Shown here: positions 1 to 64,000 of the stretch, in pieces | How positions within the stretch are numbered: the first letter of the stretch is position 1 | Layout: the number at the start of each line of letters is the position of its first letter | From: an uncultured virus (IMG/VR IMGVR_UViG_3300003629_000002) | Lineage: Duplodnaviria; Heunggongvirae; Uroviricota; Caudoviricetes | Length of the DNA stretch: 64,000 nt | IMG/VR virus record: IMGVR_UViG_3300003629_000002 | Strand: one strand, 5' to 3' | The notes under the pieces: generated by a model | Database searches by the model: none | Told to the model about the DNA's origin: nothing | The model's input: the letters and a program-made list of their open reading frames with translations, nothing else | Position numbers and translations under genes: made by a program

Positions 1-8
1 GATTCTAC

Positions 9-3000
9 TTGGTTGACTGGAAGGCGAACCTGTATACGAAGGACGACGACCCGGATGAAAGCGACTATGAACGACAGGGGAGCAAGGCTGTTAAGACTGA
101 CAAGTCCTACGAGTTGGTGATGCTCAAGCAGAGAGGGAGCGTCCCTGACCCCGTAACCGTGACCGTTAACGGAAACACGCACGAGTTGACTGAGCGGGAA
201 ATGCTGTTCCTTGCAAAAGTCAAGTGGATTCTTGGACGAACCAAGTACCATCCCGACATTCCGTTCTGGTTATATCTCGATGAGAAAAATAACGCAACGC
301 CTGACGACTATGGCTTGTGAGAACTTCGAGCAGTTCGCGGAGGGTGTCGTCCTTGCTTTTAGCCATTGCTCGCACAAAGGATACACGAATAATCCAGAAC
401 GTGTCAGTATGCCCAATCACGATGAGTTTTACGTGGCTGGCGTGATACTCGGCTCAATGATGCTGAAAGAGCGAGGCGCAGTCGTGTTCGAGGATTTGCC
501 TGACGAAAAGCGACGGGAGATGATGCAAGAATGGACGTAAGGAAACAGGATTTCGTTGCTGGCGCATTTGACGGACTCCACCACGTTCACGCAAATCATT
601 TGCCGCATACGCTTAGGAAGCACCACGAAGAAACTGGCGCAATCGACTGGTATACCGCTGGTCAGATTGTCGCCGCTCGAATGATGGATAACCTTTAAGT
701 AGATACAATGCGAAATACAAATATGCCCACGATGACGACTATCGAGTGGACTCGACAAGTTATAGGACTGAGGAAATCGAAACACTTAAGTACCTATAAC
801 TACAAGAATATAGTACGAGGTGACAAGTAACAATGCAGAAGACCATTACTGAGGTTGAGCAGACCGAAGTTGAGAAGATGCAGGATGAAATGCAGTCCTC
901 GATTCAGGTCGAGGGTGGTTCGAGTGTTGAGGCGCAGGGCCTCCACGCCGCTCTTGACTCTATGGCCGAGGGCTTCGACGTAACTGGCTTCAAGTGTCCG
1001 ACGTGTGGCCTTGCCCATATGCACGACACGAACAAGCACCGCGCCACCGATTCGTTCTCTATGAGCGATGACGAGGCCGCGTCGATGGACTACAACCCGA
1101 ACTGCCATTGTGGTGTGAACGAACTCGCACGACGTGGTAGTGACTTTGGTGTTGATGAGTCGAGCGCCGCTGGTACGGCAAGCCACGCTCCGATTCCCGA
1201 CACCACGACTCAGGAGATGAATGCCCGCTTCGGCGGGATGTAACAATCTCCTAACAGCATAGATAGCACAACGACAAACCCTGTCCAAACGAGGCAGGTG
1301 GGCCAATCCGCAGACCGCGCACTTTTCTTTGCATACAAATTCAACCAGCGTAAGCCGCTGGCGCGGGAACGCAACGCTTATAAGGCACTATGCCGTTTGA
1401 ATAGATATGAACAAGCAAGAACTATTCGAGTGCCGTGTTCGAGAGTTCACGGAAATCTGGAACCTGCTACGGCGACGGGGCAACTATCTCAACCGAGAGG
1501 CACAAGCCTACGTAGAGGGCTTTACGTTCCCGTGTTCGCTCTTTTACCAGAACGGCATCGAGGGTAATCTTCGAGGAAGTGGTGACTATCGCGCTGGCCT
1601 GAAGGCTGTCTCCAACTACGAGCGTAAGATGCAGAAAAACATTGAGCAGGAATACTCGGAGGAGGCACGCAAAGGCTTCCACGATGCGAAGGAGTTTCTT
1701 GAGCAGTCGGTGGAACTTCAGCAATGAACCCGAAGCAGTTTCTCACATTAATGGAGATGGCATACTGGGAACTTCCGAACAGCGAACTTGACCCACGTCT
1801 TGTCGGATTCCTGTTTGCGATTTCCGAATATTATATGGCGGCATACACAAATGGAGGCGAGTTCGACGAGCAGAACGACTTCGAGCGCGGCTATCGTATC
1901 TGGCAAGACCTAAACCACGATGTCGGAGTCTCGGCTGTTCACTCCACGTTTAACGAGTATCACGAGAACTGGTCGCCCGAGTTACGTTCCGGCTATGAGG
2001 AGGGAATGCGAATCGTGGAATCGCTCCGAAAGGTTTAAGTATACGCGAGTCCAATAATAGACTGTAATGACAGAGACTATTACCGCAACTGAAATTGTGG
2101 AAACGAACTTTGGCGAAAAGGTACTACTCGATTCACCGTTCGAGGCAAAGCAGTTCATCAAGTATATGCCGTGGTCGGCTGGCGATGGCGTCAACTATGA
2201 TGAACTTGAGGAAGACACGGAGACGCCTGACTTCGAGTTCTCGGATGACTTCGAATGTCACTCGTCGTGGGACCCTGACGAGTATGCGTGGGCGATTGAC
2301 GTTGACTCGTTCGGTGAGGCGAAGGCGTTCTTCGAGTCGGTTGGCTATGAGGTTACGGTTGATGCAGATGTGGCGCTCGCGGCAGAGTAGCCTATCGTAA
2401 TCGAAACCTTTTTATAGGTAGCCAACGTTTCATTATATATGGACGTTGATGATAAGGTAAAGCATCATATGCAAGAATTGAACAAGGCGCTCGAAAATGA
2501 CAATACGGAGAAGATGGGTCGTCACTACGCGGCGATTCTCGAACTATACGGCTACTACGATTAACGTAAGCCTTATATTGGCGTAGTCCGTACAAACTAT
2601 TATGAGTTTCAGTTTCACAGCACTCGCAGAATGCGAAATGTGCGGAGCGCCGCTTTCCTCATCCGATGAGGATTGCGACGAATGCGCCGAATCCGAGGAT
2701 GTCCTGCTTATTTTCAGGCGTCTCACGAGCCACGAGACACGGACCTTGCCTGTCAGTATGATGGCAGACCGTGACTTCATTTGGGAGAAGTTTGCTAAGT
2801 CTCTCGCAAGTGAATCTGGAGTCGAGGACCCGCTTCCGTGGATGCTTCTCGGCATAAATGATACTGTCGAGGCATTGCTTGAAGGTCCATCGGTCGATGA
2901 TATTACTGACATTTCACATAATGGAATGACCATCGACTATCGCGGAGGGGAAGACTTAAGGGAACTCGCGTCCTATGAAGAACAATGAGTGAATTATACG

Positions 3001-3675
3001 ATATTCCACTTGACCCGATGCAGTATGGATTGCTTGAGGTCGCACTTCTAAATCTCGGTTCAGAGCGTGCTGTCGAGATTCGTTCACAAATCGAGCGACA
3101 GGTCTTTCGAAGCGGCCTCGTGCCAATCGTTGTTAGTGTCAACCGAGACGAGTATGACGAAATGGTGTATGCCATTTCAGAACTTGCGCTTCACTCGGGC
3201 GTCGAAGGAGAGGCTGGCGACTTAGTTCAGCATATGAAATACTTTACGGAGGATACCGAAGAATGGTTGCAAAAGGAACAGTAATATTTAGTAGTGCCCT
3301 GTTCGCGCTCATAGCGAGTCTGTTCGGATTCGCGTTTGGGCTTGGGTTCATCGTCACCGCATACCTCAACTCGATGCTCTGGCTTGGCGTAGTCGGTATC
3401 GTGTTCCTGCTCGTGTCAGGCTATTCGTTCTACTCGCTCTACGGCTGGTTCACGGAGGGAGTCGAATGAAGGGACTGCCGACGATATGGGAGGAAACGGG
3501 GATGGAGCGACCAGATGCATCTAACAAGTATCTAATTGGAATTATGTCACTCAAGTCAGCATATCAAGGAGGCGACCGAGATATTATCATAGATAGCCTT
3601 GAGTATCTCGTGATAGAAGCACAGTACGAATTGGTCGATGTAGAGCGGGAATACACGTACCAACGAAACGTTTAA
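9..3675 (+). other. Cluster of short hypothetical early genes (9-320 partial, 310-540, 531-698, 1407-1727, 1724-2038, 2067-2390, 2602-2988, 2985-3284, 3263-3469 membrane, 3466-3675)
   Basis: Tightly packed or overlapping acidic ORFs, several preceded by the viral BRE-TATA motif; no family recognised. Confidence 0.7.
833..1243 (+). CDS. Acidic Cys/His-rich putative metal-binding protein
   Basis: CPTCGLAHMH and CHCG motifs; SD-like GAGGTGA upstream. Confidence 0.6.
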   Translation: MQKTITEVEQTEVEKMQDEMQSSIQVEGGSSVEAQGLHAALDSMAEGFDVTGFKCPTCGLAHMHDTNKHRATDSFSMSDDEAASMDYNPNCHCGVNELARRGSDFGVDESSAAGTASHAPIPDTTTQEMNARFGGM

Positions 3676-3721
3676 GTAGAACCCGAACGTAAATCGAAAG
3701 ATTTAAATATTTGTAGTTCCT

Positions 3722-4456
3722 ATGAACGTATGTATGATAGAGTGCCCTACTTGTGGCGAGGAAAAGAAGCATATAGGTAAACATTGGAGATTCTGCACAT
3801 ACCCATCGCTATCTCTTGGAAAAAGAGAATTGATAGAAGGTATGGTTCTTGGAGATGGGTCTGTTCACAATACTCGAACCAATAACTTCTTTACTGCTAA
3901 TATGACAAATAAGAAGTTTTTAGAATGGTTAGATGATAGTCTTGGATTATTTTCAAATGGGGTGAAACTTAAGGCAACTGGTGAAGAACTTGCTGAAAAG
4001 AATAAATCTAATGGACTAATTGATGTTGTAAATCCAGATGAATATAGAGATTCTTATATTCTGCAATCAAAAAGACACCCATACTTCAATGGGCTGAGAA
4101 ATATATATTATAATAATAAAGGAAAACATTTCCCAAATAATTTGAAACTTACGAAGAATATGGCAAAAATGTGGTATGTTTCTGATGGTTCTTTGATGTG
4201 GGGAGATAAATCTGGAAATGCAGGATTAAGAATAGGTGTTCGGTCACAAATGGATAGAGAGGAATACCTAATATCTTTATTTAATAGCATTGGATTCGAT
4301 ATTAAACTTAATGGATGGAATTTACAGATGGGGAATAAAGAAGCAGAAAGATTTCTTGATTTTCTTGGAGAACCTGTACCGGGGTTCGAGTATAAGTGGG
4401 AAAATAAAAATAATATTGAATACGAAAGACTTAAGATAGAGGCGTACCAATACTGA
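3722..4456 (+). mobile_element. Free-standing LAGLIDADG-like homing endonuclease
   Basis: LIEGMVLGDGSV and MWYVSDGS motifs, N-terminal CPTCG..HW..C; AT-rich and basic; paralogue of 11028-11735. Confidence 0.8.
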
Positions 4457-4479
4457 TTTGGTGAAGAACAATTAACTGT

Positions 4480-5004
4480 ATGTGGCTCGACGCAGACCTG
4501 AAACAAGCGGCACGGAATCACGCGACTAAGCATCAGACCAAGTTAATCTTGGAGGCTACTCAGATGGCCTGCTCCGCGCTTCATATGAACGGACTCGCAG
4601 AAATTTCGCCATATCAAAAGACGCATACCGGGCATCCGATGACGAGATGGGCCGCTGAGTCATTCGATAATTGGCTTCTGTTGCGAGACTATGCGAGCGC
4701 CCTGCACGCAGTCAGATACGGCTACTCATATGCAGATTTGGCAGAAATGTCCAGCGAGCGGCGCAAAGAGTTAGACGATGCCGACGTTATTCACAAGAGT
4801 ATGCGTAAATTTTCCGAGATTCCTGAGCGTCCTGTGGGACTCGTCCTTCCAAATATCGGCGTCACGGCTCGTCCGAAGTGCTTTGGTTCCTTTGAGCCGA
4901 GTAGCCCGTTGCTGTCGGTAGAGGAAGCGTACCGCGAATATTACCTTTCAGAGAAAGAGCCACAGGACTGGTTCGAGTGGAGTGAGGTTCCAGAATGGCA
5001 ATGA
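4480..5004 (+). CDS. Pyrimidine dimer DNA glycosylase / endonuclease V-like protein
   Basis: KH..KLILEATQM, YQKTHTGHPMTRWA and VEEAYREYY motifs. Confidence 0.75.
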   Translation: MWLDADLKQAARNHATKHQTKLILEATQMACSALHMNGLAEISPYQKTHTGHPMTRWAAESFDNWLLLRDYASALHAVRYGYSYADLAEMSSERRKELDDADVIHKSMRKFSEIPERPVGLVLPNIGVTARPKCFGSFEPSSPLLSVEEAYREYYLSEKEPQDWFEWSEVPEWQ

Positions 5005-5808
5005 ATGGTACGCTCGCCGTACAGTTATCCGAGTATGACCTTCCAGATGTATATAAAGAGCGAGTCTTCGGCGCAACTGAAGACAACGATTTCTGGAATC
5101 CAAGTGGGCGCAACCCATCGGTATTCCTGAATCGTCCGTTTTGCGAGTGGGACGAGTATAAGGTACTGATTGCGAGAGCGTGGAGCGAGTCTGACTACAG
5201 AACCGCTTGCGTCCTCGCGCAACTTGCAGTAATTGATGAACAATGGAAAGAGTTAAATACTAATGGACCGAAGTAAGCATATGCCCGTGACCAATTTCGA
5301 TTCGGAGGATGGACAATATTTCGTTGAAGCAATTCGTGATAATATTCATTACACCTTTGTCTTCGTTGACCGAGGCGGTACAGGTGCAATGCTAAAGTCG
5401 ATGATGGTCGATGGTTTTAAGATTGCCCCGACTGAAGGACGAACCAAGGCCGAAGCCTATGGTGAGGCGAGGCGGCAATTGCTCGAAGAAGTCGAACACA
5501 TCGAGGAAGTCTATGTCCCAAGCAACGCGACTGTGATATTCGACAATGAATAGTTTCTTACAATATGACCCGTCGCGGCGCTTAGAGTATCTTTCCGAAT
5601 TTAAGAGAGCAGACAGGTCGTTCAAGAAGATGATGGGCTGGTCCGGTCCTCGAATAAAATCGTACAATGAGGTGGAGATACAAGATTATTACCAGCGCGT
5701 CTTGGCAGAAGCATACGATAATTCGAATATCGAGTTCACGGATGCACTTATCGGGTATATGCTCGTTCTCGGTGGATGCGAGTACGATAAGACTAAAATG
5801 TATTAAAT

Positions 5809-5824
5809 CGAAAGATTTAAATAG
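5809..5824 (+). promoter_or_regulatory. Example of the recurrent viral promoter (BRE + TATA), CGAAAnnTTTAARTA
   Basis: cgaaagatttaaatag; near-identical motif recurs about 25 nt upstream of many ATGs and RNA genes. Confidence 0.85.
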
Positions 5825-5858
5825 TAGTAGTTCTTACTATAGTGTGTACGTGGACGAT

Positions 5859-6016
5859 GGCCGACCGCTACTTCAAGGCAAACCCCAACTCTTTAACAGT
5901 TGTTATTGAAGGTTCGATTCCTTCCGTGGGTGGCTCCCTCGTAGGTTAATTTAACAGCCAATTATGGCAGTTCTCGGACTGCCCTATCAAAAGCGGCATT
6001 CGGTGGCCTTATTTTT
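5859..6016 (+). ncRNA. Circularly permuted tRNA-like RNA (YrlA/Y RNA-like)
   Basis: Order: anticodon-like arm CAACT/AGTTG, T arm GAAGG-TTCGATT-CCTTC, loop-closed acceptor stem, D arm; paired termini; own promoter and T-run. Confidence 0.75.
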
Positions 6017-6109
6017 CCGCGAACGTGCTTGCCCTCGCTCCACTCCTTTCTCCCTTTTCGTTTTTCACAATTCGATAGGGTTAAGTATGTGGACGCTTTA
6101 CATAGAAAT

Positions 6110-6394
6110 ATGGCACGTAATACAAATTGTTTGTTCTGCCCTGAACCGGATAGAATCACACGCTGGTTCCACGAGGACTCGGTATGCCTACTTATTAATA
6201 AACCGACAGGTGAACCGATGCTCGTCCTCAAGCGACATACGACGGAGCCAACCGAGAAGGAGATGACGCATATGCGAGAAGTCGCATCTGACTATTGTGG
6301 AGCGCACGATATTCAGGTAATTCTTGACCACGTTCCAAATCATTGGCACGGGCATCTTATCAACTACGAGACACATCCATCGGAGGCTAACTGA
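6110..6394 (+). CDS. HIT-like family protein
   Basis: N-terminal CLFC, MLVLKRH, C-terminal HWHGH. Confidence 0.6.
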   Translation: MARNTNCLFCPEPDRITRWFHEDSVCLLINKPTGEPMLVLKRHTTEPTEKEMTHMREVASDYCGAHDIQVILDHVPNHWHGHLINYETHPSEAN

Positions 6395-6617
6395 TGCGTT
6401 GCCCTGAATATAGCCAGCACGCCTATTCAGTCGAGGATATTCCAGATAGTGACTTCGAGTATTCCGGCTCCTTCGAGGTTGTCGCTTCCTCGCAAGGCGC
6501 AGTTCTTGTCAAAAAGAAATATGTCGCGCATTGCCCGGATTGCCGGACCACCCGGTACAGATTAGCAAAGTATAAATTAGAGATGATTCCACACGATAAC
6601 CTGCCCTTTGGTGAGGT

Positions 6618-7091
6618 ATGAAATTGTATACAGATGCATCGGCTGACGAGAACGCAAACGTATTCGGAATTGGATACATTCTCGAATTGAAGACCGGCGC
6701 ACGAATACAGGGGAAGCACTATGTCGAAGGCGAGTATACCTCGATGGAAGCAGAGTGGTATGCCATTATGCAAGGACTGGAACTTGCAAGTGAGAACATT
6801 ACGTCTCACGATTCGTCAATAGAGGTTATCACGGATTGTAAGCCGCTCGTTAACAAGATTAGAGAGCCTGACGATATGTACGACGACCGATGGTTCAATT
6901 ATCGGCGTCAGATGTTGGGCGAGTTATTCACGTTCGAGGCGTGGGACCTCTACTGGGAGGAACGAAGCACAACCGAGCAAAACGAAAAAGCAAATCGTCT
7001 TGCACGAGAGGCGATGTGGGAAGGTCGTGGTGACGATGGCGTTGTCGGGGGCAATGCCTCAGAAGGTGTCACCTTCAATACAATAGAATGA
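6618..7091 (+). CDS. rnhA: Ribonuclease HI family protein
   Basis: LYTDAS, TSMEAEWYA, ITDCK, NEKANRLA motifs. Confidence 0.85.
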   Translation: MKLYTDASADENANVFGIGYILELKTGARIQGKHYVEGEYTSMEAEWYAIMQGLELASENITSHDSSIEVITDCKPLVNKIREPDDMYDDRWFNYRRQMLGELFTFEAWDLYWEERSTTEQNEKANRLAREAMWEGRGDDGVVGGNASEGVTFNTIE

Positions 7092-7193
7092 CAATACTAT
7101 TTGTCGCCTTTGTCGCTGGAATCGTGCTATATCTCGCCTTCGCCTGTAACAAATAGCGTAACCTTTTTATAGCCGGAGCGCGTTTACTACGAT

Positions 7194-7844
7194 ATGGAGA
7201 AAGTAGAGCGTATCAATCGCGTGAAAAATACATTGGATATGGAGGAACTATATCGGAAACTTCCTGAAGTTGGTACTATTCTTGACCCGGAATTGCAAGA
7301 TATTACAGAGCAGACATTTCTTACTGGCTGTCCTGACCATTTCTGGATTCGCCCGAGTTCCTCGACTGGGAAGTATCATTCTGAAGATGAGACAGGCAAG
7401 TTCGGCAATTGGCTTCACACGAAGCGTGTATTTGTAACATATATGATTCTTAGCCGCTCTTATTTAGAGCAGGGACTCATTTCGGAATTTGACAGAGAGG
7501 CTGGTAAGAGCGCCGCCTTGCTTCACGATATGCTCAAGTATGGCTGGCCGTCAGAGGGTCGTGAGCATACCTCAAATCGTCACGATGTTATCGGGAGCGA
7601 CGTAGCCCGCGTCCTCGGCAAAGCACCAGAGGAAGTCCATCAGGCGATTCACGCACACAACGGAGCGTGGGCCGAGGGGAAGAACCCCGAGACTAACTAC
7701 GAGCAGATTCTTCACTTATCGGATTACGTCGCGTCGAAACCAATTTTGGGAAGTCCGGCTGTCTGGAATCCTGCTGAAGAACTCGAAGAAGCCTTTCCTG
7801 ACCTTCGCACCATCGACGATGACACACTTGAAGGACTGCTCTAA
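7194..7844 (+). CDS. HD-domain phosphohydrolase
   Basis: PSSSTGKYH, HT, AALLHDMLK, H, AHNG, SD motifs. Confidence 0.85.
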   Translation: MEKVERINRVKNTLDMEELYRKLPEVGTILDPELQDITEQTFLTGCPDHFWIRPSSSTGKYHSEDETGKFGNWLHTKRVFVTYMILSRSYLEQGLISEFDREAGKSAALLHDMLKYGWPSEGREHTSNRHDVIGSDVARVLGKAPEEVHQAIHAHNGAWAEGKNPETNYEQILHLSDYVASKPILGSPAVWNPAEELEEAFPDLRTIDDDTLEGLL

Positions 7845-7883
7845 TCGCAAGAGTTAAATACTCCGAAGTCGTAACATATATGT

Positions 7884-7988
7884 ATGAGATTTACTTGTAA
7901 CGTTGGCGAATGTCCGTACAGCACAACTCTCGCAGAAAATATCGGCCTACATCTTGCAGAGGAGCATCCTGAAGAAGTTGAACTATGA
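7884..7988 (+). CDS. 34-aa C2H2 zinc-finger microprotein
   Basis: MRFTCNVGECPY...HLAEEH; follows a TATA box and overlaps the next start. Confidence 0.6.
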   Translation: MRFTCNVGECPYSTTLAENIGLHLAEEHPEEVEL

Positions 7989-8350
7989 ATGTTGCAATTG
8001 TCGGCTCTCGCTCGCTTGAGGGGCGGAGAAGCGATGTTCGAGATGCTATTTTTCGAAGCCCGTGGCTCGCTGAAGGAGAACCATCCGGCGTTGACACAAT
8101 TATCAGCGGCGGTGCTGATGGTGTCGATACGTATGCCGAGCAGGTCGCTGATGAGTTGGCCCTCGATACTCGAATCATCGAGCCAGACTGGGAGTCCTAC
8201 GGGCCTGCGGCTGGACCAAAACGGAATACGAAGATTATCGAAGAAGCAGACGCCGTAATCGTCATATGGGATGGCGCTTCTAACGGCACGGCTGACTCGT
8301 TGCGAAAGGCGATTGATATGGGCAAGACAATTTACGCCGAGCAACTCTAA
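7985..8350 (+). CDS. SLOG family protein (DUF2493/YspA-like)
   Basis: VAIVGSR, ISGGADGVD, AAGPKRN, WDGASNGT. Confidence 0.85.
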   Translation: MNVAIVGSRSLEGRRSDVRDAIFRSPWLAEGEPSGVDTIISGGADGVDTYAEQVADELALDTRIIEPDWESYGPAAGPKRNTKIIEEADAVIVIWDGASNGTADSLRKAIDMGKTIYAEQL

Positions 8351-8388
8351 CCGTTAAGACTATAAGGGAGTAACACCTACGAATAGGT

Positions 8389-9777
8389 ATGAAACTCTAC
8401 GGCGAATACAACGAGGCGACGATTCATACGGAGGCTGAACAGGTTGACGCTTCAGCGATGGAGCAGATTTCCGAAATGGTCAATCATCCCGCGTTCGAGG
8501 GAGACTCGGACGTGTCGATTATGCCTGACTTTCATTGGGGCGCAGGTGCAGTAATCGGATTTACGATGCCCGTAAAAGAGCGTGTCGTTCCGAATACCAT
8601 CGGCGTTGACATTGGTTGCGGAATGTTCGCAGTCAATCTTGGCGATATTGAGTTTGACTCACTTGAGTCGCTCGACTCAGCGGTGCGCTCGCGGATTCCG
8701 ACAGGCTTTGATGTCCACTCGCGGAATGACTATCATATGATTAACGATTTCCCGTGGCAAGCCTGCGAGGATAAGTGGCACTCGTTTGCTGAGAGTACCT
8801 CGTTTGCGCTGGAAAATGAAACGCAGTACCCTCGTGAGACGTACTTCGAGAATCTGTGCAAGCGTGTCGGCTACGATATGGGACGCGCAATTAACAGTAT
8901 CGGCACGCTTGGCGGCGGGAATCACTTCATCGAGTTTGGCCGTGATTCGGAGAATCACGTTTGGTGCATCATCCACTCCGGCTCTCGCGGAATCGGTGCA
9001 GAGATTGCTTCCTATTGGCAGGACCGTGCGACTGAAGCGATGAACGAGCGTGCGATGGAGGGAGATATTCCTGACTCTATCGAGCCGTATCTCTCGGATA
9101 ACTGGAAACCGAAGGCTGACAAGATTCGCGCCAACTTTGAGGGAGAGGACATTCAGGAAAAGTTCAATGAATTGTCACAATTCATTCAGTCCACGAAACA
9201 GGATGAACAGAACCGGAACACGGACCTTGACTATCTCGAAGGAGACGAGGCGCACGGATATATTCGGGATATGATATTCGCACAGACCTATGCCAGCGTC
9301 TCTCGAAAGCAGATGGCTATTGCTGTGCTGGATGCTGTGCGTTCCCTGCAAGACGAGCCTGTCCCCGAAGACGAGGCTCCCGCGTGGTGGAAGGACTCCA
9401 TCGAGTCCGTTCATAATTACATCGACTTCGAGGATGCGACCATTCGCAAAGGAGCCTGTCGCGCACACGCCGATGAGCGGCTCGTTGTTCCGCTTAATAT
9501 GAAGTACGGCACTCTGCTTTGTAAAGGCAAAGGACGCGCTGACTGGAACAATTCAAGCGCACACGGCGCTGGTCGTGCAATGAGCCGGACTGCGGCTCAC
9601 GACAAGTTCACCGACGACGACTTCGAGGAACAGACTGAAGGAGTCTATATGTCGAAGAAACCGATGGACGAAATTCCGGGTGCATATAAGGATGCGTCCT
9701 CCATCGAGTCAGCCTTGGGTGAATCTGTCGAGGTAATCGACCGTGTGATTCCGTTCCTCTCAATCAAGGCGGAGTAA
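8389..9777 (+). CDS. rtcB: RNA-splicing/repair ligase RtcB
   Basis: MPDFHWG, GVDIGCG, GTLGGGNHF, HSGSRG, HN, RKGA, SSAHGAGRAMSR, DEIPGAYK. Confidence 0.97.
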   Translation: MKLYGEYNEATIHTEAEQVDASAMEQISEMVNHPAFEGDSDVSIMPDFHWGAGAVIGFTMPVKERVVPNTIGVDIGCGMFAVNLGDIEFDSLESLDSAVRSRIPTGFDVHSRNDYHMINDFPWQACEDKWHSFAESTSFALENETQYPRETYFENLCKRVGYDMGRAINSIGTLGGGNHFIEFGRDSENHVWCIIHSGSRGIGAEIASYWQDRATEAMNERAMEGDIPDSIEPYLSDNWKPKADKIRANFEGEDIQEKFNELSQFIQSTKQDEQNRNTDLDYLEGDEAHGYIRDMIFAQTYASVSRKQMAIAVLDAVRSLQDEPVPEDEAPAWWKDSIESVHNYIDFEDATIRKGACRAHADERLVVPLNMKYGTLLCKGKGRADWNNSSAHGAGRAMSRTAAHDKFTDDDFEEQTEGVYMSKKPMDEIPGAYKDASSIESALGESVEVIDRVIPFLSIKAE

Positions 9778-10447
9778 CTATGACGAGCAAAGAATTGCTT
9801 GAGGAACAGTTGGAGATACTCGCGGAACACCTTGGTATTAATAGTTCCGAGGATATTATCTCCACGTTCATTCAGCAGAAGGTCGTCAAAATTGACGATA
9901 CCATTGTAACCTATCGTGAGTATGAGGATAAGACGAACTACTTCCTCATTACACCGTTCAGTAGTAGGGCAAACGATGGAGAGAGCGCGAGCCTGAATGC
10001 AGGACCGATTAGTCGGCTTGCAGACCACGGCTTCATCGTAAAGGATGTCACGGCTTACGATTCAGTCGAACCGCGTGGCGGCAAATACTCAGACGAGCAT
10101 AAACATCACCCGAGCGCAGATAAGTATATCACGACTAAATTACGATATGTCGGAATGGACCATCCGATAATTGAAATGTATGAGTAAATATGGTGAATTT
10201 CCGGGTGTTTCGGTTACGACAGAATCAGTCGCTCGTAGTCTGACATACACGGAGAAAATGGAGACGATGGTCTGTATTCGGTTCTGCTTAGGTGATGGAT
10301 ACATTGAAACAAACGGTGTGCAGTCGGCGCTTGAGTGTCTCGGCTATTCACCGTATCGAACGATGCCGATGTTTCAAAAGGCGCTCAAAGAATTAGAGGA
10401 GGAAACCGAAACCTTTAAGTAGGACAAGCACAAATAGTAGAACGCGA

Positions 10448-10579
10448 AGGCCCGTGGCCGAATGGTTTAAGGCGCTATATTCCGTCTTTCAAAATTTGGT
10501 TCGCGGAAGCGAAACGATTGAAAGGCTTACTTCACACCTGATGAGTGAGAGATTGCTGGTTCGAATCCAGTCGGGCCTA
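10448..10579 (+). ncRNA. tRNA-like RNA with a 58-nt structured insert at the D/anticodon junction (unpermuted YrlA-like, or tRNA-Ile(GAT) with a non-canonical intron)
   Basis: Acceptor AGGCCCG/CGGGCCT, D arm, T arm GCTGG-TTCGAAT-CCAGT, loop CTGATGA; insert GTCTTTCAA/TTGAAAGGC followed by TTACTTCA. Confidence 0.7.
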
Positions 10580-11027
10580 TGTCGGAACGGAGTTCCCCGA
10601 GCCTGACCGACTGCTGTATCGGGAAATTAGATACGCTGTTCAACTCAATTCAAAACTTACTTGTTCGTGAAGGGGTCTTGAGGAGCGTATTATTATCGGG
10701 GCGAGCGGTCCTCCTCCTTCACATTCGCAATCACGGTTAGTGGAAAGACTTATTACTGAATAGTGCATACAATTATATATGCATCAGGTAATGTTACGCT
10801 ATCCGTTACTGATTGACGGGGAGTTTCAGAATATGTTCTTTCGGGAGAATTGGAAGACAAATCAGGAGAGTGGCTATATCTCCTTTGGGAACGACCCGAC
10901 CAACGACCACGGATACCCGCAGAACGATGTTATTAGAGTCCCGAAGCACAATGTTCTCGGATGGGTTGAAATCGAGTCAGAGGACTAAACCGAAAAGTTT
11001 AAGTAGAAGGGGTTCCTATTAGGTAAT

Positions 11028-11735
11028 ATGTATAATTCTTGCGATTCGTATAATACCTGTAAGTCCTGTGGTAAGGATTTTAAGAAGATTTCTTTACATT
11101 GGGCAAGTTCTGATTGTAGGTATCCTAAATTGGATAAAGATACAGAGAGTGTTATTAAGGGGTTGCTTGCAGGTGATGCAACTATAGGCAAGGATGGAAG
11201 ATTATCTGTATATACAACTAATCCAATTTTTGCAGAATTTATATACAGACAGTTAATATCTATAGTTCCAGTAACAGTAAGTATTAGAGATGCAGATAGT
11301 AATGAATTAATGAAAAGAGAACTTTTTGAATTAACATTGCCTAAACATAAGTTTACTAAGAAATTAAGGGATGATTGGTATAATCCAAAGAAAATACCTA
11401 AGAATACGGTTGTGGATAAATTATTTACTAAGTATTGGTATGTTTGTGATGGAAATTTAAATAGTAAATATGAGGCATCTATCACAACATCTTCCAAAAA
11501 TATTGAATTTGTAGAAAAATCATTTAATCAATTGCCATTTGAGTATAAAATTAAAAATATCGGCACAACTGAGTTAAGTAATAATGATAGATACAGAATA
11601 TATATTAGTAGTCGGGAAAATGTTGAGAAATTTCTGAATTACCTCGGGGAACCTGTACCCGGATTTGAATACAAGTGGGAAATAGACGGTAATAAGAGAA
11701 AATCTATGAAGCAAGATGTGTACCAAAAGATTTAA
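11028..11735 (+). mobile_element. Free-standing LAGLIDADG-like homing endonuclease
   Basis: VIKGLLAGDAT and YWYVCDGN motifs; LGEPVPGFEYKWE shared with 3722-4456; AT-rich. Confidence 0.8.
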
Positions 11736-11770
11736 GTAGTAGCAGGTTCTATACTATTATGAGTAGTAAC

Positions 11771-11900
11771 GTAGTGGGGCGAGGATTGGGCCTGTTGCCG
11801 TGAGGGGCAGGTCGAACGGAGATTTGGAGAATCTCCACCACGTCCTTTCGTGAGCCGAAACCCGGCAGGTTCCGAAAGGTTGGTTCGGTGAGAACCGATA
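11771..11900 (+). ncRNA. GC-rich multi-hairpin RNA or structured leader
   Basis: Several hairpins with GNRA loops between a promoter and the ORF at 11945. Confidence 0.5.
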
Positions 11901-11944
11901 CCTTTAATACGTGCTAACTCCAATGGGTAATTGGTGAATTACAA

Positions 11945-12970
11945 ATGGGATTTAGAGATTCAGTCACGGAAGAAGTAAAGCAAGCACGAGAGAACAGCGG
12001 CTCCGAGCAGGACGAGACGCTTGAACAGATTGAGGTGGATATGGGCAGTACGGCATTTGTCCACTTCCATCCGACGACCATCCTCACGGGGACCTTCCCC
12101 GAGGACGAGGGTAATCCGATTATCCGGTTCCCCGACCAGCAACACAACGAGGGCCGTCTCGACCAAGGCTATCTTGGTCTTGTCCTTGACGAACCCGGCA
12201 CTATCGCTGATGCCGAGGAAGGCACGGAAGGTACTGTTATTCTTGACGTGGTAGACTCGAACGAGATTCGTGTCTTCAACGAGGATGACAGCGGCACGAC
12301 GGTCGGTCGTGGCAACGGTATGGAAGCGGAAGACCTTGTAAAGTACGGCGACCGAACCTACGAGGGTGACGTTGTTGATGACTTCGGTGAGGACCGCATC
12401 ATCGCCATTGTCAGCGGGACCGCCAGCACGTCTGTTGCGAAGAAGTTGGACGTGAACGGTGCAGAGAATGCCGGGATGGACGAGGAAACTGGTCAGGTCA
12501 ACGGTGGCCTTATCGAGTATCCGAATGGCGAAGATGCTGAAGTAAGCCGTCGCTACGCTCGCAACCCGGAACTTCGAGCAGAACTCTACGGAGCCGAGGT
12601 TGGCGTGATGGTTGCTCGCCGTGAGGAACTTGACGAGGAGTACGCGGAGATGGTCGAAAACGAGGAACGTCGTGCAATGAAGTGGTTCTCCGTGTTCGCT
12701 GACACGGGTGACGGCTTCGAATCGCTTGAGACTGTCGAGGGAGAGCCAGTCGGCTACTCCTACCTCGAATGGAACTTCGACCCGTCTGTCGGTGGAGACA
12801 ACTCTGACTACCTGCCTGACGAGGATTACGAGTTCGTTCAGGAGTACGTCGAGGCTGGTATGCCGACCGACGAGGATACCATTCGGACGAACATCGAGGA
12901 TAATGGCGGCGGCCTCTCCGACGAGCCGAACGTTGACCGGATGGTTGAACTCATCCAGTCGCAGTCCTGA
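11945..12970 (+). CDS. Highly acidic hypothetical protein (possibly ssDNA-binding)
   Basis: 341-aa ORF, SD GGTGA, T-rich terminator after it; function is a guess. Confidence 0.6.
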   Translation: MGFRDSVTEEVKQARENSGSEQDETLEQIEVDMGSTAFVHFHPTTILTGTFPEDEGNPIIRFPDQQHNEGRLDQGYLGLVLDEPGTIADAEEGTEGTVILDVVDSNEIRVFNEDDSGTTVGRGNGMEAEDLVKYGDRTYEGDVVDDFGEDRIIAIVSGTASTSVAKKLDVNGAENAGMDEETGQVNGGLIEYPNGEDAEVSRRYARNPELRAELYGAEVGVMVARREELDEEYAEMVENEERRAMKWFSVFADTGDGFESLETVEGEPVGYSYLEWNFDPSVGGDNSDYLPDEDYEFVQEYVEAGMPTDEDTIRTNIEDNGGGLSDEPNVDRMVELIQSQS

Positions 12971-13046
12971 AATAAGGACTATCTGCTGATTTAATTCTTT
13001 CTTTTCTTGCGAAATGCTTAAGTACCCGTAGCCCCTATTTTTGAGT

Positions 13047-14096
13047 ATGACTGATGAACAAGAGTTTCTGCGACACGTATATAATCCGGTGACTGATGCG
13101 TCCTATATGGCAGGCTCGCACAGCAGTCCCGAGATTTCGCTCATTGACTCGATGATTTCGAGCGACAAGCGGCTTGGGGAAGAAATTTTTCAGAACCCCG
13201 AGACGATTGACGTACTACGATTGCTTGTCGCAAAAACGAAGACGCAAATTAGAACAGACCTGTCGCTTGTCTTTCGAGATACGCGCTCGCCAGAGGGCGC
13301 AGATTCGCTGTGTGGCTGTTCCTCGGACGAGTTGACCACGCACACCTATGACTACTTCAAGAACTTCATATCAGGCAATAGACGGTCCTACGCGGAAGCA
13401 CGCTCTGCGGCTGAGACGATGGGTGCATACTTCGAACGTCAGGGCGTCGAGCAAGTCCTGTCAGACTTTCAGGGATTAGGTTCAGCGGCTCGGGCGAGGA
13501 TTCTCGATAACTCGATTCTTCCACACGACCAGCGAGGTTCTCGCTCAAAGCGGCAGGGCCACGGCGTTGAAGCAGAACTTGCACGGATTCTCACCGAATG
13601 CGGCATTGACGTGACTCCCTCGGATAAGACGCAAAATCCAATGGCGGGAGACATTACATTCAATGGAATGAGTTACGACCTGCTAATTGAGAACAACGGC
13701 AAGGTCGAGATTGCGCTTATTTCGCTGTTCCATACGTCGAATCCGGGGCAGTATGGCGCTGACAAGACCGAGAAAACCGAGCAATACGCGGAGTCGCTCG
13801 CCTCCTCCGAGGCGTCATTGTGGGCCTTCTGCGATGGTGCTGGTTTTACGATGCACAACGGCGCATTGCATAATGTGATTGACAACGTGGATAACTTTGT
13901 GCAAGTAAAGTCCTTATGGAAGTTGCCACTTCATCTGCACGAGTCCGGTGTTATTACGCTCAAGGGAGTCACATTCAGCGACTTCTACGATGCGGATGAC
14001 CATCGACGTTTTCGACAGGCGCTCTCGATTGACTTTGGCAAGCCTGACTCGGATGCAACGCCTGTCGATGCAGGCGAAGCAACATTGTGGCTATAG
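13047..14096 (+). CDS. Type II restriction endonuclease-like PD-(D/E)XK nuclease
   Basis: QGHGVE, YDLLI, SNPGQ..K, FCDGAGF (resembles DpnII-like C-terminal motif). Confidence 0.55.
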   Translation: MTDEQEFLRHVYNPVTDASYMAGSHSSPEISLIDSMISSDKRLGEEIFQNPETIDVLRLLVAKTKTQIRTDLSLVFRDTRSPEGADSLCGCSSDELTTHTYDYFKNFISGNRRSYAEARSAAETMGAYFERQGVEQVLSDFQGLGSAARARILDNSILPHDQRGSRSKRQGHGVEAELARILTECGIDVTPSDKTQNPMAGDITFNGMSYDLLIENNGKVEIALISLFHTSNPGQYGADKTEKTEQYAESLASSEASLWAFCDGAGFTMHNGALHNVIDNVDNFVQVKSLWKLPLHLHESGVITLKGVTFSDFYDADDHRRFRQALSIDFGKPDSDATPVDAGEATLWL

Positions 14097-14936
14097 CATC
14101 GAAAGCCTTATGTTTCCACGGCACGTATAATCAGATATGAGCAACAGGTACAGGAAAACCATTAACGATAATACGTACTACGTTTCCGTGCATAGTGGCT
14201 ACTGGTATACAACTGTCAGAATTAGAAAGTGGTCGCAGGGGAGAACCTTGCTAAAGCGTCGAGAGTGGTTCTGCGAGGATGATGAGCGATTAGCCGCAAA
14301 GACACTCAACGAAGCAGTTCAACGCCGCGAGAAACAAATTGCTGAAAGTAATCAATACGATGAACGAATAGAACGCGCTCTCGATGTCGTCCAAGATGAA
14401 TATGACAATTGATGAATTATCGGACGAGGAACAGCAAGAGTTAGCAAAAATGTATCGAGGTATCGGGTCGGCAGATATGACGGCACTTGCGATTACTGCA
14501 AAGTGGGGACCGCGTGAGATTGACGAGATGATATTCAATCTCAAGCAAGTTCGAGATTTCTTCGAGGATATTGAACACTTGCAAGAGGAATGTAACAGCC
14601 CGACTGACCCGATGCAACGACGCATCGAAATGATTAACGGAATGCTGAAACTACTCCGTAAACAGCGTAACCACATAGAAGACACAGCATTCTATTAAAT
14701 CTCCCGTCAAGAAACCTCATACAATTCCGCCGCGTCAATCCTTACTTTATCTATGCGCTCCACATACTTAAGTCTTTTCATGAGACGAATAGCAATAGTT
14801 AAGTATACGTAGCACGTAGTCAATATATGGAAAAACGAGAAGACTCTGAACAGGACGAAGCACCGGAACCTAACTGGAAGCACGGCGATACGATGGAAGC
14901 GTAATAGTTAAGTTACCGTAAATACAATAGCATATT

Positions 14937-15614
14937 ATGGGACTACTTAATAAATTCATTCGAGTGGTGAAGGCGAAGGCGAACAACTTACTCAATAACG
15001 CGGAAGACCCTATCGAGCAACTGGAACTCGCATATGACGAGTTGGAGGACAAGCGCGACAATGTTCGTTCCTCGATTGTGGACGTTATCGCGCAACGAAA
15101 GCGCCTTGAGAGCAGGGTGTCGAAGTTGCAAGATGAAGTGCAGGAGCATAATCGACAGTCTCGCGCTCTTGTCAACGAGGACGAGGACGACCTTGCACGA
15201 GTAGAGTTAGAGAAGAAGAAATCGAAGATGAAGGCAATCGAGAAACTTCAGGGTCAGATTACGCAACTTGACGACCTTGAGCAAGATATGCGCGACCAAC
15301 ACGACGAAATCGAGAGCCGCCTCGATGAACTTGAGACTGAGAAGGAAGTCCTCAAGGCTCGGTACGAGGGCGCTGAAGCGATTGAGGCAGTCAACGAGAG
15401 CCTCTCTGAAGGCATTGGTGACTTCTCAATTGAGGATGCGGTGTCGGATGTTCGGGAAGACGTAGAACAAATGGAGGCTCGTGCAGAGGCTATTCAGGAA
15501 TTTGACGATAGCCAGCAGTCTCACGAGGACCGTGTTGAGGAGATTGCGACTGATGCCGAGGTTGAATCGGAGTTGGAGAGCCTGCGAGGTGAGGCGGAGG
15601 CTGAGGTCGCGTGA
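14937..15614 (+). CDS. pspA: PspA/IM30 family protein
   Basis: MGLLNKFIRVVKAKANNLLNNAEDP, coiled coil, EDDLAR, EVESELESLR. Confidence 0.9.
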   Translation: MGLLNKFIRVVKAKANNLLNNAEDPIEQLELAYDELEDKRDNVRSSIVDVIAQRKRLESRVSKLQDEVQEHNRQSRALVNEDEDDLARVELEKKKSKMKAIEKLQGQITQLDDLEQDMRDQHDEIESRLDELETEKEVLKARYEGAEAIEAVNESLSEGIGDFSIEDAVSDVREDVEQMEARAEAIQEFDDSQQSHEDRVEEIATDAEVESELESLRGEAEAEVA

Positions 15615-15801
15615 GCAAGTGCCACGTCTGCGGTGAGACGTTCACGCGGAAGATAAATCTCGGGAGTGCTGGCACGTTTAACGTAAGCGATAGTGATACT
15701 GTCTGCTATTCGGGAATGTACGATAGGCTTTACTTCCACCAAAACCGAAAGGTTTAAGTAACCCGAGTCCCAATAGTAGTATGCCGTTAACGACGGTACG
15801 A

Positions 15802-15865
15802 GGGAGTCGGATTCATCATTGACAAATGGGTTTTGATGCTCACCTAAAGTAGCATCCCGACTCCC
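15802..15865 (+). ncRNA. Structured RNA in the leader of the Ro60 gene
   Basis: 9-bp GGGAGTCGG/CCGACTCCC stem enclosing two hairpins. Confidence 0.5.
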
Positions 15866-15888
15866 AATTTCAACCGTGGTGATACAAA

Positions 15889-16710
15889 ATGGGAATTAAC
15901 TTCAACGACACGAAAGAGACAGTCGCAGAACGAACCGAGAAGGACAACTATGAGGGAGGAACGGCCTATGAGCCTGACTCGCCCGAGGTTGCGCTGACGA
16001 AGAACGTCCTGACGAATCTGCTTGAAGACTCGTTCTACGAGTCGGCAGAGGACTCGATGGATGCCGTCAAGCGTGAGTTCGAACGAGTTGCAGACTCTAA
16101 TCCAGAGTTTGTCCTGAAGTTGGCTACGTATGCGCGACAGTCTGAGAATCTTCGGCAAGTCCCTCAACTGTTGCTCGTACTCGCGGCCAACGACGCTCGG
16201 ACGAAGGGATACGTTCGTAGTTACGCTGAGTCGATTATTCAGCGTGCAGATGAACCCCTCGAAGTTCTTGCGATGCAGGTTTCCCTGTACGGCAAGTCCA
16301 TCCCGAATCCGCTTGAGAAAGGTATCGAGGATGCACTTCATAATTTCAACGAGTATCAATTCGCAAAGTGGGACCGTCCTTCGAGAGAATGGCAGTACCG
16401 CGACTTGCTGAACTTAGTCCACCCGCGTCCTCGGGATGATGAGAGAGATGCAATCTTTGAGCAAATTGCTCTCGGAGAACTGGACTCTCATCCCGATGTA
16501 GATTCGCTCAAGCAGTCCGATACGTGGGAGGATGAAATGTCTGATGCCGGTAAAGAGGACCGGGATAAGGCAGAGGTTTGGCGCGAACAACTCCGCGAAA
16601 ATGATGAAGGCTACTCGATGCCTATCTTTGCACGGGTTCGTAACGTTCGAAATATGCTTGATGAAGGACTCTCCGGTGAGGAAATCTTCAATTACGATAT
16701 TGAAGAATGA
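15889..16710 (+). CDS. Ro60/TROVE-domain protein, N-terminal part
   Basis: NYEGGTAY, DSFYES, KLATYAR, IQRADEP, FNEYQFAKW, DLLNLVHPRP, TWE, ARVRNVRN. Confidence 0.9.
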   Translation: MGINFNDTKETVAERTEKDNYEGGTAYEPDSPEVALTKNVLTNLLEDSFYESAEDSMDAVKREFERVADSNPEFVLKLATYARQSENLRQVPQLLLVLAANDARTKGYVRSYAESIIQRADEPLEVLAMQVSLYGKSIPNPLEKGIEDALHNFNEYQFAKWDRPSREWQYRDLLNLVHPRPRDDERDAIFEQIALGELDSHPDVDSLKQSDTWEDEMSDAGKEDRDKAEVWREQLRENDEGYSMPIFARVRNVRNMLDEGLSGEEIFNYDIEE

Positions 16711-17411
16711 GCAATTATATTTCAGATAAAGAATTAATTGATGATATAAGGTTAGTTTCATCTGAAATGGGAGAAGTTCCTTCAAGACGCCAGTATAATG
16801 AGCGCGGAAATTATTCTTATAACACGCATTGTCGGAGGTTCGGCTCTTGGAATAGTGCGCTTGAAAAGTCCGTTGGCTCCATAAATAAATATCAGAATAT
16901 TTCTGAAGAAGAATTATATAGCGAAATAGATAGATTATACGAAGAATTAGGCCGACCGCCAATGCAAGAAGATATGAAAAGAATTGGCGAATATAGTCCT
17001 GATACATACCACTATAACTTAGATGGGTGGAGTCAAGCAGTTATAGATGCAGGATATGAACCTATTACAAGAGGTTTTAAAAGTGGAAAGGAGCATCCTG
17101 ATTGGAAAGGTGGCTCTATTGACTATTATGGGCCTAATTGGAGTTCGGTTAGAAAAGAGATTCTTGAAAGGGATAGCAATTGTTGCAGGATATGCTCAGA
17201 ATCAGAGGAGCGACTTTGCGTCCATCATATTAATCCGCGCTCAGAATTTGTTAAAGATGGTGAATACAATTACGAAAAAGCAAACAAGAAGGAAAATCTT
17301 ATAACGCTGTGTGATTCTTGCCATATGAAGTTTGAGGGAAAATTCGCTAACAGTAGCCATACGGAGTTCGAGAATGAAGCGAAAGATTTAAGTAGTACCA
17401 AAACGAAATAA
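16707..17411 (+). mobile_element. HNH homing endonuclease with two N-terminal HNH-associated repeats, inserted in the Ro60 gene
   Basis: RRFGSWNSAL repeat, WKGG, LERD..CRIC, VHHI, NLITLCDSCH; AT-rich. Confidence 0.9.
17380..17395 (+). promoter_or_regulatory. Viral promoter embedded in the HNH 3' end, upstream of the Ro60 C-terminal half
   Basis: cgaaagatttaagtag at leaderless spacing from ATG 17417. Confidence 0.7.
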
Positions 17412-17416
17412 GTAAT

Positions 17417-18157
17417 ATGAAAGATAACAATATTTTCGGAGATACGTCCGAACGAGTTGTACGAAATAGTGGCCTATATCCTTTTAGATATTATCAGGCT
17501 TATAAGGCTATTAAAGAATCACCTGATACACCAAATGATAAGAGGGTATTAGAATGGCTCGAAAACGCAATGCGCGTTGCAACAGAGAATCTGCCGGACG
17601 TATTCGAGAATACGTTTACAGCAGTTGACGTGTCTGGTTCGATGCGTCACGCTGTCTCCGGTGATTCGGAACTCACTTGCAAGGAGATTGCCACGCTGTT
17701 CGGTGCGATGATGCTTGAGCGCGACTCGGATGTAGGCGTGTTTGCAAGCAACTTCGCTGAGGTAAACGCTGACCCGCGCAATCCACTTGTCACCAATGCG
17801 GAGAAGTTACAAGGTTCGCGTGTCGGCGGCTCGACGAATGGCTGGAAGGTGCTTCGTGGGCTGAGAAAAGAGAACCGCTCTTACGACAGGGTGGTAGTCT
17901 TCACGGATATGCAACTCTGGAACGACTCTCCGTACCAGAACTCCTCGTTCAAGGACGAGTGGGATGCCTACAAGCAACAGAATCCTGATGCAAGCCTATA
18001 TCTGATTGACCTTCAGCATTATGGCGACCTCGTTACGCCAGAGGGGGCGCAGGATGTATATAATATCTCCGGCTGGTCTGAGAAGGTTCTCGACTTCATC
18101 GAGGCCATTGAGAATGTCGATGGGATGATTCAAGAGATTGAATCGGTAGAGCCGTAA
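17417..18157 (+). CDS. Ro60/TROVE protein C-terminal part with vWA domain
   Basis: SGLYPFRYYQAY, AVDVSGSM (MIDAS), GGSTNG, VVVFTDMQ, ISGWSEKV. Confidence 0.9.
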   Translation: MKDNNIFGDTSERVVRNSGLYPFRYYQAYKAIKESPDTPNDKRVLEWLENAMRVATENLPDVFENTFTAVDVSGSMRHAVSGDSELTCKEIATLFGAMMLERDSDVGVFASNFAEVNADPRNPLVTNAEKLQGSRVGGSTNGWKVLRGLRKENRSYDRVVVFTDMQLWNDSPYQNSSFKDEWDAYKQQNPDASLYLIDLQHYGDLVTPEGAQDVYNISGWSEKVLDFIEAIENVDGMIQEIESVEP

Positions 18158-18477
18158 TGGGTGTTCACTTCAAGACAGTCGGCGGGTATGAAGTGCTGAC
18201 TGATGGAACAGATTCCTTCAAGCATCATAGACTACTGGCTTGTCTTGATGAAGACCCAAGCGATGTATTCAATGGTCGTATTTGGAATGTGCATCATCGG
18301 AACACAATTTCTTGGGATAATCGACCGGCTAATCTGCTCTTGATTCGCTCACGTTATCATCGAAACTTTCATATGAAAAACGATTGGGCGGAAATTTGTG
18401 CATTCTACAATCAGAATGATGTATCAGATGCACAACTTAGTATTGAGAAATACTACAAGACAATTAGCCACAAGTAA
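18157..18477 (+). CDS. Small HNH-motif protein
   Basis: HRLLA, VHHRN...DNRPANL...H..FH. Confidence 0.7.
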   Translation: MGVHFKTVGGYEVLTDGTDSFKHHRLLACLDEDPSDVFNGRIWNVHHRNTISWDNRPANLLLIRSRYHRNFHMKNDWAEICAFYNQNDVSDAQLSIEKYYKTISHK

Positions 18478-19000
18478 TTTTCGGAAGACTTAAGTCCCTG
18501 TAGGCTGTAATATTTCATATGAGTACGTACATTTGCAAAGCCTGTAGCCACGCTGATAAAGGTAACTTTCGATTTACTGTATCGTGGGATGATTCTGTCG
18601 ATAGTGCATTTGCGACTCGTTGCCCGAGGTGCGGTTCGCTTGAGGAAGAACTTGAGTATCTATGAATAATTTCTCTTTATACGAAGCAATTGACGAAAAA
18701 CTCCGTGACGCTATTGCAAACGCGGAGGAATCATACGATAGTCCGTATATTGTTATTGTTGCTAATCCAGAGATAGTCGATGCCCTGAAGACAAATATGG
18801 ACCCGTCTGTTGGGACAAATATGACGAATGTCAAGATTGACGGCTACGAAATATTTGAATCTGAGGATGTTGTTCTCGGCGTATTTGTCTGTGGCGAGAA
18901 TCTTGATAGTGAGAAGAAACGCATCCAGCAACGTCTTAGAAATAAGATGAATATCTAAGTTATCGAAACCCTTATATGGCATCGTTGCATATAGATACAT

Positions 19001-19885
19001 ATGCGAGACAAAATTAGAAATACAATTTACGAGATTGAGACGAGCGAGAATATCCACGCAATCTCTTGTCGCTCGTTTGGGAGTCATATGATGAACCTCG
19101 ACTCGGACGAGTCAGACTACGATGCGTTTCTCGTCTTCGCGCAAAGTGCGCCGGATTATGCAACTATCGGCGGCTACGAGGATACGCTGACCATTAAGCG
19201 AGGCGAGATTGACTTCCAATGCTGGAACGTCAAAAAGTTTGGCGAACTACTGAATGACTCAAATCCCACGACTCTTGAGTTTCTGAACTCGCCAGTTACG
19301 TACTTCGAGAATCCCGAATTTATCAGCACGCTGGATTCGTTGCGGGAAATGGCGAACGAGAACTTCAAGCCGATTGCGCTCTACTACCATTACCGTAGTA
19401 TGGCGGAGTCGAACTATATGAAGTACCTCAAACCGTGCATCTACGATACGGAGGGAGAGCGATACCCTATCGAGAACGAGGATGACCACTACTGGCATAC
19501 CGGCATTGGTGAGATTCCGAAAGACTCGGATGAGTACGAGGCTGGCAACTTGAAGCAGACTGTCAAGCGTAATCTCTACATTATGCGAGCCATCCTTCAC
19601 GCGAAGCACATCCGCAAGACGCACGAGATGCCGACGATGAACTTCCCTGCATTCGTTGATTCACTCGATGAAGGTGACTTGGGGCTTACGCGAGCAGACA
19701 AGGATAGGCTGAAAAAGTGTATCCATCGAAAGCGTAACGCGAATGCGTATGAGGAAATCGGGAATCCGTTCGAGGATTTCATCGAGGCCGAGTTATCGCG
19801 TGAACTTGACCCGGAAAAACATCTCGACGGAGAGATGAATACTGAGCAGATTAACGAGTTCATCAAGAATGGTATTGTTCGCTGA
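19001..19885 (+). CDS. Pol-beta superfamily nucleotidyltransferase (RlaP/YcgL-like)
   Basis: GSHMMNL...SDYD, WNVKKF..LL..SNP..LEFL.SP, YHYRSMA. Confidence 0.85.
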   Translation: MRDKIRNTIYEIETSENIHAISCRSFGSHMMNLDSDESDYDAFLVFAQSAPDYATIGGYEDTLTIKRGEIDFQCWNVKKFGELLNDSNPTTLEFLNSPVTYFENPEFISTLDSLREMANENFKPIALYYHYRSMAESNYMKYLKPCIYDTEGERYPIENEDDHYWHTGIGEIPKDSDEYEAGNLKQTVKRNLYIMRAILHAKHIRKTHEMPTMNFPAFVDSLDEGDLGLTRADKDRLKKCIHRKRNANAYEEIGNPFEDFIEAELSRELDPEKHLDGEMNTEQINEFIKNGIVR

Positions 19886-20326
19886 TAACTTTCGCAAGGT
19901 TGCCGAGAGCGTGCGAGTTTCCCCTGTAGGCGATGCCGAGGTTGAGCGAGGCAGGTACTTGTCTTTCCGAAAGGGAGACATTACAGCGACAGTACGCCCC
20001 TCTGCAATAGATATTGACTACAATCCGAAGTGGCTTGACGAGCCGTATCTTGAACTGAAATCGAAGCAGTATAATAATTTCGGAGATGCGGTTGGCTGGA
20101 TAATTTACTATCTTGATATGTACGGCGACGGTCACGACCTGCCGGGAGAATTTGAAATTATTCAGGAATCACACGAATACTTCATTATCTTCGGACTTGA
20201 GACTTCGTTGCAGACATTTCATATATCTGGCAACGGAACATTTGACGTTTCCCAAATCCCCGACCGCGTTGACTACAAGTACGAGCGAAAGGTTTAAGTG
20301 ACCAGAAGAACAAGTATAAGTCGTAT

Positions 20327-22147
20327 ATGGGATTCAACTTTAGCGATACGGCGGAAGACGAGTCCGATGGCGTACCCGAGGAGGAACTCAACTACGATTA
20401 TGACCTCCACGATAATGTCGCCATCGACTTGGTACGGTATGGGCGCTCTCGGGTTGTCAAAAACGAGGAGCAATTCCTGCTGACAACGCTTGGTTATGTA
20501 AGTGGCTTTATGGAAAGCAGTAGCCACTTTATTTCAGGCGTCTTGATTGGTACAGCAGGTTCCGGTAAGACGCACCTTCAGCATCAGGTCGAGGACCTAT
20601 TCCCTGATAATTATCTTTATCAGGCTACCTCTGGTTCTGATACGTCAATTATCTACGACGATACGTGGGAGGATGCGTGGATTGCCTCGTTGGACGAGTT
20701 GCAAAAGCCGTCTGAGAAGATTATCGAGATTCTGAAAAGTCTTCACGGCGACGACGAGGAGTTCACGTATAAGGTTACTGGTGACGGACGCGGCGCTGAC
20801 CGAAGCGTTGACGAGATTAAGCGTTCTGCGATTCCGTACTGGTTCCTGTACGCGCAATACGAGCCTGACTTCGAGATGTGGGACCGTCTGCTGAAGGTTC
20901 CGGTCCACGAATCAAAGGATAAGAACGAGGGCGTCCTTGCGACCAAATGGGACCACTCGATGATTGCCTTTGGCGACAGCGACCACGAGTATATGTTTGA
21001 CTTCAACGATGGATTTCTTGCACTCAAGGACCACATTCGCGAAATGCCGAAAGAGGCGTGGGTGAAGATTCCGGCAGGCGAGGAACAGTTTGGCGGCAAG
21101 GACTTCGTAAAGTATGCAAAGCCAATGTTCGACACCGACCGCTCTGAGACGAATCGTGTCGGTGCAATGGTTGCGAATCTTGTACGTTCATCGGCTCTGC
21201 TGAATCATCATAATCGTGACAAGAAGCGAATCAAGCAATCGAACGAGGGCGTCAAAGAGGCGTACATCGCGGAGCCGCAGGACCTTGCGAACATTCTGAG
21301 TACGCGGGATATTCTGATGGCGACCACGCATCAACTCGACAGAAAGAAGAAGGCACTCTGTGTCGCAATCGAACAGACTGGTGGGACGCGAAATATGTCG
21401 AGTATTAACGATATTCAGGAGCATCTTCGAAAGACCAATGCCTCCTTCGTGAAGCGCCACCAGATTGAGCAGATGCTCGCTGACCTTATCCAGAACTACT
21501 TGGTTGAGAAGCACGAGCGGGCTGGCGAGAATGGTCAGCATCTCTACGAGTTCAAGGGCTGGCAAGCGTTGGGCAAGTTTGAAATCAACGATGATTTCAA
21601 GGAGTTCTTCGATGGCTGTATCGACCCGATTACGGGAGACGACTTCATCGAGACTGCTCGCCGGATTAACAAGGAACTTGAACCGAAGGCGTCTGACTTT
21701 ATGAGCGATACCGAGGTTGACACCTCGCAGAATGAGGATTCGCAAGTCACGCTCGACGGAAGTAAGGCTGGAGCCTTCGAAGACCTTGACCTTGAGCCAT
21801 ACGAGGAAGCCGTCAGAGCCGCGTTGTACGAGACGTTGGACGGTGAACGTATCGACGGCCTCGATGAACACGAGCCGGGTCTGAAGGAGATGCTCGGCCT
21901 CGTGTCCTTCGGAGAGTCTGCGGAAGGTGCAGACATTTCGGGAACAGTCTTTGACCCCGAGAATGAGGTATGGACATACGGTCCTGACGATTGGGTTGAG
22001 ACGCCGCATCAGGCAGAGCGAGAAATCGAGAAAGCGGTTCGAACGTTGACCGAGGAAGGTGTCTTCCGAACCAATACAATTCGAAAGAAGGGCAACCAGC
22101 CGCTTGCGATGAAGGTTGACGTTGCATCGAAGGAGGACGTGCAATGA
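20327..22147 (+). CDS. P-loop AAA+ ATPase, probable replicative helicase
   Basis: Walker A GTAGSGKT, Walker B ASLDE, Arg finger DR. Confidence 0.7.
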   Translation: MGFNFSDTAEDESDGVPEEELNYDYDLHDNVAIDLVRYGRSRVVKNEEQFLLTTLGYVSGFMESSSHFISGVLIGTAGSGKTHLQHQVEDLFPDNYLYQATSGSDTSIIYDDTWEDAWIASLDELQKPSEKIIEILKSLHGDDEEFTYKVTGDGRGADRSVDEIKRSAIPYWFLYAQYEPDFEMWDRLLKVPVHESKDKNEGVLATKWDHSMIAFGDSDHEYMFDFNDGFLALKDHIREMPKEAWVKIPAGEEQFGGKDFVKYAKPMFDTDRSETNRVGAMVANLVRSSALLNHHNRDKKRIKQSNEGVKEAYIAEPQDLANILSTRDILMATTHQLDRKKKALCVAIEQTGGTRNMSSINDIQEHLRKTNASFVKRHQIEQMLADLIQNYLVEKHERAGENGQHLYEFKGWQALGKFEINDDFKEFFDGCIDPITGDDFIETARRINKELEPKASDFMSDTEVDTSQNEDSQVTLDGSKAGAFEDLDLEPYEEAVRAALYETLDGERIDGLDEHEPGLKEMLGLVSFGESAEGADISGTVFDPENEVWTYGPDDWVETPHQAEREIEKAVRTLTEEGVFRTNTIRKKGNQPLAMKVDVASKEDVQ

Positions 22148-23163
22148 ATTGCCCTGATTGCAACGCTGACTTGCGGCAGGTCGGCCTTGAGTATACAGAG
22201 GCAACGGTCCCAATGAACGGAAAGCAGTTCGAGGTTTCGGGATGGGAGTGCGCCGAGTGCGGGTCACTTGTGCATCTACTAACATGAAATCATTTATTTC
22301 AGGAATTGCCGATGTGATGCAAGGGATGATTGATGCATTTCAGTCACTTGCTAATAGAATTGTTGAAATAATTACGGCAATTGGTGATTTCAGGAATCAC
22401 GCCGAGTGTGAAAGAGATGTATGTCACGGCGGAGAATGCATCCATTGCCGAACCCGCAACGCCCACCGTGATGAAATTGTCGGTGACACGATGGCTGGAT
22501 TCTGGCATAAGAACTGCGGCTCGCTGACTACAAGAAGCCGTGGATTTATCTGTCAGGAATGCGGGCGTTCGTTCACAGCACGAAAGACTTAAGTATCTGC
22601 GTATCCTCTTTTACGCTATGAATACAATGGAAGATTTGCGTGAGGAGGTCGCGGTACGGATGCGTCGAGCGATGCACGGTCAGGAAATTGATACGTTTGA
22701 ATCTGATGTTCAAATTCCGCATATGCTTGGCATTACGGAACTTGGCGAAACTCACTCGACCAGCGATGAGGAGCATACAATTCTCGATGAAGAACACGAA
22801 TTTTGGCAGGATTGGCACGACGATGTAGTCACCGGCTATGTCGTTACTGAGAAAATTGAGACTGCTATTCGGTCACTTCGAGAGGACAACGTTCTTCGGA
22901 TTACGTACCCGTATGGCAAAGAGGCAGAGATTGCGTATGTCGAGGTTGACGAAATTGGACGGAATGCAAATATGGATAATACAACTGAATGTACGTCTTG
23001 CGGCGAACGAGTAACGGGCGATGTAAGCATCGAGCCATCGGGTTCGCACTACTCGATTGATATGAAACTCGAATGCGAGAACTGCGGATTCTCCGGTGTC
23101 TTCTCTAAAATTCTGACGAGGAAGTAACGTAAGACTTATATGGAACCGTGTCGTAAGTAGCAT

Positions 23164-23511
23164 ATGGCAATCGTATCATACCGAATCTACTGCGACGACT
23201 GCACAAGAGACGAAGTAATCAGGAAGGATTTCGTTGACGAGTCTCCGTGGAAAGTCAATAGTTTCCATCAGCACTCCGGCGTCTGTCCTGACTGTAATCC
23301 AAAAATTGACGCAAGTAGTGCAGAGTTTGACGATAACAAACTTGAAGTTCCGTTTACCGAACTAAAGGGAATCGGGAGTGGAACTGCGTCAAATCTGCAC
23401 GACGCGGGTATCGAGACTCGTGGCGACGTGCGAGAGGCATCGGACGAGGAACTACGTAACATCTCTGGAGTCGGAGCGACGAGCCTTGAATCTATTAGAG
23501 CGGCAGTATAG
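23164..23511 (+). CDS. Zn-ribbon plus helix-hairpin-helix protein
   Basis: CDDC..CPDC; LKGIGSG and ISGVGA. Confidence 0.8.
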   Translation: MAIVSYRIYCDDCTRDEVIRKDFVDESPWKVNSFHQHSGVCPDCNPKIDASSAEFDDNKLEVPFTELKGIGSGTASNLHDAGIETRGDVREASDEELRNISGVGATSLESIRAAV

Positions 23512-24643
23512 AGACGAGTGGAGCGACGGCTGGACTTGGACGAGACACGGACAGCGTGATGATTCCCGGTTCGACTTCCATCACGACACCATCCAAGATT
23601 TGCACGTTGGTTTCTCCGCAGAGAAGCGTATCATCTACGTGAAGACAGAGGAACCATTTCCAAAGCGTGTGACATTTACAAATGTTACATATCCGTGGCT
23701 TCTTTTATTTGCAATTCTGTGGAGCATTAAGACGATTGTGCCTATCGTGCGAGGGCTTGAGTCTAATCTGTCTTACGATTTATCGGAGCAGTATGACTGA
23801 CCCATTTGCAGAAGCCCTTCCGGTGATTCCATTCACGGATTGGGAGATGACGAAGACGGGATACTACGACGATGGTGCAGTTTATTATTTCGAAAATGAG
23901 TTTTGGCAACTCCGAGCCAATTCAGTAAACGAGCGGATAGTATTCAAACGAAAGACGCACGCCAATGCGGTACAGGTTGACGCAAGTGAACCGATTGTCA
24001 CGAGGGCATACGGAATTATGCTCTACATAGATTCGTGTTACAACAACGGCATTAACCAAACTACTTAAGTGGTTCTGGCTCGTCTGTCTAAGTGTGATGA
24101 ACAAGAGAACTACTGGACAAAATGCAGATTTCCTTAGTATCGCGCTTGAAGAATGTGAGTCGGATAACTACGAAATGGCTCGTGAGTTTATTGATGATGT
24201 TCGTGTGAATCTACTCAATGCGAATAGAGAGACGCAGAGCCAGAAGTTACAGCACGCGCTTAATTGTCTCGATGATGGCGAATATGATGATGCACAGGAA
24301 CTTGTCGGAGGTGTATACGACTCTCTCCTCGAAGAACTCTAATCGAAACGCTTATATGCCTGTATGCCGTATATGCAGGTATGGATAAAAGTAGCGTAAC
24401 GCTTGGACACGGAGAACTGACTGTTGATGCATCGCTGGATGAAATCTCGGATGCACTTGGAAATGATTACATTCTATCTGATACAGCCGAAGGTCGTGAG
24501 TTTGCGTATCTCGCGGCACTTGCGCTTGAGACACAGGACAACGACTCGTATGATATTGAGCGCACGCTGATGGAATTTATTCGGAATGAGGATACACTCA
24601 ATATTGACGCGAGCGACTGCAACGAAATCGAGGCGATTCTTCG

Positions 24644-25447
24644 ATGAATGTTGACGTTCTCGATAGAAGTGATTCTGCTGAGAGGCTTATCTGTCGCGCT
24701 GGACGCGGAGATATGTTCTCTGGCTATGTTGCCGATACAGAGTACGCGGAATTGATGGAGCCTGTCGAGTATGGCACAGACGACATTGCTGGCGCAATTC
24801 GTGAGAATCCAAAGATTGATACCGCATTTCTCGATGAGGATATTGACTCGCTTCCGCAATATATCTACGACGAGGCGGCTACGAGGTCCTTTATTAGAAA
24901 GCAGGCGTCTCGCGGGCATTGGGGAATTTGGGAGCATCCGCAGATTACCTTCGCAGTTGAAGGAATGAGTCGTGTCACGATGGCGCAGATTACGCGGCAT
25001 CGACATCTCTCGTTCGACGTGCAGTCGATGCGGTACGTCGATTTCGATGACCCTGATTACGCAATGCCTGAAAGTCTTACAAACCCTGACCACGCAACTC
25101 GAAGCGAGGGACTCGTATGGGAAGACGTGTCCGACGAACAGCGAGAGGATGCAAAGCACGTCTACGAAAAGGCGCTGAAGAACTGCACGCTTGCATATGA
25201 AAACCTGCTCGAAATGGGTGTTCCTGCCGAGGATGCTCGATATGCATTGCCGCTTGCGACACAGGTGAATGTTACCTTCTCCGGCAATGCTCGAACGATG
25301 CTTCACGTTCTTAACTTGCGTCAACGCGGCAACGCACAATGGGAGATTCGGAATATGAGCGAGGATGTCGTCGCAGAATTGCGAGAGTGGATTCCGTATA
25401 CTGCCGCGTACTGGGACGAGAAGGGTCCGGTTCAGATTAGCCCATAA
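24644..25447 (+). CDS. thyX: Flavin-dependent thymidylate synthase
   Basis: GHWGIWEH, QITRHRHLSFDVQSMRY, EDARYALP, AQWEIR. Confidence 0.97.
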   Translation: MNVDVLDRSDSAERLICRAGRGDMFSGYVADTEYAELMEPVEYGTDDIAGAIRENPKIDTAFLDEDIDSLPQYIYDEAATRSFIRKQASRGHWGIWEHPQITFAVEGMSRVTMAQITRHRHLSFDVQSMRYVDFDDPDYAMPESLTNPDHATRSEGLVWEDVSDEQREDAKHVYEKALKNCTLAYENLLEMGVPAEDARYALPLATQVNVTFSGNARTMLHVLNLRQRGNAQWEIRNMSEDVVAELREWIPYTAAYWDEKGPVQISP

Positions 25448-26109
25448 TGCCTTTCGAATGGGAAGAATCGGACGAGAAATATACCGACTACGAGTCTGCC
25501 AATGAGCAGTCTGCGTCGGATATTGGAAGCGTCAATTGTCCAGAGTGCGGCGACAAGGCATACTGCATCGAGTTTTACCCTGACGCCGACGACCCGGCGT
25601 GGGCATATGAGTGCCACGATTGCGAGATTCATATCACGGCTCGTCCGTCGAAGGTCGTGGCTCACGCAAGCAACATATGAATACTGAAATGCGTGCGCTT
25701 GCCGTGCTGACTCCGGTAATGAATGAGATAATCACAACGGAGACTGACCCGAATAAGAACCACGGCCTCGTTCTGCCTGTCAGACGCGCCTCACGGGATT
25801 TAGTTCGTGACGTGGATAAGATGACGTACTTCGCTGACGAACGCTGTGAGGAGCCGGAGAACGCGCTCTCGAAGGAGTACGCTGTTAACTACCCCAACTT
25901 CGAGGCAATTCGAATGGACGCTGAAGATAATATTGAGACGATTCGGACACATCGTGTCGTTTCTGCAACTGGAAGCCAACTCGCTGTCTACGCGAAGTGG
26001 TTCCATAAGGATGCATCAGATGAACCGCTCGATGCGAGATACGCAGATATGATGCACGAATACGCTAATTTTCGAAAGTTTTAAATAGTTGCGGCTCGTA
26101 ACATATGCT

Positions 26110-26598
26110 ATGTCGGGTCGTATCAAAGAAGCCTGCGTATATTCGCTGAGTGACGACTACGACCCAAATCAAGCGACGTTGGATTCGTGGGGCGACCTAA
26201 TGGAGACAAAGATTGCTGTTGTGTCTCGCCCAAGCGATAAGATGCTTGAAGTAACTGATGAATGCTTCTCGGAACTTGGAATGCCAGAGAAGTATCTCAG
26301 CAGATTTTGGAAACGGCGCTCAGACTATCAACTAAATAGTGCAATTGATAATCCGCACAATCGCGCCTACGAGGATTTGTCGCTCGATACGAAATACATC
26401 GAGCATATTCGAAACTCCGCCGAGGCACAGCGTGCGCTCACGGAACTTGTTTCTCGGATTGAAAACGGGGAATGCATCACGCTCGTCTGTTTCGAAGAAG
26501 GGCACGAGCATTGCCATCGGCACGTTTTACTCGATATAATTGAAAAGAGAATCGAGAATAATTTTATTGCAACCGAGAGAGCCACCCCCGTTGAGTAA
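26110..26598 (+). CDS. DUF488-like protein
   Basis: ITLVCFE....CHRHVL motif. Confidence 0.65.
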   Translation: MSGRIKEACVYSLSDDYDPNQATLDSWGDLMETKIAVVSRPSDKMLEVTDECFSELGMPEKYLSRFWKRRSDYQLNSAIDNPHNRAYEDLSLDTKYIEHIRNSAEAQRALTELVSRIENGECITLVCFEEGHEHCHRHVLLDIIEKRIENNFIATERATPVE

Positions 26599-26604
26599 GC
26601 CGCT

Positions 26605-26742
26605 TCAGACAATAAATTCTTCTCTATCAGGAACGAGTTGGAACGATTCACTACAATCGGGGCAGAACCAATCTCCATTCTGCATCGCAAGTTCCGAATT
26701 GCAATCATCGCAACGATGGGACGAGTATTCGTCACCGGGCAT
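26605..26742 (-). CDS. 45-aa zinc-ribbon microprotein
   Basis: MPGDEYSSHRCDDC...WFCPDC; SD GGAGGTGA. Confidence 0.65.
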   Translation of the reverse strand: MPGDEYSSHRCDDCNSELAMQNGDWFCPDCSESFQLVPDREEFIV

Positions 26743-26861
26743 ATAATCACCTCCGTATATTTTCTATGTCAATATGTACCTTAGTTCTACAAGTATATAA
26801 ACCTTTCGATTTGCGTAGGCTTACCGCTGTTCAGTATTGAGTAAAGAGAGAAGAAGACTGC

Positions 26862-26975
26862 TTAGTTACTGCACGGCGAGAAGAAGCAATTGTTGCACAC
26901 TCCACACGAGGAGTGGCTGGACTTTTCAATTACTCCTTCACCGCAGGACGGGCAAAGTTCTTGCATTGCGCTCAT
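26862..26975 (-). CDS. 37-aa Cys-rich peptide resembling the class II RNR C-terminal Zn-ribbon/redox tail
   Basis: MSAMQELCPSCGEG...CGVCNNCFFSPCSN; SD GGAGGTGA; directly downstream of nrdJ. Confidence 0.65.
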   Translation of the reverse strand: MSAMQELCPSCGEGVIEKSSHSSCGVCNNCFFSPCSN

Positions 26976-27051
26976 TCGTCGTCACCTCCTTTCTTGATGA
27001 TGTATTCTCGTTCGTGCGATACCTGACTGCCTAATTTTAGAATTTCATCCA

Positions 27052-30000
27052 TCATAGTTCAGACTCCACGTAGTTCTCAGCGTCTTCGAGGAACTGCTCG
27101 ATGTCTTCCTCGGTCCATTCCGCATCGTCGTCCATCTCGATAAGAATCTCACGAGCCGCCTCCTGCTTCTTATCAAGATTATTGTCAACACGAGTCGTCA
27201 GCACTTGCTCATCACGAGAGCCGTCGCGGTAGAACGTCAGACCCTTAATCGTTTGGCCGAGTTCGTCTTCGTCAAGCGCGAGCATAAAGGCTTCGTGAAC
27301 GTCGTTCCGGGTTGCGTCATTCGGCGCATTGATTGTCTTACTGATACCGGAATCAACGAACTCCTGAAACGCTCTTTGCATCATCCCGTGTTCGCGTGAC
27401 GAGAGGTCGTTCGTTGTTACGAAGACCTTTGCAATATTTTCGGGAATATCGAGGTCGTCAACTCCGTCGAACTCGTTGTTTCGCATCTTTGTTTCAGCAT
27501 CTTCCTTGATGCTCTCCACATCGAGTCCGTTCGCCTCAAGCGTCTTGAGGAAGTAGTCGTCAAATTCGACGAGCATATCGCTTCCCTGAATGTCGTCTCC
27601 GACGTTCTTGAAGTTTGCGACGTTGTACGCAGGTTCACAACCGCCGGTCGTGTTACCAATCATTGAAGTTGTCCCGGTCGGAGCGATTGTCGTCGTATTG
27701 TGATTGCGAATCGGGAAGCCATCTTCCCAATCGTCAGCACTTTCGTAAGTATGCCCCTCGAACCACTCACGGTACTTCTGCGGGTCGGCGTACTTCGACT
27801 CGTCCCAGTAGTCGAACGAGCCGCGCTCTTGAGCGAGTTCGTGACTCATCTGGACAGACTCCTTATCAATGAAGCCCATCACGACACGGGCCGCCTGATA
27901 CGAGTTATCGCTTCCATACGGGATTCCCATCTGGTAGAGCATCTGCGCCCATCCCATAATCCCGAGGCCAATCTTTCGCTGACCCTTCACGCGCTCTGAG
28001 ATTTGTTCAAGCGGGAACTCGCTTTGGGTTACAACGTTATCGAGGAACCGAGTGCCGTGTCGGGTAATCATCTGCAACTGCTCCCAATCAACGTTCTCCT
28101 CGCAGTAGTCCGTTACTGCGTTCTTCTCGAACTGATAATCGTAATCGACAGTTTTCTTCCATTCCTCGAACGGAATAGAATCCGACTTCATCATCAGGCT
28201 CAGATTAACGTGCCCGAGGTTGCACGCCTCGAACGCGGAGAGCGGCTGTTCGGCGCATCCACGATTGACATAGCCTTCAGTAACCCACGTATCTGAACCA
28301 GAACAGTAGAGGTCAAAGACAGTTTCTTTTTCCTCAAGAACCTCAATAGATTCGACAGTTGCTTTCCACAGACCGCCGGTTAGCATAAAGTCAGTTCGTA
28401 GCGTTTCAAGACGTTCGCCTTTACTTGTGTGGTAATTTGACAGTCGAGTGTTTCGAACAAATGTGTCAGCAGACTCGCCAGCGATGTGAATATTGTAGAG
28501 AGTGTACGTCTCATCATTACCAATTTCACTTCCATCACCCCGAGTTCCGCCACGATTCTTTCTCTTGTCTTCGTAAATCCGAGCGTGCATACCCACATTG
28601 AGGGCAAGATTTCGGATGTTGTTAGCCAACTTTTCCGAAGACGTAGACCAGCGAATCTGAGGCCGGTTAGAAGACATACTAACACTACCATCAGTAGCCA
28701 ACATACCGTCAAGGAACCCTTGGACTCCCGCCCGAGTCTTAAATTCAGTCACATCCACACTTTTTTCGTAACTGTATTCGGGGTTGAGATTGTGGTCTTC
28801 AATGACTTTCTCTGCGTCTGCAATCCAAAGCTTGACCGACTTGTTTCGACCGCTGGTATCAAGCTCTCCGACATTGTAACCAGCATCCTCAAACAGTTCT
28901 CGGACGTTCTGATTGAATGTGGTATCATCTTCACTCGAACTAATTGAAAGTCGATTGTTCACATCAATTGTCTTCTGTGTGTATCCCCCATCTCCGGTGA
29001 GGATACCACGTCGGAGTTGATACTTGTAATCTTCTTCAGTCCCTTTACTCTCAAGCGTTGATGGTTCAAGTCGAATCTTATCACCCTCAGAAATATCTCG
29101 GAGAGGAGTGTTTTTATCCACACTCTTTTTCCCGTCAAGAACGTGGAAGCGATGGTCTTCTGTCGCCTTAACACTACCACCATCACTTAGATTGACTTGA
29201 TAGACCTCTTTATCCTCAAAGGTTAGAATCTCATCAACAGATTCGGTTCCATAAACAGTTGAAATTTTATTTCCTTCGCTAACGTTTTCGGCACGAATTA
29301 GTCCGTTAGGAGTGTTAACGAGCGTGTCGCCCGTGACGCACGGATTGGTCGCATTGATTGCATGTTGCGGGTACTCGTCTGCGTCGAAGGAATGCTTGCG
29401 GTTCGTCTCGTCGTAGTGGAACAGACCCGGCTCACCATTGCGCCACGCTCCGTCGATAATGAGGTCCCAAATGAAGCGAGCGGGAAGCGTCATTTCTTCG
29501 CCAACCTCAAGACTGAAGCGAGACTGGTCCCACTTTTCTGCGAGCGGAATCTTCTCGTCGGTGTCGTAATCAGGGTGTGCGACGATGGTATCAGCGTAGT
29601 CTCGCCACAGGTTCTCGTCTACAAGTTCCATCCCAACCTTATCCTCAGCATTCGCCTGCTGGAAGTCTTTCGGGTTGTCAGCGTACTCGGGAGAGTAGAA
29701 CTTCTTCGTTTCTTCGAGAACTGCCTGCGGCTCCGAGAAGTCGGACTGCGGGTCGTAGATTGCGTAGTCTTCGTCGTTGCGAACAGCCTCGATAAATTCA
29801 TCCGTGAGAGCGACAGAGATATTGAAGTTATCGAGGACACCCTCGACACGTTTTGCTGTAATGAATCGACCAATGTCGGCGTGGTCAATTCGCATAATAC
29901 CCATCTGTGCCCCTCGTCGCTTTCCTCCCTGCTTCACCGTTTCGCACGTCTCGTCGTAGAGACGCATAAACTGCATTGGACCGCTGGTTTCAGATTCGGT

Positions 30001-30483
30001 TGACCGAATGTACGCTCCCTTTGGCCGAAGATGACTGAAACTGTAGCCAACTCCGCCGCCACTCTTGAAAATCTGACCAGCGTGCTTCACCGTATCGAGA
30101 ATGGACTCTCGACCAAACTCGTCTTCCTCTGCCATCGAATCGCCCGGCTCAAGGACGAAGCAGGCCGAGAGTTGCTGAAGGCTCGCTCCTGCGTTCATTA
30201 GAGTCGGGCTGTTCGGCATAAACTGAAGCGTACTCATCATATGCTCGAACTCGTCGGCCCACATCTCCTGAGCCACTTCATCGCTTTCCGCACCAGCGAC
30301 GTTCTCTGCGACTCGATTGAATAGGTCTTCCGGGTCCTCACCTTCGAGGAGATACCGTGCTGGAAGAATATTGTGATATGCGTTTCCAGTCATTCGTTCC
30401 TTGACCGATTCAGTCTCGTCTACCGAGAGAATCGGCATCTCTACTTCTACTTCTTTCTCTGATGCTTGTGTTTGTTGAGTCAT
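27052..30483 (-). CDS. nrdJ: Adenosylcobalamin-dependent (class II) ribonucleotide reductase with intein
   Basis: PNSPTLMNAG, LSACFV, GGGVG, QGGKRRGA, NP/CAEQ, CNLG, TIAPTGT, ISKTIN, KGLTFYRDGSR. Confidence 0.95.
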   Translation of the reverse strand: MTQQTQASEKEVEVEMPILSVDETESVKERMTGNAYHNILPARYLLEGEDPEDLFNRVAENVAGAESDEVAQEMWADEFEHMMSTLQFMPNSPTLMNAGASLQQLSACFVLEPGDSMAEEDEFGRESILDTVKHAGQIFKSGGGVGYSFSHLRPKGAYIRSTESETSGPMQFMRLYDETCETVKQGGKRRGAQMGIMRIDHADIGRFITAKRVEGVLDNFNISVALTDEFIEAVRNDEDYAIYDPQSDFSEPQAVLEETKKFYSPEYADNPKDFQQANAEDKVGMELVDENLWRDYADTIVAHPDYDTDEKIPLAEKWDQSRFSLEVGEEMTLPARFIWDLIIDGAWRNGEPGLFHYDETNRKHSFDADEYPQHAINATNPCVTGDTLVNTPNGLIRAENVSEGNKISTVYGTESVDEILTFEDKEVYQVNLSDGGSVKATEDHRFHVLDGKKSVDKNTPLRDISEGDKIRLEPSTLESKGTEEDYKYQLRRGILTGDGGYTQKTIDVNNRLSISSSEDDTTFNQNVRELFEDAGYNVGELDTSGRNKSVKLWIADAEKVIEDHNLNPEYSYEKSVDVTEFKTRAGVQGFLDGMLATDGSVSMSSNRPQIRWSTSSEKLANNIRNLALNVGMHARIYEDKRKNRGGTRGDGSEIGNDETYTLYNIHIAGESADTFVRNTRLSNYHTSKGERLETLRTDFMLTGGLWKATVESIEVLEEKETVFDLYCSGSDTWVTEGYVNRGCAEQPLSAFEACNLGHVNLSLMMKSDSIPFEEWKKTVDYDYQFEKNAVTDYCEENVDWEQLQMITRHGTRFLDNVVTQSEFPLEQISERVKGQRKIGLGIMGWAQMLYQMGIPYGSDNSYQAARVVMGFIDKESVQMSHELAQERGSFDYWDESKYADPQKYREWFEGHTYESADDWEDGFPIRNHNTTTIAPTGTTSMIGNTTGGCEPAYNVANFKNVGDDIQGSDMLVEFDDYFLKTLEANGLDVESIKEDAETKMRNNEFDGVDDLDIPENIAKVFVTTNDLSSREHGMMQRAFQEFVDSGISKTINAPNDATRNDVHEAFMLALDEDELGQTIKGLTFYRDGSRDEQVLTTRVDNNLDKKQEAAREILIEMDDDAEWTEEDIEQFLEDAENYVESEL
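28258..29340 (-). mobile_element. 361-aa intein with LAGLIDADG endonuclease and atypical C-terminus (…YVNRG/C)
   Basis: Starts CVTGDT after ATNP; block B ATEDHRF; GILTGDG and FLDGMLATDG; VFDL; extein resumes CAEQPL. Confidence 0.9.
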
Positions 30484-30587
30484 TGTTATGTCACCGTCAA
30501 ATGCGAGAGCCATCCCTATGTGAATTACGATTCTCGCATCCAACTTCGGGATATTAGTGTATGCGTTCCGGGTACTTAAGCCTTTCG

Positions 30588-31136
30588 TTATTCCCGAGAG
30601 TTGAATTGCATTCCAGAAGGAGTGGCTCCCGACTGTCCCTGATACTGCGAACCGCGTTCCTCGCCATACGGCGTTTCAACGCCGCTGACTGGAGTAAACC
30701 AGATTTGGCATACTCTGTCGCCTGCATATAATTTCACCGGATGCTGTCCCTCGTTTTCAATCTCTAACGTGATTTCTCCACGAAATCCGGGGTCGATGAA
30801 GCCAGCCGTCTTGTGAATTACAACATCCAAGCGACCAAGGCTCGACCGACCGATTACATTTGCCGCGAGGTCGTCAGGCATTCCGATAGTTTCCATCGTC
30901 GTTCCGAGTATCGTTTCACCCGGATATAGTTCGAGTTCGTCTACCTCAAAGTTTCGCGTCTCGAACGAGTCATCATCGTGTGTATCAATCGTTCGACCTG
31001 TGGGTTCAATCGTTGTAAAATTTCGTCCAAGGCGTAAGTCAACCGATGCCGGTTCGACGTGTTCAGGAACAAAGGGATTAATATACAAATCCCCCGATTC
31101 AACCCTCTCAATAATTTCCATCTCTCCAAGAATCAT
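30588..31136 (-). CDS. dcd: dCTP deaminase
   Basis: PASVDLRLG, GRSSLGRL, AGFIDPGFRGEITLE, YQGQ. Confidence 0.95.
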   Translation of the reverse strand: MILGEMEIIERVESGDLYINPFVPEHVEPASVDLRLGRNFTTIEPTGRTIDTHDDDSFETRNFEVDELELYPGETILGTTMETIGMPDDLAANVIGRSSLGRLDVVIHKTAGFIDPGFRGEITLEIENEGQHPVKLYAGDRVCQIWFTPVSGVETPYGEERGSQYQGQSGATPSGMQFNSRE

Positions 31137-31282
31137 TATATGATAATGGCTCTCGGAGAACTTAAATATTTCGGTTTGAGTCGAATCGGGGGCTACGTCT
31201 GCATTCTATCTAATGTGCGTCGGCACGCTTAATGCAAATTTCAACCGCAAGACTTATAAGTAATTAGGTTGTATACATAGAT

Positions 31283-31885
31283 ATGAGAAATGGATTTTTT
31301 GTTACTCTTGAAGGTGTTGACGGAGCAGGGACAACGACGGTTGCGGAGTCTCTCAAAGAAGAATATCCGAACGCTCAGATGACCAGCGAGCCATCTGATT
31401 TATGGACTGGCAAGCAGGTTCGGAAATGTCTTGCCGAAGACTCAGACACGCATCCGCTGACGGATTTCTACTTCTTTATGGGCGACCGTGTGCATCATAT
31501 CGAGAGTCGTGTCCGGCCTGCCGTGAAGAACGGCGATATGGTCATTAGTGACAGATACGCTGACTCAACTCGCGCATATCAGTCAATTGCACTACGCGCC
31601 GCCGGAATCCCGAAACCGCAGATTATGTCCTATATTGAAAATGTGATGGGTCCATTCGACTATGAGCCTGACCTGACGCTCTGGCTTGACGTTGATGTTG
31701 ACACCTCATTTAAGCGCGTGGACGGAGACGAGAAGTACGAGCAGGCGTCTGACTTCCAGAAGCGCGTACACGAGAATTATCAGGGTTTGTACGATGCTTA
31801 CGACCGTATTGTTCGAATCGACGCGAATCAGGGGAAGGAAGACGTAATCGCTGACTGTATCGAGGAAATCGAAACCTTTAAGTAG
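31283..31885 (+). CDS. tmk: Thymidylate kinase
   Basis: FVTLEGVDGAGTTT, EP, DR, ISDRYADSTRAYQ, PDL. Confidence 0.95.
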   Translation: MRNGFFVTLEGVDGAGTTTVAESLKEEYPNAQMTSEPSDLWTGKQVRKCLAEDSDTHPLTDFYFFMGDRVHHIESRVRPAVKNGDMVISDRYADSTRAYQSIALRAAGIPKPQIMSYIENVMGPFDYEPDLTLWLDVDVDTSFKRVDGDEKYEQASDFQKRVHENYQGLYDAYDRIVRIDANQGKEDVIADCIEEIETFK

Positions 31886-31943
31886 TAGTAGGTCTTACGT
31901 ATTGTTACGCGGTTGTGGTAAGCCCACGATGGCGTTTGAATCA

Positions 31944-32016
31944 GGGCGATTGGCCGAATGGATAAGGCGCTGGTTTGCGGAACCAGAGATTGCGGGTTCG
32001 ATTCCTGCATTGCCCA
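31944..32016 (+). tRNA. tRNA-Arg(GCG)
   Basis: Cloverleaf, anticodon arm CTGGT-TTGCGGA-ACCAG. Confidence 0.9.
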
Positions 32017-32722
32017 CTCCTCCTCTCTTTGGTTGAGGGGATAACGCCGCCGAGTGGCGTGAATGCAAGTTCTCGGTAAATTGCGCGTCCATTTGCAAGA
32101 ATGGGCGGAAAGTAAGTTAAGGCTCGGTTTACATCGAGAGATGGTGTAGTCTTCGCTAACCACGAGGGCGGTATTAGCCAAGTACCGTATCGCAGACGGC
32201 TGGTGTCTGGCACAAAGACTTGGGACCTACAATGATACAGAAGGGAGATAAATCAGAAATGGCTGTCGCAAATGCGTTTACCCAATTTGGGACCGCAGTT
32301 TCGAAGCCGCTATCTGACAACCTCCCGTATGACTTCATTGTAGATTATAATGGCCTTCACAGAGTTCAGGTCAAAACTGCGCGGGAGCGTAGTGATAATA
32401 AGAACTCTATTATCGCAGACCTCACACGAAGCAGGCATAACTACTCTACTGGTCACAGTAAAGAGTATTATAGTGATGATGAGATTGACTTCTTCGCTAT
32501 TTATTGGCCGAAACGTGGGGAGGTATACTTGTTCGACTTTGACGAAGTTGGCAAGAACGCTGTAACTATTTGCGTAGGCGATGTTTATAACCCCAACCAG
32601 CAACGTGTTGGCGAGGATTATCTCCTTGAAGTACGGTTGGATTCATTAACACAGTCGTAAAAGGTCCGTCCCAACACTACGGGCGTAGTTTGACAGACTA
32701 CTGGTGGGCTGGTCTTCCACAC
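32017..32722 (+). ncRNA. Unknown multi-hairpin RNA (about 250 nt without insert) interrupted by an endonuclease-bearing putative intron
   Basis: Consecutive hairpins flank the ORF; pairing across it (GGACCT/AGGTCC, TGGTG/CACTA). Confidence 0.55.
32232..32660 (+). mobile_element. PD-(D/E)XK endonuclease (I-Ssp6803I / PDDEXK_5-like)
   Basis: KGDKSE, P....PYDFIVD, RVQVKT, Y...EIDFFAIY. Confidence 0.9.
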
Positions 32723-32781
32723 ATTCGTTTTCTAAATCGAAAGGTTTAAATAGTAGGGGCGCATTAGTAAGAGTACGAAGT

Positions 32782-32852
32782 GCCGAAGTGGTCTAAAAGT
32801 AAGATGCGTGCCTGTCACGCACGAGACTCGGGAGCATTACCCGGCTTCGGCG
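32782..32852 (+). tRNA. tRNA-Asp(GTC), atypical T loop
   Basis: CGTGC-CTGTCAC-GCACG; T loop AGCATTA. Confidence 0.8.
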
Positions 32853-32991
32853 TGGGCAATCTGACTTGCCCTTGACTGACGTGAGCCACACGGCAGGATT
32901 GACCAACCCTCGTTATAGGGAATCGTGGTGCATCGTCAGCGTACTGTGACGCCTCACGGTACGGGGGAGTATTCCCCTTTAATGACAGCGT

Positions 32992-33067
32992 GCTGGAGGA
33001 GCGCCCGATGGCGAGGTGTGCTTGGTTTTCACCCAAGAGGTCGTGGGTTCGATTCCCATCTCCAGTA
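32992..33067 (+). tRNA. tRNA-Glu(TTC)
   Basis: CTTGG-TTTTCAC-CCAAG; G at position 8. Confidence 0.85.
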
Positions 33068-33069
33068 TA

Positions 33070-33468
33070 ATGACGACAGAAACTAATAGAAAGGGTGACG
33101 TAGGAGAACTTCAAGTCGCTTCTACATTACTTGAGTTAGGTTACGTCGCATCCCGTCCAATGACGGAAACTGACTATGACCTAATTGTGGACCTCGGTGA
33201 TGACGGCATCAAACGGGTTCAAGTAAAAGTCTGTCGTTGGTCAGAAGATGACAACACGTATCGTGTAGGATTTGAGAAAACACACTACACATCAGACGGA
33301 GCCAACCGAAAACTATATCAAGATACAGATATAGACGCATACGCGGTATACAACCCTGATAGAAGTGAGGTATACTGGCTATGGTTTGGCGAAGCACCTA
33401 AATGGGGTGCTTCAAGAAGTGCTGATACGTGGCAAAAGGACTTGATTACAGAGAAGTTGGGTCGATAG
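33070..33468 (+). mobile_element. Free-standing PD-(D/E)XK endonuclease between tRNA genes
   Basis: KGDVGE, YDLIVD, RVQVK, Y...DIDAYAVY; stop codon lies inside tRNA-Phe. Confidence 0.9.
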
Positions 33469-33532
33469 GATAACTTGGGAATCCACCTGTTTGAAGAACA
33501 GGCGCATCTCGGTTCAAATCCGGGTCGGCCCA
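33459..33532 (+). tRNA. tRNA-Phe(GAA)
   Basis: CCTGT-TTGAAGA-ACAGG. Confidence 0.85.
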
Positions 33533-33535
33533 TAG

Positions 33536-33611
33536 GCTGATGGAGTTTCCGCTGGCGAGAAACGCTCGCTTCTCAGGCGAGAGGTCGTGGGTTCGATTCC
33601 TACCATCAGCA
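33536..33611 (+). tRNA. tRNA-Glu(CTC)
   Basis: CTCGC-TTCTCAG-GCGAG; G at position 8. Confidence 0.85.
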
Positions 33612-33615
33612 TACT

Positions 33616-33687
33616 GGCTTGGTAGTGTAACTGGGAACACACGGGTCTGAAAAGCCTGAGTACGCAGTTCAAGTCTGCGCCAAGCCA
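33616..33687 (+). tRNA. tRNA-Phe(GAA), second copy
   Basis: CGGGT-CTGAAAA-GCCTG. Confidence 0.8.
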
Positions 33688-33893
33688 TAGATGGCAAAAT
33701 TTCCCGAGGAAATGTCGTTTGTCCTCGTTGAAGACGCATTTCAGCATTACGACATTGCGCTGTTCGAACTTGTCGAAACAGTATATGTCTACTGCGAATG
33801 GTGCGATGCTGTAATCGCAACCTTTACATACGAGGAGGTTGTTGGTATGAATCGGGATGAACTATACGTAGCCATCATCGAGAAACACAGCGT

Positions 33894-33967
33894 GTCCGAG
33901 TTGGTCTAATGGCTCAAGACACTACCTTGTGGCGGTAGAGATGTGGGTTCGATACCCTCACCCGGAC
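33894..33967 (+). tRNA. tRNA-His(GTG)
   Basis: CTACC-TTGTGGC-GGTAG; G-1:C73; single mismatches in acceptor and T stems. Confidence 0.8.
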
Positions 33968-34083
33968 CTTATGGGCTTGTGTTGCAATATGCACCGAAGA
34001 ACAACTCCGTCAGGTGTATGTGGCACTATGAATGAGTGTATGGTTTTTGGAGTTTCCCATACACGACTAACAGGCTCGACAGC

Positions 34084-34154
34084 GCGTGGTTGGTCCAATG
34101 GAAAGACCCGTCCCTGCCACGGACGAGACTCGGGTTCGATTCCCGAACCGCGCA
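34084..34154 (+). tRNA. tRNA-Gly(GCC)
   Basis: CGTCC-CTGCCAC-GGACG. Confidence 0.9.
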
Positions 34155-34244
34155 TTGCGGGATGATGAACACCTCGACGAAATCGAGGATGGTGCAGGCT
34201 GTGCAGAGATTTGGGAACACCTTTCAGAAAAACGAGAGGAGTAA
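34155..34244 (+). CDS. 29-aa haloarchaeal-type microprotein (HLDEIEDGAGCAEIWEHLSE)
   Basis: TTG start directly after tRNA-Gly; motif resembles a small haloarchaeal protein family (from memory). Confidence 0.55.
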   Translation: MRDDEHLDEIEDGAGCAEIWEHLSEKREE

Positions 34245-34258
34245 GGTTCCTCCAAAGC

Positions 34259-34329
34259 GCGTGAGTGAGGTAGTGGTATCCCACGAGATTTCCAATCTCG
34301 TGACAGGGGTTCGATTCCCCTCTCGCGCA
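34259..34329 (+). tRNA. tRNA-Gly(TCC)
   Basis: CGAGA-TTTCCAA-TCTCG. Confidence 0.9.
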
Positions 34330-34340
34330 TATATTTAGAT

Positions 34341-35144
34341 ATGGCACGCCTGAAATCATTCCCGTACTTTGGCGGGAAATATACACACGCTTCTTCGATA
34401 GAGAAACTTCTTCCGTATGATGAAAAATATGTAGAGCCGTTTGGCGGTTCTGCTGATGTGCTACTGCAACGAGAACCGTCGCCGGTAGAGACGTACAACG
34501 ATTTGGACGAGGACGTTGTAACATTCTTCAAAGTGCTACGCTCGTGCCCGAACGAGTTAATACGGCAATTAAAATTGACGCCATATTCTCGGACAGAGTT
34601 CGAGCGTGCTATTTCTGAACCGACTCCCGCCTCGGAGATAGAGCAAGCGCGACAATTCTTTATTTCAATTACGCAGTCGTATAATGCGAAGTCGTCAGAG
34701 AAGTCGTCCGGCGATTGGTCGTATGCGATTTCGACAACTGCACGCGGGCGCTCAAGCGAGATTTCTTCATTGCAGGGATACGAGATTGTATTGTCAGATG
34801 TTGCCGAACGCTTTAAGAGGGTTCAGATAGAATGCCGTGACGCGATTGACGTGATAGAGACACACGATTCGAGCGATACAGTTATCTATTGCGACCCGCC
34901 GTATCCAGCAGGAACGAGGCGTAGTGGCTCGTACAAGCACGAGTACGACGAGTCAGACCACATTGAACTGCTGGAAGTATTGAACAATTGCGATGGGCAG
35001 GTTGCAATCTCCTCCTATGCGAGCGACCTCTACAACGATGCACTTGATTCGTGGAACGTGTATACACTCCGTGCAAAGCCACTCCCGTCATCCGAGAAGC
35101 AGACATTGGACGAGGAAGTCGTGTATACAAATTATAACACGTAG
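34341..35144 (+). CDS. DNA adenine methyltransferase (Dam/D12 class)
   Basis: FPYFGGK, YVEPFGGS, YNDLD, YCDPPY. Confidence 0.93.
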   Translation: MARLKSFPYFGGKYTHASSIEKLLPYDEKYVEPFGGSADVLLQREPSPVETYNDLDEDVVTFFKVLRSCPNELIRQLKLTPYSRTEFERAISEPTPASEIEQARQFFISITQSYNAKSSEKSSGDWSYAISTTARGRSSEISSLQGYEIVLSDVAERFKRVQIECRDAIDVIETHDSSDTVIYCDPPYPAGTRRSGSYKHEYDESDHIELLEVLNNCDGQVAISSYASDLYNDALDSWNVYTLRAKPLPSSEKQTLDEEVVYTNYNT

Positions 35145-35253
35145 AAATCGAAAGATTTAAGTAGGGGGAGTTCCTATAGGTAATACGGTCGAAGAAGACC
35201 AAAGTATTCCGCCGTGCGCGATTTCAAAAAGGGGATTCTTTTCCCTTTATCGT

Positions 35254-35737
35254 GTCGTGGTAGTTCAATTAGTAGAACGCCGTGCTGTTAAGGACATATG
35301 AACACAAAAGACAAAGGTGATTTGGCTGAAGTATCCGTTGTAAAACGGGTAAAGGAGTTAGGTTATACGGTATCAATTCCATTCGGTGATAATGCACCAT
35401 ATGACCTGATATACGATGATGGCCAATTACACAAAGTCCAAGTGAAATATGGTAGACTATCTGAAGGAAAAGTTAAAGCAAAACTTGAGCGGACACAAAG
35501 AAATCAAGGAAGACACGCTCATAAACCGTATGATTCGTCTGAAGTTGACGAATTTGCAATTTATTGTCCGGGGACAGATGAAGTTTACCGTATATCAGTA
35601 ACAGATGGCCAAAGACGGAAGTCTATCTTCGTGTTGAGGAAGCGAAGAAGGCTGATTCAAGTATACGTTGGGCATCTGAATATCGTTTATAGTCCGCAGA
35701 TACACGGAGGTTGGAGGTGCAAGTCCTTCCCGCGACG
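35254..35737 (+). tRNA. tRNA-Asn(GTT) with a 411-nt BHB intron (35291-35701) at position 37/38
   Basis: Exons 35254-35290 and 35702-35737 join into a cloverleaf; strict BHB motif. Confidence 0.92.
35298..35692 (+). pseudogene. Intron-encoded PD-(D/E)XK endonuclease with an apparent -1 frameshift near 35608
   Basis: KGDLAE, PFGDNAPYDLI, KVQVK, VDEFAIYCP; the -1 frame continues PKTEVYLRVEEAKKADSSIRWASEYRL* and stops at the intron stem. Confidence 0.85.
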
Positions 35738-35800
35738 TTCTTTTGCACAATTTTCTTTATCGAAAGATTTATATAGTATAAACACATACACTAATATACG

Positions 35801-35875
35801 CTCAGGATAGCGCAATTTGGTTGACGCACTCGCCTGTAGAGCGAGGCTATGCAAGTTCAAATCTTGCTCCTGAGA
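35801..35875 (+). tRNA. tRNA-Tyr(GTA)
   Basis: CTCGC-CTGTAGA-GCGAG; archaeal C1:G72. Confidence 0.9.
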
Positions 35876-35975
35876 TATTCGCTCGGGACAGGCGCGAGAT
35901 TAAATAATTGCCCCAAAGCAGTTACCCTTACGAGAGTTCAACCCTTCCTGTAGGAAGTTCCGTTGCTCTCCCAAT

Positions 35976-36051
35976 GGGCTGATGGCGAAACTTGGCTTAA
36001 CGCACCGCGCTCTTGACGCGACATATACGGGTTCAAATCCTGTTCAGCCCA
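35976..36051 (+). tRNA. tRNA-Lys(CTT), G37
   Basis: CCGCG-CTCTTGA-CGCGA. Confidence 0.75.
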
Positions 36052-36053
36052 CT

Positions 36054-36140
36054 ACCGAGATTGAGGAGGCTGGCTATCCTCGGTAGGCTCATGACCTACT
36101 TGTGCCACGCACTAAGAGGGTTCGAATCCCTCTCTCGGAA
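36054..36140 (+). tRNA. tRNA with CAT anticodon and long variable arm (identity uncertain)
   Basis: GTAGG-CTCATGA-CCTAC, variable stem GTGC/GCAC, A1:A72 mismatch. Confidence 0.7.
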
Positions 36141-36180
36141 TTTTCGAAAGACTTAAGTTGCTTGAGTGACTACTCTCTAT

Positions 36181-37041
36181 ATGGGATTCTTTGAAGCACT
36201 CGCTCGATTTTTCCGAAGACTATTCGGCAATTCAGGGCAAGATTCGACAGAGGAACAGGACTCCACAGAGGAGCAAGATTCTGAGGATGAGCAAAATTCT
36301 ACTGAGGATGAGCAAGATTCGACAGAGGAACAGGACTCCACAGAGGAGCAAGATTCTGAGGATGAGCAAGAATTGCCTGATGAGCCGCAGGAAGCGGCCT
36401 CGACCGAGTACGATGATAGGACAATTCAGATTACTATTCATCAGACCAAGAAACTAACCGAAAGAAATGGCCGCGTTCCTGAACGTATGGCTGTTCGATA
36501 CTTGGAGAATGCGTTGAGCGCGGCGGCGAAGAATTATCGCATTCGATATAACTTTAAGGCATTCGACGCGAGTACGGAGAAGGCGGTCTGTGCAGATGAT
36601 TCCGTGTATCAGGAGTGGCGAACTGCCATCAATGATAACAATGTTGAGAATGCAACAGACTCGAATATTCTGCTTACTGATGCACGCGGTGGCGGCTGTG
36701 GTTCAATTGGTGGACGAGTTGCGTCAGCGCCGGGACATTATATAGAGCAGATGCGCGAATATTCCGAGACAGAGACAGGAGACGATGCGTCAAATCTTCA
36801 CGCCATTCTCCACGAGTTTACACACAATATGGGAATTGGGCACGACTCCGACAAGCAACAGGAAGGTCAGCAACACGGCGGGATGGGTTGGAACGAGAAT
36901 GGCTACTGGCATCGCACGCCAAACGTTGCCGGAAATGGAGCGCCGAATCGCTGTGGAGAGGATGTCGAAGAACGAGAACACGATTCCGTGATGCATCATC
37001 AATACTTCTGGCATTGCACAATCGACAACTTTAACAAATGA
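36181..37041 (+). CDS. Zincin-like metallopeptidase with N-terminal amphipathic helix and acidic repeats
   Basis: HEFTHNMGIGH (HExxHxxGxxH). Confidence 0.75.
   Translation: MGFFEALARFFRRLFGNSGQDSTEEQDSTEEQDSEDEQNSTEDEQDSTEEQDSTEEQDSEDEQELPDEPQEAASTEYDDRTIQITIHQTKKLTERNGRVPERMAVRYLENALSAAAKNYRIRYNFKAFDASTEKAVCADDSVYQEWRTAINDNNVENATDSNILLTDARGGGCGSIGGRVASAPGHYIEQMREYSETETGDDASNLHAILHEFTHNMGIGHDSDKQQEGQQHGGMGWNENGYWHRTPNVAGNGAPNRCGEDVEEREHDSVMHHQYFWHCTIDNFNK
36238..36369 (+). repeat. Two identical 57-nt direct repeats (75-nt period) encoding QDSTEE-type units
   Basis: 36238-36294 equals 36313-36369. Confidence 0.9.
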
Positions 37042-37391
37042 ATCACGACTGGACCTACATCGCAGAACTTGAGAATATCGTAGATGGAGACACGTTAGAC
37101 TTCACGGTAGACCTCGGCTTCGGTACATACAAGAAAATCCGTGTTCGGCTATACGGCGTTGATACGAATGAAACATATGGAGTAAAGAAGGAATCAGAAG
37201 AATATGCTCTTGGCAAAGCACAAGCAAAATTTGTGCAAGAATGGTTCGAAAGTCGAGATAATATCACGATAGAAACAATCAAAGACTCTAAAGGAAAATA
37301 CGGTCGGTATCTCGCACGAGTCCACGGCGATGGTGATAATTTACGTGACGACCTGATTGAAGAATGGCCGCACGTTGAAGCATCGTACTAA
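37038..37391 (+). CDS. Thermonuclease (SNase-like) family protein
   Basis: IVDGDT..VDLGF, RVRLYGVDT.E, GKYGRYLA. Confidence 0.9.
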   Translation: MNHDWTYIAELENIVDGDTLDFTVDLGFGTYKKIRVRLYGVDTNETYGVKKESEEYALGKAQAKFVQEWFESRDNITIETIKDSKGKYGRYLARVHGDGDNLRDDLIEEWPHVEASY

Positions 37392-37440
37392 ATCGAAACC
37401 TTTAAGTAGTAGCAGTTCATAGATACGTATACGCGAATTT

Positions 37441-37513
37441 GGGCCGCTGGTCTAACTGGTAAGACACTTGCTTTGCAAGCAAGTAACTCCCGATTCGAGT
37501 TCGGGGCGGTCCA
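37441..37513 (+). tRNA. tRNA-Ala(TGC)
   Basis: CTTGC-TTTGCAA-GCAAG; G3:U70. Confidence 0.92.
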
Positions 37514-37624
37514 CTAAGGAAGATGAAGTCCAAAACTACAACAACAGGCACGCGCCGTTAAGTAGTTACAACTTCATCGTTCCCGCATTCCTCGATGCTC
37601 ATTCAAAAATGTGGAGATAATACT

Positions 37625-37729
37625 ATGTCAAATGAAACAGCCTGTATCAATGAATTTGCGCTTGACGAAGATGATGTATGCGTTGCGTGCGGTCGTACAA
37701 TCGAGGAAATAATTAACGCAGGCTCGTAG
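37625..37729 (+). CDS. 34-aa DUF1289-like microprotein
   Basis: CINEFALDEDDVCVACGRTIEEI. Confidence 0.55.
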   Translation: MSNETACINEFALDEDDVCVACGRTIEEIINAGS

Positions 37730-37730
37730 T

Positions 37731-37806
37731 TCCGGCTTGGCCGCAATGGTGTGGCGCTCGCCTTGTAAGCGAGAGATTCAGCAGGGTTCGATTCCCTGAG
37801 CCGGAT
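37731..37806 (+). tRNA. tRNA-Thr(TGT)
   Basis: CTCGC-CTTGTAA-GCGAG. Confidence 0.88.
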
Positions 37807-37808
37807 TA

Positions 37809-37879
37809 TCCGCGTTGGTCCAACAGCAAGACACTTCCCTCGTAAGGAAGCAATCCGTGTGCAAATCGCGGGCGTGGAT
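37809..37879 (+). tRNA. tRNA-Thr(CGT)
   Basis: CTTCC-CTCGTAA-GGAAG. Confidence 0.85.
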
Positions 37880-37882
37880 TTA

Positions 37883-37953
37883 TCCAGTATGGTCTAATGG
37901 AAGGGCACGGCTTTGGTATGGCTGATGTGAGGGTTCGACTCCCTCTGCTGGAT
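37883..37953 (+). tRNA. tRNA-Thr(GGT)
   Basis: CGGCT-TTGGTAT-GGCTG. Confidence 0.85.
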
Positions 37954-38077
37954 TATGTGGATGCTCGAAACAGAATCACGAATCTGCACAATCTGTGATA
38001 ACGAGTTTTACAATCTTGATGCAGGCTTCGATATTAGGTTGGTCTGCTACGATTGCTATCCACTTGGTGAACTCTGA

Positions 38078-38152
38078 AGGCCGATAGCCAAACTCGCGTA
38101 AGGCACGGGACTTTTAATCCCGCGATTGTGGGTTCGAATCCCACTCGGCCTA
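38078..38152 (+). tRNA. tRNA-Lys(TTT)
   Basis: CGGGA-CTTTTAA-TCCCG. Confidence 0.9.
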
Positions 38153-38758
38153 TCGAAACTTTTAAGGCTACTCGATTCGTAATAGTTGTATGTACGACTT
38201 TACAGAACCGGACCCGAAATTTGGTGATAGAGGATACGTTGTACGATACAACGATGCGACGAAAGGATATGTCTTGAATGAGGAAACTCGTAATGAGCGT
38301 GTCTTTGTCTGGCGACAGGACCCGTTCTATCTCTTTAATGGATTCTCAATGTCGGAGACTCTGAAAGAGAAGATTAGTGATACTGAAAAGATTTATGTCC
38401 TCTCCGCTGAAGAAGATGAAATGTTTCGATTTGACACAGAATCTCTTGACGGCGCACTCGTTGTTGAACCTACGGACGATGCATTCAATAATTACAAGCC
38501 GCAGGAGACGCAGTACGTCCTCAAATTTGACAACGCTGAAGCGACCTTCGACTTACCGGATGATATAGAGTGGCTGTAAATCGAAAGATTTAAATAGTAG
38601 GACCCCGTACAAGATAATAGAGAAAATGATTCCACGATGCTCATCTCAGAGTCAGCAAATTTCGTGGAGTCAAATCTCCATATTTTAGACTCGGGGTGCT
38701 TGGAGAGGTACTACCGGGTCGCAAGACTTAAATACAAGTAGTCCTAAGACTACAATGC

Positions 38759-38832
38759 ACTCCCGTATGGTAGCGGCCAATCCTACCGGGCTTTGGACCC
38801 GGTGACGTTCGGTTCGAATCCGACCGGGAGTA
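38759..38832 (+). tRNA. tRNA-Gln(TTG)
   Basis: CCGGG-CTTTGGA-CCCGG; A1:U72. Confidence 0.9.
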
Positions 38833-38836
38833 TAGA

Positions 38837-38921
38837 GCCGTTGGGTGAGCGATTTGGTGCGCTCAGTCGATTCGAAATCGACCTCCGTAAAGGAATGCAG
38901 GTTCAAATCCTGTCCACGGCG
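38837..38921 (+). tRNA. tRNA-Ser(CGA)
   Basis: GTCGA-TTCGAAA-TCGAC, long variable arm, G73. Confidence 0.85.
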
Positions 38922-38935
38922 TAACAGGAATTAGG

Positions 38936-39006
38936 GAGGTCTTGGTGGAATAGCAACATACTCGCCTCCAGAGCGAGTGATGGGAGTGCAAATCTCTCAG
39001 ACCTCA
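38936..39006 (+). tRNA. tRNA-Trp(CCA)
   Basis: CTCGC-CTCCAGA-GCGAG; no intron. Confidence 0.85.
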
Positions 39007-39011
39007 TTTGG

Positions 39012-39097
39012 GCCGTGGTTGGGTCAGGCAAACCTATCTTGATTGCTAATCAAGAGGTCGCGGAAGCGGCCAGAAGGTTCGAATCCTTCCCTCGGCG
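39012..39097 (+). tRNA. tRNA-Ser(GCT)
   Basis: TTTGA-TTGCTAA-TCAAG, long variable arm. Confidence 0.85.
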
Positions 39098-39101
39098 TTG
39101 A

Positions 39102-39235
39102 GCGTCCGTGGCCCAATCAGGTACGGCACTCCGCTGATAAAAGAGATAATCAGATGAATATCCCAATATTAATTCGGCATCTGAGTATCACTTGCAGTAA
39201 CGGAGCGATTGTTGGTTCAAATCCAACCGGGCGCA
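39102..39235 (+). tRNA. tRNA-Ile(GAT) with a 60-nt intron (39140-39199) at position 37/38
   Basis: CTCCG-CTGATA|...|A-CGGAG; BHB with one A.G mismatch. Confidence 0.88.
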
Positions 39236-39622
39236 TATGAAGCAATGTTCACGGTGTGACGACGAGAAAGCAATCTTGAATGAGCGTGAAGTCTGTCTCG
39301 ACTGCGCTGATGAGTTCTTTGGATAGATGACGCTTGGAACCTCGGCGGAACTTGATGAACGAGTTGAGAAAGCCGAGGAGTACGGCTACAAGCGAGACTA
39401 CTTTCCCCTTCGATGGAATGGGCATCATATTGTCCTGCTCCACAACGACGCACACAAGACGGATGATGGAAGGGTGTATTTTAGATTAAATCTTACGTGC
39501 CTAAATTGTCACGAGGAACACGGCATTCGCGGAACAATATTTCCGGTTGACGGAATCTACGTGCAAACCATAAAACTTATCCCGTTGGGAAACTACTTCC
39601 TTAATGGGTGCAACTAAGCGTA

Positions 39623-39695
39623 GTCGAGGTGGCAGAGTTTGGTTACGCGGGGGCCTGCAAAGCCTCACACGAGGGTTCGAATCCCTCCCTCGACT
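39623..39695 (+). tRNA. tRNA-Cys(GCA)
   Basis: GGGGC-CTGCAAA-GCCTC; U73. Confidence 0.88.
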
Positions 39696-39701
39696 TTGAG
39701 T

Positions 39702-39785
39702 GCCATCTTAGACATTGGTATGTCAGCGTGTCTTGAAAACACGTAATCCCTTACGGGAATCTCGGTTCGAGTCCGAGAGATGGCG
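39702..39785 (+). tRNA. tRNA-Ser(TGA)
   Basis: CGTGT-CTTGAAA-ACACG, long variable arm. Confidence 0.85.
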
Positions 39786-40429
39786 TAACACTTTTATACT
39801 TGCAGTTCGTACCTTGCATATGGATAGTGACGAGATTACCGAATTTGTGCAAGATATTGGCGCGGAGTATGACGTGTTGCATTTGCAGACACAGCAATTT
39901 AGAGATGAAGCGAGGCAAGCGGATGTTGTGCAAGTTTATAAGCGAATGAACAACGAAAAGATTGGCGGAGAGGTGGCGCTCACTCACGAGATGATGAGCA
40001 ACGGATATACTGACCTGATGGCTCGTCAGATTGAAGAAATGATACGCTCAATCAGAGAAACCGTAATCTCGAATATGGGCACAACATTTGAATATCACGG
40101 GAGAGATATTGCCTGCGGTGTTTCAGGAGAGGTCGCACGAGCGCGATGTGAACAATGCGGCTATGTGACAGAACTCGGTAAATTGCCGTATGTTGTTCAG
40201 GAAAGAACTGGAACGTTTCAGACGATTAATACCGTCGAGCGTTGGAGGAAGCAACGGCTGGCGATGTATATGTGCGAAATGATGGAACGAGAATGTCCCT
40301 GTGGGAAGCAACGGCGCGGGCAACACGACTATAATCGAAACCTTTAAGTACCCGGAGTTCCATAATTAAGTAAGGGGCGAAAGGAGTGATGTGGCGGTAT
40401 CAGGGGAATTTAATATCTATTCCCGTGTT

Positions 40430-40502
40430 GCCCGTATGGTCCAATGGAATACGACACTTGGCTTCGGACCAAGAGATAGGGGTTCGACTCCTCTTACGGG
40501 CG
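40430..40502 (+). tRNA. tRNA-Arg(TCG)
   Basis: CTTGG-CTTCGGA-CCAAG. Confidence 0.9.
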
Positions 40503-40773
40503 TTATGTTAGGCAAGCACCTAATCTGTGATAATTGCGGCGACATCACGTTAGACGCGACATTCGAGGAAGGAGCGTATGTTGACATTCACGGTAGTTAC
40601 GACTACTCCGAGGTTGTCTCCGAAGAAAAGCGTGTATCGAACAAGGTCAAGCACACGGATTGGGTAAGAGAAGCCTTCCCCGACCCCGACGACCCGATTG
40701 CCATCAATTTCGAGGAGTTTTGCCCCGATTGCCAATAGCAAGATTTAAGTAGACGGAGCGTCTATTCTCTTAT

Positions 40774-40846
40774 GGGCGTATGAGGTAGTGGACTATCCCA
40801 CGGGTCTTCTAAACCTGTGACGCGAGTTCGACTCTCGCTACGCCTG
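40774..40846 (+). tRNA. tRNA-Arg(TCT)
   Basis: CGGGT-CTTCTAA-ACCTG. Confidence 0.88.
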
Positions 40847-41336
40847 TCAAATGAAATATAGCATCGCACTTGGTGGACATAGCATCACCTTCGAGGACGG
40901 CACGTTCGAGTGTGCGGATTGCGAGATTACGGAGAGCATTCCGCATATCTTTTACAAGGATGGTGCAGAGAGTGTGCAGAAGTATAAGTATTATGCACTT
41001 GGATTGATTCATCGTCAGCCGTGCGGCGACCCAAATGAGATTGAAGAAATGTTGGACGACCTCGATGGAGGCGCGGCAAGCAGTATCGCAATTGGTGATA
41101 TGTCTGCCGGGAGTGCCCAAATTGATATGGTATCAAATGGTGTTGTAAACGTTGCTGGCGACCAAATTCACCTGAAAGATGGGATGCCTGCTACCTATGA
41201 GGACCAGCAGAAATTGCAGAAGCATATCGAGGTTGCTCGAAAGCAGGACGAGATTCGGAGCAGGATGGGATTGTAGTGCTGTGAAATTTGAAATCGAAAG
41301 TTTTAAATAGTAGGAGTTCCTATACACAGAGTACGC

Positions 41337-41419
41337 GAGTCGGTACGAGAAACGGTTAAACTCACGAGGCTTAGGACCTCGCGCTTAGTGCTTTGCAGGT
41401 TCGAATCCTGTCCGACTCA
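41337..41419 (+). tRNA. tRNA-Leu(TAG)
   Basis: CGAGG-CTTAGGA-CCTCG. Confidence 0.9.
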
Positions 41420-41422
41420 TTT

Positions 41423-41497
41423 CAGCCGAGAGAGTGAGATACTTCAATTCCACCACTATCTTGGGATACAGAATCCAACTCACTCTCAACTTTGCTG
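41423..41497 (+). ncRNA. Small stem-loop RNA with GCCGA...TACTTCAA motif (Y RNA-like)
   Basis: GAGAGTGAG/CTCACTCTC 9-bp stem, CAGC/GCTG ends; lies between two tRNAs. Confidence 0.5.
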
Positions 41498-41506
41498 AAA
41501 CTTCGC

Positions 41507-41590
41507 GCATCTGTAGGGAACTGGCGAAACCCATAGGCTTGAGGGGCCTTGCCCGTAGGGGCTTTCTTGGTTCGATTCCAAGCGGGTGCA
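41507..41590 (+). tRNA. tRNA-Leu(GAG)
   Basis: TAGGC-TTGAGGG-GCCTT. Confidence 0.85.
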
Positions 41591-41593
41591 TAT

Positions 41594-41677
41594 AGGTCGG
41601 TGCGCCGAGTCTGGTTAAGGCAGGAGGTTTAAGCCCTCCCGGTTAGTCCATCGTCGGTTCAAATCCGACCCGGCCTA
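41594..41677 (+). tRNA. tRNA-Leu(TAA)
   Basis: GGAGG-TTTAAGC-CCTCC. Confidence 0.85.
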
Positions 41678-41692
41678 TTGCTGATACTAAGC

Positions 41693-41773
41693 GAGTGAGT
41701 AGCCAATTGGAAACGGCAAGAGGGTCAAATCCTCCGGCAAGGTCCTGTGTAGGTTCGATTCCTACCTCGCTCA
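41693..41773 (+). tRNA. tRNA-Leu(CAA)
   Basis: AGAGG-GTCAAAT-CCTCC. Confidence 0.78.
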
Positions 41774-41825
41774 TGTAACTTTTCTTACGGAAAGATTTAA
41801 GTACGTGTAGTCCCAACAGTCTATT

Positions 41826-42383
41826 ATGGAAAACGAAAACTACTATCTGCAAGAGTTTGAGGAACTCTCCGAGAAAAACTCGTTCAAGGCGGAGCAATGG
41901 TTCGGGAAGCGCGGCGACTTGGTAGAGGAATATGGTTGGGCTATCCCGAATGAGGAAGCAATTGAACACATTGCTGACCTTAGCCCGATTGTCGAAATTG
42001 GTGCAGGGAAGGGCTACTGGGCGCGGCTTCTTCGAGAGGTCGGTGCAACCGTTATCGCATACGACATCGAGCCACCCGGCGAGGACGCTTGGACCTCCGT
42101 TGAGCAAGGCACTCCGAAGATGCTCGAACGCTTCAACGGAGAGTATACGCTTCTTCTATGCTGGCCGCCATACGGTGACGATATGGCGATTAATGCACTT
42201 GAGGCGCACATCGAGCAAGGCGGAACTGATGTTGTCTACGTCGGGGAACACTTCGGCGGCTGTACCGCGAATGAAGCCTTCCATAATGAGATAAAGAAGC
42301 GGTACGCGCTTGCGAACAAGATTACCATTCCGTCATACGAAGGTATTCACGATAACGTGTACCACTACAAGAGGAAACAATAA
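41826..42383 (+). CDS. SAM-dependent methyltransferase-like protein
   Basis: YGWAIP, VEIGAGKGYW, LLLCWPP, YVGE..GCT. Confidence 0.8.
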   Translation: MENENYYLQEFEELSEKNSFKAEQWFGKRGDLVEEYGWAIPNEEAIEHIADLSPIVEIGAGKGYWARLLREVGATVIAYDIEPPGEDAWTSVEQGTPKMLERFNGEYTLLLCWPPYGDDMAINALEAHIEQGGTDVVYVGEHFGGCTANEAFHNEIKKRYALANKITIPSYEGIHDNVYHYKRKQ

Positions 42384-42890
42384 TGGGTCTGAAATGGGAC
42401 GGCGACGACGAGACTGACTCTGGCGCAAATGAGGAAGCAATGCCGGGAGACGACGAACTGGTTGACGTAACCGAGAGTTCGACACAGGAAGGACCTGAAC
42501 GCCCTCCTGAGATGCAAGACGAAATTCCAGATAATCCAGACGACTGTCAGCATCCGTGGGACGGCGTGACTCAAGAGACGATGAAGCGTATCGTACAGGG
42601 AAGTGCAATTGACACAAAGGAGATTTACTGGTGCAACTCCTGCAAGACAATCCTCGATGTAATCGAATGAAGAAGAAATTTAAACAAATCGAGGTTTCGA
42701 CGGAGTTCCTTGTCGAAATGCTAAAGTCTGGCGGCAGGCGTAGCACAGACTTGCCACACGATGCCACGTTTGTCCGAATGTATCCCACGGATAGAGGCTC
42801 GACTTACTGGATTGTGCTTCACTCGGACGAGTGGCGTGAACTTGCAGAAGGCGAGAAAATCCCGCGAACGGAGGTAACGGTGACTGATAT

Positions 42891-43391
42891 ATGCAGGTAG
42901 CACTCGACTTAGAGGAAGTCCTCGCTGACACGATTAGCGAAGCGTGCCACTCTACCGACAATCTTGAGAGCGGCGATTTCAGCAGTTGGGACCTCGATGA
43001 TTATACGTGGCAAGTCTACTCTGGCGTGAGCGATGCCCTCTGGCGACACGACCCGTTGAGCATTCCGGCAGTCGAGCCGGGACTCGCTGAATATACCGAG
43101 TCTATTCACAGCAAGACGGATACGCTTGATATTGTGACAGCAAGGATGCACGTTGACGAGTCGGTCGAACTCTGGCTTGAGCATCACGGAATCTGCTACG
43201 ATTCAATTGTGTCAACTCGCACGCCGAAGCACGAGTTAGGTTACGACCTCTATGTAGACGATAATCCAGAAATGTTTGGAAATTGCCGCCTGCTCTTGAG
43301 GCATCATCCACATAATTCAGAATTGGACGACATTCGTAGCAAGTCGTGTGATAGGATTCATAGTCTTGCTGAAGCCGTTGACTTCATATGA
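42891..43391 (+). CDS. HAD-like 5'(3')-nucleotidase family protein
   Basis: VALDLEEVLAD, IVTAR, YVDDNP, HPHN. Confidence 0.75.
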   Translation: MQVALDLEEVLADTISEACHSTDNLESGDFSSWDLDDYTWQVYSGVSDALWRHDPLSIPAVEPGLAEYTESIHSKTDTLDIVTARMHVDESVELWLEHHGICYDSIVSTRTPKHELGYDLYVDDNPEMFGNCRLLLRHHPHNSELDDIRSKSCDRIHSLAEAVDFI

Positions 43392-43966
43392 GATTATTAT
43401 TTACGAAGCAACGAGTGCGACACGAGCGAGTCGTCTTTGCTGTGAGTTGTTCCAACTGCGACTATTATGTTGCGCTGGTCCTCGATGAAAAGGATGGCGT
43501 CTATCGAGGAACGCCAAATGAAGCCTTTCTCGAAGGGCTGATGCGAATGATGGCGATGGACAATTGTGATTGCACGAGTTCAGATAGATGGGAGCGTCCG
43601 TTCAGATGAAGGAACCAGACTGGTGCAATATGGGATACGGCGTCAACTGCTACGAGGCAAAATGTAAGTATTGCGAAGAAACTGCAAGGCTCGCGTTTGG
43701 CGATAACGAGAAAGAACTGCTCACGATAAAGTGTCAAGACGAACTGGGTAGAAAGCAGATGGAACTGTGCGAATTTGTGTTCCATTTTGTCCTCATTAAG
43801 TTGCGACGGGAGTGTAATTGTGATATAAATCGAAAGGTTTAAATAGGAGTAGTTCTTATAGGTATAATACGGAAGATGGCTGGTGGTCCAATGGGTTCAA
43901 CTCCCTTCCAGCCAACTACGATGAGAAGACCTGAGACGACACTCATCTAAACAAATGCCGCTCTGC

Positions 43967-44041
43967 GCGTGCATAGTTCAATCTGGTTAGAATAGGCCGC
44001 TTACATCGGCCCGGTTGGAGGTTCAAATCCTCCTGCACGCA
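43967..44041 (+). tRNA. tRNA-Val(TAC)
   Basis: GGCCG-CTTACAT-CGGCC. Confidence 0.9.
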
Positions 44042-44065
44042 CTCAATGTAAACCCATTGTTGCAA

Positions 44066-44191
44066 ATGGTAAGACAAACCATCCATTGTGGATGTGGTAA
44101 CGTGTTCAAACAAACGCAGTCTGTCGAGGTATGCGAGAAATGCGGCTCGCGGCATTACCGCCACGGCGTCTCGTATAACTTCGAAGAATAG
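44066..44191 (+). CDS. 41-aa zinc-ribbon microprotein
   Basis: HCGCG...CEKCGS. Confidence 0.55.
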   Translation: MVRQTIHCGCGNVFKQTQSVEVCEKCGSRHYRHGVSYNFEE

Positions 44192-44209
44192 CCTCGTCGG
44201 AGGCTTCGC

Positions 44210-44284
44210 GGGCGTGTGGTCCAACTCGGTTAAGATGCCGTCTTGACTTGGCGGAGATTTACGGTTCGAATCCGTTCACGCCCA
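44210..44284 (+). tRNA. tRNA-Val(GAC)
   Basis: CCGTC-TTGACTT-GGCGG; U37. Confidence 0.85.
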
Positions 44285-44596
44285 TTCGGAAGATTTAAAT
44301 ACTCGGAGTACCATATGCTATATATGGAAGAACGAGACGTTGAATCTGTCACTCCCATCGAAGAAACTGATTGGGAGAATGACTCGAAGTGTATGTCTGC
44401 CAATGTGGATATGTCTGCCGCGTGCGATAACAGCGCAGACAAAGAACTCGCAGTAGTCTATGAGAACGAGCCTGATAAGACGTTCTACACTATTCTCTGC
44501 GAGGAATGTGCGAGCGACTACTTGCGAAAGTGGGACATCGCGCAAATCTACGGAGACTCTGCAATCGAGGACGATAGCGATTATAAGATAAACTGA

Positions 44597-44682
44597 GCCG
44601 TTGGTTGAGCAACTTGGTTCGCTCACCTGTCTGGAACACAGGCTCCCTTCGGGGAATGCAGGTTCAAATCCTGCCCACGGCG
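44597..44682 (+). tRNA. tRNA-Ser(GGA)
   Basis: CCTGT-CTGGAAC-ACAGG, long variable arm. Confidence 0.85.
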
Positions 44683-45621
44683 TAACCTTTTTATACCTGC
44701 GCGTCAATGCATAGATATGCAAATTAATGACGCGAGTCCCGAGGTCGCTGAGTTTCCAAATTCAGCGATGGACCAACCGAAAGAGGATTGGATTGCAGAG
44801 AATAAGCGACAGATTCAGTTGCAATATATCGTGACGTGGTATCTCGAAGAATATTATGCGGATACGCTCGATGAAATGCAGGGCGATAAGGACTGCCTTG
44901 AAATAACTGATATTAGCATTTCGGCAGACGATGGCCTCACGGTATGGGCGCAGTCGTTCAACCAAAAGAGTTAAATACTTCGAGAAACATCTCTTAGTAT
45001 GGTAGTTATCGAGTTAGATGACAATATTCGCATAGGCTCGTATGGTGTTGCTCAAATCAATGGGCATCACGTCGCGTTTGGTGCAATGCCTGACAAGTAT
45101 CAGGCAAAGTGTATTGCGTGCGAGCGAGAGTTCGTGAGAGATTCTGACTATTTTCAACTCCACGGACTCGATGCACAAAACTTTCAGTTATATTCATTTC
45201 ACCTCTTTCTGAAGCACGACTGCGACGAGCAGTACGACGATATTGCTGACGTTATCAGCGATAAAGTGATGATGGACTACATCGGAAAACCGATTACGGA
45301 TAGTGTGCAAGTCTCGATGGAGCGAGAAATCGAGCAACTTCTCGGATGGAGAGCGAGTGTTGACCTGAACACGGACGCAAACGTAACCTTTAAGTAGGAG
45401 GACCCCATATATTAATCTATGAGTAAAGTAGTAACCAGCATCACGATGATTACGGAAAAGGAAGTCTCGGACTCGGACAAAGAAGATGTTCTCGAATCCC
45501 ACGACGCCGACAGTCTCGCTGAAGTCGCGTCACAGATGGAGCCATCTGTTGAGAGTATTCTCGCTCGAACGTTTCGAGATGCAGAAATTGCTGTCCTCGA
45601 TGTGAACACAGAGGTCGAGGA

Positions 45622-46074
45622 ATGAGTGATTTCAAGTTTTCGAGCCGTCGCTCTCCCGTGATTATGGTCTGCGGCGCGACCACCTACGAGGACCCATTCT
45701 CGTGGCAGGATGACGTTGCATCTGAGTATCCTGACTACGAGTTCGTCAATCCGTATGAAATCGGAGGCGATGTCGCTGACCCCTACGATAACCCCGAGCA
45801 AATTATGGAACCTGTCGTCGCAAAAATCGAGCAAGACGTTGACGGTCTGCTTGTCTCGTGGCAGGACGATGCTTTTCTTGCAGGGGCAGTCGTCTATATG
45901 CGAGAGGCGCATCGGAAAGGCATTCCAATTGTTCTCTGGTATCAGGGCGACCGTGACAAGATGCAGATTCCCCTCTCGTGGATGATGCGCTCCTATCACG
46001 AGGACCGAGCAACTGCAATCAAAGTATTGCTCTCGCTTCTTGGAGATAATGAAGTCTTGGTTGATTCTCCATGA
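45622..46074 (+). CDS. Nucleoside 2-deoxyribosyltransferase-like fold protein
   Basis: MVCGA....W, FVNP, DGLLV, G...A...GIPIV; usual catalytic Glu not evident. Confidence 0.5.
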   Translation: MSDFKFSSRRSPVIMVCGATTYEDPFSWQDDVASEYPDYEFVNPYEIGGDVADPYDNPEQIMEPVVAKIEQDVDGLLVSWQDDAFLAGAVVYMREAHRKGIPIVLWYQGDRDKMQIPLSWMMRSYHEDRATAIKVLLSLLGDNEVLVDSP

Positions 46075-46663
46075 ATCCAGAAGATGTTTCTAATTGGGTG
46101 TATCTGCATAATAAGAAGAAATATGAGGAGCGCCCATACCGAGAGTGCGAGAATTGTTCTCGAAATAAACTCCGCTGGACAAAACGAATTGCATTCGGTA
46201 TTCCGTTTATCGGAACATCGAAAGCGATACTGCAAGAGTATTGCAGTAATTGCAAGTATTCCAGCGACATAATTAAACGAGAAGTAGAATGACTGTTGGA
46301 GATATGAATATGGTTCTCTCTGCGGCAGATGTTTGCGAGGGAATACGGCACGTTCAGGAATCTGACGATACCGTCGAGAGCATATTCGTAAATCCAGCAG
46401 GACTTGAAGATATTCGCACGGACAGCAACTTTATGCAGGAGCAGGACCTCCTCTTGGCTGATAACGAGATTAATGTTATCGCAAAATTGTGGTGGTTTCG
46501 TCGTGATAAAGGAAATCCTGAAGGCATTATGTTTGATATTCCTGTATTTCTGAAAGATATTGACTCGAAGTATCCGGCGGCGAAGATTATCGGCAGTCGC
46601 GTGATAGTGCTTGTCGAAGGCTAATCGAAACCTTTATATGAGTATGACTCGTTGATAGAGTGT

Positions 46664-49606
46664 ATGAGTGGACTAACGTCATTCAGTTCGGAACGCGAGC
46701 GGCTCAAAGTTATGACGATGGAATACACGATGGAGGAAGACGGCCACCGTGTACCGGAACCCATCGTGCAACTCTTTTGTCGTGACGCTGAGGGGAATCG
46801 GCGGTATGTGGAGGTAGAGGGCTTTCATCCGTACTTCTACATTTCGGAGGACGAGTTTCGCGCAAATCAGGACGACCTTCTCAACGAAGGGGCAATCCGC
46901 TCCATCGAGACACGCGAGAAACTTGTAAAAGACGAACATTCGATGAATGTCACGATTGAGACATCCGATGAGCCGCCTGCTCGGACGTTGCAGGGTCAAC
47001 GGCTTGTCAAAATCTATACGGTGAATCCGAAGCACGTCAAGGACCTGCGAGACTTCTTCGACAAGACGTGGGAGGCTGACGTGTTCTTCACCAATCGTTT
47101 CCTGATTACGACTGGTATCAAGCGTGGACTTGAGGTTCCAACAGGCGAGGAACGAGTCCACGTTGACTCCATCGAGGCGACCGAAGACTTGCCTGATGTT
47201 GAGCCACGGATGCTGACCATCGACATTGAGGTGTGGAGCGGCGGCGTCTTCCCTGATACGGAAGAAGCGCGAAATCCGATTACATCGTATACGATTCACG
47301 ATACGTACAGCGATACCTATAAGGCCGCGATTCTTCACCCGAGCGCGACACCGCAAGGCCGCGATGTAGACGGCGTATGGAACGAGGATGAAGTATCGTG
47401 GGAGTATCCTGATGGCGTTGACGGAGGCCGCGTAGATATGCAGGTCTACCACGACGAGGCACAGATGCTCGGAGAAGCAAACGAGTGGATTATCGACAAG
47501 GACCCTGACCTGCTTACCGGATGGAACTCAAGCAGAAACGATATTGGCAATGGATTCGACTATCCGTACTGGATTAACCGATGCGAATCCATTAACGAGT
47601 GGTCGTTCGCTGAACTCTCGCCATTGAAGCAGACGTTCACGACTCGCTCGGGCACGCCGATGGTTAAAGGCCGCGAGATGTTCGATATGCTTCAAGCGTA
47701 CAAGAAGACGCAGATTCACGAGAAGAAGTCCTACGCCTTGGGGTATATTGCGGAAGCGGAACTCGGCTACGGCAAGGAAGATATTGAATCGCTGGACGAC
47801 GGCTGGTTGTTCGAGCCGGTCGAGTTTATGCGATATAACATTCGTGACACGGATGCTGTTGTAAAAATCGAGGATGCTAAGGGTGTGCTGGATATGTACG
47901 ACCATATTCGTCACGTTACCGGAACCTCCTACAGCGAATGCGCTGACTCGAATATCGGCATCATCGACGTGTTGTTCCTTCGGCAAGCCTATGAGAAAGG
48001 ATTCGCGCTTCCAACGTCCGTCAAGCCTGAGCGTGACTGGTATGGCGGCGGTCGTGTCTTCAATCCGGTTCCGGGGAAGCACGAGAATGTCGTCTACCCT
48101 GACCTTGCAAGTCTCTATCCGTATCTGATGTGGTCGCTCAACGTCTCTCCTGAGACTGTGTTCGACACTTTGTCTGAGGCACGGGAGGCAGGCTATGAGG
48201 AAGACGACCTCTATCGAGCGTTTGTTGACCGTCGAGATGACGAGGTAAAGCGAGACGAAGGACTCGAACCTGTCAGGAAGTTCGACGAAATTCTGAAAGG
48301 GAACAGCGTAGAGTACGACGATAGCAACAAGATTTACTATACAAAGCCTGAAGTAAAAGAAGGATTCGTCCGAGAAATCATCACAGAAATGACGGATATG
48401 AAGTACGAATACAAGAAAGATGATTATTCCGACGAAAAATACGATGCAGTTAAGAGGATTGTCAACTCTCTATACGGGGTCTTTGGGGACTCTGCGTCCT
48501 ACGGAAAGGGTTTCCGCCTGTTCGACTGGCGACTTGCCGAAACTATCACGCTTGCTGGTCAGATGGTCGTCACGTACACGTCGATGGAGTTCGAGCAGTT
48601 CCTTCAGGGTCACGGCTATCCTGACGCAAAGCGTGTCGGGGGAGACACGGACAGCGTAATGACAAAGATTCCCGGCCTCGATGTAACGCCGGAAGAAATT
48701 CAAGAAGACTTCCTGCGGATGCAATCGGGAGAGGAGCCAGAAATGCCGTTCTTCCAAGCGGCGCAGTACGTTAACTCCAGTTACGACGAGTTTATGGCAG
48801 AGCAGTTCAACATTACCGACCCTTCGATGCATAAGATGGAAGTCGAAATCGAGTCATACGCAGATGCGCTGTTCTTCCTGCGAGACTTCAAGTCGAACGA
48901 CCCGGAGAAAGGTGTCAAGAAGCGGTACAGCCAATTGGTCACTTGGGACGAGGGTGAGATAATCGAGGAGCCTGAGCCTGCGACAAAGGGCTTCGAGTTG
49001 GTTAGAAGCGACACGGCAGAGTTGACGACTCGGGTTCAGGAAGGCGTCCTCTATCGATTGCTCAAGCAGGATGAGCCAAAATCGAGCGTGCAAGAATATC
49101 TCAAAGAAAACTGGGATGCGTCCATCTCGGGAGAGATTTCACCTGACTTAATCGGCATTCCGTCTGCAATCAGCAAGCCGCTTGACGAATACGGCGGGCC
49201 GAACAAGAATGGCAAGTATATGACTCCACAGCCGCATATTCGTGGAGCGAAGTATGCGAATGTCCACATCGACGGCGAGACTATCGGGTCAGGCGATAAG
49301 CCGCTGATGTTCTACGTTGACCGCGTGGGCCATCCGTATCCCGACGTATACGTCTATCAGGAGAATTGGAGTCGCGGCTCGGGCGAGATTCCGAATGACG
49401 AGACACAGAAGGAACTTGGTCGAGACGTTGACGCAATCTCGCTGAATGACGTTCGTCACTTACCGGAGGAGATTCGCATTGACTATGAGAAGATGTCTCG
49501 CAAGACTCTCAGGAGGCCCATTGAACCGATTGTGAAAACGATGGACTGGGACTTCGACAACTTGGTCGCAGATTCGGACCAATCTGGATTGTCGCAGTTT
49601 ATGTAG
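46664..49606 (+). CDS. polB: Family B DNA polymerase (no intein)
   Basis: DIE exonuclease, DLASLYP, KRIVNSLYG, GDTDS, KKRY. Confidence 0.97.
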   Translation: MSGLTSFSSERERLKVMTMEYTMEEDGHRVPEPIVQLFCRDAEGNRRYVEVEGFHPYFYISEDEFRANQDDLLNEGAIRSIETREKLVKDEHSMNVTIETSDEPPARTLQGQRLVKIYTVNPKHVKDLRDFFDKTWEADVFFTNRFLITTGIKRGLEVPTGEERVHVDSIEATEDLPDVEPRMLTIDIEVWSGGVFPDTEEARNPITSYTIHDTYSDTYKAAILHPSATPQGRDVDGVWNEDEVSWEYPDGVDGGRVDMQVYHDEAQMLGEANEWIIDKDPDLLTGWNSSRNDIGNGFDYPYWINRCESINEWSFAELSPLKQTFTTRSGTPMVKGREMFDMLQAYKKTQIHEKKSYALGYIAEAELGYGKEDIESLDDGWLFEPVEFMRYNIRDTDAVVKIEDAKGVLDMYDHIRHVTGTSYSECADSNIGIIDVLFLRQAYEKGFALPTSVKPERDWYGGGRVFNPVPGKHENVVYPDLASLYPYLMWSLNVSPETVFDTLSEAREAGYEEDDLYRAFVDRRDDEVKRDEGLEPVRKFDEILKGNSVEYDDSNKIYYTKPEVKEGFVREIITEMTDMKYEYKKDDYSDEKYDAVKRIVNSLYGVFGDSASYGKGFRLFDWRLAETITLAGQMVVTYTSMEFEQFLQGHGYPDAKRVGGDTDSVMTKIPGLDVTPEEIQEDFLRMQSGEEPEMPFFQAAQYVNSSYDEFMAEQFNITDPSMHKMEVEIESYADALFFLRDFKSNDPEKGVKKRYSQLVTWDEGEIIEEPEPATKGFELVRSDTAELTTRVQEGVLYRLLKQDEPKSSVQEYLKENWDASISGEISPDLIGIPSAISKPLDEYGGPNKNGKYMTPQPHIRGAKYANVHIDGETIGSGDKPLMFYVDRVGHPYPDVYVYQENWSRGSGEIPNDETQKELGRDVDAISLNDVRHLPEEIRIDYEKMSRKTLRRPIEPIVKTMDWDFDNLVADSDQSGLSQFM

Positions 49607-51072
49607 ATATGTCTCAGGGTACATATAACTGGGTGCTAAATGTAGTATTCGACCTACTGCTTCCATTTTTGCTCTGTCTATTCGTCGCGGCGCTGTTACT
49701 CTAACCGAAAGCCTTAAGTTAATTCCGACCGTACTTATTTATGTAAATTCAGGGTATAAAAATGAACAAATACGAGTTGGGCTTCAACTATTTGCTTATT
49801 ACAGCAATGGTTGTCGCAAGTATACAAATAGCATCAATCGTTTCCGCGCCAGTCTTCATAACTGTGGCACTCGTTGCTGGATTTATTTCAGCAACCCTTG
49901 TCACGTATGGCTTTCTGGATTCATAGAATCGAAACATTTAAGTAGTAGCACGTACAATGTGATGCTGTAGCAATGACTTATACAAGCAATGATATTGAAA
50001 ACATCCTCAAGGATACCGGCGAGGTAATGGTCGTTCTTGAATCTGATAGAGAATACGAGTTGCATATCCACGATACAGAGTTTGACGACTCTGGTGAAAT
50101 TGTAACCGAAGGTATGCTGGACGGAGAATATGTCATTGCACGATTCCCGGCAGAACAAGTTGAACACGTCTGGTGGCACAGGGAATCGTAGCGGGCTGAT
50201 GCTTGACCTTTGGGACCACGGTCCTCTCTTGATGGTTATTGCTGGACAGTTCGTTGAAGTCGCTGATTTTTCAATGAGCATCGAGCAAGACTCACAAGCG
50301 GTAGTTCAGAGTTCTTCGTTTGTCGAAGATACTGGTCAACAAGTTACAGCCAGAAGGATTTCTGTGTCGATAGAAACGCGCTCTCAATTTACTCACAGTC
50401 ATAAAGTGAACGCAGGGACAATACGATTATACAGTAGAAAACACGAAATGTTATTCGAGGACGCCATTATCTCTCAATGGGAAACCGATGGTGACTCGAT
50501 GTGTATTGAATTTGTCGCAACTGACTACGAGGCGGCTGGAAACTGGTACGAGCGGTTCGCGGAATAAACAGCCATAATCGAAACCTTTTTATACCTGCAA
50601 CGAGTAGCATACAATAGTGACAACTATGGACTCATTCGAAGTAACGGCAAAATCAGCCGACGTTCTCGACCCGAGCGAGTTAATTGCTGAAATGCAAGAA
50701 CTCTGCGATACTGTCAAGAATTTCCCGCTCGTGTGGAACGGATATACGTATAAGTTTGAGGATATTCACGGTGGCTATGTCGCAAGTGAAGGCTATCATC
50801 TCGTCAAACTATCATGCGGCAATATGACGAAAGGGAGCATCGACAATCTCGCTGATGGACAGTACGAGGTTCATCTTCAGGATTCAGTCTACAATCTTGA
50901 AGTGAAAGACTACTACGAGTTTCAGGATGGCCGTGTGTATACGCTTGCACTCAAGGTGACTGGCTACGAGGCGTATCCGTACTCATTCGCTGAGGAGATG
51001 CGTGAAAATATTGATGGACGCTGGACGGAACACGATTATGAGTAGTTTTGCTTCGCAAAAGGAGAGACAGCG

Positions 51073-51645
51073 ATGAGTCGGCAAAAAGCAGGCTTGCGTA
51101 AGGAGCATCAGTTAGCGTCAGAAATATACGACCTTACAGGAGGCTCTGTAATTCCGCTCAGGCCCGGTTGGTCAGGCAACCAAAGCGTGCCCTCACCCGA
51201 CCTACTAATCCCGTTAGACGGCTCGCTGAGGGCTGTAGAATTGAAGACAAGCAGTCAGAAGCGACTCGTCGTAAGTCAGGACGACGTTGCCGATATTGTC
51301 AACTGGGCGATGGAGATGAACGAAATCCCGACCTACCCATATTTGAGTATCAAGTTCACACGATATGAGACGAGAACGATGCGCCTCAAAAAGCCGTGGG
51401 ACATAGAGCAATCGTTTGAAATTATCGCGGAAGAATGTGACTTTGACAGCCGAGTTACGCGCTCTGGAAATATTTCATTCGGGCATCCGACCCACTACGA
51501 CTGCTCCGTTGAGTCAGCCGTGAAGTCCTCGGGAGATGGCGCGGCGGTAATGCGTGACCTCTACGATGATAATCCCGAGAGTAAGAAAGACAAAATCGGC
51601 GTCGATACGATTCTTCGAGAGCATCCAGACTACTGGAAATTTTAA
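51073..51645 (+). CDS. hjc: Holliday junction resolvase (Hjc-like)
   Basis: G.RKE, R..WSG, PDLL, AVELKT. Confidence 0.8.
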   Translation: MSRQKAGLRKEHQLASEIYDLTGGSVIPLRPGWSGNQSVPSPDLLIPLDGSLRAVELKTSSQKRLVVSQDDVADIVNWAMEMNEIPTYPYLSIKFTRYETRTMRLKKPWDIEQSFEIIAEECDFDSRVTRSGNISFGHPTHYDCSVESAVKSSGDGAAVMRDLYDDNPESKKDKIGVDTILREHPDYWKF

Positions 51646-51929
51646 CGCTCGTATAAAAAGTCTTCATCGCCCGAGGACCAGTCATAGACGTGCCTATGTC
51701 CACCGGGGAGAATTACTCTGCCGCTGTTTGAATATCTCGGCGTTGCTGGCGATAGTTCCGCAACGTCTCTCGTTTCAATGTCTGACGCTGACGTTACCAC
51801 TATTCCTGTTTCATCGCAAACAAGTTCGTGAGAATTAGCCCATAGTGTTCCGTCATCGTCAAAGGGTGAGTCTCGTTCTGTTCGTTCAAATCCTTCGTCA
51901 CGAAGGTCAGATGCGAGTACGCCCATAAT

Positions 51930-52673
51930 TTATCCGTCGTCAATACCGTCTTCTGCAATTTGTCTAAATTCGTCCTCTACGTCGCCCATAGATTGCCGAA
52001 GGGAGACAAACTCTCCCCAAATTTCGTTTCTGTTCTTGCTCCAATCAGAATCGTGTGAAATCTGCCACGATTCGCTGTCGGGATGAATACGAATTACTTC
52101 GAGAACATCAATATCAAGCGAGAGTGCATTGTCGTATGCAATCAATTGCATCTGATGCTTGTCGTATACTCGCTTCGATGTCTTCAGGTCAGAAAGAACG
52201 AGGTTGCCATCATCATCAATATATAGCAAGTCAAACTGTCCTGCGTAGCCGATTCCCGTGTTTGTGACGAAGCATTCTACGTCGAGAACATTATCATCAG
52301 CGATGCCTCGAATTTCCTTAATCTCACGCCACGCTTCTTCAGCGAAGGTGAGTTCATCCCTATATCGTTCCCAATTTCCGTCGAGTTTTAGTTGCTCTGT
52401 GCTATCCTCCTCATTTCGACCAAACATATCCTCGGGAGCAAATTCATTGAGTAGATTGTAGTGAATCATTGTACCCCGATTGGCTTTGTAACTCAAAATA
52501 TCCTCCCAATGCTCATTGCCATTTGTACCATCATATTTCTGTTTCCAATACTTGAGTCCCTTCGGTTCAGGTTTTTGGTCGATAACCGTTGTGACTGACG
52601 GGAGAAACAAAGACTCCATATCAGTATAGACGCGGCCCGCCTCGGTAGTTCGCCGCTGTAGATTATCAGACAT
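51930..52673 (-). CDS. PD-(D/E)XK exonuclease (Cas4/RecB-like)
   Basis: LPSVTTV, RGTMIH, YAGQFD, DLKTS, QL.AY. Confidence 0.88.
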   Translation of the reverse strand: MSDNLQRRTTEAGRVYTDMESLFLPSVTTVIDQKPEPKGLKYWKQKYDGTNGNEHWEDILSYKANRGTMIHYNLLNEFAPEDMFGRNEEDSTEQLKLDGNWERYRDELTFAEEAWREIKEIRGIADDNVLDVECFVTNTGIGYAGQFDLLYIDDDGNLVLSDLKTSKRVYDKHQMQLIAYDNALSLDIDVLEVIRIHPDSESWQISHDSDWSKNRNEIWGEFVSLRQSMGDVEDEFRQIAEDGIDDG

Positions 52674-52791
52674 AGTAGTTTACGTTGAGAGATTGGTTCT
52701 CCTACTACTTAAGTGTTTCGATTACTTATAAATACTGAGTCTCATAATCGAAAGGTTTAAGTAGTAGTGGTTCTTATAAAAAGACGTAACT

Positions 52792-53406
52792 ATGGAACTT
52801 AACGATATTTCTGGTGTTGGGCCATCCCGAGCGGATGACCTCGAAGAACTCGGTTATGACTCGGTTGAAGCAGTAGCCGAGGCTGACCCTGATTCGCTTA
52901 CTGAACTCTCTCGCGTTGGAGAAGACAAGGCGCTTGAAATGGTAGTCGATGCACAGAACCTCCTTGATGAATCATCTGATGGTGATGAGGAGCCTGAAGA
53001 CTCTATTACGTTTGACGAAGATGAACTTGAAGAAGACGAGCCAGAGGTTGAGGAAGTCGAAGCAGAAGACGCTGAACCAGAGGAGCCTGAGCAGAGCCGT
53101 GGCCCGTATGAAATCTCGTTCGACCTAACGGATAGACAGCGGGAAATTCTTATTACTGCATTGCTCGATTCGCATACTGACCTGCGAAGCAACCATCACG
53201 CTCGCTCCAATGCGTGCGACGATACGCTTGTCAAATTCCGCGATGGGGATACGGTTTCTCTCACAGAAGACGAACTAAACGCACTCCACGCGGCTATCCG
53301 ACAACGCCGACTCGATTATCAGGGCAACAATCACATTGACCTGATGCAAGCGACGATGCCTATCGAGAATCAAATTGCAGACGCTCGTCAAGAGCATCTG
53401 TTCTAA
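52792..53406 (+). CDS. Helix-hairpin-helix domain protein
   Basis: ISGVGPSRA, LSRVGEDKA. Confidence 0.8.
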   Translation: MELNDISGVGPSRADDLEELGYDSVEAVAEADPDSLTELSRVGEDKALEMVVDAQNLLDESSDGDEEPEDSITFDEDELEEDEPEVEEVEAEDAEPEEPEQSRGPYEISFDLTDRQREILITALLDSHTDLRSNHHARSNACDDTLVKFRDGDTVSLTEDELNALHAAIRQRRLDYQGNNHIDLMQATMPIENQIADARQEHLF

Positions 53407-53436
53407 TCTAACAATTTTATAAAAGAAAAAAATCGG

Positions 53437-53826
53437 TTAGTCGTCTTGCTGTTCTCGCTCTAACTCCTCCTGCTTTTTGTTTATTTCGGAAATTTTCTGT
53501 CTAATCTCATCAAGTCTACCATTCAAATTTCGTACTTGGATGAGAACACCTTCGTTTAGTGCGTCTCTGTCGCTCCCGAATACAGAATTTTCCACATCAT
53601 CTTGTGCGTCTTCAAGTTCGTTGAGTCGCTTGTGTAACCAGATGATTACTGCGACCAACGCTCCGACGAGGGGTGCAATGATATTTGAAAGAAGTCCGAG
53701 TGCTTCCCAAATTGTTACTCCCGCGAGCGGAACTATTGCGAACATATGAAATGGAAGGAATCCTGAAATCAGGGCGACAATTCCGGCAAGTCCTATCATT
53801 AACCCAAATATAATATGGTTCATCAC
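53437..53826 (-). CDS. Membrane protein with coiled coil (possible lysis)
   Basis: Hydrophobic N-terminal half; located after tail genes. Confidence 0.55.
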   Translation of the reverse strand: MMNHIIFGLMIGLAGIVALISGFLPFHMFAIVPLAGVTIWEALGLLSNIIAPLVGALVAVIIWLHKRLNELEDAQDDVENSVFGSDRDALNEGVLIQVRNLNGRLDEIRQKISEINKKQEELEREQQDD

Positions 53827-53993
53827 TATTCATCAAATTCGTGAATCCTATCAGGTTCGTAGTATGTGGACTCACGAATAACCCACGCGGCTTTGCTCGG
53901 GCTTCTGAAATCAACGCAGGGTTCCTGATATGGATGGTCCAGCGTTTGATATTTTTCGGGATTTGTAACGACGGCGATTGGAAATACCGTCAT

Positions 53994-54233
53994 TCATTCT
54001 TGGCTCTTTTTGAATACCTGATATACGTCTTTCCCGAACACTTGAATCGCCGCCATAATTACAAGCGGAACAATAATTGCAATAAACCACGCCTGCGGAA
54101 TTGGTCCGAGCGTGGCTACGCCGAGTGCTACTGCACCGAGCAGTAGCATTGTCCCGATAATTACAAGTGACGCAATTATCGAGCCAAGATATTCAAGATT
54201 GTTCTCTGTCTCTTGTGTTGTATCATCACTCAT
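53994..54233 (-). CDS. Two-TM holin-like membrane protein
   Basis: Two hydrophobic segments and a basic C-terminus. Confidence 0.5.
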   Translation of the reverse strand: MSDDTTQETENNLEYLGSIIASLVIIGTMLLLGAVALGVATLGPIPQAWFIAIIVPLVIMAAIQVFGKDVYQVFKKSQE

Positions 54234-54751
54234 TGTCTTAATTTACTGTCGTATTTGATTCCAGCCTCGTCTAACTTGGCCTGCATCATATTCACTCCGC
54301 GACTTACATCAGCATCGAGGCCCTTGTAATGTCGTAGAGGATACCTATCCCACCGATATTCCCAATGCCCATAGATGAACGTTTCACCAGTCTGTGCATC
54401 AGGAACGACAATTCCGTCATAGAGGATAACGTGAAGTTGAAAATCATCATTCAGATTGCTTTCCGAAGATGGAATCCAACGAAACGAGCCTTCTTCTTGC
54501 TCGCGTGTACCCACGAGGCGTTTGATTGAGGCAAGTGGATTTCGCTGGAAGTTCATCTCCTGCAATATTTCCTCAAAGTCTTCTTCACTCATCGAGACAC
54601 GACCGACGAACTGGGCATCAGTCGTGACTCCTCTAACATAGAGTTTAGACCCTGTTGACTCGTTATACGTCGCAACGAGTATTCCAAGATACGGGATAAA
54701 CAAACCGCGAAGCCGTTCGAGGAAATCATTGGTTGGTCGTAGCAGTCCCAT
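54230..54751 (-). CDS. Hypothetical protein
   Basis: 173-aa ORF with GAGGT SD and its own TATA box. Confidence 0.6.
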   Translation of the reverse strand: MGLLRPTNDFLERLRGLFIPYLGILVATYNESTGSKLYVRGVTTDAQFVGRVSMSEEDFEEILQEMNFQRNPLASIKRLVGTREQEEGSFRWIPSSESNLNDDFQLHVILYDGIVVPDAQTGETFIYGHWEYRWDRYPLRHYKGLDADVSRGVNMMQAKLDEAGIKYDSKLRQ

Positions 54752-54852
54752 AGTGTAACCTCACGTAAGACTTAGCGGGGGAGATACTTAAGTCTTTCGA
54801 TTTGAGTTATCACTACTTGTAATTGAATTTACAAAAGGAAAAGAGAAGACGT

Positions 54853-55209
54853 TTACTGCGTCGATGCCGAGCCGAGGTTCTCGCCGCTGGTCACATCCCA
54901 AAGATGTGCAACGATTACCTCAAGCGCCTCGGTCTGCTTCTGCAATGCGGCAATCTGCTCTGCTTCAGTCGATGCATTCGAGTATTCATCAACAGCATTC
55001 TGGTAGTCTGTGAATGACTGAGCGACAACGCTGTGAGTACCAGAACTAACTAATGCTCTGTCTACAGCAGTTTCACCTTCTTCAGAGATTGTCTTCTGTG
55101 AAACTTTTGGTTCTTTTCTGTCAGAGTCTTCGACTACTTTATCAATTGCCGAGTCAACTGGTCCGCCATAATTTTCGGGTACGTGTAAAATGTTAATTAC
55201 TTTAGTCAT
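54853..55209 (-). CDS. Possible tail fibre assembly protein
   Basis: Position directly after the Gly-rich fibre/adhesin gene. Confidence 0.4.
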   Translation of the reverse strand: MTKVINILHVPENYGGPVDSAIDKVVEDSDRKEPKVSQKTISEEGETAVDRALVSSGTHSVVAQSFTDYQNAVDEYSNASTEAEQIAALQKQTEALEVIVAHLWDVTSGENLGSASTQ

Positions 55210-56300
55210 ACGTCAATAGCACTTGTTCCAAGTTGTAGTGAGAATCCGTCACTTCCGGCATTACCGTCATCTCCCGGCTCGTTTGTATTCGCGTCACTTT
55301 TCCCTCCACCGATACCGAATGTTCCGCCAGAAACATTGAACTGCGGCGTCTGGTCAGCGAATAAGACAATGACTCCACCAGAACCACCGCCCCCGCCGCC
55401 ACCACCGCCGCTTAGGATGCCTGTGCCACGGTTGTCGTTGCCAGCGGTTCCATCTCCACCATCACCGCCACGGACGGATAGCGTGATGTTAGTCCCGATT
55501 ACACCAGCGAAGATAACCATCTCACCGCCAGCACCACCGCCACCACCAGCAGTCCCACCGTCATTCTGATTAGTGTCGTTGCTTCCATCTTGACCATCTC
55601 CACCGTTGCCGCCAGCACCCCCCGGTGCGCCAAAGGAGCCGCCAGCACCCCCACCGCCACCTCCTCCAGATTGTCCATTTGAGAAATCGCCATAATTTCC
55701 AGCCGACCCGCCTCCACCACCAGCAGATTCAATCTGGCGGGAGGCGATTCCAGTCACATATCCGTTTGGAATAATGTATTCTTCGAGATATGTTGTGAAT
55801 GAGTCTTGAACAAAGAGTCCATCACCGGGGCTTCCACCAGCGCCACCGTTTAATTTTTCATTACCACCATCACCACCACCAGAGCCATTAGTTCCTTCAA
55901 GAAATGTGGAATCTGTTGAAGGAACATTCCAAACTAATCCTGCACTACCAGCACCGTAACCAAAATCAGTGAATGTAGCGTCTCCCCCGTCTTGACCATC
56001 TGCACGGATTGTGCCAGAGCCAGTAATTTCTCTCGCAATTACGTTAAGTTTTCCACCAGCGTCACCGCCAACACCCGCATCACCGTCACCGCCATCACCG
56101 CCTGAGCCTGCCCGTGGCTCGGGTTCAATAACTCCTTCAACTGTCATTGTTCCATCTACAAGAATCGTACACTTGTTTGGAACTGTAAGGGTTACGCCTG
56201 AGTTAACCGTTAGATTACCATACTGCAAGATTTTTGCACTTTCTGTTGTATTTGATGTATACGCTACGTCTCCTAACTGTCCACTACCATAAAATACCAT
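55206..56300 (-). CDS. Glycine-rich tail fibre adhesin
   Basis: YGSGQLGD, polyglycine GGxGG motifs; position in tail module. Confidence 0.8.
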   Translation of the reverse strand: MVFYGSGQLGDVAYTSNTTESAKILQYGNLTVNSGVTLTVPNKCTILVDGTMTVEGVIEPEPRAGSGGDGGDGDAGVGGDAGGKLNVIAREITGSGTIRADGQDGGDATFTDFGYGAGSAGLVWNVPSTDSTFLEGTNGSGGGDGGNEKLNGGAGGSPGDGLFVQDSFTTYLEEYIIPNGYVTGIASRQIESAGGGGGSAGNYGDFSNGQSGGGGGGGAGGSFGAPGGAGGNGGDGQDGSNDTNQNDGGTAGGGGGAGGEMVIFAGVIGTNITLSVRGGDGGDGTAGNDNRGTGILSGGGGGGGGGSGGVIVLFADQTPQFNVSGGTFGIGGGKSDANTNEPGDDGNAGSDGFSLQLGTSAIDV

Positions 56301-56303
56301 ATA

Positions 56304-57884
56304 TTATAGCCTCGTATTAATTTCGTTGTTAATGTAAAGTCCTCGTTTCTGCTGAAACTGTGCTTCTTCAGTTGGTCCAGTATCGCCGGGACTTTTCGTA
56401 AATCGACGATACCATGTGTCAAGTGTTGGATTATTACTTGTGCTATTTCGAGACATACTGACACGAACTTGAAAATTCGTGCTTGTGGAGATAGAACTAA
56501 TATCTCCCTTCTGTGCAATGTCCGAAATTAGTACCGTATTGGTTCCATCCTCAACGTCGAGAGTTATCGTCTCGTTGTCTGGACTCTCGGTATAATCAAA
56601 GATGTCCCAATTCGTAATACGGTCATCTACTGATTCAATCACAAGAATAATCTCACCAGACTCTCTTGCGCCTTCAAGTATGTTATCTAAGTATATAAAC
56701 CTTTCGGTTCCTTGATTACTTGCGTTGTTTCTAAACTTGAGCCGCGTTGTTGCTGAAAGGGAGTTCGTGAAGGAAAGTGCATTTCCTTCGAGGTTCCCAT
56801 CAATGTATACGTCTACTTCTCCGGCTACATAATCAGGGTCGAACTCAACGTCATACGTTTGCCCAGTATTCCACGATGATAGTAACTGCGTCGTGCCGCC
56901 GCCAACATCGTAGAACTCAACGTTTCCAGAACCGTCATTAAATCGGATTCCAAATGAATAATCTGTATCATCACCGACCTCTACTTCTGTAAAGTCGTTA
57001 ATGTTTGCTGTATCAGAACCAATCTGAACAGAAAATTCAATGTCTTGCTCGATTGCGGTAAGACGAGAGAGTGTTCGGACCTCATCAACGCCATTAGAAC
57101 GGAACTCCGCAGAGTATGAACCGTATAGAACTGTGCTGTTCTGTCGGGTTAGTTCAGTTGTAGAACTCCACGACCACGCTGAAAGATTCGGATTAATTGA
57201 TGTTTCGAAGTTAGCAATCGTTTGTTCTCCAATTAGTTGAAGGCTACCGCTTGCGTTAACCTCAATTCGGGGAGAAGCAGTCGGTGAAACTAATCGAAGT
57301 AGGCTACTGTTAAAGTTACCATCCTGATAACCAACAGCCGGAACTGTCGAGAACTCACTACCATCGTCAAAGTAGACAAGTCCGTTAGAATCCTTGTACC
57401 AGAGTGTTCCGGTTCTATCGTGAGATGGTGTTGCTGACTGAACCAACCGCTCCATCGGATGCGTTCGATTTAGGTCACTTGATACATTATTATTAGTATC
57501 AATCTCGCCAATTTTGAACGCATCATCAGTTGGCGGAGTGTCCGTAGTATTTACTGCGAACGCTGGACTGTCGTTTGTCCCGGCGTTACCTTCAACAAAT
57601 ACGTAATTAATCGTATTATCTGTTAGTGACAATCCAGTTACGGCATCTGTCTCAATGACATAGCCAAGAATTGTCCGAGTTTCTCCTGTATTCGCCGTTA
57701 CACCATCAGGGAGAGAAACATATGCCTTTCCTGAACTAATATCGAACGTAAGCGCATTGTAGTCGATATTCTGGAAGTTCATCCCCGTCTCGACATAATC
57801 GAGTAGCGGGGTCTGCCCCATCAGATTAGCAAAGTTCTCACCGTCACTAAAGTCGCCTGTTTGTGGAAATGTATGATTTACCAT
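56304..57884 (-). CDS. Tail fibre protein
   Basis: Ser/Thr-rich beta-type sequence; follows baseplate genes. Confidence 0.7.
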   Translation of the reverse strand: MVNHTFPQTGDFSDGENFANLMGQTPLLDYVETGMNFQNIDYNALTFDISSGKAYVSLPDGVTANTGETRTILGYVIETDAVTGLSLTDNTINYVFVEGNAGTNDSPAFAVNTTDTPPTDDAFKIGEIDTNNNVSSDLNRTHPMERLVQSATPSHDRTGTLWYKDSNGLVYFDDGSEFSTVPAVGYQDGNFNSSLLRLVSPTASPRIEVNASGSLQLIGEQTIANFETSINPNLSAWSWSSTTELTRQNSTVLYGSYSAEFRSNGVDEVRTLSRLTAIEQDIEFSVQIGSDTANINDFTEVEVGDDTDYSFGIRFNDGSGNVEFYDVGGGTTQLLSSWNTGQTYDVEFDPDYVAGEVDVYIDGNLEGNALSFTNSLSATTRLKFRNNASNQGTERFIYLDNILEGARESGEIILVIESVDDRITNWDIFDYTESPDNETITLDVEDGTNTVLISDIAQKGDISSISTSTNFQVRVSMSRNSTSNNPTLDTWYRRFTKSPGDTGPTEEAQFQQKRGLYINNEINTRL

Positions 57885-57888
57885 ATAT

Positions 57889-58269
57889 TTATCTTGTTGG
57901 TGTGAATGTCATTTGGAATGAACGCTTTTCACCTGCGCCGACTGTAATTTCGCTATCATATTCGTCAATTACAATCAAAGTCCCGTCTGTTGCAAAGAGT
58001 GCAATTTCAGTAATGCCAATATTTCCGGGGACTTCGAGTCCACCTGTGACAATAACTTCAATGTTGAATTGTCCAGTCGCATTACTTTCGCTTCTATTGA
58101 CATTAGAATCACTTACCTCTCCACGATACTCCTCGTTCGCCAATGAACTTGCATTAGTTCCTTCGCTCCCGCTTCCAGTTCCAATGGCAATTTGCTCAAT
58201 TTCACCGGAACGCTTTCCGATGGTCTTATCGCCAATCCATTCAAGTCCGTCGTCTGTTGTTGTTGGCAT
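57889..58269 (-). CDS. Baseplate/tail fibre attachment protein
   Basis: IAIGTG...L.NE, ITEIALF motifs. Confidence 0.65.
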   Translation of the reverse strand: MPTTTDDGLEWIGDKTIGKRSGEIEQIAIGTGSGSEGTNASSLANEEYRGEVSDSNVNRSESNATGQFNIEVIVTGGLEVPGNIGITEIALFATDGTLIVIDEYDSEITVGAGEKRSFQMTFTPTR

Positions 58270-58272
58270 AAA

Positions 58273-58863
58273 TTATGCACCAAGTGTTTGATTACCGAGT
58301 GTAAATGTCCCGAGTCCTGTCGAAATGAGCGCCGTTGAATCGCTCGAACTTGTAATCGCGTAATCTCCTTCTGATGTATAGATTACTCGGTCGAATGTTA
58401 TACCAGATGGGTCGGCTCTGTCAGCAACGCTTACAATTGTCTGTGAATTATGGACAGGCCAATTTGTTAATTCAACTCGGTACGAGAGATTTTGCAAGTC
58501 TTCGCTTATCGTTACCTCTGCATCATCAGTTTCTTCAATGTCAAGCGCGGCTTCAATTGCCTCAATGATTTGTGGCTTTGTCCCGCGAGACTTGAACGAC
58601 CTGACGACAGACTTGAGGAAACTCCTATACTCAGCGTCAGTCCTCCCGTCACGACGCCCGACTACTCCAAACATTGCACCGATTTCGTCAAGTTCGTCGC
58701 CGGTTGCGGTGTCGATGTAGTGGCTTTCCTCAATTTGCTCTATATCAAGACCCGCTTGCTCAACTTCTGTATTAAATGCGTCGATGAAGCGCCGCCAATT
58801 CGAACTTTCTTTGACGGGGTGAATCTCGGGGAACTTGTTCAGCAGGCTCTCAAAGTGAGACAT
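58273..58863 (-). CDS. Baseplate wedge protein (gpI-like)
   Basis: IDTATGDELDEIG..G..R...DAEYR, GT. Confidence 0.75.
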   Translation of the reverse strand: MSHFESLLNKFPEIHPVKESSNWRRFIDAFNTEVEQAGLDIEQIEESHYIDTATGDELDEIGAMFGVVGRRDGRTDAEYRSFLKSVVRSFKSRGTKPQIIEAIEAALDIEETDDAEVTISEDLQNLSYRVELTNWPVHNSQTIVSVADRADPSGITFDRVIYTSEGDYAITSSSDSTALISTGLGTFTLGNQTLGA

Positions 58864-60746
58864 TATTGAACTGTCACCTCAGATTCATTAAGTACGGCAA
58901 TCTCCTCGATTCCAGCCTCAATGTCTTCACGAACTTCGTAGTCCACGAAGAAGTCAGTTGAATCGTCAGGCGTGTATCCAATGAACGCTTGTTCTCCAAG
59001 TGGTTGCGTACTGATACTGCTAAAGGTGGATACTCTTGCTCGTACCCAATAGGTATCAGTACCGTCGATAGTTGTAGAGGTCCAATCATCAGGAACATCC
59101 CAACTTACTCGATTCGTACCAGCGTTTGTAAACGCACCCGTATCGTCAGTCACATTCGAGAGTGCGCTCCACGCAGAGCCATCGTAATACTCCCACGTAA
59201 TTGCATACGTACCAGCACCAGCCGTACTAACATTAAGGTCAAATCGACCGAACTCCGAGGGTGCGCCGAAGTAGTACGCATCACCTTCAGCGGGTGACGA
59301 TGGAAGAAGCGTCATATCGTCTGTCGTACTGTTATTAGCCGCAGTCGTTTCATCTGTAAACGCGCCGCCGTCTTCCGCTTTCGCGCCAGTCAGATTAGGG
59401 TCGAGGCTCCAGTCAATAGAGTCTTGTGGCTCACTTTCGTCAGAAGCAACGCTGTTCCACTCGCGGTAGTCAACGTCCTCGTTGAAGGTCACGCTTGCGC
59501 CGTCGAGTGTCCCGGTAACTTCCGTAATCCCGACGTTATCTTCGTCGTCAGACGCAAGGTTTTTGTCAAAGGAGTATACGTTGGTTCCAGTTGAGAACGT
59601 AAATGTCTCGTTGTTGATTTCGATAATTAGTGTCGAAATATTCTCAATATCGGCGTCAGCATTCATAATTCTCTGAACAATTTGGTCTTTATATACCGAT
59701 TCGTCAAGTTCAATCTGCGCGAAGTAGTCGGCAATTGCTTCCTCGACTGCCGTCACGTCAATACCACTTCCGACGAGTTCAGCAATGACGTTTACTTGGA
59801 TTTCTACTGGTCGAATGAGAATGTGCTGAACGCCAGCAGGTCTGCCATCCTCGATTGCATCCTCGACTCCTGAATCAGTTCCGCCGAATGCGATAACGTG
59901 GACGTGTGGATACGAGCCGTGTTCAGCGTCTCCTGTAACTTTTTCGTCAATAATTACTGAAGACGCGCCTGAATTACTTTCAACGAATCCTTTTACACCG
60001 TCAACTGTTCCGCCATCAACGGATTCAATAATCGCGGCCTTCACGTCCTCGCGCAATTCAGCGTCCGTTTGTTCATCCTCGCCACCGCTTGTCGCAAGGG
60101 GATTCGTAACGCCGCTGATTCCAGTCGGAGGACTCGGCATATAGGTAACTGTATTGTTTCCAACGTTGTAATCAGTACCTCTTTCCTCTGCGCGAATTGC
60201 AACCTGCTTCGTTTCAGCACCAGTAAACTGAACGTCATCCCACGAGTCTTCGTCTATAAGAGAGAAGTCTCCACCAGATTCTCCCATTACGAAAAACTCG
60301 AAGAAGTCGCCGTCAGAGTCAGGTTGTGTCGCAAAGGACGTGCCTGCTTCGAGTGTTGTTGTAGTGGTACTTGTCACGTCAAGGTCGCCCGTTGCATATT
60401 CTCCGGGGTCACGAGAAACTCCGAACGCAACAGCGAACTGCTCTAACTGTTCAGAGTTCTGGTACTCGTTCAACTCGTTGACGGTTGCTCCGTCAATGCC
60501 GAGTTCGTCAAGGTCTTCTGCTGTTAAATCTTTGCCAACATAATTAACCCATCCAGATAGTTGCGCTGATGTTGCGGCAACTTCTTGCTGGTGTTGCTGT
60601 CGAGCAAAGGCATTTGTGAAAATGTAGTTGAAGGAGGTCGGTGCGAAGTTACTCAACTTATCAGCCGCTTGACTGAAGTTAGACTCCAGATTACTCTTAA
60701 TCGCCTGATAAATTTCGCTGTCTGTCCGTGGGTCAATTGCTGTCAT
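58863..60746 (-). CDS. Baseplate J-like protein
   Basis: G..YNVG, VTNP...GGEDEQTDAELR, GT, RPAG. Confidence 0.9.
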   Translation of the reverse strand: MTAIDPRTDSEIYQAIKSNLESNFSQAADKLSNFAPTSFNYIFTNAFARQQHQQEVAATSAQLSGWVNYVGKDLTAEDLDELGIDGATVNELNEYQNSEQLEQFAVAFGVSRDPGEYATGDLDVTSTTTTTLEAGTSFATQPDSDGDFFEFFVMGESGGDFSLIDEDSWDDVQFTGAETKQVAIRAEERGTDYNVGNNTVTYMPSPPTGISGVTNPLATSGGEDEQTDAELREDVKAAIIESVDGGTVDGVKGFVESNSGASSVIIDEKVTGDAEHGSYPHVHVIAFGGTDSGVEDAIEDGRPAGVQHILIRPVEIQVNVIAELVGSGIDVTAVEEAIADYFAQIELDESVYKDQIVQRIMNADADIENISTLIIEINNETFTFSTGTNVYSFDKNLASDDEDNVGITEVTGTLDGASVTFNEDVDYREWNSVASDESEPQDSIDWSLDPNLTGAKAEDGGAFTDETTAANNSTTDDMTLLPSSPAEGDAYYFGAPSEFGRFDLNVSTAGAGTYAITWEYYDGSAWSALSNVTDDTGAFTNAGTNRVSWDVPDDWTSTTIDGTDTYWVRARVSTFSSISTQPLGEQAFIGYTPDDSTDFFVDYEVREDIEAGIEEIAVLNESEVTVQ

Positions 60747-61093
60747 ACTTCCACCGTAAAGATTAAATCAGTTTCAACTTCATCTGCACCGAAGATAATC
60801 GCCCGAAGGCGAACATCAATTGCGTCATTGTTATCTTCATTTGCTGTTACTTCAACCTCTGTGACTCGATTAAGACGTGGGTCACGGCTGAGAACAGTCG
60901 CAAGTGTGTTCTCAATTTGTGAGAAATTAGATGGAATAAGCGGCGTCCCAGTTTCCTCAGTTAAACGTACAGCCGAGATATACGCAAGGTCTTTTTCGAG
61001 TTCATCCTCACCGCGTGATGCCTTAATGTCACCTGTCTCGTCTACAATTAAATCCCAATCGGAGTCGAGGGCTATACCGTTACCGTAAGACAT
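60743..61093 (-). CDS. Baseplate wedge / sheath initiator (gp25-like)
   Basis: DL..GD, L.RDPR; synteny. Confidence 0.7.
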   Translation of the reverse strand: MSYGNGIALDSDWDLIVDETGDIKASRGEDELEKDLAYISAVRLTEETGTPLIPSNFSQIENTLATVLSRDPRLNRVTEVEVTANEDNNDAIDVRLRAIIFGADEVETDLIFTVEV

Positions 61094-61172
61094 TATAATC
61101 CTCCTCGCAAATTGGGCTACCTGTTCCACACCTTACTGTTATATATACACTCATCATACTTAAACCTTTCGA

Positions 61173-61556
61173 TTATGTTGTCTCGACCACGCTGTTGTTG
61201 CTCCCAGTATTGTCGATTTCGACAGGTCCACCTGTTCCGGGGTCCGTCGCCTCTGCTTGAACATCGTCCTTTACATAGAGAGGGCTTCCGTTCACCGTGA
61301 CAGATTGCGAGACAACCGATGGGTCGATGTCGTGACTCTGAAACGAGCCGCACGTTGGCGGGTCGCCGGAGTACGAGTGAGCGTGACTATCGAAATGAAT
61401 GTCGGCGGTTGCCGTAGTAGCAACAGGCGTTCCATTTATGGAGACGCTCTGCGGCGCTCTGTTTTCGACAGTCCCCGGTGCTGGTTCCGTACAACTACTC
61501 GGGTGTCCGAAAGCGGTCGCGTCAGCACCTTCCAGCACAATAGTCTTCTCTACCAT
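61173..61556 (-). CDS. PAAR-like spike tip protein
   Basis: GH, SVSINGTPVA, HAH, SVTVNGSP. Confidence 0.75.
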   Translation of the reverse strand: MVEKTIVLEGADATAFGHPSSCTEPAPGTVENRAPQSVSINGTPVATTATADIHFDSHAHSYSGDPPTCGSFQSHDIDPSVVSQSVTVNGSPLYVKDDVQAEATDPGTGGPVEIDNTGSNNSVVETT

Positions 61557-62128
61557 GAGATTTTACTCCCATCATCAACAAAGTCTACACTTTTCTCGTA
61601 CCACGTAAAGTTTCCATTTCCATCAGAGACGATTCCATAACCAGAGCCGTCTCCAATCTTAAACGAGCCATCTTCCGATATTTCGAAGCCGCCTTTTGGT
61701 GTCGCGTCATCGCCTTCTGGCTTGAATGAGACTCGTGCCCAGTCGCCATCAGGATGCATCTCGATATAGAGGTCGCCACGGTTATATCTGATTGTTCCTG
61801 CTTCAGCAAGTGGCGCACGGTCTTGGTCGTTATAGAGAACCTGTGTCACGATTGGAAACTCACCGGAACCGTGTTCATCGAGGAAGTGAATCATAACCAT
61901 ATCTTCCTTCTTTGGAACGTGTACCATTCCTGCACCGGGAGCCGCAACGGGAACATTACGCCGTTCCTGAACCTCATCTCGAAGTAGAACGTTAACCTCG
62001 AAATTAGAAAAGTCGTCATCTGACGTATGTTCTTCAACGCTCTGCACAATACCAATCTGCGGCATCTGCACAGACTGCTCGATTACTTGCTCGATGTATT
62101 TTGCTTCGGTTCTGTCAAATTCTGTCAT
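61550..62128 (-). CDS. Baseplate central spike (gpV-like)
   Basis: OB-fold-like P...D.V.I.F..G..P motif, beta-helix tail; synteny. Confidence 0.75.
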   Translation of the reverse strand: MTEFDRTEAKYIEQVIEQSVQMPQIGIVQSVEEHTSDDDFSNFEVNVLLRDEVQERRNVPVAAPGAGMVHVPKKEDMVMIHFLDEHGSGEFPIVTQVLYNDQDRAPLAEAGTIRYNRGDLYIEMHPDGDWARVSFKPEGDDATPKGGFEISEDGSFKIGDGSGYGIVSDGNGNFTWYEKSVDFVDDGSKISW

Positions 62129-63474
62129 TGTTCAACACTATATTCTCCTTCTTCCGAACTGAGTACGATTTCCCCGTCTTGATACTCGAACACAGGTCCG
62201 CTGTAACGACCAGCAATACCCGCGCATTCAACTTTAGTAACGTACCCATCCGAACCATTCAGTCGATGCGAAACCTTTCCTACGAGGTACTGCGCTGGTT
62301 CAATGAACTCTCCTTGCGAAGTCTGTCCGAACCGCTTCGGCATTTCAACAACGTCGAGTATATCTACCATTGGACGACCAACAATTGTAATCGAGCCACC
62401 AGCCTGTTGCTCCTGTAATTCATTGAGAATCTTATTTCGGATTCGTTGGGCTTCCTCCTTCGTCTTAATAGACTTATTCTTATAGGTAAAGATAGGCTCT
62501 TTTAATTCTTGGTCTGTGCTGGATGCTTGCTGAACTGCCGCGATTTCCTCCTCGGTAAATCCAATTCGTTGGAGGTCAGCGGTCGTCCCATCATATCCGC
62601 CATACGGTTGACCACCAGCCTCGACGCTTCCAACAGAGATTACGCCATCTTTTGAAATTAGTTTCTTTGCTTCACGTCCAGACTCGGAGGATATTCCGTC
62701 TCCGACGACTCGGACGCTTCTATACGGAGGCGTCTGTTTTCCTGCGCTTGTTTCAGTAACCCAATCTAAGCGATGAATACTCGTTTCAGTTGGGCCAAAA
62801 CGAAGTACGTTAAATGCATCGACCCACCAATTTACGTTGACTGCTTTTGCAAGGTCGTCGAGTACGTCAGCACACTTAACTTGTGTATACTGTCTTGAAA
62901 TTTCTAATCCTTCTTTTGTTGCATTTCTCGGGACATTTGCCCGTGTTTTTTGAACAATGTCTACGTATCCAAGAGATACATTCTCCTCTGGATTTTCAAT
63001 ATTAATATCTGCTTCAAGGTCAGGAATAATGCTTGAGTCTTTCTCCGAATTTACCTTATCGACAATCTCTTGCACGAGTGAAGAAACGACAGTTTCACCA
63101 TCGCCGGTTGAGAAGTTGAGTTTAATTTTCTTGAGGTCAAGAATGAAATCAACTGCGTCAACTTCCCATAGTCCTTTCTGCATCTGGAACGAGTTTGAAA
63201 CGTATCCAGTAAAGACTCTGTATAATTCATCAGGGTCGTCACTTTTTGAGCGTCCAGCATTCTCGATGAATGATGTGCGCGGTCCTAATCTGATGATAAT
63301 TTCAGTTCCTTCAACTGGGACTATATCGCCTTCCTGTTCGGGGTCAGGAATTACCATCATTCTTGCTGTATCAGTCTCGTTATATCTCGAACGAGAGACA
63401 TCCATATCTGTCGGAATCCATTTGTTTCCGCCAATCTGAATGTCAATAGCAATATCGTGTTCGATTATCGTCAT
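62125..63474 (-). CDS. Baseplate hub (gpD-like)
   Basis: VFTGYV, L..LA, G.P, YLV.KV.H; synteny. Confidence 0.7.
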   Translation of the reverse strand: MTIIEHDIAIDIQIGGNKWIPTDMDVSRSRYNETDTARMMVIPDPEQEGDIVPVEGTEIIIRLGPRTSFIENAGRSKSDDPDELYRVFTGYVSNSFQMQKGLWEVDAVDFILDLKKIKLNFSTGDGETVVSSLVQEIVDKVNSEKDSSIIPDLEADINIENPEENVSLGYVDIVQKTRANVPRNATKEGLEISRQYTQVKCADVLDDLAKAVNVNWWVDAFNVLRFGPTETSIHRLDWVTETSAGKQTPPYRSVRVVGDGISSESGREAKKLISKDGVISVGSVEAGGQPYGGYDGTTADLQRIGFTEEEIAAVQQASSTDQELKEPIFTYKNKSIKTKEEAQRIRNKILNELQEQQAGGSITIVGRPMVDILDVVEMPKRFGQTSQGEFIEPAQYLVGKVSHRLNGSDGYVTKVECAGIAGRYSGPVFEYQDGEIVLSSEEGEYSVEQ

Positions 63475-63956
63475 CTATCAACCTCTACCAATTCAATGCC
63501 GAACGTGTGCGTGAATTGTCCATCAAGGTCGATTGCGCCTCCATCTTCCAATGGGCTTGTCGAAGTAGCCGCAACCTGACAAACACCAGAATATCGGCTA
63601 CTAATTATCTCAATTGTAGCCTCATATCGGAGATTATCGAGAAGCAATGCTTCCATTGCCGTACAAACTCCCTCGATAGAGATTTCGACAAGTCCGGGTC
63701 CGATTCGTTGTCGAACAATTGGCCCGTCGATGGTCGCGTGTTCGGTAAATCGTGCGCTCGAATTAACTGATACGTTTGGCTGGTCGTACTTCAACTGAAA
63801 GATGAGTCCACCATTATCAGTAAATCCTTGCGTGTCTCCTGAACTTCGAATCCGATTCTTCTGACGCTCGGCCTGTTGTGCGCTGATGAACCCTGCTTGT
63901 CGAAGTTGATTAATCCCTTCGATTGTGTTCTGTGTCGCGCCTTCAGGAAGACCCAT
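63471..63956 (-). CDS. Tail tube initiator (gpU-like); start uncertain
   Basis: EH..I.G..V.Q.IG.....ISIEG; synteny. Confidence 0.55.
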   Translation of the reverse strand: MGLPEGATQNTIEGINQLRQAGFISAQQAERQKNRIRSSGDTQGFTDNGGLIFQLKYDQPNVSVNSSARFTEHATIDGPIVRQRIGPGLVEISIEGVCTAMEALLLDNLRYEATIEIISSRYSGVCQVAATSTSPLEDGGAIDLDGQFTHTFGIELVEVDR

Positions 63957-64000
63957 CTCCGCGATTCTGGTCCCGCGACTCTCAAGTTCTGAAACTGAAA

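Follow-up and report, generated by a model that had tools for sequence, protein, structure and literature searches.

A putative divergent YrlA-type Y RNA in the RNA-repair island of a relative of halovirus HGTV-1

In a relative of halovirus HGTV-1 we found a gene, with a promoter of its own, for a structured noncoding RNA of about 170–220 nt. We take this RNA, with a probability of roughly 60%, to be a divergent YrlA-type Y RNA of the viral RNA-repair island. The DNA analysed is a stretch of 64,000 nucleotides (the window), which shares 67% nucleotide identity with HGTV-1. The promoter, helices that are conserved and covary, and an architecture matching that of genuine YrlAs can all be seen at the locus (Table 1); the RNA would be a partner of the viral Ro60. 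A preliminary description had proposed at 5859–6016 a circularly permuted tRNA mimic with the build of a YrlA, and a check of the sequence found every one of its elements in place.

Table 1. Features of the RNA locus and of the surrounding island in the window.
Feature	Position	Strand	Remarks
Viral promoter motif, BRE/TATA-type, CGAAAGATTTAAATAG	5809..5824	+	0 mismatches; motif conserved in HGTV-1
Predicted transcription start (~5846-5848) and 5′ leader	5846..5858	+	from motif spacing
5′ strand of terminal stem, GGCCGACCGC	5859-5868 (GGCC-G-ACCG 5859..5867)	+	pairs with 6001-6008
Box, GCUACUUC	5867..5874	+	contains YrlA YUAY
Insert, AAGGCAAACCC	5875..5885	+	D-loop-like AAGG(Y)A; absent from the canonical YrlAs compared
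Anticodon-arm-like hairpin (YrlA V stem-loop), CAACT-CTTTAAC-AGTTG	5886..5902	+	5 bp and 7-nt loop CUUUAAC
Linker TTATT	5903-5907	+	between anticodon-like arm and T arm
T arm GAAGG-TTCGATT-CCTTC (RNA GAAGG-UUCGAUU-CCUUC)	5908..5924	+	
Closed acceptor-like hairpin CGTGGG-TGGCT-CCCTCG	5925..5941	+	5/6 pairs; 5-nt loop UGGCU
TA (UA)	5942-5943	+	between closed hairpin and D-like arm
D-like arm GGTT-AATTTAAC-AGCC (RNA GGUU-AAUUUAAC-AGCC)	5944..5959	+	loop without GG
Extra hairpin GGCAGU-UCUCGG-ACUGCC	5966..5983	+	conserved loop
3′ strand of terminal stem, CGGTGGCC (CGGU-GGCC)	6001..6008	+	pairs with 5′ end
Possible early terminator TTATTTTT	6009..6016	+	not conserved in HGTV-1
Invariant 23-nt block ACGTGCTTGCCCTCGCTCCACTC	6023..6045	+	100% identical in HGTV-1
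T5, likely terminator of full-length RNA	6061..6065	+	common to window and HGTV-1
RtcB RNA ligase	8389..9777	+	PF01139, E = 9.9e-63
Second conserved structured RNA, ~105-nt leader of Ro60	15779..15888	+	HGTV-1 alignment, consensus fold
Ro60 gene, split in three	15889..18157	+	TROVE half, HNH homing endonuclease, vWA_Ro60 half
Ro60 TROVE half	15889-16710	+	
HNH homing endonuclease inside Ro60 gene	16707-17411	+	
vWA_Ro60 half	17417-18157	+	perfect promoter motif 22 nt before
RlaP nucleotidyltransferase (RNA-repair pathway)	19001..19885	+	PF10127, E = 3.6e-35

The RNA had been credited with its own promoter, and the viral promoter motif does precede it, without a mismatch. Across the window the 16-nt motif CGAAAGATTTAARTAG was matched 40 times at ≤3 mismatches, against 1.41 matches expected. 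At leaderless genes the ATG mostly lies 21–22 nt past the end of the motif, and from this spacing transcription is predicted to start near 5846–5848, giving a leader of about 11–13 nt. The 5′ ends of the tRNAs lie 21–32 nt past the motif end or, in two arrays, later, at 59 and 78 nt. At 5853–5859 the window reads GACGAUG, one mismatch away from the YrlA 5′ motif GNCGAAN0-1G, which HGTV-1 carries exactly (GACGAAG); leaders with a similar ACG..AAG sequence also stand ahead of the tRNA genes of the virus. As for the 3′ end, the T-run that had been proposed exists in the window as T5 at 6012–6016 but is not found in HGTV-1. The RNA is probably wider than the stretch originally flagged, extending over about 5846–6065. 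Upstream of it, an Rfam match to CRISPR-DR6 at 5782–5814 scored 22.7 bits against a threshold of 39; it runs from the last part of the preceding ORF into the promoter motif and was dismissed.

Support for the RNA comes from comparison rather than from thermodynamics, since the minimum-free-energy fold of 5859–6016 alone is ordinary (z = -1.11). The locus is syntenic in HGTV-1, where it lies on the + strand of NC_021328 around 75,650–75,850, and the opposite-strand ORF annotated there is not conserved. Identity between the two viruses is 0.90 in the core formed by the T arm, closed hairpin and D arm, 0.88 in the 5′ box and 1.00 in the 3′ block, compared with 0.59–0.67 in the flanking ORFs. In six pairs both bases have changed and pairing is retained, four of these pairs being among the five of the anticodon-like arm, one in the terminal stem and one in the extra hairpin; because this covariation rests on two sequences, the window and HGTV-1, its statistics are thin. 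All eight pairs of the terminal stem hold in both viruses, with pair 5862–6005 changed from C-G to U-A. The loop of the anticodon-like arm retains six of its seven bases (CUGUAAC in HGTV-1), and the loop UGGCU of the closed hairpin is invariant, its stem forming 5/6 pairs in the window and 4/6 in HGTV-1. Three pairs of the D-like arm, GUUG-AAUUAA-CAGC in HGTV-1, are common to both viruses, and the fourth is kept by a register shift of 1 nt (an indel and an A-to-G change). Of the extra hairpin, three pairs are unchanged, one is compensatory and the two outer pairs are lost. A third, divergent variant was present on a 1522-nt contig from a run of hypersaline-lake DNA (X1). This contig matches 5853–5876, 6023–6045 and 6134–6200 and leaves 149 letters unaligned, against 146 in the window; the invariant block, which occurs once in the window, is 100% identical in it.

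Part of the invariant block, 6031–6043, can pair with the leader at 5850–5861 in an alifold prediction, forming a possible lower stem that would be the one bound by Ro60. The duplex is worth -16.8 kcal/mol in the window, where 22 of 500 shuffles were as good, and in HGTV-1 it is outranked. The identity of the closing helix is ambiguous, with two models ≤3.3 kcal/mol apart that swap places between the two viruses. An inverted repeat (5982–5991 / 6071–6080) was also seen in the window and by eye is not conserved in HGTV-1. The leader, the invariant block, the extra hairpin and the D-loop-like AAGGCA at 5875–5880, within the insert, are additions to the preliminary description.

We compared the RNA with the YrlA family at the level of both architecture and sequence. 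YrlAs bind Ro60 (Rsr), the site being in the module formed by their paired ends, and undergo modification by the tRNA enzymes TruB and DusA. The succession of T arm, closed acceptor-like hairpin, UA and D arm within a 5′/3′ stem, on which the YrlA reading had been built, is a real YrlA-type architecture. A descriptor of T arm, hairpin, TA and 4-bp D stem finds the locus together with YrlAs by TROVE genes, namely those of L029, L039 and CcrColossus; it also fires at tRNA-tRNA junctions. L029 and L039, which were met by chance, hold bona fide YrlAs adjoining TROVE/Ro60 genes, with the same order of elements as in the window. In a MAFFT alignment the box G-N-UACUUC (G-N-TACTTC as DNA) is invariant in all four RNAs (window, HGTV-1, L029 and L039), the YUAY instance being CUAC in the window and UUAC in HGTV-1. 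The V hairpins of L029 and L039 have a 5-bp stem and 7-nt loops of the form CU...AA (CUGUUAA and CUUGUAA), and as in the window RNA a 5-nt linker stands ahead of the T arm. The 5′ motif, YUAY and, in many YrlAs, the V stem-loop are given as features of the family in the text available from Chen 2014 (PMC4201824), and YrlA traits are listed also in that of Wang 2018 (bioRxiv 10.1101/312249). The anticodon-like arm of the viral RNA corresponds to the V stem-loop already described there for many YrlAs (Chen 2014). Also present are the UA between hairpin and D arm, the T-loop consensus and the closed acceptor-like hairpin, and the last linker position is a pyrimidine that could pair with A15 as in YrlAs. 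The T arm is the sole one with tRNA-type GG..CC closing pairs among nine T-arm-like matches outside the tRNA genes of the window.

The YrlA reading stood in its architecture, the shared box and the presence of a viral Ro60, but not in its match to the Rfam model or in the sequence and GG of the D arm; the gene is also some way from Ro60. With the Rfam YrlA model (RF02553; threshold 69 bits), which the preliminary description had named as a check, the locus scored 17.1 bits in the window (covering model positions 26–82) and 15.4 in HGTV-1; a window-wide Rfam search with E up to 10 gave no YrlA match anywhere. Over the whole HGTV-1 genome the locus was second of eight weak matches to this model, the top one being a tRNA-array junction at 19.9 bits. 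In a control, three published CcrColossus YrlAs scored 42.3, 30.5 and 29.9 bits, also under the 69-bit threshold. What YrlAs conserve most strongly, the D stem-loop GCUC-A..GG.A-GAGC including G18 and G19, is absent here: the D loop of the window RNA has no G, and a GG is found only upstream, in the AAGGYA of the insert. The D arm is GCUC-A.U.GGUA-GAGC in L029, in L039 and in CcrColossus copies two and three, and GUUC-AGUGGUA-GAAC in another CcrColossus copy. The insert itself, which is 14 nt long, follows the UAC box and corresponds to a 14-column gap in L029 and L039, sets the window RNA apart from YrlAs, as does the extra hairpin after the D arm. The window RNA is probably longer as well, at about 220 nt, whereas phage YrlAs are 128–172 nt long and lie 159–2062 nt from Ro60 (Chen 2014, Table S2, PMC4201824); it lies 8–10 kb from Ro60, in an archaeal virus and behind an archaeal-type promoter. 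On the other hand, it has in common with YrlAs the 5′/3′ stem module with YUAY, the optional V stem-loop upstream of the T arm, and co-occurrence with Ro60 and RtcB. Yrn1 of Deinococcus radiodurans is likewise associated with Ro60 and has a T-like stem-loop and a modelled 5-bp "anticodon arm", but differs, by its published description rather than by sequence comparison, in a 6-nt loop and in being without a full D arm (available text of Chen 2014, PMC4201824).

The viral Ro60 that had been assumed as the partner does exist, in both the window and HGTV-1, and thus in 2/2 genomes carrying the RNA. The RNA gene is 10.0 kb from Ro60 in the window and 8.2 kb in HGTV-1, on the same strand and in the same island, which spans about 14 kb and includes the RNA, Ro60, RtcB, an HD protein, RNase H, an intron-containing tRNA and RlaP. 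Overall, the window has 34 tRNAs, 32 called by ARAGORN and two, intron-containing, by Rfam. Ro60, a tRNA-like RNA partner, RtcB and RlaP form an RNA-repair association described in the text available from PMC7824862. A second conserved RNA, the Ro60 leader, lies between a promoter motif (15746–15761) and the Ro60 start codon and has a rod-like consensus fold, with four pairs changed on both sides in one hairpin. An Rfam search of this leader gave no match, and its comparison with the RNA at 5846–6066 gave no significant similarity. Lying directly upstream of Ro60, the leader RNA is a candidate rival or additional partner of Ro60. Two Y RNAs to one Ro60 are common in bacteria (Chen 2014, PMC4201824), so the leader RNA does not exclude the RNA described here.

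In an alternative that we consider unlikely, the leader would be the real RNA partner of Ro60, and the RNA at 5846–6065 would be a tRNA mimic working without Ro60. It might then be a decoy or competitor for host enzymes acting on tRNA, for instance anticodon nucleases or modification, CCA-adding or repair enzymes, or else a regulator of the viral tRNA programme. The RNA does contain a nearly complete tRNA body, and its HGTV-1 homologue aligns to tRNA positions 8–63, with 35.1 bits for the Rfam tRNA model (threshold 29) when AA-GGUA is read as the D loop. The constancy of the anticodon-like loop, although four of the five pairs below it have changed, points the same way, as do the 10 kb to Ro60 and the covarying rod directly upstream of Ro60. 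However, a simple decoy needs no long bulged 5′/3′ stem, the box and the architecture match YrlAs that adjoin Ro60 genes, and both genomes with the RNA have a Ro60.

The same likeness to tRNA bears on two further readings. We regard it as very improbable that the locus is a functionless relic left by the decay of two neighbouring tRNA genes. Its segments are ordered as in a tRNA dimer (tRNA positions 8–72, then a second UA and D arm), the descriptor fires at tRNA junctions too, and the YrlA model score is no higher than that of real tRNA-tRNA junctions. Nevertheless, a remnant would not be expected to have a perfect dedicated promoter, compensatory changes in three helices, a core better conserved than the neighbouring protein genes and flanks conserved in the third variant, and the strands of what would be two different acceptor stems pair together. 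We give next to no credence to a circularly permuted or otherwise unconventional tRNA gene, cut and ligated by RtcB into a decoding tRNA, which the preliminary description had held as its second choice in the form of an ochre suppressor with anticodon UUA. An RtcB is encoded by the virus, after a hairpin with the equivalents of U33 and A37 come a variable region of 5 nt and a T arm that is perfect, and there is a partial Rfam tRNA match (19 bits in the window, 35.1 bits in HGTV-1) that does not include an acceptor. But the "anticodon" is GUA in HGTV-1, ARAGORN calls no tRNA at the locus, and the acceptor-like stem is imperfect in both viruses (5/6 and 4/6 pairs) and closed by a 5-nt loop. Moreover, the D arm is contiguous with the acceptor and lacks G18 and G19, and the 5′ strand is unable to pair with the strand after the T arm. 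No bulge-helix-bulge is common to both viruses or lies at the required junction of D arm and anticodon arm; the search yielded 10 and 6 weak, non-homologous candidates in the two viruses. Red algae and one archaeon have permuted tRNA genes in which the acceptor is also closed initially and the ends pair, and the precursors are cut at a bulge-helix-bulge and mature to real tRNAs (available text of Wang 2018); the window RNA differs from them in having no such motif, a poor acceptor and an anticodon that is not conserved.

Relatives of the RNA were searched for in viral, metagenome and genome contigs and in sequencing runs. Four DNA-pattern scans of viral contigs returned 3, 18, 5 and 1 loci, with HGTV-1 as the only true match; L002, L003 and L023–L026 were by inspection ordinary tRNAs or chance matches, and L005–L020 and L022 gave no match with the descriptor of T arm, hairpin, TA and D stem. 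A scan of metagenome contigs gave 19 loci, by inspection 18 ordinary tRNAs and one chance match (L040), and a scan of genome contigs with the invariant block gave six, all bacterial chance matches as judged by record title. A tblastn search of phages with the N-half of Ro60 found 95 records; among the 40 listed, HGTV-1 (two records) was the only archaeal one. Two sequencing runs of hypersaline-lake DNA hold the locus, and the search of sequencing runs listed no RNA run. Among the viral tRNAs compared with the RNA, none was similar beyond the T arm, which differs by a single base, in the loop, from the T arm of the viral tRNA-Ser(GCT). The tRNA genes of HGTV-1-like haloviruses have the same promoter motif and type of leader as the RNA, which differs from them in having no cloverleaf.

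On the reading as a divergent Y RNA of YrlA type, the 5′ and 3′ portions of the RNA would pair with each other to form a bulged rod, presumably the module that binds Ro60. The middle would fold as a permuted tRNA-like module that runs from the UAC box through the anticodon-arm-like V hairpin and the 5-nt linker to the T arm, and on through the closed acceptor-like hairpin and UA to the D-like arm. The rod would dock on the ring of the viral Ro60, and the tRNA-like module could then recruit a tRNA-recognising enzyme of the island, such as the RtcB ligase, the RlaP nucleotidyltransferase or the HD phosphohydrolase. Such a particle may help to check or repair tRNAs, viral or host, that are cut during infection. 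A joint reading goes further, and we think it quite unlikely as a whole. It would make the RNA both the first Y RNA from the viruses of archaea and an intermediate in evolution, in which the closed acceptor hairpin joins a near-whole first tRNA (U8-A9, D-loop GG, anticodon arm, variable loop and T arm) to the 5′ portion of another (UA and D arm). When host defence nucleases have cut tRNAs in the anticodon loop, the exposed anticodon-arm mimic of the RNA would let a particle of viral Ro60, RtcB and RlaP sense them, act as a decoy or guide their repair. A fusion of tRNA to tRNA via a closed acceptor hairpin is the arrangement predicted by the "dimeric tRNA" model for the origin of YrlA.

Animals, bacteria and bacteriophages are known to have Ro60 and Y RNAs. 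In archaeal viruses, Ro60 genes were noted earlier, namely in the annotation of HGTV-1 and, in a preprint, in the Asgard "Nidhogg" viruses, and a literature search on Ro60 of archaeal viruses found no paper naming an RNA partner. If the RNA is of YrlA type, the whole ribonucleoprotein and not the protein alone would have crossed into viruses of archaea, where it would be placed in the tRNA-maintenance island of the most tRNA-gene-rich archaeal virus. HGTV-1 and its Halogranum host are both in culture (PMC13532342), and a YrlA-type RNA would offer a tractable system for learning what is recruited by the tRNA-like domain of Y RNAs. Three oddities of the RNA, namely the loss of the D-loop GG, the GG-bearing insert and the mimic of an anticodon arm, bear on how such mimics evolved from tRNAs.

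The 4-kb stretch round the RNA locus is 67.2% identical to HGTV-1 (Halogranum tailed virus 1, NC_021328), an archaeal halovirus, with 95% of its length aligned and the same gene order. The preliminary description had proposed a permuted tRNA mimic of YrlA (Y RNA) type at 5859-6016, and inspection of the sequence confirmed each of its elements in place. Folded alone, this segment shows no unusual stability (z = -1.11; 28 of 200 shuffles fold equally well); such folding is uninformative here, and it is the comparison with HGTV-1 that is informative. The homologous gap in HGTV-1 (L001:7125-7449, L001 being the HGTV-1 locus) can be aligned with the window along its whole length. In the anticodon-like arm the low identity is itself informative, because four of its five pairs are changed on both sides with pairing retained and six of the seven loop bases are unchanged. 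Compensatory change also affects one pair of the terminal stem (C-G to U-A) and one of the hairpin 5966-5983. All five T-arm pairs and all eight terminal-stem pairs are retained in both viruses, and the D-like stem has four pairs in each, through an indel and a substitution.

Features of the window, with identity to HGTV-1 where aligned; genes from RNase H to RlaP lie downstream of the RNA
Feature	Position	Identity	Remarks
Whole RNA	5846-6066	0.76	global alignment
5' segment	5853-5876	0.88	global alignment
RNA 5' strand	5859-5868		sequence
Anticodon-like arm CAACT-CTTTAAC-AGTTG	5886-5902	0.47	sequence; global alignment
Linker TTATT			between anticodon-like hairpin and T arm; sequence
T arm	5908-5924		sequence
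Hairpin CGTGGG-TGGCT-CCCTCG, then TA	5925-5941		sequence
GGTT/AGCC arm (D-like)	5944-5959		sequence
T-hairpin-D core		0.90	global alignment
RNA 3' strand CGGTGGCC	6001-6008		sequence
Conserved block	6023-6045	1.00	global alignment
Four neighbouring ORFs and RNase H		0.59-0.67	
RNase H	6618-7091		same strand as RNA
HD-domain protein	7194-7844		same strand
SLOG/DprA-like protein	7985-8350		same strand
RtcB	8389-9777		same strand
Intron-containing tRNA	10448-10579		same strand; Rfam, no ARAGORN call
PspA	14937-15614		same strand
Ro60 leader RNA	15779-15888		HGTV-1 L001:15316-15428; alignment
Ro60, TROVE half	15889-16710		same strand
HNH homing endonuclease	16707-17411		free-standing, splits Ro60
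Ro60, vWA_Ro60 half	17417-18157		
RlaP	19001-19885		same strand

The 16-mer CGAAAGATTTAARTAG has 40 copies in the window at up to three mismatches; the expectation is 1.41, and none of 100 shuffles had more than 6. Its sites (e.g. 5809, 17380, 35149 and 38582) lie ahead of leaderless genes and tRNA genes; the leaders of the viral tRNAs begin ACG(C/A)..A(A)G. A perfect copy at 5809-5824 bears out the proposal that the RNA has its own promoter. Among the 33 plus-strand copies, the ATG of leaderless genes is mostly 21-22 nt past the motif end and mature tRNA 5' ends are 21-32 nt past it, with two arrays further on (59 and 78 nt). By these spacings the RNA would start around 5846-5848, or 11-13 nt ahead of the first base proposed. 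The proposed T-run is present in the window (6012-6016) but missing from HGTV-1; a T5 common to both viruses lies about 50 nt beyond it (6061-6065). Just ahead of the shared T5, the 23-nt block 6023-6045 is identical in both viruses and in a third, more divergent variant (a 1522-nt contig from a hypersaline-lake DNA run). The block occurs once in the window; it may bind a protein or form the 3' side of the lower stem of the RNA. RNAalifold pairs the leader GGA-CGA-N-GGC with GCC-C-UCG-C-UCC of the block, a duplex that in the window beats 478 of 500 shuffles; the HGTV-1 leader pairs equally well with the variable trailer directly after the terminal stem. Because the two closing models are at most 3.3 kcal/mol apart (tRNA-like hairpins enforced) and swap rank between the viruses, we put the predicted extent at about 5846-6065, with two alternative closing helices.

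The YrlA model search suggested in the preliminary description came out negative. The Rfam model (RF02553, threshold 69 bits) gave 17.1 bits in the window, a local match to model positions 26-82, and 15.4 bits at the HGTV-1 locus; a window-wide Rfam search at E ≤ 10 listed no YrlA match. On the whole HGTV-1 record the model gave eight weak matches, the best (19.9 bits) inside the tRNA array, and sub-threshold matches occurred in 13 of 14 control genomes. This threshold shuts out accepted phage YrlAs too, since the three reported for phage CcrColossus (Chen 2014, PMC4201824, Table S2) score 42.3, 30.5 and 29.9 bits. We also scanned 880 kb with a descriptor (T arm, hairpin allowing up to one mismatch, TA, 4-bp stem enclosing a loop of 6-11 nt). 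It matched the window locus, its HGTV-1 homologue and one CcrColossus YrlA, and falsely one tRNA in the window and several tRNA-tRNA junctions. The descriptor further found canonical elements at L029:9858-9908 and L039:3309-3360, in loci selected on other grounds, and the same element again in L041 and L046.

L029 and L039 (one an IMG/VR contig, the other a metagenome contig) carry canonical YrlA-type RNAs at L029:9806-9958 and L039:3258-3404, directly upstream of TROVE-domain genes (E = 4e-12 and 3e-16). The L029 RNA, the only one of the two scanned, is missed at the Rfam gathering threshold. Their two outer stems covary, with six pairs changed on both sides. Both begin with a terminal and a second stem, followed by UUACUUC, a stem of 5 bp capped by a 7-nt loop, and a 5-nt linker; next come the T arm, the closed hairpin, UA and the D arm, before a return through the two stems. 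The order of elements is the same in the window and HGTV-1 RNAs, and all four carry the same octamer, G-N-UACUUC; it contains YUAY, which stands at the start of the YrlA V region (Chen 2014, PMC4201824). A V stem-loop is noted in many YrlAs in the same paper, and those of L029 and L039 resemble anticodon arms (5 bp; 7-nt loops CUGUUAA and CUUGUAA). The common order and octamer therefore identify the anticodon-like arm, on sequence comparison, as the V stem-loop of YrlAs. Unlike YrlAs, the window RNA has 14 nt inserted past UACUUC and a hairpin inserted past the D arm, and the D arm in both viruses is without the near-invariant GCUC/GAGC stem and loop GG. The RNA is not a YrlA member by the Rfam model and is without one defining sequence feature.

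AAGG(C/U)A lies within the insert after UACUUC. With the HGTV-1 RNA, the Rfam tRNA model places UA-CUUC-AAGGUA-CAAC-A, the anticodon-like arm, the linker and the T arm at tRNA positions 8-63 with 35.1 bits, above its threshold of 29; the window RNA scores 19 bits. As the AAGGUA-bearing insert falls within these positions, it may supply the GG, the usual partner of the T loop. A permuted tRNA, the less favored reading in the preliminary description, fails on all counts tested. ARAGORN found no tRNA at the locus, the acceptor would have five or four of six pairs and be closed by a 5-nt loop, and the supposed anticodon is UUA in the window and GUA in HGTV-1. Scans for a bulge-helix-bulge gave 10 and 6 weak candidates in the two viruses, none common and none at the required junction, and none of the viral tRNAs is similar to the RNA outside the T arm. 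By ARAGORN the window has 32 tRNA genes at 31.9-44.7 kb. Rfam adds two intron-containing ones: that at 10448-10579, close to RtcB, matches the position of the annotated HGTV-1 'tRNA-Asp + intron', and the other (39102-39235) is likewise without an ARAGORN call. A protein-coding reading of the locus also fails, since the gap indels are of 1, 1, 1, 2, 2 and 7 nt and the HGTV-1 ORF shares an 8-residue match, and nothing more, with the corresponding window ORF. That ORF, a 63-aa hypothetical gene, is the sole annotation of the gap (gene 148, L001:7216-7407, minus strand, opposite the RNA gene); it has no conserved counterpart in the window and is probably a spurious call.

An RNA-repair association of Ro60 with a tRNA-like RNA, RtcB and RlaP has been described for phages and cells (PMC7824862). 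The Ro60 halves in the window share 88% and 81% identity with the intact 510-aa HGTV-1 protein, meet at its residue 267 and align to residues 21-261 and 283-484 of TROVE proteins of solved structure. The HNH gene's start and the first half's stop overlap. Since the gene is in three pieces and a perfect promoter motif of its own precedes the second half (17380-17395, 22 nt ahead of the ATG), Ro60 is probably produced as two polypeptides. Homing elements are frequent in the region: the RNA-repair island contains two free-standing LAGLIDADG endonuclease genes (3722-4456 and 11028-11735), and the ribonucleotide reductase large subunit (27052-30543, minus strand) has an intein with a LAGLIDADG domain.

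A leader of about 105 nt separates a promoter motif at 15746-15761 from the Ro60 start codon at 15889; this is unusual, as genes of this genome are mostly leaderless. The leader is alignable with HGTV-1 along its whole length and folds as a rod, its 5' end pairing with the bases that immediately precede the AUG. One inner hairpin covaries fully, with four pairs changed on both sides (GAUGCU/AGCAUC versus GUCACC/GGUGGC) round a conserved CCUAAA loop. The leader has no Rfam match and does not resemble the first RNA. It could act in autoregulation, be the main partner of Ro60, or represent a second Y RNA of simpler build.

On this evidence the locus is a genuine gene for a structured RNA, conserved and with a promoter of its own. 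The best reading, at a probability of roughly 0.6, is a divergent YrlA-type Y RNA of the viral Ro60/RtcB/RlaP island, with putative Ro60 binding. Ro60 genes have been noted in archaeal viruses; no RNA partner is named in the searched portions of Chen 2014, Wang 2018, Liu 2021 (PMC8651126), PMC13532342 (a 2026 paper on the HGTV-1 host) and an Asgard-virus preprint. HGTV-1 is not among the phages in the table of Chen 2014 (PMC4201824). The RNA is notable mainly for the domain of its host and for its unusually tRNA-like body.

Follow-up and report, generated by a model that had tools for sequence, protein, structure and literature searches.

The clustering of genes for RtcB, Ro60 and RlaP in a viral genome rich in tRNA genes raises the question of whether these genes, together with nearby Y RNA-like genes, constitute a system for handling broken tRNA. 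The first-pass annotation had proposed such a module as a means of countering host anticodon nucleases and of ligating the virus's own tRNA exons. Parts of HGTV-1 (Halogranum tailed virus 1) match the window (the whole 64,000-nucleotide stretch of DNA that was analysed) at 82% nucleotide identity, and the window contains 23 copies of the haloarchaeal BRE/TATA-type motif GAAAnnTTTAAGT, versus 0.18 in shuffles. Both results agree with the original assignment to an archaeal virus; judged by its sequence, the window comes from the genome of a haloarchaeal tailed virus akin to HGTV-1. The features discussed here are collected in Table 1.

Table 1 Coordinates of protein genes, RNAs and promoters in the window.
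Feature	Position	Strand	Evidence or remark
RNase H-like protein, 157 aa	6618..7091	+	Pfam RVT_3 E 2.6e-9, RNase_H 2.4e-5
HD-domain phosphohydrolase, 216 aa	7194..7844	+	Pfam HD E 1.4e-9
SLOG/DprA-like small protein, 121 aa	7985..8350	+	Pfam DNA_processg_A 2.8e-8, YAcAr 1e-5
RtcB RNA ligase, 462 aa	8389..9777	+	Pfam RtcB E 9.9e-63
BRE/TATA-type promoter ahead of tRNA-like gene	10405..10421	+	motif copy starts 10408
tRNA-like RNA, anticodon arm swapped for circularly permuted Y-type module	10448..10579	+	
Conserved non-coding trailer 3' of tRNA-like gene	10580..10745	+	conserved in HGTV-1
LAGLIDADG homing endonuclease	11028..11735	+	Pfam LAGLIDADG_2 E 5.3e-10
PspA/IM30 family protein, 225 aa	14937..15614	+	Pfam PspA_IM30 E 2e-26
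BRE/TATA-type promoter of Ro60 leader	15743..15760	+	identical in HGTV-1; motif copy 15747
YL1, Y-type RNA, Ro60 leader	15793..15877	+	ends 11 nt before ATG
Ro60 N-terminal fragment, 273 aa	15889..16710	+	Pfam TROVE E 2.1e-17
HNH homing endonuclease inside Ro60, 234 aa	16707..17411	+	Pfam HNH_repeat E 9.5e-34, HNH 1.1e-6
Promoter motif within 3' end of HNH endonuclease ORF	17381..17397	+	motif copy 17381
Ro60 C-terminal fragment, 246 aa	17417..18157	+	Pfam vWA_Ro60 E 3.4e-10
Small HNH protein, 106 aa, directly 3' of Ro60	18157..18477	+	
RlaP nucleotidyltransferase, 294 aa	19001..19885	+	Pfam RlaP E 3.6e-35
Viral tRNA gene array	31944..44682	+	
tRNA-Ile(gat), 60-nt intron at canonical site	39102..39235	+	Rfam tRNA 47.6 bits
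YL2, Y-type RNA	41420..41500	+	fills gap from tRNA-Leu(tag) end 41419 to tRNA-Leu(gag) start 41507

Gene content of the block and the viral tRNAs

A Pfam scan of 23 ORFs confirmed the RtcB, HD, SLOG, PspA and RlaP proteins that had been named earlier. The HIT-like protein of the same annotation was not recovered: the H.H.H motif is absent from 24 translated ORFs, and no HIT family was detected at E <= 1 among 15 small or unknown ORFs or in the 23-ORF scan. Synteny with HGTV-1 covers 22 of the 28 ORFs tested, at 38-90% protein identity, and since RtcB, a TROVE protein and a nucleotidyltransferase are already annotated in the syntenic block, the repair gene set itself was already known. The viral RtcB (73% identity to HGTV-1 gp140) aligns with Pyrococcus PH1602 RtcB over the catalytic stretches MPDxHxGxG, DIxCG, GxGNHF, HxGSRGxG and HGAGR. 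RlaP is 84% identical to gp126, the RNase H-like protein 68% identical to gp145 (annotated 'RNAse HI'), the HD protein 84% identical to gp143 with a match to PHROG 5889 (E 8.8e-57; function not assigned there), and the SLOG/DprA-like protein, which belongs to PHROG 289 ('GTP-binding domain'), 65% identical to gp141. The small HNH protein matches PHROG 7545 HNH endonuclease (E 1e-10) and, under the cut-off, Pfam HNH_3 (E 1.8e-4); it is kept in HGTV-1 (84% identity to gp128). The LAGLIDADG ORF is absent at the equivalent HGTV-1 place, its matches in that genome being non-syntenic LAGLIDADG genes only. No PspA relative was found by tblastn in 50,697 phage records (E <= 1e-3) or in the HGTV-1 loci, and by these searches PspA is specific to the window's virus. 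Pfam scans of the block ORFs revealed no RtcA, Archease or RtcR-like regulator. For PspA, HD and SLOG, a link to RNA repair in the window is hypothetical.

The repair genes are separated by promoters, homing endonucleases and replication-type genes, the last also conserved in L010, a third related virus, so that the idea of a single operon had to be abandoned. Because these genes do not form one operon and others are interspersed, their linkage may be plain early-region synteny. Ro60, RlaP, RtcB and Y-type RNAs occur together in all three related viruses examined: the window, HGTV-1 and L010, which encodes RtcB, an Rnl2-type ligase, a split Ro60, RlaP and 606-aa and 341-aa neighbours. Ro60 and RlaP are spaced 0.8-1 kb apart in each of the three, and Ro60 and RtcB lie 6 kb apart in the window and about 9 kb apart in L010. 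The expected co-occurrence is seen among these relatives. RtcB, on the other hand, is present in many haloviruses; among those listed in the phage searches (40 of 101 rows in one of them), HGTV-1 alone has Ro60 or RlaP, so that RtcB does not depend on Ro60.

RtcB joins RNA ends bearing a 3'-phosphate or 2',3'-cyclic phosphate to those with a 5'-OH, and RlaP extends damaged 3' ends by one or two nucleotides. ARAGORN predicted 32 tRNAs in the window and Rfam matched 29, adding to the ARAGORN set the intron-bearing tRNA-Ile and the tRNA-like gene at 10448-10579. The tRNA-Ile folds into a clean cloverleaf with ARAGORN -i and has a candidate bulge-helix-bulge where expected. Its 60-nt intron would need an RtcB-type ligase, in keeping with the proposed ligation of the virus's own exons. 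RtcB might then merely ligate such exons as a backup to the host enzyme, while Ro60, RlaP, HD, SLOG and PspA would be unrelated accessory genes sharing a conserved early region. We regard this as unlikely. The intron-bearing tRNA-Ile and the intron-bearing tRNA-Ala of HGTV-1 speak for it, as do the distributions of RtcB, Ro60 and RlaP among haloviruses, the replication-type genes that interrupt the block and the lack of PspA in HGTV-1 and the phage records. It accounts poorly, however, for the retention of the combination in all three archaeal viruses and for the fact that bacteria and jumbo phages repeatedly combine RtcB and RlaP with a TROVE protein and a tRNA-like RNA; in jumbo phages the ligase is RtcB or an Rnl type, and it is found with RlaP, a ROT/TROVE protein and the tRNA-like partner of that protein set (PMC7824862).

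The Y-type module and the three RNAs

In the Y-type module, an outer helix is followed by an internal loop that is CGA/U-rich (5' side CGA, 3' side AAYUU), then by a covarying helix of 9 bp and finally by UACUUC. Alignment of nine copies showed 91% of inner-helix cells paired, with seven of nine pairs changing on both sides, a covariation score reached by none of 500 shuffles. Among twelve copies from cellular genomes, pairing is kept in 94.3% of cells, and 13 of the 16 pairs vary on both sides (0/500 shuffles). A census of 49 haloarchaeal Ro60 loci found 27 modules at 21 loci, every one upstream on the Ro60 strand; none lies on the opposite strand in the 49 loci and none occurs in shuffles. 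In ten of the 21 loci with a module, one near-identical 8/9 candidate copy recurs, and the remaining 28 loci have no module under the strict pattern.

Model R2, built solely from cellular haloarchaeal RNAs, ranked YL2 first in the window (44.8 bits, E 2.9e-10) and YL1 second (13.1 bits, E 0.19), the next match having E 1.8. The same model found copies in HGTV-1 at E 8e-7 and 0.009, the latter being the YL1 counterpart (18.5 bits). Model R1, derived from a phage contig only, again placed YL2 at the top (18.8 bits, E 0.026) and missed YL1 in the window search. YL2 is 94% identical to an unannotated HGTV-1 gap and has a fold z-score of -4.6, with none of 200 shuffles as good; its position in the viral tRNA array resembles that of the Halogranum rubrum Y-type RNAs, which lie within a tRNA array preceding Ro60. 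YL1 has a fold z-score of -2.36, its inner hairpin is fully compensated relative to HGTV-1, and a variant contig supplies three compensatory pairs (15803/15864, 15836/15855 and 15838/15853).

The third RNA scores 42.7 bits with the Rfam tRNA model, with a 71-nt insert, and its acceptor and T stems covary relative to HGTV-1. ARAGORN called the gene Ile(gat) in the window; for the HGTV-1 copy it gave Ser(gga), whereas the record of that genome lists Asp(gtc). The module, identified by eye and with a simple descriptor rather than a covariance model, runs in the order 3' strand, AAUUU, closing hairpin, ACGA, 5' strand and UUACUUC; the 9-bp arm retains 9/9 pairs in both viruses, with five pairs changed. 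This circularly permuted form as a replacement of the anticodon arm appears to be new. The trailer contains two predicted hairpins and varies little relative to HGTV-1.

None of the three window RNAs matches Rfam Y_RNA, YrlA or YrlB at the gathering score or at E <= 5-10. The design of the viral and haloarchaeal module is nevertheless that of the basal stem of bacterial YrlA. In L010, a YrlA-type RNA carries both a T arm and this basal module, and L003 has an Rfam YrlA core match (42.8 bits, E 2e-8) with the same basal design. Because of this design and of its place beside haloarchaeal Ro60 genes, the module is read as a putative Ro60 docking site, and we read the three RNAs as Y RNAs. The Y RNA-like genes of the first-pass annotation are thus retained as three RNAs with a covarying, Ro60-associated module, although outside the Rfam Y RNA families; YL1 and the tRNA-like RNA lie within the originally assigned interval (5859..19885), whereas YL2 lies outside it. 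RNAs of this kind had not previously been noted in archaea or archaeal viruses and appear to be new.

The Ro60 gene and its HNH cassette

Ro60 itself is present, with TROVE and vWA_Ro60 matches, but as two ORFs parted by an HNH gene, a split that had been overlooked. The N fragment corresponds, at 88-90% identity, to residues 1-267 of HGTV-1 gp129, which is intact; homology ends at 16689 and is followed by six extra codons and a stop, which the start of the HNH endonuclease overlaps (ATGA). The C fragment begins with five extra codons, resumes homology at 17432 with 81-82% identity to residues 266-507 of gp129, and keeps the D.S.S stretch AVDVSGSM. The break follows residue 267, with exact boundaries at 16689 and 17432. 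HGTV-1 has an unbroken gene and lacks the cassette, which provides a stop codon, a start codon and a promoter roughly 25 nt ahead of the C-fragment ATG. Such a split by an HNH cassette appears new, and diverged relatives from metagenomes share it: four N fragments (P0002, P0003, P0005 and P0006; 54-61% identical) stop at that very residue and carry a homologous extra tail, and four C fragments (P0033, P0034, P0036 and P0038) begin at the same place as that of the window.

One could suppose that the insertion killed Ro60 and that 15793-15877 is a cis-acting leader, e.g. an autoregulatory or stabilising 5' UTR, rather than a free Y RNA. In its favour, no terminator was seen in the 11 nt between YL1 and the ATG, a Shine-Dalgarno-like GGUGAU directly adjoins the 3' strand of YL1, and the L010 Ro60 gene is leaderless, its Y-type RNAs being located elsewhere. 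However, both halves have open frames with low pN/pS (N fragment, pN 0.061 and pS 0.322; C fragment, pN 0.127 and pS 0.784), values that span the whole divergence from HGTV-1, including the time before the split. The split is kept with the same tail and start in relatives only 54-67% identical, the cassette brings a promoter for the C half, and L010 Ro60 is split at a second site with both halves intact. Moreover, neither YL2 nor the HGTV-1 YL3 copy precedes a Ro60 gene. We consider a dead Ro60 with a mere leader very unlikely.

Structure prediction lends weak support to a complex of the two halves, which leaves some room for that view. The predicted complex scored 0.50 (best of three controls, 0.00), with at least 41% of contacts agreeing between runs and a partner pLDDT of at least 75. 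Of 157 solved complexes, 116 pass the same mark, as do 2 of 215 mismatched pairs; at scores of 0.60 or less, however, only 18 of the 157 pass, plus both of those mismatches. As Ro60 structures have been solved, the pass may come from structures memorised by the predictor.

Ro60 and Y RNAs in decay or repair

A Ro60-Y RNA particle could also serve RNA decay or quality control, with RtcB and RlaP acting separately. As in Deinococcus, Ro60 would be linked through a Y RNA to an exonuclease, and the particle would degrade structured or misfolded RNAs, e.g. those of the host or viral tRNA transcripts that are faulty. The sole tested role of bacterial Ro60/Y RNA is reported to be the specialising of PNPase for the decay of structured RNA (PMC4201824 and PMC7790460), and the distance between Ro60 and RtcB, which are separated by further genes and promoters, also fits this explanation. 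On the other hand, no exonuclease gene was seen adjoining Ro60 in the Pfam scans of block ORFs, Ro60 closely accompanies RlaP in all three viruses, and a tRNA-shaped Y RNA along with Y RNAs in tRNA arrays suggests a tRNA theme. Decay without repair is, in our estimate, rather unlikely.

An RNA-repair system in which Ro60 and three Y RNAs act with RlaP, RtcB and the HD protein on broken tRNA is the overall explanation that we find probable, if not strongly so. The early/middle block would hold a conserved gene set, HD and SLOG included, for broken or misfolded RNA. Ro60, its gene split by a mobile HNH cassette, would be produced as two polypeptides, YL1 would be the leader of the Ro60 mRNA, and YL2 may be released from the tRNA-Leu transcript by tRNA end-processing enzymes. 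The third Y RNA would be a complete tRNA body, with acceptor, D and T arms, in which the docking module takes the place of the anticodon arm. Presumably, Ro60 and its Y RNAs bind damaged or nicked tRNAs, both viral and host. The tRNA-shaped Y RNA may recruit tRNA-recognising enzymes to Ro60 or be an uncleavable decoy; YrlA's tRNA-like domain is described as escaping anticodon nuclease cleavage and might inhibit the nuclease (PMC7790460). RlaP is reported to add 1-2 nt to damaged RNA and to be required for restoring repaired tRNA (bioRxiv 10.64898/2025.12.29.696909). The HD protein, RlaP and RtcB would heal and seal the ends, and such tRNA repair may counter host nucleases, sustaining translation while host RNases attack tRNA during infection.

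Gene block and its relation to HGTV-1

Pfam searches bore out the RtcB, HD, SLOG/DprA-like, PspA and RlaP genes that the first-pass annotation had assigned to a viral RNA-repair block. The HIT-like protein of that proposal is absent, as an H.H.H motif occurs in 0 of 24 translated ORFs and no HIT family matched at E ≤ 1. Ro60 was recovered through its TROVE and vWA_Ro60 domains, but these lie in two ORFs, not in one. The RtcB gene (Pfam E 9.9e-63) encodes conserved stretches that align with Pyrococcus PH1602, in agreement with an RtcB fold, and its Cys/His residues presumably have metal- and GMP-binding roles. The RlaP protein matches PF10127 (E 3.6e-35) over profile positions 1-247 of 249 and contains FGSHMMNLDSDESDYD, in which we take GS...D.D to be the form of the nucleotidyltransferase motif. 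Predictions for RlaP and for ROT/TROVE proteins reportedly go back to Burroughs and Aravind in 2016. A protein-atlas search with the 135-aa ORF gave no usable match, and PDB sequence searches with the 606-aa, 351-aa and HD proteins returned nothing useful.

A search of 50,697 phage records with 5859-19885 as the query gave a sole match, HGTV-1 (Halogranum tailed virus 1), at 82.4% identity over 21% of the query. By tblastn against 52 kb of HGTV-1, 22 of 28 window ORFs have syntenic matches. The other six have no counterpart at the corresponding place, and the LAGLIDADG gene among them matches only other LAGLIDADG genes elsewhere in HGTV-1 (24-29% identity). We read the window as a second member of the HGTV-1 group. 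The gene order is the same in HGTV-1 (NC_021328; Liu et al. 2021, PMC8651126), whose record annotates RtcB, a 509-aa 'TROVE domain' RNA-binding protein, a nucleotidyltransferase and 36 tRNAs; thus, the gene set as such was already known. The available sections of Liu et al. 2021 (PMC8651126) do not discuss Ro60. Elsewhere the window encodes tailed-virus proteins and enzymes of nucleotide metabolism, and ARAGORN identifies 32 tRNAs.

The genome is heavily invaded by homing elements. The ribonucleotide reductase contains an intein with a LAGLIDADG domain, two PD-(D/E)XK_5 endonuclease genes lie inside the tRNA array, and a further LAGLIDADG gene lies at 3722-4456. The 351-aa ORF shows faint matches to restriction enzymes (RE_BanI, E 0.018; EcoRII-C, 0.14) and may be another nuclease insert. 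The PspA/IM30 protein, a membrane-remodelling or membrane-stress protein and an unusual cargo for an archaeal virus, had no tblastn match in the 50,697 phage records or in the HGTV-1 loci searched.

A haloarchaeal BRE/TATA-type motif, GAAAnn(n)TTTAA(G/A)T, occurs 23 times in the window, 21 of them on the + strand, compared with a mean of 0.18 in 50 shuffles. Most copies precede an ATG or a tRNA by 25-35 nt, a spacing suggestive of early or middle transcripts that lack a leader. Written as (A)A(T/C)CGAAAnnTTTAA(G/A)TA, the motif is very uniform (for example at 2028, 10408, 15747, 31871 and 52750).

Coordinates of the features discussed, in the window unless HGTV-1 is named
Feature	Coordinates	Basis or position
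LAGLIDADG (further gene)	3722-4456	
RNase H-like	6618-7091	Pfam
HD	7194-7844	Pfam
SLOG/DprA-like	7985-8350	Pfam
RtcB	8389-9777	Pfam
ORF	9780-10187	no counterpart at HGTV-1 place
Promoter motif	10408	before tRNA-like gene
tRNA-like gene	10448-10579	circularly permuted Y-type module
Trailer	10580-10745	
Promoter motif	10992	
LAGLIDADG	11028-11735	Pfam; no counterpart at HGTV-1 place
341-aa gene	11945-12970	
351-aa ORF	13041-14096	absent from HGTV-1
ORF	14137-14412	no counterpart at HGTV-1 place
PspA	14937-15614	Pfam; no counterpart at HGTV-1 place
Promoter motif	15747	before YL1/Ro60
YL1	15793-15877	Ro60 leader
TROVE (Ro60 N half)	15889-16710	Pfam
HNH with homing-endonuclease repeats (234 aa)	16707-17411	Pfam; no counterpart at HGTV-1 place
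Promoter motif	17381	~25 nt before new ATG of Ro60 C half
Ro60 vWA (C half)	17417-18157	Pfam
Small HNH	18157-18477	Pfam
RlaP	19001-19885	Pfam
Promoter motif	20287	
Ribonucleotide reductase, intein-bearing	27052-30543 (minus strand)	rest of window
tRNA array	31944-44682	ARAGORN
PD-(D/E)XK_5 endonuclease genes	32220-32660, 35298-35810	inside tRNA array
Hairpin common to both viruses	37530-37579 (minus strand); HGTV-1 L008 19162-19211	adjoins tRNA-Ala(tgc)
tRNA-Ile	39102-39235	control for bulge-helix-bulge scan
Promoter motif	41296	before tRNA-Leu/YL2 unit
YL2	41420-41500	between tRNA-Leu genes
ThyX, dCTP deaminase, TMP kinase		rest of window
Family B DNA polymerase, baseplate J		rest of window
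HGTV-1 YL1	L001 14171-14258	ahead of gp129 (whole Ro60); unannotated
HGTV-1 YL2	L008 15707-15788 (minus strand)	gap between tRNA-Leu genes; unannotated
HGTV-1 YL3	L001 11223-11288	ahead of tRNA-like gene; unannotated

Y-type RNAs and their haloarchaeal relatives

The Rfam Y_RNA, YrlA (RF02553) and YrlB families gave no match in the window at the gathering score, nor at E ≤ 5 or 10. As a positive control, the phage contig L003 yielded YrlA at 42.8 bits (E 2e-8), which is under the gathering score of 69. None of the Rfam Y RNA families was found in the phage contig L006, and the IMG/VR contig L010 and the haloarchaeal locus L038 gave tRNA only. The Y RNA-like genes of the first-pass annotation consequently have no Rfam match, but three RNAs of the window do carry a covarying module linked to Ro60.

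YL1, YL2, their HGTV-1 copies and YL3, a further HGTV-1 copy, share one plan, in which a 5-7 bp outer helix is followed by an internal loop, a 9-bp inner helix and the sequence (A/U)UACUUC. The internal loop has (N)CGA on its 5' side and AAYUUNN on its 3' side. The inner helix has a different sequence in each copy, and across nine aligned copies, with YL3 one register off, 91% of inner-helix cells are paired and 7 of 9 pairs are changed on both sides, a covariation score reached by 0 of 500 shuffles. The CGA is invariant in all nine aligned copies and in twelve of twelve cellular copies. These RNAs have the interrupted helix and conserved 5'-strand motif of a Y RNA basal stem, and the helices are backed by covariation. 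The CGA forms the core of the motifs linked to Ro binding, GGUCCGA in vertebrates and GNCGAA(N)G in bacteria (Chen et al. 2014, PMC4201824). The full bacterial/vertebrate motif is matched only in part, as GGUACGA here versus GGUCCGA. The basal plan of L003, which bears the Rfam YrlA core, is the same as that of the module.

YL1 belongs to a stretch of 105 nt, from the promoter motif to the Ro60 ATG, that is conserved in HGTV-1, and its 3' end lies 11 nt ahead of that ATG. Its 9-bp helix is closed by further hairpins; one of 6 bp has a wholly different sequence in HGTV-1 with complementarity kept. Further compensatory changes, at pairs 15803/15864, 15836/15855 and 15838/15853, are seen in a variant contig of a sequencing run from a hypersaline lake. 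YL2 fills the exact gap between two tRNA-Leu genes (fold z = -4.6) and is 94% identical to the unannotated gap of HGTV-1. It is 25 kb away from Ro60, in the tRNA array, and the tRNA-like RNA lies 5.3 kb upstream of Ro60. A hairpin recovered with the module descriptor is common to both viruses and lies on the strand opposite the tRNAs.

Outside the haloviruses, the closest Ro60 (44% identical) is that of L006, a metagenome contig that looks like a bacterial phage with its RecA and sigma-70-like promoter. Four tandem units precede the L006 Ro60, with the order GCGA, 9-bp helix, UACUUCG, ..., AAUAUU, and one of them has a T arm. A covariance model built from these four units alone (R1) was run over the whole window with filters off; its best match was 41419-41497, that is YL2 (18.8 bits, E 0.026), and YL1 was not detected. 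A metagenome scan with the single, poor pattern derived from the three-row alignment A1 returned only two loci.

An alignment scan for Ro60 over one genome per prokaryote species found 58 loci, of which 49 are haloarchaeal. The haloarchaeal protein is 76-100% identical across many genera, with one locus at 49%. The gene is on plasmids in several strains, and some genomes or plasmids hold two copies; it looks like the cargo of a mobile element spreading between genera. The module was sought in these loci as CGA, nine bases, (A/T)TAC(T/C)TC and a complement of at least 8/9 within 200 nt. The pattern occurs 27 times in 21 of the 49 loci, always upstream of Ro60 and on the Ro60 strand, though ten loci share one near-identical 8/9 copy for which coding overlap is possible. 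By this strict pattern the module is absent from 28 of the 49 loci; none was seen on the opposite strand or in shuffled versions of the 49. The RNAs are thus encoded beside or with the Ro60 gene, as expected of Y RNAs. In 11 loci, 12 of the 27 copies show 9/9 pairs and the tail RRUUUYCC. The Ro60 gene of Halogranum rubrum is preceded by three tRNAs, two Y-type RNAs with T arms and a further tRNA, in that order; a primase-polymerase and a HerA/TraG-like ATPase are encoded near this Ro60.

Twelve cellular copies from nine loci have 94.3% of cells paired and 13 of 16 pairs changed on both sides, which 0 of 500 shuffles equalled. A covariance model built from those twelve alone (R2), applied to both window strands with filters off, matched YL2 best (44.8 bits, E 2.9e-10), then YL1 (13.1 bits, E 0.19), with the next match at 9.6 bits (E 1.8). 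By its significant match, YL2 belongs to the haloarchaeal family of Ro60-adjacent RNAs as defined here. Elsewhere, R2 found the HGTV-1 YL2 (E 8e-7) and YL1 (E 0.009) and unit 2 of L006 (E 0.007). The model is unable to score the circularly permuted copy within the tRNA-like gene.

The tRNA-like gene scores 42.7 bits against the Rfam tRNA model with a 71-nt insert, and has acceptor, D and T arms; the acceptor and T stems show compensatory changes relative to HGTV-1. A canonical tRNA would have a 5-bp anticodon stem, a 7-nt loop and a stable anticodon, or a bulge-helix-bulge intron, and the gene departs from this. Its identity is unstable, since ARAGORN calls Ile(gat) in the window and Ser(gga) in HGTV-1, and the HGTV-1 record has Asp(gtc) with an intron. 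A normal tRNA-Asp(gtc) is present elsewhere in both genomes, and the annotated 'tRNA-Asp(gtc)+intron' of HGTV-1 is probably not a decoding tRNA. An intron was considered for the insert: a scan that recovered the expected bulge-helix-bulge site in the control, the truly intron-bearing tRNA-Ile, gave only weak candidates in the tRNA-like genes, and the spliced products read as tRNAs without an anticodon arm. A C/D-box RNA was likewise rejected, as the UGAUGA and CUGA of the window are not conserved in HGTV-1.

The insert instead reads as the module in circular permutation. Its 5' part supplies the 3' strand of the 9-bp helix, AAUUU(G/C) and a closing hairpin in place of the outer helix; its 3' part continues with (A)CGA, the 5' strand of the helix and UUACUUC. 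In both viruses all nine positions of the helix pair, and five of the pairs differ between the two. A covarying 4-bp pairing (p40/q100), UUUC/GAGA in the window (10487-10490 with 10547-10550) and UCUG/CAGA in HGTV-1 (L001 11337-11340 with 11396-11399), could join the first strand of the arm to bases close to the T arm, perhaps as an alternative or a tertiary contact. The trailer that follows is non-coding and conserved with HGTV-1, with two hairpins, the first beginning GUCGG...CCGAC; its variation is too low for a structure test. IMG/VR DNA pattern scans with the tRNA-like gene and trailer returned HGTV-1 only. In L010, a YrlA-type RNA with basal module and T arm is followed by two tRNA-like genes with long arms at the anticodon position.

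YrlA (Chen et al. 2014, PMC4201824; Wang et al. 2018, bioRxiv 10.1101/312249) similarly joins a Ro-binding stem with a CGA-containing 5' strand to T, D and acceptor-like arms. However, YrlA ends in the Ro-binding stem and its acceptor-like stem is a closed hairpin, whereas the window RNA ends in a 7-bp acceptor stem and has the Ro module as a closed arm. YL1 and YL2, unlike YrlA, have no T arm. Judged from sequence and covariation, the assignment as Y RNAs in the functional sense appears firm for YL2, good for YL1 and plausible for the permuted copy. The HGTV-1 record annotates none of the Y-type RNAs: nothing is entered in the gap that YL2 occupies, YL1 and YL3 carry no feature, and the tRNA-like gene appears as tRNA-Asp(gtc) with an intron.

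Ro60 in two pieces

Together, the two Ro60 ORFs cover the intact 509-aa HGTV-1 protein from end to end, at 88% and 81% identity. The order of a TROVE domain (HEAT-repeat ring) followed by a vWA domain with D.S.S, here in AVDVSGSM and presumably the MIDAS motif, is that of Ro60. The protein is not one polypeptide, as the ORFs are in different frames and a 742-bp insert lies between 16689, where DNA homology to HGTV-1 ends, and 17432, where it restarts. The insert gives the N half six extra codons and a stop, which the ATG of the HNH ORF overlaps, and, after its promoter motif, supplies a new ATG and five new codons for the C half. A group I intron or an intein was considered; the N half, HNH and C half are each in a different frame and each has its own start and stop codon, and no intron family matched. 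The insert is therefore neither an intein nor, as far as seen, an intron. Short contigs from the hypersaline-lake run neither joined across nor spanned it.

Relative to HGTV-1, the N half has pN 0.061 and pS 0.322, and the C half 0.127 and 0.784. The pS values of the N half at 15889-16689 (0.32) and of the 341-aa gene upstream (0.47) are well below the 0.66-0.79 of their neighbours, and silent-site divergence rises sharply at the endonuclease insert. This pattern resembles a recombination tract with its edge at the insert, such as a recent DNA exchange between the lineages would leave.

The split recurs in relatives. Four of the 31 matches to the N half (270-281 aa, 54-61% identical) stop at the same residue with a related added tail, and 4 of 10 aligned C-half relatives (49 matches) start at the same place. 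One N and one C fragment carry the same longest-contig figure, 14,886, and may come from one contig. Three shorter proteins (162-164 aa), all that were aligned of this size, stop near residue 160. The DNA of L010 has this second split site, with Ro60 N (162 aa), an HNH endonuclease and Ro60 C (335 aa) in succession; the endonuclease has the same architecture as that of the window (23% identical, E 1e-11).

A predicted complex of the two halves scored 0.50, compared with 0.00 for the best of three controls; the mark for a complex is reached by 116 of 157 solved complexes and 2 of 215 mismatched pairs, and passes at 0.60 or under came from only 18 of the 157 and from both passing mismatches. At least 41% of contacts agree between runs, and the partner pLDDT is at least 75. 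The prediction lends weak support to a complex of the halves; solved Ro60 structures exist, so the score may reflect structures already known to the predictor.

Phage genes are known to be split by free-standing homing endonucleases, an example being nrdA of Aeromonas phage Aeh1, split by mobE. As in those cases, an endonuclease gene lies inside a conserved gene, two ORFs still encode all of the protein, and the closest relative, here HGTV-1, has the gene whole. In contrast to them, the target is Ro60 and the cassette provides the C half with a haloarchaeal promoter. This split is also present in relatives as little as 54% identical, and another virus is split at a second site.

One system or several

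The Salmonella enterica rsr-yrlBA-rtcBA operon (Chen 2013/2014; Hughes 2020, PMC7790460) resembles the window in combining genes for Ro60 (Rsr), Y RNAs and RtcB, in having at least one tRNA mimic among the Y RNAs, and in its tie to tRNA damage. The enterobacterial organization itself is not present: no RtcA, CARF or sigma-54 activator family was found among 38 ORFs scanned at 4480-22147, RtcA and RtcR do not lie beside the genes, RtcR/sigma-54 control is lacking, and the block, with separate promoter motifs at 10408, 10992, 15747, 17381 and 20287, is not one transcription unit. The window also differs in its archaeal host and viral carrier, in that the Rfam YrlA/YrlB models are unmatched, and in that its mimic has an open acceptor stem, as true tRNAs do, and a hairpin-closed Ro module, the reverse of YrlA. 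Jumbo-phage RNA repair sets, which comprise RtcB or Rnl1/Rnl2, RlaP, a CCA enzyme and ROT/TROVE with a tRNA-like partner (Iyer et al. 2021, PMC7824862), are similar in joining many virus-borne tRNA genes to RtcB, RlaP and a TROVE protein, and in the role proposed against host RNase effectors. Here, by contrast, the carrier is an archaeal virus of the ~144 kb class, the Y-type RNAs are defined with covariation, and Ro60 is split by a homing endonuclease.

If the components act together, YL2 and the tRNA-like RNA would be freed by RNase P and RNase Z, like tRNAs; YrlA of M. smegmatis undergoes RNase P cleavage and CCA addition (PMC4201824). Ro60 built from two chains would dock on the CGA loop, and the resulting RNP would encounter damaged tRNAs, which HD, RlaP and RtcB could heal and seal; RlaP adds 1-2 nt to damaged RNA 3' ends (bioRxiv 10.64898/2025.12.29.696909). 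The tRNA-bodied Y RNA, being without an anticodon loop, could be a decoy of the kind considered for YrlA by Hughes et al. 2020 (PMC7790460).

Several observations speak against the components forming one system. Replication-type genes, which are also kept in L010, are interspersed with them over 13 kb. Co-occurrence across haloviruses, on which the module of the first-pass annotation depended, is seen in HGTV-1, where Ro60, RlaP and RtcB are found together, but was seen in no other listed halovirus: RtcB (633 phage records) is present in many haloviruses, HGTV-1 is the sole halovirus among the 63 phage records with RlaP, and for Ro60 (101 phage records) it is the sole one among the 40 matches listed and the organism names seen.

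We offer only tentatively, as a reading that may well prove wrong, that an as yet undescribed archaeal branch of the Ro60-Y RNA system exists in haloarchaea and in their viruses and mobile elements, with Y RNAs made like tRNAs in tRNA arrays. One viral form would be a complete tRNA body with the anticodon arm replaced by a Ro60 docking module, an uncleavable tRNA decoy that either soaks up host anticodon nucleases or passes Ro60 to RtcB, RlaP and the CCA enzyme as a virus-borne counter-defence; Ro60 would tolerate division into two or three pieces, and homing endonucleases would thereby spread. Literature searches turned up no Y RNA described for archaea or archaeal viruses; the word 'archaea' is absent from Chen et al. 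2014 (PMC4201824), and an Asgard-virus preprint notes a Ro60 gene without naming any RNA.

Ro60 and Y RNAs have been studied in animals and bacteria. The R2 model is a means to annotate Y-type RNAs in haloarchaeal genomes, where Rfam yields nothing. The recurrent two-piece Ro60 marks where the ring can be cut yet kept by selection, and the tRNA-bodied Y RNA is a natural test of whether tRNA mimicry recruits tRNA enzymes or decoys anticodon nucleases. HGTV-1 on Halogranum is a cultivable virus-host pair that carries the whole set with defined Y-type RNAs, and brings the third domain of life within experiment.

Follow-up and report, generated by a model that had tools for sequence, protein, structure and literature searches.

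A tRNA-shaped RNA with an internal stem module in a relative of haloarchaeal virus HGTV-1, probably a circularly permuted Y RNA

Does the 132-nt gene at positions 10448..10579 (+ strand) of an uncultured virus encode a tRNA precursor from which an intron is removed, or a stable RNA that keeps its insert? The gene lies in IMG/VR record IMGVR_UViG_3300003629_000002, the 64,000 nt of which that were analysed are here called the window, and which represents a salt-lake relative of haloarchaeal virus HGTV-1; the latter carries the same 132-nt gene, annotated there as 'tRNA Asp (gtc) + Intron'. Ro60 and Y RNAs have been recorded in animals and bacteria, and the bacterial form YrlA is regarded as a mimic of tRNA whose acceptor end is sealed. 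We conclude that 10448-10579 probably specifies a Y RNA that is stable, tRNA-shaped and does not decode, and that corresponds to a circularly permuted YrlA with its insert retained.

A tRNA-shaped RNA with an insert in its anticodon-like stem

The whole of 10448-10579 is matched by the Rfam tRNA model (42.7 bits vs. a cut-off of 29), although 71 nt occupy a spot where the model expects 13; none of the 32 ARAGORN calls in the window corresponds to this interval. The parts come in the order acceptor, D, anticodon-like, T, acceptor. The RNA's own ends form the open acceptor stem, whose 5' strand (10448..10454) pairs with 10572-10578 in 7/7 positions; the discriminator A10579 follows, and CCA is not encoded. 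The D arm (10457..10473), to which the closest sequence is the virus's own tRNA-Arg at 31944, and G26 (10474) precede the two outer pairs of the anticodon-like stem (10475..10476, CU with AG at 10548-10549, i.e., C10475-G10549 and U10476-A10548). Directly after these comes a 58-nt insert (10477-10534), which consists of a 5' linker, AUAUUCC (7 nt, 10477..10483), a 43-nt hairpin, P1 (10484..10526), which is a candidate Ro60-docking module, and a 3' linker, UUACUUCA (10527..10534), a hallmark of the open-acceptor family described below. The inner anticodon-like hairpin, CAC-CUGAUGA-GUG (10535..10547), and the variable loop AGAUU with the T arm (10550..10571; T arm 10555-10571) complete the RNA, all parts being on the + strand. 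The 5' linker was read directly from the sequence, P1 comes from the minimum-free-energy fold (a basal stem of 9 bp, the internal loop AAUUUGG / ACGA, an apical stem of 5 bp and a GGAA loop), and the D arm, outer pairs, variable loop and T arm follow the Rfam alignment. A tRNA-like module with D arm, T arm and elbow is present (Rfam tRNA over positions 1-71), and the elbow marks that can be read are U8, A14, the D-loop GG, the T loop UUCGAAU and the A15/U48 pair.

These results bear out the normal tRNA order and open acceptor stem of the original prediction, which had also given the size of the insert correctly but had placed it at the D/anticodon junction, whereas it lies two pairs inside the anticodon stem; removal of the insert gives CUCAC-CUGAUGA-GUGAG on direct reading, as had been stated. 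By nearest-neighbour energies, a local hairpin (UUCAC/GUGAG, -41.9 kcal/mol) is more stable than the split stem of the tRNA type (-35.9), and single-sequence fold z-scores are modest (-2.27 for 10448-10579 and -1.42 for the HGTV-1 copy); both points weigh against the reading favoured here. The heptamer TTACTTC on its own occurs 13 times in the window vs. 8.3 expected, which is not significant. An archaeal BRE/TATA-type promoter, CGAAACCTTTAAGTA (10407..10421, + strand), ends 27 nt before the first base of the RNA, a spacing like that at the array tRNA genes (28-33 nt); the promoter consensus, CGAAANNTTTAARTA, is found 35 times in the window vs. 0.19 expected.

Of 35 base pairs compared between the window and HGTV-1, 19 are identical, 3 carry one-sided changes, 11 show compensatory changes of both partners and 2 are disrupted. 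P1 contains five of the compensated pairs and the inner anticodon-like stem three, which are all of its pairs (GCU/AGC in HGTV-1). The tRNA bodies are nearly identical, and the inner loop reads CUGAUGA (GAU) in the window and AUCUGGA (CUG) in HGTV-1. Within the insert, only the first AU of the 5' linker is shared, and the AUUU of the P1 internal loop and the CGAUUG are conserved. Together with the family-wide covariation reported below, the compensatory changes in the HGTV-1 orthologue indicate that this architecture is more than a product of chance. They also argue, along with the intact promoter and the recurrence of the architecture by Ro60 genes in distant lineages, against a decaying tRNA gene, perhaps a tRNA-Arg duplicate, that was disrupted by an insertion and has no function. 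The body is indeed most like the virus's tRNA-Arg(GCG) (51 bits with model R1), and the accessible part of a re-analysis of HGTV-1 reports several tRNA pseudogenes (PMC13532342), but we regard decay as highly improbable.

HGTV-1 was the only close viral relative in the collections searched. A pattern scan with the 5' half of the RNA gave no match in genome contigs and HGTV-1 only among viral contigs, and a scan with the 3' end of the insert gave 27 viral loci, namely HGTV-1 and 26 without a match to model R1. RtcB neighbourhoods were compared in 22 sources (the window, the HGTV-1 record and 20 RtcB loci from IMG/VR), of which just the window and HGTV-1 showed an insert-bearing match of this type; longer tRNA-like matches in L006/L012 and L017 did not look related and were set aside. 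Contigs of three DNA sequencing runs, compared with this stretch, added no variants, and one contig that bridged the insert region proved to hold a different tRNA with a long variable arm.

Splicing of the insert

In both viruses, excision of the insert would leave an anticodon stem of 5 bp and a 7-nt loop that has U33 and, at position 37, a purine. Such a canonical arm is what an intron would leave, and it counts against a retained insert, as does the fact that the host splices tRNAs: a splicing-endonuclease domain is carried by 4/4 archaeal controls, among them Haloferax, which represents the host lineage. RtcB, encoded upstream of the RNA, is the archaeal splicing ligase too. These observations, the HGTV-1 annotation and the lack of a tRNA-Ile in ARAGORN's list for the window favour a pre-tRNA with a non-canonical intron at position 28/29, from which the host endonuclease and RtcB would make a decoding tRNA-Ile(GAU) (tRNA-Gln(CUG) in HGTV-1). 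A 10448-10579 of this kind would resemble the archaeal intron-containing tRNAs, of which the window has an example, the canonical tRNA-Ile(GAU) at 39102..39235 with an intron at 37/38, in its interruption of about 60 nt in the anticodon arm and in its archaeal setting with RtcB.

The resemblance does not extend to the junctions, position or conservation of the insert. The junctions, at which no proper bulge-helix-bulge had been recognised in the original prediction either, form 3/8 of the required pairs in the window and 5/8 in HGTV-1, whereas the control at 39102-39235 forms 7/8 by the same score, which was applied to the insert junction and the control; a window-wide scan at 7/8 gives dozens of chance motifs. 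To our knowledge, euryarchaeal endonucleases require the canonical motif, and no splicing-endonuclease domain was found by Pfam in the 71 ORF translations of the window that were searched or in the whole HGTV-1 genome. Moreover, a proper tRNA-Ile(GAU) with a canonical intron is already provided by the control itself, G37 is unusual in tRNA-Ile, and the anticodon is not conserved between orthologues (GAU vs. CUG) whose bodies are nearly the same, whereas the insert is conserved as a structure. Bacterial homologues share the insert site and have inner loops of varying length (5, 7 and 8 nt in the examples read), and we know of no archaeal splicing in Bacteria. The lack of a splice motif, the lack of an endonuclease among the sequences searched and the same design where archaeal splicing does not exist thus lead us to propose that the insert would be retained. 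We consider the non-canonical intron improbable, and the sequence evidence makes it unlikely that 10448-10579 is spliced into an ordinary tRNA-Ile.

The annotated GUC (Asp) anticodon of the HGTV-1 gene falls in the linker and the base of P1, in different registers in the two viruses and with no supporting stem, and was rejected. The HGTV-1 'tRNA-Asp with intron' is probably an annotation error and not a decoding tRNA. Hammerhead and C/D-box readings of CUGAUGA were likewise rejected, having no Rfam match and resting on a sequence that is not kept in HGTV-1.

Relatives beside Ro60 genes and the relation to YrlA

The RNA was predicted to be near rtcB, and a gene for the RtcB RNA ligase (8389..9777, + strand; Pfam PF01139, E = 9.9e-63) indeed lies 0.7 kb upstream. 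Downstream on the + strand are the N-terminal half of Ro60 (TROVE, 15889..16710; Pfam TROVE, E = 2.1e-17), 90% identical to HGTV-1 residues 1-267, the C-terminal half (vWA, 17417..18157; Pfam vWA_Ro60, E = 3.4e-10), 82% identical to HGTV-1 residues 266-507, and the RNA-repair-associated nucleotidyltransferase RlaP (19001..19885; Pfam PF10127, E = 3.6e-35); the two Ro60 halves are separated by an HNH homing-endonuclease ORF (16707-17411; Pfam HNH_repeat, E = 9.5e-34). The RNA is on the same strand as the Ro60 gene in both viruses, 5.3 kb upstream of it in the window and 2.8 kb in HGTV-1; the neighbourhood criterion given in the accessible part of Chen et al. is the same strand and a distance within 4 kb (PMC4201824). 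The greater distance in the window and the split of its Ro60 gene count against the Y RNA reading.

The same design, i.e., an open acceptor stem and an insert at the same place that ends in UUACUUC, occurs elsewhere. We delimit the class by a 7-bp acceptor stem that the two ends of one RNA form with each other, rather than with neighbouring array units, and by an insert that is 55-75 nt long, follows the outer 2-3 pairs of the anticodon stem and ends in (U/C)UACUUC. The insert of 10448-10579 falls within the class by length and ending and aligns with those of its relatives. In 27 rsr loci from public genome assemblies (26 bacterial by title and one archaeal MAG), a long match to model R1 was found in 16, and 14 were kept as open-acceptor members, which flank controls set apart from tandem-YrlA artefacts; in the flanks of 10448-10579, the T-loop motif is absent up to 110 nt upstream and the D-arm motif up to 80 nt downstream. 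About 35-620 nt separate the bacterial open-acceptor RNAs from the matched part of the Ro60 gene downstream. The tRNA model is the sole Rfam match to open-acceptor RNAs and leaves the insert as a gap.

Across 18 members, 94.4% of the cells are paired compared to 68.8% in shuffles, a level reached by 0/500 shuffles, and the covariation score falls from 0.73 to ≤0.20 when the partners are slid. Changes on both sides are seen in 7/7 pairs of the acceptor stem, the second outer pair (10476/10548) is U-A, G-C or C-G among relatives, and TTACTTC is present in 13/18 aligned members, the other 5 having a one-letter variant. The outer-stem covariation in bacterial relatives suggests that a three-way junction may be the working form. 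A covariance model, R2, built from 14 bacterial sequences with the viral ones excluded, ranks 10448-10579 first in the window (45.7 bits; next best 34.9), a score that owes much to the tRNA body, with an ordinary tRNA-Met in metagenome contig L051 at 48.3 bits and tandem YrlA arrays at up to 62 bits. Separately, a Streptomyces locus (L052) gave 44.9 bits with R2 over 203 nt.

At the bacterial open-acceptor loci, the insert shares a sequence module with the terminal stem of neighbouring YrlA-type Y RNAs, and the bacterial insert consensus, CGUUCUC / GCAGUGAG ... GGGGUUACUUC, recurs in L165, where five tandem Y RNAs that precede a Ro60 gene carry it at their ends. Scans with CCAGCAGTG...GTTACTTC gave 54 viral and at least 120 genomic loci, about the chance number, and were discarded; among the matches listed, these loci were in long open, codon-like sequence, except L165. 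In L051, the module GCUG-UUCU-CUGG / CCAG-CAG-UG ... GGG-UUACUUC forms an internal hairpin in each of two open-acceptor tRNA-like RNAs and the terminal stem in each of two adjacent Y-like RNAs; all four RNAs lie directly upstream of a Ro60 (TROVE) gene.

The window itself contains a YrlA-like RNA, a permuted twin with a closed acceptor hairpin (the 5859 RNA; 5846..6030, + strand, ends approximate; 5' leader GACGAUG ... UACUUCA), with a promoter at 5809-5823. It scores 17.1 bits against Rfam YrlA, far under the cut-off of 69, and has an HGTV-1 orthologue in which 4/5 pairs of the anticodon-like stem are compensated. Its leader parallels the insert: ACGAUUG in the 3' strand of the insert hairpin is followed in the linker by UACUUCA starting 14 nt after the first base of the motif, and ACGAUGG in the leader by UACUUCA 15 nt after. 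UACUUCA had been predicted to stand just before the anticodon-like hairpin in both RNAs; the sequence is shared (5869-5875), but in the 5859 RNA it lies 10 nt before that hairpin and not directly before it. The broader claim, that the genome carries two circular permutations of one RNA class, gains support from the parallel between insert and leader and, more directly, from L051.

YrlA RNAs have a Ro60 motif, GNCGAAN0-1G, in the 5' leader, according to the accessible part of Chen et al. 2014 (PMC4201824). P1 contains ANCGAUUG, which resembles this motif only approximately: in 10513-10520 (AACGAUUG; AGCGAUUG in HGTV-1), the agreement covers N-C-G-A and the last G but neither the first G nor the second A. 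In bacterial open-acceptor members, GCAGUGAG stands where Rfam aligns the YrlA motif, and the Rfam YrlA consensus CUAc is aligned to UUAC of the linker; within 10380-10680, the Rfam YrlA model (RF02553) had no match at E up to 10. With YrlA, 10448-10579 shares a tRNA-like module (D arm, T arm, elbow nucleotides), a long irregular stem in which the strand leading into that module bears a CGA-containing motif, and a conserved (C/U)UAC junction, as well as its location on the same strand as the Ro60 gene and next to rtcB. It differs from YrlA, whose permuted order runs from the T arm through a closed acceptor hairpin to the D arm and whose long stem contains the termini, in having the part order of a real tRNA, an open acceptor with a discriminator base, and a Ro60-type stem that ends in a tetraloop and branches off the anticodon stem.

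A Y RNA of normal order is already on record: in Yrn1 of Deinococcus radiodurans, as described in the accessible part of the same study, the D-like and T arms are in the opposite order to YrlA (from the 5' end), the anticodon-like arm is closed, and the terminal stem is the Ro60 site, with nucleotides 7-12 protected (PMC4201824). Compared by description only, 10448-10579 differs from Yrn1 in that its terminal helix is a plain 7-bp acceptor stem and its conserved Ro60-type module is internal. RNase P cuts the YrlA of Mycobacterium smegmatis in vivo, and CCA is added to it (PMC4201824, accessible part), so that a Y RNA with a tRNA-like 3' end, CCA and an open acceptor-like stem has a precedent. 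In the cut YrlA, the acceptor is opened by cutting a closed hairpin and the original termini are kept, whereas in 10448-10579 the open acceptor is encoded, the other end is sealed and there is a single pair of ends.

The M. smegmatis case also lends some weight to a scheme with two products, in which a cut outside any bulge-helix-bulge would free a Ro60-binding hairpin RNA, the tRNA or its halves being rejoined by RtcB. P1 is a self-contained hairpin between single-stranded linkers, and both RtcB and RlaP are encoded nearby; however, no known nuclease site was recognised, the sequence nowhere requires cutting, and the three-way junction suggested by the outer-stem covariation points to an uncut RNA. 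We judge that two products are no likelier than the intron, and that one retained, stable Y RNA is the better account.

Proposed working and implications

In a Y RNA of this kind, the parts of YrlA would be permuted such that the terminal irregular stem, with its putative Ro60-docking site, is closed into the hairpin P1. The RNA would be transcribed from its own promoter, as the consensus suggests; RNase P and tRNase Z would trim its ends and CCA would be added, in line with the intact acceptor stem, elbow and discriminator; and the insert would be kept unspliced. The virus's Ro60 may then bind P1 and the UUACUUC junction. More speculatively, and by analogy with bacterial Ro60/Y RNA/RtcB operons, the tRNA-like body might link Ro60 to the RtcB and RlaP encoded nearby, for the checking or repair of the virus's 30-odd tRNAs during infection.

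Open-acceptor RNAs would amount to a second Y RNA topology, with a free tRNA-like acceptor end, that is common beside bacterial Ro60 genes; we found no description of this form in the searchable literature. The Ro60/Y RNA/RtcB set would also reach an archaeal virus, whereas no TROVE gene was found in the model haloarchaeon among our controls. With a free acceptor end, the purpose of the tRNA-like half of Y RNAs becomes directly testable on a natural molecule (CCA addition, charging, factors), and an infection system for HGTV-1 in Halogranum is described in the accessible part of the re-analysis (PMC13532342). A tentative and rather doubtful possibility is that open-acceptor Y RNAs undergo tRNA-like maturation, acquire CCA and are aminoacylated. 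In that case they would tether Ro60 to a genuine aminoacyl-tRNA look-alike able to engage elongation factor, synthetases or the ribosome. RNA surveillance by Ro60 would thereby be linked, directly and physically, to the translation apparatus, and a haloarchaeal virus would bring this link, with its own Ro60, into a lineage whose model species has none.

Architecture, conservation and the intron question

The RNA at 10448-10579 is matched end to end by the Rfam tRNA model (42.7 bits, cut-off 29), with 71 nt at the anticodon arm compared to the 13 expected in that alignment, and it is absent among the 32 ARAGORN tRNA calls in the window. Direct reading gives a 7-bp acceptor stem (AGGCCCG/CGGGCCU, discriminator A), a normal D arm, a T arm with the loop UUCGAAU and a variable loop AGAUU. 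The anticodon-like stem begins with two outer pairs (C-G and U-A), after which a 58-nt insert (10477-10534) is located on the 5' strand alone, consisting of a 7-nt linker, the 43-nt hairpin P1 (9-bp basal stem, internal loop AAUUUGG/ACGA, 5-bp apical stem, GGAA loop) and the linker UUACUUCA. Three inner pairs (CAC/GUG) and the loop CUGAUGA follow 3' of the insert. The coordinates and letters of the original prediction for this RNA were all correct; the UACUUCA that it described as shared with the permuted, YrlA-like RNA at 5846-6030 (the 5859 RNA) is present there (5869-5875), although 10 nt ahead of the anticodon-like hairpin rather than just before it. Two results count against the proposed fold: the energy model favours a local hairpin (5 bp, 9-nt loop; −41.9 kcal/mol) rather than the split stem (−35.9 kcal/mol), and the z-scores for single-sequence folding are modest.

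The haloarchaeal myovirus Halogranum tailed virus 1 (HGTV-1) shares 74-83% identity with the region and carries at the equivalent site a 132-nt gene annotated as 'tRNA Asp (gtc) + Intron'. The annotated GUC anticodon was rejected, given that it sits in the linker, in a register that differs between the two viruses. Of the 35 pairs of the proposed structure compared between the two copies, 19 are identical, 3 are changed on one side, 11 are changed on both sides yet still paired (P1, 5; inner stem, 3; T stem, 2; acceptor stem, 1), and 2 are unpaired. The two copies have the internal-loop segments AUUU and CGAUUG and also the UUACUUC linker in common; the apical loop is GGAA in the window vs. 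GUUUU in HGTV-1, and the 'anticodon' loop is CUGAUGA (which would read Ile-GAU) vs. AUCUGGA (Gln-CUG). Judged from this comparison, the RNA does not behave like a decoding tRNA, because its body is kept but its identity changed between close relatives, nor does the insert behave like a dispensable intron, because its fold is kept through compensation. The availability of a single close viral relative counts against these conclusions.

Several further features were observed in these RNAs. The acceptor stem (10448-10454) starts with A1-U72 and matches the tRNA-Lys(UUU) of the virus (38078-38084) in 5 of 7 positions; a lysyl-tRNA synthetase is reportedly encoded by HGTV-1 (passages of PMC8651126). 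The HGTV-1 copy is separated from its promoter by an extra leader of ~75 nt (L001, the HGTV-1 genome, 6525-6598), absent from the window, with an 8-bp hairpin whose loop contains another UACUUCAAG after GACGA. In the permuted twin (5846-6030 in the window, ~1320-1500 in HGTV-1), the anticodon-like loop is CUUUAAC in the window vs. CUGUAAC in HGTV-1, 4 of the 5 pairs in its stem are compensated, and the leader pairs with a segment ~45 nt past the D arm, with a variable hairpin in between.

In both viruses, excision of the insert would produce a flawless anticodon arm, and the host is able to splice tRNAs, with RtcB as the splicing ligase; both points count against retention of the insert. A single junction restores the anticodon stem, and there 3 of the 8 defining pairs of the bulge-helix-bulge motif are present in the window and 5 of 8 in HGTV-1, bearing out the lack of a proper motif that had been noted originally, and the D stem would have to unfold for even those pairs. 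As a positive control, the window encodes at 39102-39235 a tRNA-Ile(GAU) that Rfam detects (tRNA model, 47.6 bits) and ARAGORN does not; its 60-nt intron interrupts the canonical 37/38 site, and its motif is near-canonical, 7 of the 8 pairs being present. The virus therefore already has a regular tRNA-Ile(GAU). A splicing-endonuclease domain was found neither in the 71 ORF translations of the window (Pfam) nor in the whole HGTV-1 genome, and was present in 4 of 4 archaeal control genomes. We infer that the insert is retained.

Relatives at Ro60 loci

A pattern from the 3' part of the 10448-10579 RNA had a sole find, the metagenome contig L051, read on the minus strand. First in the row are two open-acceptor tRNA-like RNAs, that is, with a 7-bp acceptor stem formed by their own ends and an insert in the 5' strand of the anticodon stem (142 and 138 nt; 33.5 and 54.9 bits with the search model R1), followed by two RNAs that lack a tRNA body and have their 5' and 3' termini paired with each other, tRNA-Ile and tRNA-Met, and a 608-aa TROVE protein. 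The inserts of both open-acceptor RNAs end in UUACUUCA, and their hairpin is composed of the same letters as the terminal stem in the two RNAs that follow, the shared module being GCUG, a U-rich bulge and CUGG, with CCAGCAGUG ... GGGUUACUUC on the opposite strand. Circular permutation is directly visible at this one locus, next to a Ro60 gene. Promoter- and terminator-like sequences, read by eye, make the contig look bacterial.

Matches to the L051 TROVE protein in the genome collection comprised 27 loci with the Ro60 gene, rsr (by title, 26 bacterial and 1 archaeal MAG). Full-length R1 matches (117-158 nt) were identified at 16 of the 27, and 14 open-acceptor members were kept, with 7/7 acceptor pairs in 13 and 6/7 in one. 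L250 and L238 were dropped; their matches bridge neighbouring YrlA units of a tandem array, as shown by a D-arm motif 6-12 nt 3' of the match. Among the 14 kept members, a downstream D-arm motif was found in none (0/14), and a T-loop motif within 110 nt upstream was absent in 13. The 27 loci contain 38 copies of TTACTTC on the strand of rsr vs. 3 on the opposite strand, and in 20 of these loci it lies upstream of rsr at a distance of up to ~700 nt. In L260, a MAG labelled Methanotrichaceae archaeon (affiliation from the label), an open-acceptor RNA (1890-2021; 61 bits with R2, a model built from the 14 bacterial sequences and no others) with 7/7 acceptor pairs lies upstream of the Ro60 gene. 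Rfam has no dedicated family for such insert-bearing RNAs; in seven rsr loci, its tRNA model matched across the insert-bearing RNA in 4 (41.8-52.2 bits), with 66-71 nt unaligned in the three displayed alignments, one of these four matches (L235) was a second, lower-scoring candidate and not the RNA kept from that locus, and L252 and L240 had no match at the threshold used. CCG follows the discriminator in 7 of the 14 bacterial members (L252, L246, L236, L249, L237, L242 and L253), a sequence that might represent either partial encoding of the CCA end or a signal for processing.

In an 18-sequence MAFFT alignment, where 19 pairs were counted (acceptor, part of P1, and T), 94.4% of the cells are paired vs. 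68.8% in shuffled alignments (0 of 500 as high), both-side changes occur in 16 of the 19 pairs, and the covariation score is 0.73, compared to at most 0.20 with partners slid. All 7 acceptor pairs covary, with pair 1:72 being A-U in 7 members, G-C in 6, U-A in 2 and U-G in 2; the outer two pairs of the anticodon-like stem vary by member (CU/AG, CG/CG, CC/GG). R2 assigned 62.7 bits to L051-B, 48.9 to the HGTV-1 copy, 45.7 to 10448-10579 and 34.9 to the top ordinary tRNA of the window, with weak discrimination (48.3 bits for the L051 tRNA-Met and up to 62 for tandem-YrlA spans).

Kinship with YrlA and genomic setting

Five Y RNAs are arrayed in tandem ahead of a TROVE+vWA_Ro60 gene in the Saprospiraceae assembly L165, and two of these match Rfam YrlA with scores (47 and 39 bits) under its cut-off (69). 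In the L165 Y RNAs, the 5' (CAGCAGUGAGG ... GGGGUUACUUCG) and 3' (CCCCGCCCG.UUUUCUCUG) end sequences are the two strands of the consensus derived from the bacterial inserts. In the Rfam YrlA alignment, UUAC falls on the conserved CUAc, and GCAGUAAG on gGCgaAUG, the motif (GNCGAAN0-1G) regarded as the Ro60 contact in the searchable text of Chen et al. (PMC4201824). At this position, the haloviral inserts carry AACGAUUG and AGCGAUUG, and the leader of the 5859-type RNA carries GACGAUG (window) and GACGAAG (HGTV-1); these are similar but not identical to the YrlA motif, an imperfection that counts against the Y RNA reading. The same searchable text describes Deinococcus Yrn1, with an arm order opposite to that of YrlA, and Mycobacterium smegmatis YrlA, which RNase P cleaves and to which CCA is added; these therefore are precedents for a normal-order Y RNA and for a tRNA-type 3' end.

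On the same strand as the 10448-10579 RNA are RtcB (8389-9777), an HD-domain protein and RNase H, the Ro60 homologue (TROVE 15889-16710, vWA part 17417-18157) and an RlaP nucleotidyltransferase (19001-19885). The archaeal promoter consensus CGAAANNTTTAARTA has 35 copies in the window vs. 0.19 expected; one ends 27 nt 5' of the RNA, a spacing like that of the array tRNA genes, and there are also copies ahead of the 5859 RNA and of the Ro60 gene. Counting against the Y RNA reading, the Ro60 gene is 5.3 kb away and is interrupted by a free-standing HNH homing-endonuclease ORF (16707-17411), with both halves intact (273 and 246 aa, with a short overlap, IFG; the break falls near HGTV-1 residue 267). 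In HGTV-1, Ro60 is undivided, a single 509-aa ORF. No TROVE gene was found in the haloarchaeal control genome, and the virus thus seems to bring the complete system with it.

What seems to be a conserved leader of the Ro60 mRNA (15775-15888, ~110 nt) contains two CCGA(G/C)UCCC segments, each a potential pairing partner of its GGGAGUCGG, and may serve as a regulatory switch. Directly 3' of the 10448-10579 RNA, ~150 nt (10580-10725) consist of blocks near-identical to HGTV-1, with no codon pattern and no T-run terminator between the RNA and the blocks, and include a long hairpin (GUGAAGGGG, bulge UCUU, GAGGA ... UCCUC CUCCUUCAC) in which compensatory changes occur. The stretch may represent either a second RNA made in the same transcript or, for the ORF at 10779, a structured leader. 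Selfish elements are abundant in the window: a ribonucleotide reductase with a LAGLIDADG-domain intein (27052-30543, minus strand), free LAGLIDADG ORFs (3722-4456 and 11028-11735, one shortly 3' of the RNA), and PD-(D/E)XK endonuclease ORFs within the tRNA array (32220-32660 and 35298-35810).

A probable Y RNA with a second topology

The interpretation that best fits the 10448-10579 RNA is a YrlA-type Y RNA of a second topology: its ends lie at the acceptor stem, and the Ro60-type stem is sealed and branches off the anticodon stem. The structure and its conservation, the relationship to Ro60-linked RNAs and the promoter are evident from the sequences; Ro60 binding is predicted, the ends would be matured and extended by CCA, and the RNA might be charged. 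Within the full-text-searchable literature, which sets the scope of our claim of novelty (passages of PMC8651126, PMC13532342, PMC4201824, bioRxiv 10.1101/312249 and PMC7824862), neither an open-acceptor Y RNA nor Y RNAs in HGTV-1 are described. The HGTV-1 passages mention tRNA genes, one with an intron (PMC8651126, PMC13532342). In the searchable supplementary files of Chen et al. (PMC4201824), Sorangium, with YrlA downstream of rsr, is the only one present of six organism names, and neither Halogranum nor a halovirus is named. By analogy with bacterial Ro60/Y RNA/RtcB loci, the RNA could act as a scaffold joining Ro60 with tRNA-handling or repair enzymes, which would serve a virus with more than 30 tRNA genes.

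Follow-up and report, generated by a model that had tools for sequence, protein, structure and literature searches.

A PD-(D/E)XK endonuclease gene in a hairpin loop of a conserved structured RNA of an HGTV-1-like archaeal virus: a probable unspliced insertion

The locus and its neighbours

The stretch of DNA analysed here (64,000 nucleotides, called the window) comes from a salt-lake archaeal virus, a relative of the Halogranum tailed virus HGTV-1, with which it shares the gene order ribonucleotide reductase, dCTP deaminase, thymidylate kinase, tRNA-Arg(GCG) and long tRNA cluster; positions 32733-33600 match HGTV-1 with 92.8% identity (blastn; two records of the same virus). The window holds 32 tRNA genes (ARAGORN) and viral genes for RtcB, Ro60 (TROVE plus vWA), RlaP and DUF488, and the Ro60 frame of HGTV-1 is intact (511 amino acids). 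Directly after tRNA-Arg(GCG) lies a conserved structured RNA (32018-32733) that encloses an endonuclease gene. The features of the region, with the evidence for them in brackets, are:

31944..32017, + strand: tRNA-Arg(GCG) (ARAGORN; Rfam tRNA, 65.5 bits)
32018..32222, + strand: 5' part of the structured RNA, hairpins H1-H7 (helix table of five homologues, alignments)
32022-32040, + strand: H1
32044-32060, + strand: H2
32086-32107, + strand: H3
32112..32214, + strand: conserved core domain, a seven-pair closing stem around H4, H5, H6 and H7 (covariance model R1)
32132-32143, + strand: H4
32151-32167, + strand: H5, loop CUAACCA
about 32169-32181, + strand: H6
32185-32199, + strand: H7
32220..32228, + strand: 5' strand of H8, TTG-GGACC-T (sequence, homologous stems, pair probabilities)
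32232..32660, + strand: PD-(D/E)XK homing-endonuclease ORF, 142 amino acids plus stop (Pfam PF11645, 2OST)
32662..32674, + strand: 3' strand of H8, A-GGTCC-GTCC-CAA (counterpart in HGTV-1: GTCCT-CGGCC-AA)
32685-32701, + strand: H9, 5 bp with a 7-nt loop (compensatory changes among window, HGTV-1 and L130)
32704-32720, + strand: H10 (compensatory changes among the same three)
32728..32731, + strand: T-run after H10 (sequence)
32737..32753, + strand: promoter-like box TCGAAAGGTTTAAATAG before tRNA-Asp (sequence)
32781..32853, + strand: tRNA-Asp(GTC), the next gene (ARAGORN, Rfam)
33070-33465: free-standing paralogue of the ORF between tRNA-Glu(UUC) and tRNA-Phe (PF11645 family)
35298-35690: paralogue of the ORF inside tRNA-Asn, 37% identical and 3 kb away (in a true BHB intron, 35291-35701)

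T-runs occur at the same place in HGTV-1 and in the metagenome contig L130, and the one at 32728..32731 likely marks the end of the transcript, as a putative archaeal oligo-T terminator. The TCGAAAGGTTTAAATAG box is found again ahead of other genes in HGTV-1-like viruses and may act as a promoter.

The endonuclease gene and its relatives

The original prediction for this locus had identified the ORF at 32232-32660 as a PD-(D/E)XK endonuclease gene, and database comparison bears this out: the protein belongs to PF11645 (PDDEXK_5; E 6.1e-22, 78.6 bits against a cut-off of 26.1) and has a direct sequence match to PDB 2OST (E 4.4e-7). The name shown by the PDB for 2OST is just 'Putative endonuclease'; we take it to be I-Ssp6803I, a homing endonuclease of the PD-(D/E)XK type that belongs to the group I intron of tRNA-fMet in Synechocystis. 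The GC content of the ORF is about 0.43, against about 0.52 in its flanks.

Two paralogues (34-37% protein identity) are present in the window, one free-standing and one within the tRNA-Asn intron, such that a single endonuclease family occupies three settings in one tRNA cluster: an intron, the space between genes, and an RNA hairpin loop. The family can live in BHB introns, because the sister ORF in tRNA-Asn uses a true one. The HSTV-4 protein gp053 belongs to the same family (tblastn, E 2e-14), its gene starting 3 nt after tRNA-Asn; genes of that type are free-standing beside a tRNA, whereas the ORF at 32232-32660 lies inside an RNA gene and is enclosed by a stem. The ORF site shows presence/absence polymorphism, with ORF-less alleles in HGTV-1 and L130 and paralogues elsewhere. 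No homologue of the ORF was found when HGTV-1 was searched (an empty result that carries little weight), and the ORF as query for related loci in IMG/VR gave no match. Upstream of its ATG (32232), neither a promoter-like box nor a Shine-Dalgarno-like sequence was seen by eye. A processing cut near the ATG would help to account for translation of the ORF from the middle of a structured RNA.

A conserved and covarying host RNA

Five viruses or contigs carry copies of the structured RNA, which measures about 280-300 nt without the ORF and has tRNA-Arg(GCG) as its immediate upstream neighbour in all five. The members were found via HGTV-1, by synteny with the thymidylate kinase gene, and by pattern scans. 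Besides the window they comprise HGTV-1, in which tRNA-Arg and tRNA-Asp likewise enclose the RNA, here as an ORF-less sequence (mean column identity to the two ORF flanks 78% and 73%); the IMG/VR contig L125 and the metagenome contig L130, both ORF-less; and the metagenome contig L131, which has an ORF and shares its element with the IMG/VR contig that underlies L124, L129 and L132. Loci L129 and L132 are letter-identical. The scan of IMG/VR with a 14-mer was non-specific (120 loci, of which HGTV-1 alone had the other motifs); narrower patterns brought up HGTV-1, two further contigs of IMG/VR and, from metagenomes, L130 and L131, but no additional members. The viral locus L136 and seven bacterial genome matches (L137-L143) had no R1 match and were discarded as chance.

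The fold of the core is a cloverleaf-like multi-branch junction that includes two hairpins with 5-bp stems and 7-nt loops; GNRA tetraloops cap H4 in three of the five members and H3 in L125. The covariance model R1, which spans 105 positions of this core, scores 102.6 bits on the window (E 9.7e-27) and has a single match in each of the five sources (95-108 bits), including one in the whole 143,855-nt HGTV-1 record, and no match in L123 or in ten unrelated or pattern-only loci. Compensatory changes are seen at 12 of the 23 modelled pairs, as counted in a model-fitted alignment that is biased towards pairing, and at 11 of 23 in a plain MAFFT alignment (RNAalifold). Pairing holds in 93% of the 115 cells of the core, against 36-50% for structures slid by 1-3 columns, and not one of 500 shuffles comes up to the observed values. 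According to the helix table (in which the H7 row of L131 is mis-located), H1-H5 and H7 are present in all five members, with sequences that differ and yet pair. For H8-H10 the comparison is of three sequences, as these hairpins are present in the window, HGTV-1 and L130; the region of H9 and H10 (32685..32720) holds the conserved ACTGGTGGGCTGG, a motif unique within the window. In L125 and L131 there is instead a pseudoknot-like tail that abuts the next tRNA, without H8-H10.

Searches of Rfam 15 at gathering thresholds and with E up to 10 left the RNA without a family in all five members (the window, HGTV-1, L125, L130 and L131). The host RNA (32018-32733) is a real structured non-coding RNA, and the original placement of the ORF in a structured RNA other than a tRNA was correct: this RNA is conserved, covarying and without an Rfam match. 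RNase P-like P4 pairing, a k-turn, C/D and H/ACA boxes and a likeness to 5S RNA were considered and dropped, none of them being conserved across the five sequences (by eye).

Hairpin H8 is the site of the ORF

The two ORF-less members with H8 show what the site looks like without the gene. In HGTV-1 the hairpin is AGGAC-AAAACTCCGCCGTAAAAG-GTCCT, with an 18-nt loop, and in L130 it is AGGG-ACTTGTCGTAAAAG-CCCT, with a 14-nt loop; the window has GGACC-[435 nt]-GGTCC, the loop being filled by the ORF. At the 3' end of the loop, CGTAAAAG is common to all three, and the TAA stop of the ORF lies in it; the last ten loop bases, GTCGTAAAAG, which include the stop codon, are identical in the window and L130. 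The short H8 loop of the ORF-less homologues at this place and the shared loop 3' end lead us to conclude that the ORF occupies the terminal loop of a conserved hairpin. The closing stem of the ORF is likewise genuine: in the ORF-less homologues the same GGAC/GTCC stem encloses a short loop.

Two pairing options exist for H8 in the window: GGACC with GGTCC (32663-32667), or TTGGGAC with GTCCCAA (32668-32674). The partition-function fold of 32180-32720 gives the continuous stem TTGGGAC/GTCCCAA a probability of 0.28-0.39; in the fold of the whole RNA (32018-32740) both ORF-closing stems are at or below 0.01 and neither is favoured, and single-sequence MFE folds are mutually inconsistent. The TTG and CAA of the window have their counterparts in the TT and AA on either side of this stem in HGTV-1, across a 3'-strand bulge that reads CGGCC in HGTV-1 and GTCC in the window. 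To judge from these two sequences, the UUG and CAA of the window may pair with each other, as UU and AA do in HGTV-1.

The variability of the region 3' to the core raises the question of whether the RNA is kept in one piece: the loop with the ORF might be removed or nicked by a nuclease without re-ligation, giving a two-piece RNA of the kind that results from intervening sequences in bacterial rRNA, or H8-H10 might be dispensable and disabled by the insertion. Consistent with this, L125 and L131 lack H8-H10, contig ends of relatives in the sequencing runs X1 and X2 diverge right after 32212-32215, the X2 tail resembling that of L131, and the core domain of the window is intact at 102.6 bits. 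However, the hairpins that follow the ORF, H9 and H10, still show compensatory changes relative to HGTV-1 and L130, which suggests continued selection on them, and no nuclease site was identified; we regard this explanation as unlikely.

Search for a BHB intron around the ORF

The original prediction held that the ORF lies in a relaxed BHB intron, in which AGAC[UUG]GGACCU...AGGUCC GUCC[CAA] would be cut by the splicing endonuclease of the host, 32222-32673 removed, and AAGACUU joined to ACACUA. Every string that it named is present: GGACCT (32223-32228) and AGGTCC (32662-32667), TTG (32220-32222) and CAA (32672-32674), AGAC (32216-32219) and GTCC (32668-32671), and TGGTGT (32202-32207) and ACACTA (32674-32679). 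Our BHB scan, with a geometry of outer helix, 4-bp central helix, 3-nt bulge and inner helix, reproduced the cut that removes 452 nt, and found the geometry correct for the UUG and CAA bulges, with 6 bp in the inner helix and 3 of 4 pairs in the central AGAC/GUCC. The structure gains further credit from the paralogous ORF in tRNA-Asn, whose true BHB has the same GGAC/GUCC inner helix, as the prediction had recognised, and from the RtcB ligase that the virus encodes.

Against these points, the outer helix of the proposed BHB has 0 pairs, where a BHB calls for 2 bp or more in each flanking helix, the central helix contains an A.C mismatch, and the pair probability of its helices is 0.00 (partition-function fold of 32180-32720). 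Flanks of this quality are also common: among the 5,539 Watson-Crick inverted repeats of 6 bp that lie 300-600 nt apart in the window, 856 (15.5%) have flanks that are as BHB-like or more so. The helix predicted to close the ORF thus stands as a stem, on the evidence of the ORF-less homologues, while its BHB flanks are not above chance. Of the 2,266 position pairs around the ORF in which three or all four of the central pairs form, 30 passed the display filter, the proposed BHB included; no candidate combines 4/4 central pairs with flanking helices of at least 3 bp on both sides. By the same scan the control intron of tRNA-Asn (35291-35701) comes out on top as a perfect BHB (4/4 central, 4 inner and 5 outer pairs), with cuts that restore a normal anticodon loop and with pair probabilities of 0.99, 0.42 and 1.0 for the BHB helices of the pre-tRNA; the annotated tRNA-Ala intron of HGTV-1 also comes out on top (4/4, 4 and 5). 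A true endonuclease-carrying BHB intron can therefore be told apart from a look-alike in the same virus.

The homologues are equally informative. The prediction expected ORF-less homologues to be joined at ...AAGACTT|ACACTA... and took any other junction in them as evidence against an intron; HGTV-1 and L130 do show a different one, keeping the hairpin with a loop of 14-18 nt, so that the proposed splicing would delete both H8 and CGTAAAAG, which these homologues retain. None of the best 8 of 21 BHB candidates in HGTV-1 brackets H8, hence H8 is not a mini-intron there. The possible pairing of UUG with CAA, noted above, also argues against their being bulges. Euryarchaeota are described, in the text available from PMC4090602, as having splicing endonucleases of the alpha4 or alpha2 type that are strict for the BHB, the relaxed forms going with crenarchaeal-type enzymes. 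An intron spanning 32222-32673 is accordingly very improbable, and the evidence is better fitted by the alternative that the prediction itself had offered, in which a stem simply loops the ORF out and no splicing takes place.

Another imperfect BHB found by the scan lies at the base of the loop. It has the form GGAC|CUAC[AAU]GAU ... GUC|GUAA[AAG]GUCC, with GGAC/GUCC of H8 as outer helix (4 pairs), CUAC/GUAA as central helix (3/4), AAU and AAG as bulges, and GAU/GUC as inner helix (3 pairs), and would excise 32233-32662 (430 nt) to leave the hairpin GGACC-UACAA-GGUCC. The excised RNA, if circularised, would rebuild an AUG across its junction. As in the Asn intron, both sites are a few nucleotides from the start and stop codons; a rough count gives about 4 of 13,650 position pairs as good as this, so that by chance about 0.04 would lie no further than 6 nt from the ends of the ORF; processing near the ATG would account for translation in spite of the lack of a visible promoter or ribosome-binding sequence; and the viral RtcB could again be invoked. 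Yet the chance estimate is generous, since the candidate was chosen after many had been viewed; one central position is a C.A mismatch, and a G.U is among the mere 3 bp of the inner helix; the AUG itself would be cut; the spliced product loses the CGTAAAAG shared with the ORF-less homologues; and the paralogous loop insertion of L131 has no comparable motif. Excision at this place strikes us as unlikely.

A second insertion in another loop

Contig L131 carries a paralogous PF11645 ORF (E 2.4e-14) in the loop of a different hairpin, H3, which measures 422 nt there and 4-6 nt in the other members. With the window ORF in H8 and that of L131 in H3, two independent insertions have taken place, both into terminal loops. 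The BHB scan found no canonical BHB around the L131 ORF, the best candidates with 4/4 central pairs having flanking helices of 0/4 or 2/2 pairs.

That two terminal loops have received endonuclease ORFs, a pattern also seen in group I introns, might suggest a host RNA that is a mobile element in its own right, self-splicing or of ribozyme type, with such ORFs in its peripheral loops. The GNRA tetraloops on H4 (3/5 members) and on H3 (L125) would suit such an element, as would an endonuclease family that includes 2OST, presumably the group I intron enzyme I-Ssp6803I. But none of the five members matches a group I, group II or other ribozyme of Rfam 15 with E up to 10, and the flanking tRNA-Arg is complete (65.5 bits), no interrupted host gene being visible; we hold a ribozyme to be the most improbable of explanations.

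A probable loop insertion and its known counterparts

We hypothesize that a homing-endonuclease gene became lodged in the terminal loop of H8, where it is tolerated and not spliced, and we consider this reading of the sequences reasonably probable. It is favoured by the short-loop H8 of the ORF-less homologues, by the L131 insertion and by the lack of a canonical BHB, and also by the fact that members of the family in haloarchaeal viruses are free-standing beside tRNA genes as well (in the window and in HSTV-4). The PD-(D/E)XK homing-endonuclease gene (32232-32660) would have been inserted into the terminal loop of this peripheral hairpin after the enzyme had cut, in a co-infecting relative, the ORF-less allele at the inverted-repeat DNA that codes for the hairpin, repair of the cut copying the gene into that allele. 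I-Ssp6803I prefers symmetric targets, and a similar preference might account for the hairpin sites. Because the gene landed in a terminal loop, the arms of H8 could still pair around it, as GGACC/GGTCC or as TTGGGAC/GTCCCAA; and with the conserved core of the RNA untouched by the insertion, splicing would not be needed.

Genes for homing endonucleases are known from archaeal BHB introns, as in the crenarchaeal 23S rRNA introns with I-DmoI and I-PorI. The window resembles these in that an endonuclease ORF is enclosed by a helix inside the gene of a structured RNA, and differs in that the RNA has no canonical BHB, its ORF-less homologues lack the predicted junction, and the enzyme is of the PD-(D/E)XK type rather than LAGLIDADG. 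With I-Ssp6803I (2OST) it shares membership in PF11645 and an association with tRNA-type genes and hairpin-coding DNA; unlike in that case, the surroundings of the ORF hold no detectable group I intron and the setting is an archaeal virus. Closer parallels to a tolerated loop insertion exist elsewhere: group I introns tolerate homing-endonuclease ORFs that loop out from their peripheral hairpins, and bacterial 23S rRNA has ORF-bearing intervening sequences in terminal loops. In both, as here, a terminal loop has given way to a long insert without loss of the stem or of the remaining fold, and different lineages use different loops; the difference is that the host RNA here is not a known intron or rRNA. 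What is new is the finding of a PD-(D/E)XK gene in hairpin loops of an undescribed RNA of archaeal viruses, endonuclease genes within structured-RNA genes being already known.

Possible role of the host RNA and further alleles

The genes for Ro60, RtcB and RlaP in the virus, the Ro60 gene of HGTV-1 and the cloverleaf-like core of the RNA recall the setting of Y RNA and YrlA, which are tRNA-like and partner Ro60; unlike those, the host RNA lies 14 kb from the Ro60 gene, and a terminal stem joining its 5' and 3' ends was not found. A Ro60-binding motif, GNCGAAN0-1G, is described in the available text of PMC4201824; in the host RNA this motif, or GGUCCGA, occurs only inside ORFs or at non-homologous places. 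Rfam gave no Y_RNA or YrlA match to the host RNA in the five members and no Y RNA near the Ro60 gene. With no Rfam match, no motif at conserved positions and 14 kb between the two genes, a Y-RNA-like role was set aside. A broader proposal, speculative and in our estimate quite unlikely, is that the host RNA represents a new viral class of cloverleaf-like RNAs linked to tRNA operons, which would work with Ro60, RtcB and RlaP as a counterpart of Y RNA or as a tRNA decoy, and whose loops would be landing pads for endonucleases, at least one of them released by a non-canonical BHB-like cut. If true, the haloarchaeal splicing machinery would accept substrates outside tRNA and rRNA.

As far as the HGTV-1 literature searched extends (including the accessible text of PMC13532342 and PMC8651126), it covers the tRNAs of this virus, one tRNA intron, RtcB and Rnl2, and no mention of the host RNA or of endonuclease ORFs in it was found there. 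The RNA is thus a conserved, covarying element of about 300 nt beside tRNA-Arg in HGTV-1-like viruses, outside Rfam; and as these viruses have 30-plus tRNAs, RtcB and Ro60, it offers a concrete target for the study of how archaeal viruses manage or protect the RNAs of translation.

DNA contigs of relatives hint weakly at other alleles of the locus: in one contig of run X1, 502 other letters stand in place of 32020-32131, L131-like tails occur after the core, and in runs X2 and X3 the ORF-carrying contigs align from 32227 onwards only.

Inserts and endonuclease ORFs at tRNA genes

Four loci in the window concern tRNA or tRNA-like genes with apparent inserts or endonuclease ORFs:

35254-35740, tRNA-Asn(GTT) with intron
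39102-39235, 134-nt tRNA (Rfam, 47.6 bits)
10448-10579, tRNA-like gene (Rfam tRNA, 42.7 bits)
33070-33468, third ORF of the PF11645 endonuclease family

The tRNA-Asn(GTT) gene is interrupted by a canonical bulge-helix-bulge intron of 411 nt (35291-35701), with 4/4 central pairs, a GGAC/GUCC inner helix and a 5-bp outer helix, and a PF11645 endonuclease ORF (35298-35690; E 7.7e-32) fills the intron. The tRNA-Asn of the relative HGTV-1 (Halogranum tailed virus) is annotated as a 73-nt gene without an intron. The 134-nt tRNA, not detected by ARAGORN, is probably a further intron-containing tRNA. ARAGORN also made no tRNA call at the tRNA-like gene directly downstream of the RtcB gene; its acceptor, D and T arms are intact, the anticodon-arm region is replaced by 71 nt that include a UGAUGA box, and the gene encodes a tRNA that bears an intron or, alternatively, a tRNA-like RNA.

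The third PF11645 ORF begins 2 nt past the end of tRNA-Glu(UUC) at 33068 (ARAGORN), and its stop codon lies within the first bases of tRNA-Phe (33458-33533); once the flanking tRNAs were processed, it would be a nearly leaderless mRNA.

Internal repeat and 3' tails of the structured RNA

The structured RNA contains an internal repeat (32185-32211 and 32685-32713). Each copy is a 5-bp stem capped by a loop of 7 nt; CUGGUGUCUGG comes after the first copy and CUGGUGGGCUGG after the second. Because all eight loops seen in its H7 and H9 hairpins (five H7, three H9) read xU-N-R-C-R-G, they resemble anticodon loops of the Val or Ala type.

In the short forms of this RNA, from contigs L125 and L131, the 3' tail could form a covarying H-type pseudoknot: in L125 (4861-4909) a CCUGA/UCAGG stem whose loop GGGAG pairs with CUCCC, and in L131 (1549-1595) a CCGGU/ACCGG stem with GGAGC pairing with GCUCC. 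The short-form motif CAAAA(C/G)CUCC is present too in the loop of hairpin H8 in HGTV-1.

RNA-repair-type genes and apparently interrupted ORFs

A set of RNA-repair-type genes, Ro60 among them, spans 7194-26595, with two LAGLIDADG ORFs in and near it:

3722-4453 and 11028-11732, LAGLIDADG ORFs
7194-7841, HD gene
7985-8347, SLOG/DprA-like gene
8389-9774, RtcB gene
14937-15611, PspA gene
15889-18154, Ro60 region of three ORFs
15889-16707, TROVE ORF
16707-17408, HNH endonuclease ORF with homing-endonuclease repeats, between the TROVE and vWA ORFs
17417-18154, Ro60 vWA ORF
19001-19882, RlaP gene
26110-26595, DUF488 gene

The Ro60 gene appears to be split: the TROVE, HNH and vWA ORFs follow in succession here, and HGTV-1 has a single open frame of 511 aa. 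Insertion of an endonuclease could account for this, as could an intein-like arrangement or splitting of the gene. The ribonucleotide reductase ORF (27052-30543; 1163 aa) appears to hold an intein-like insert, a candidate recognized by eye.
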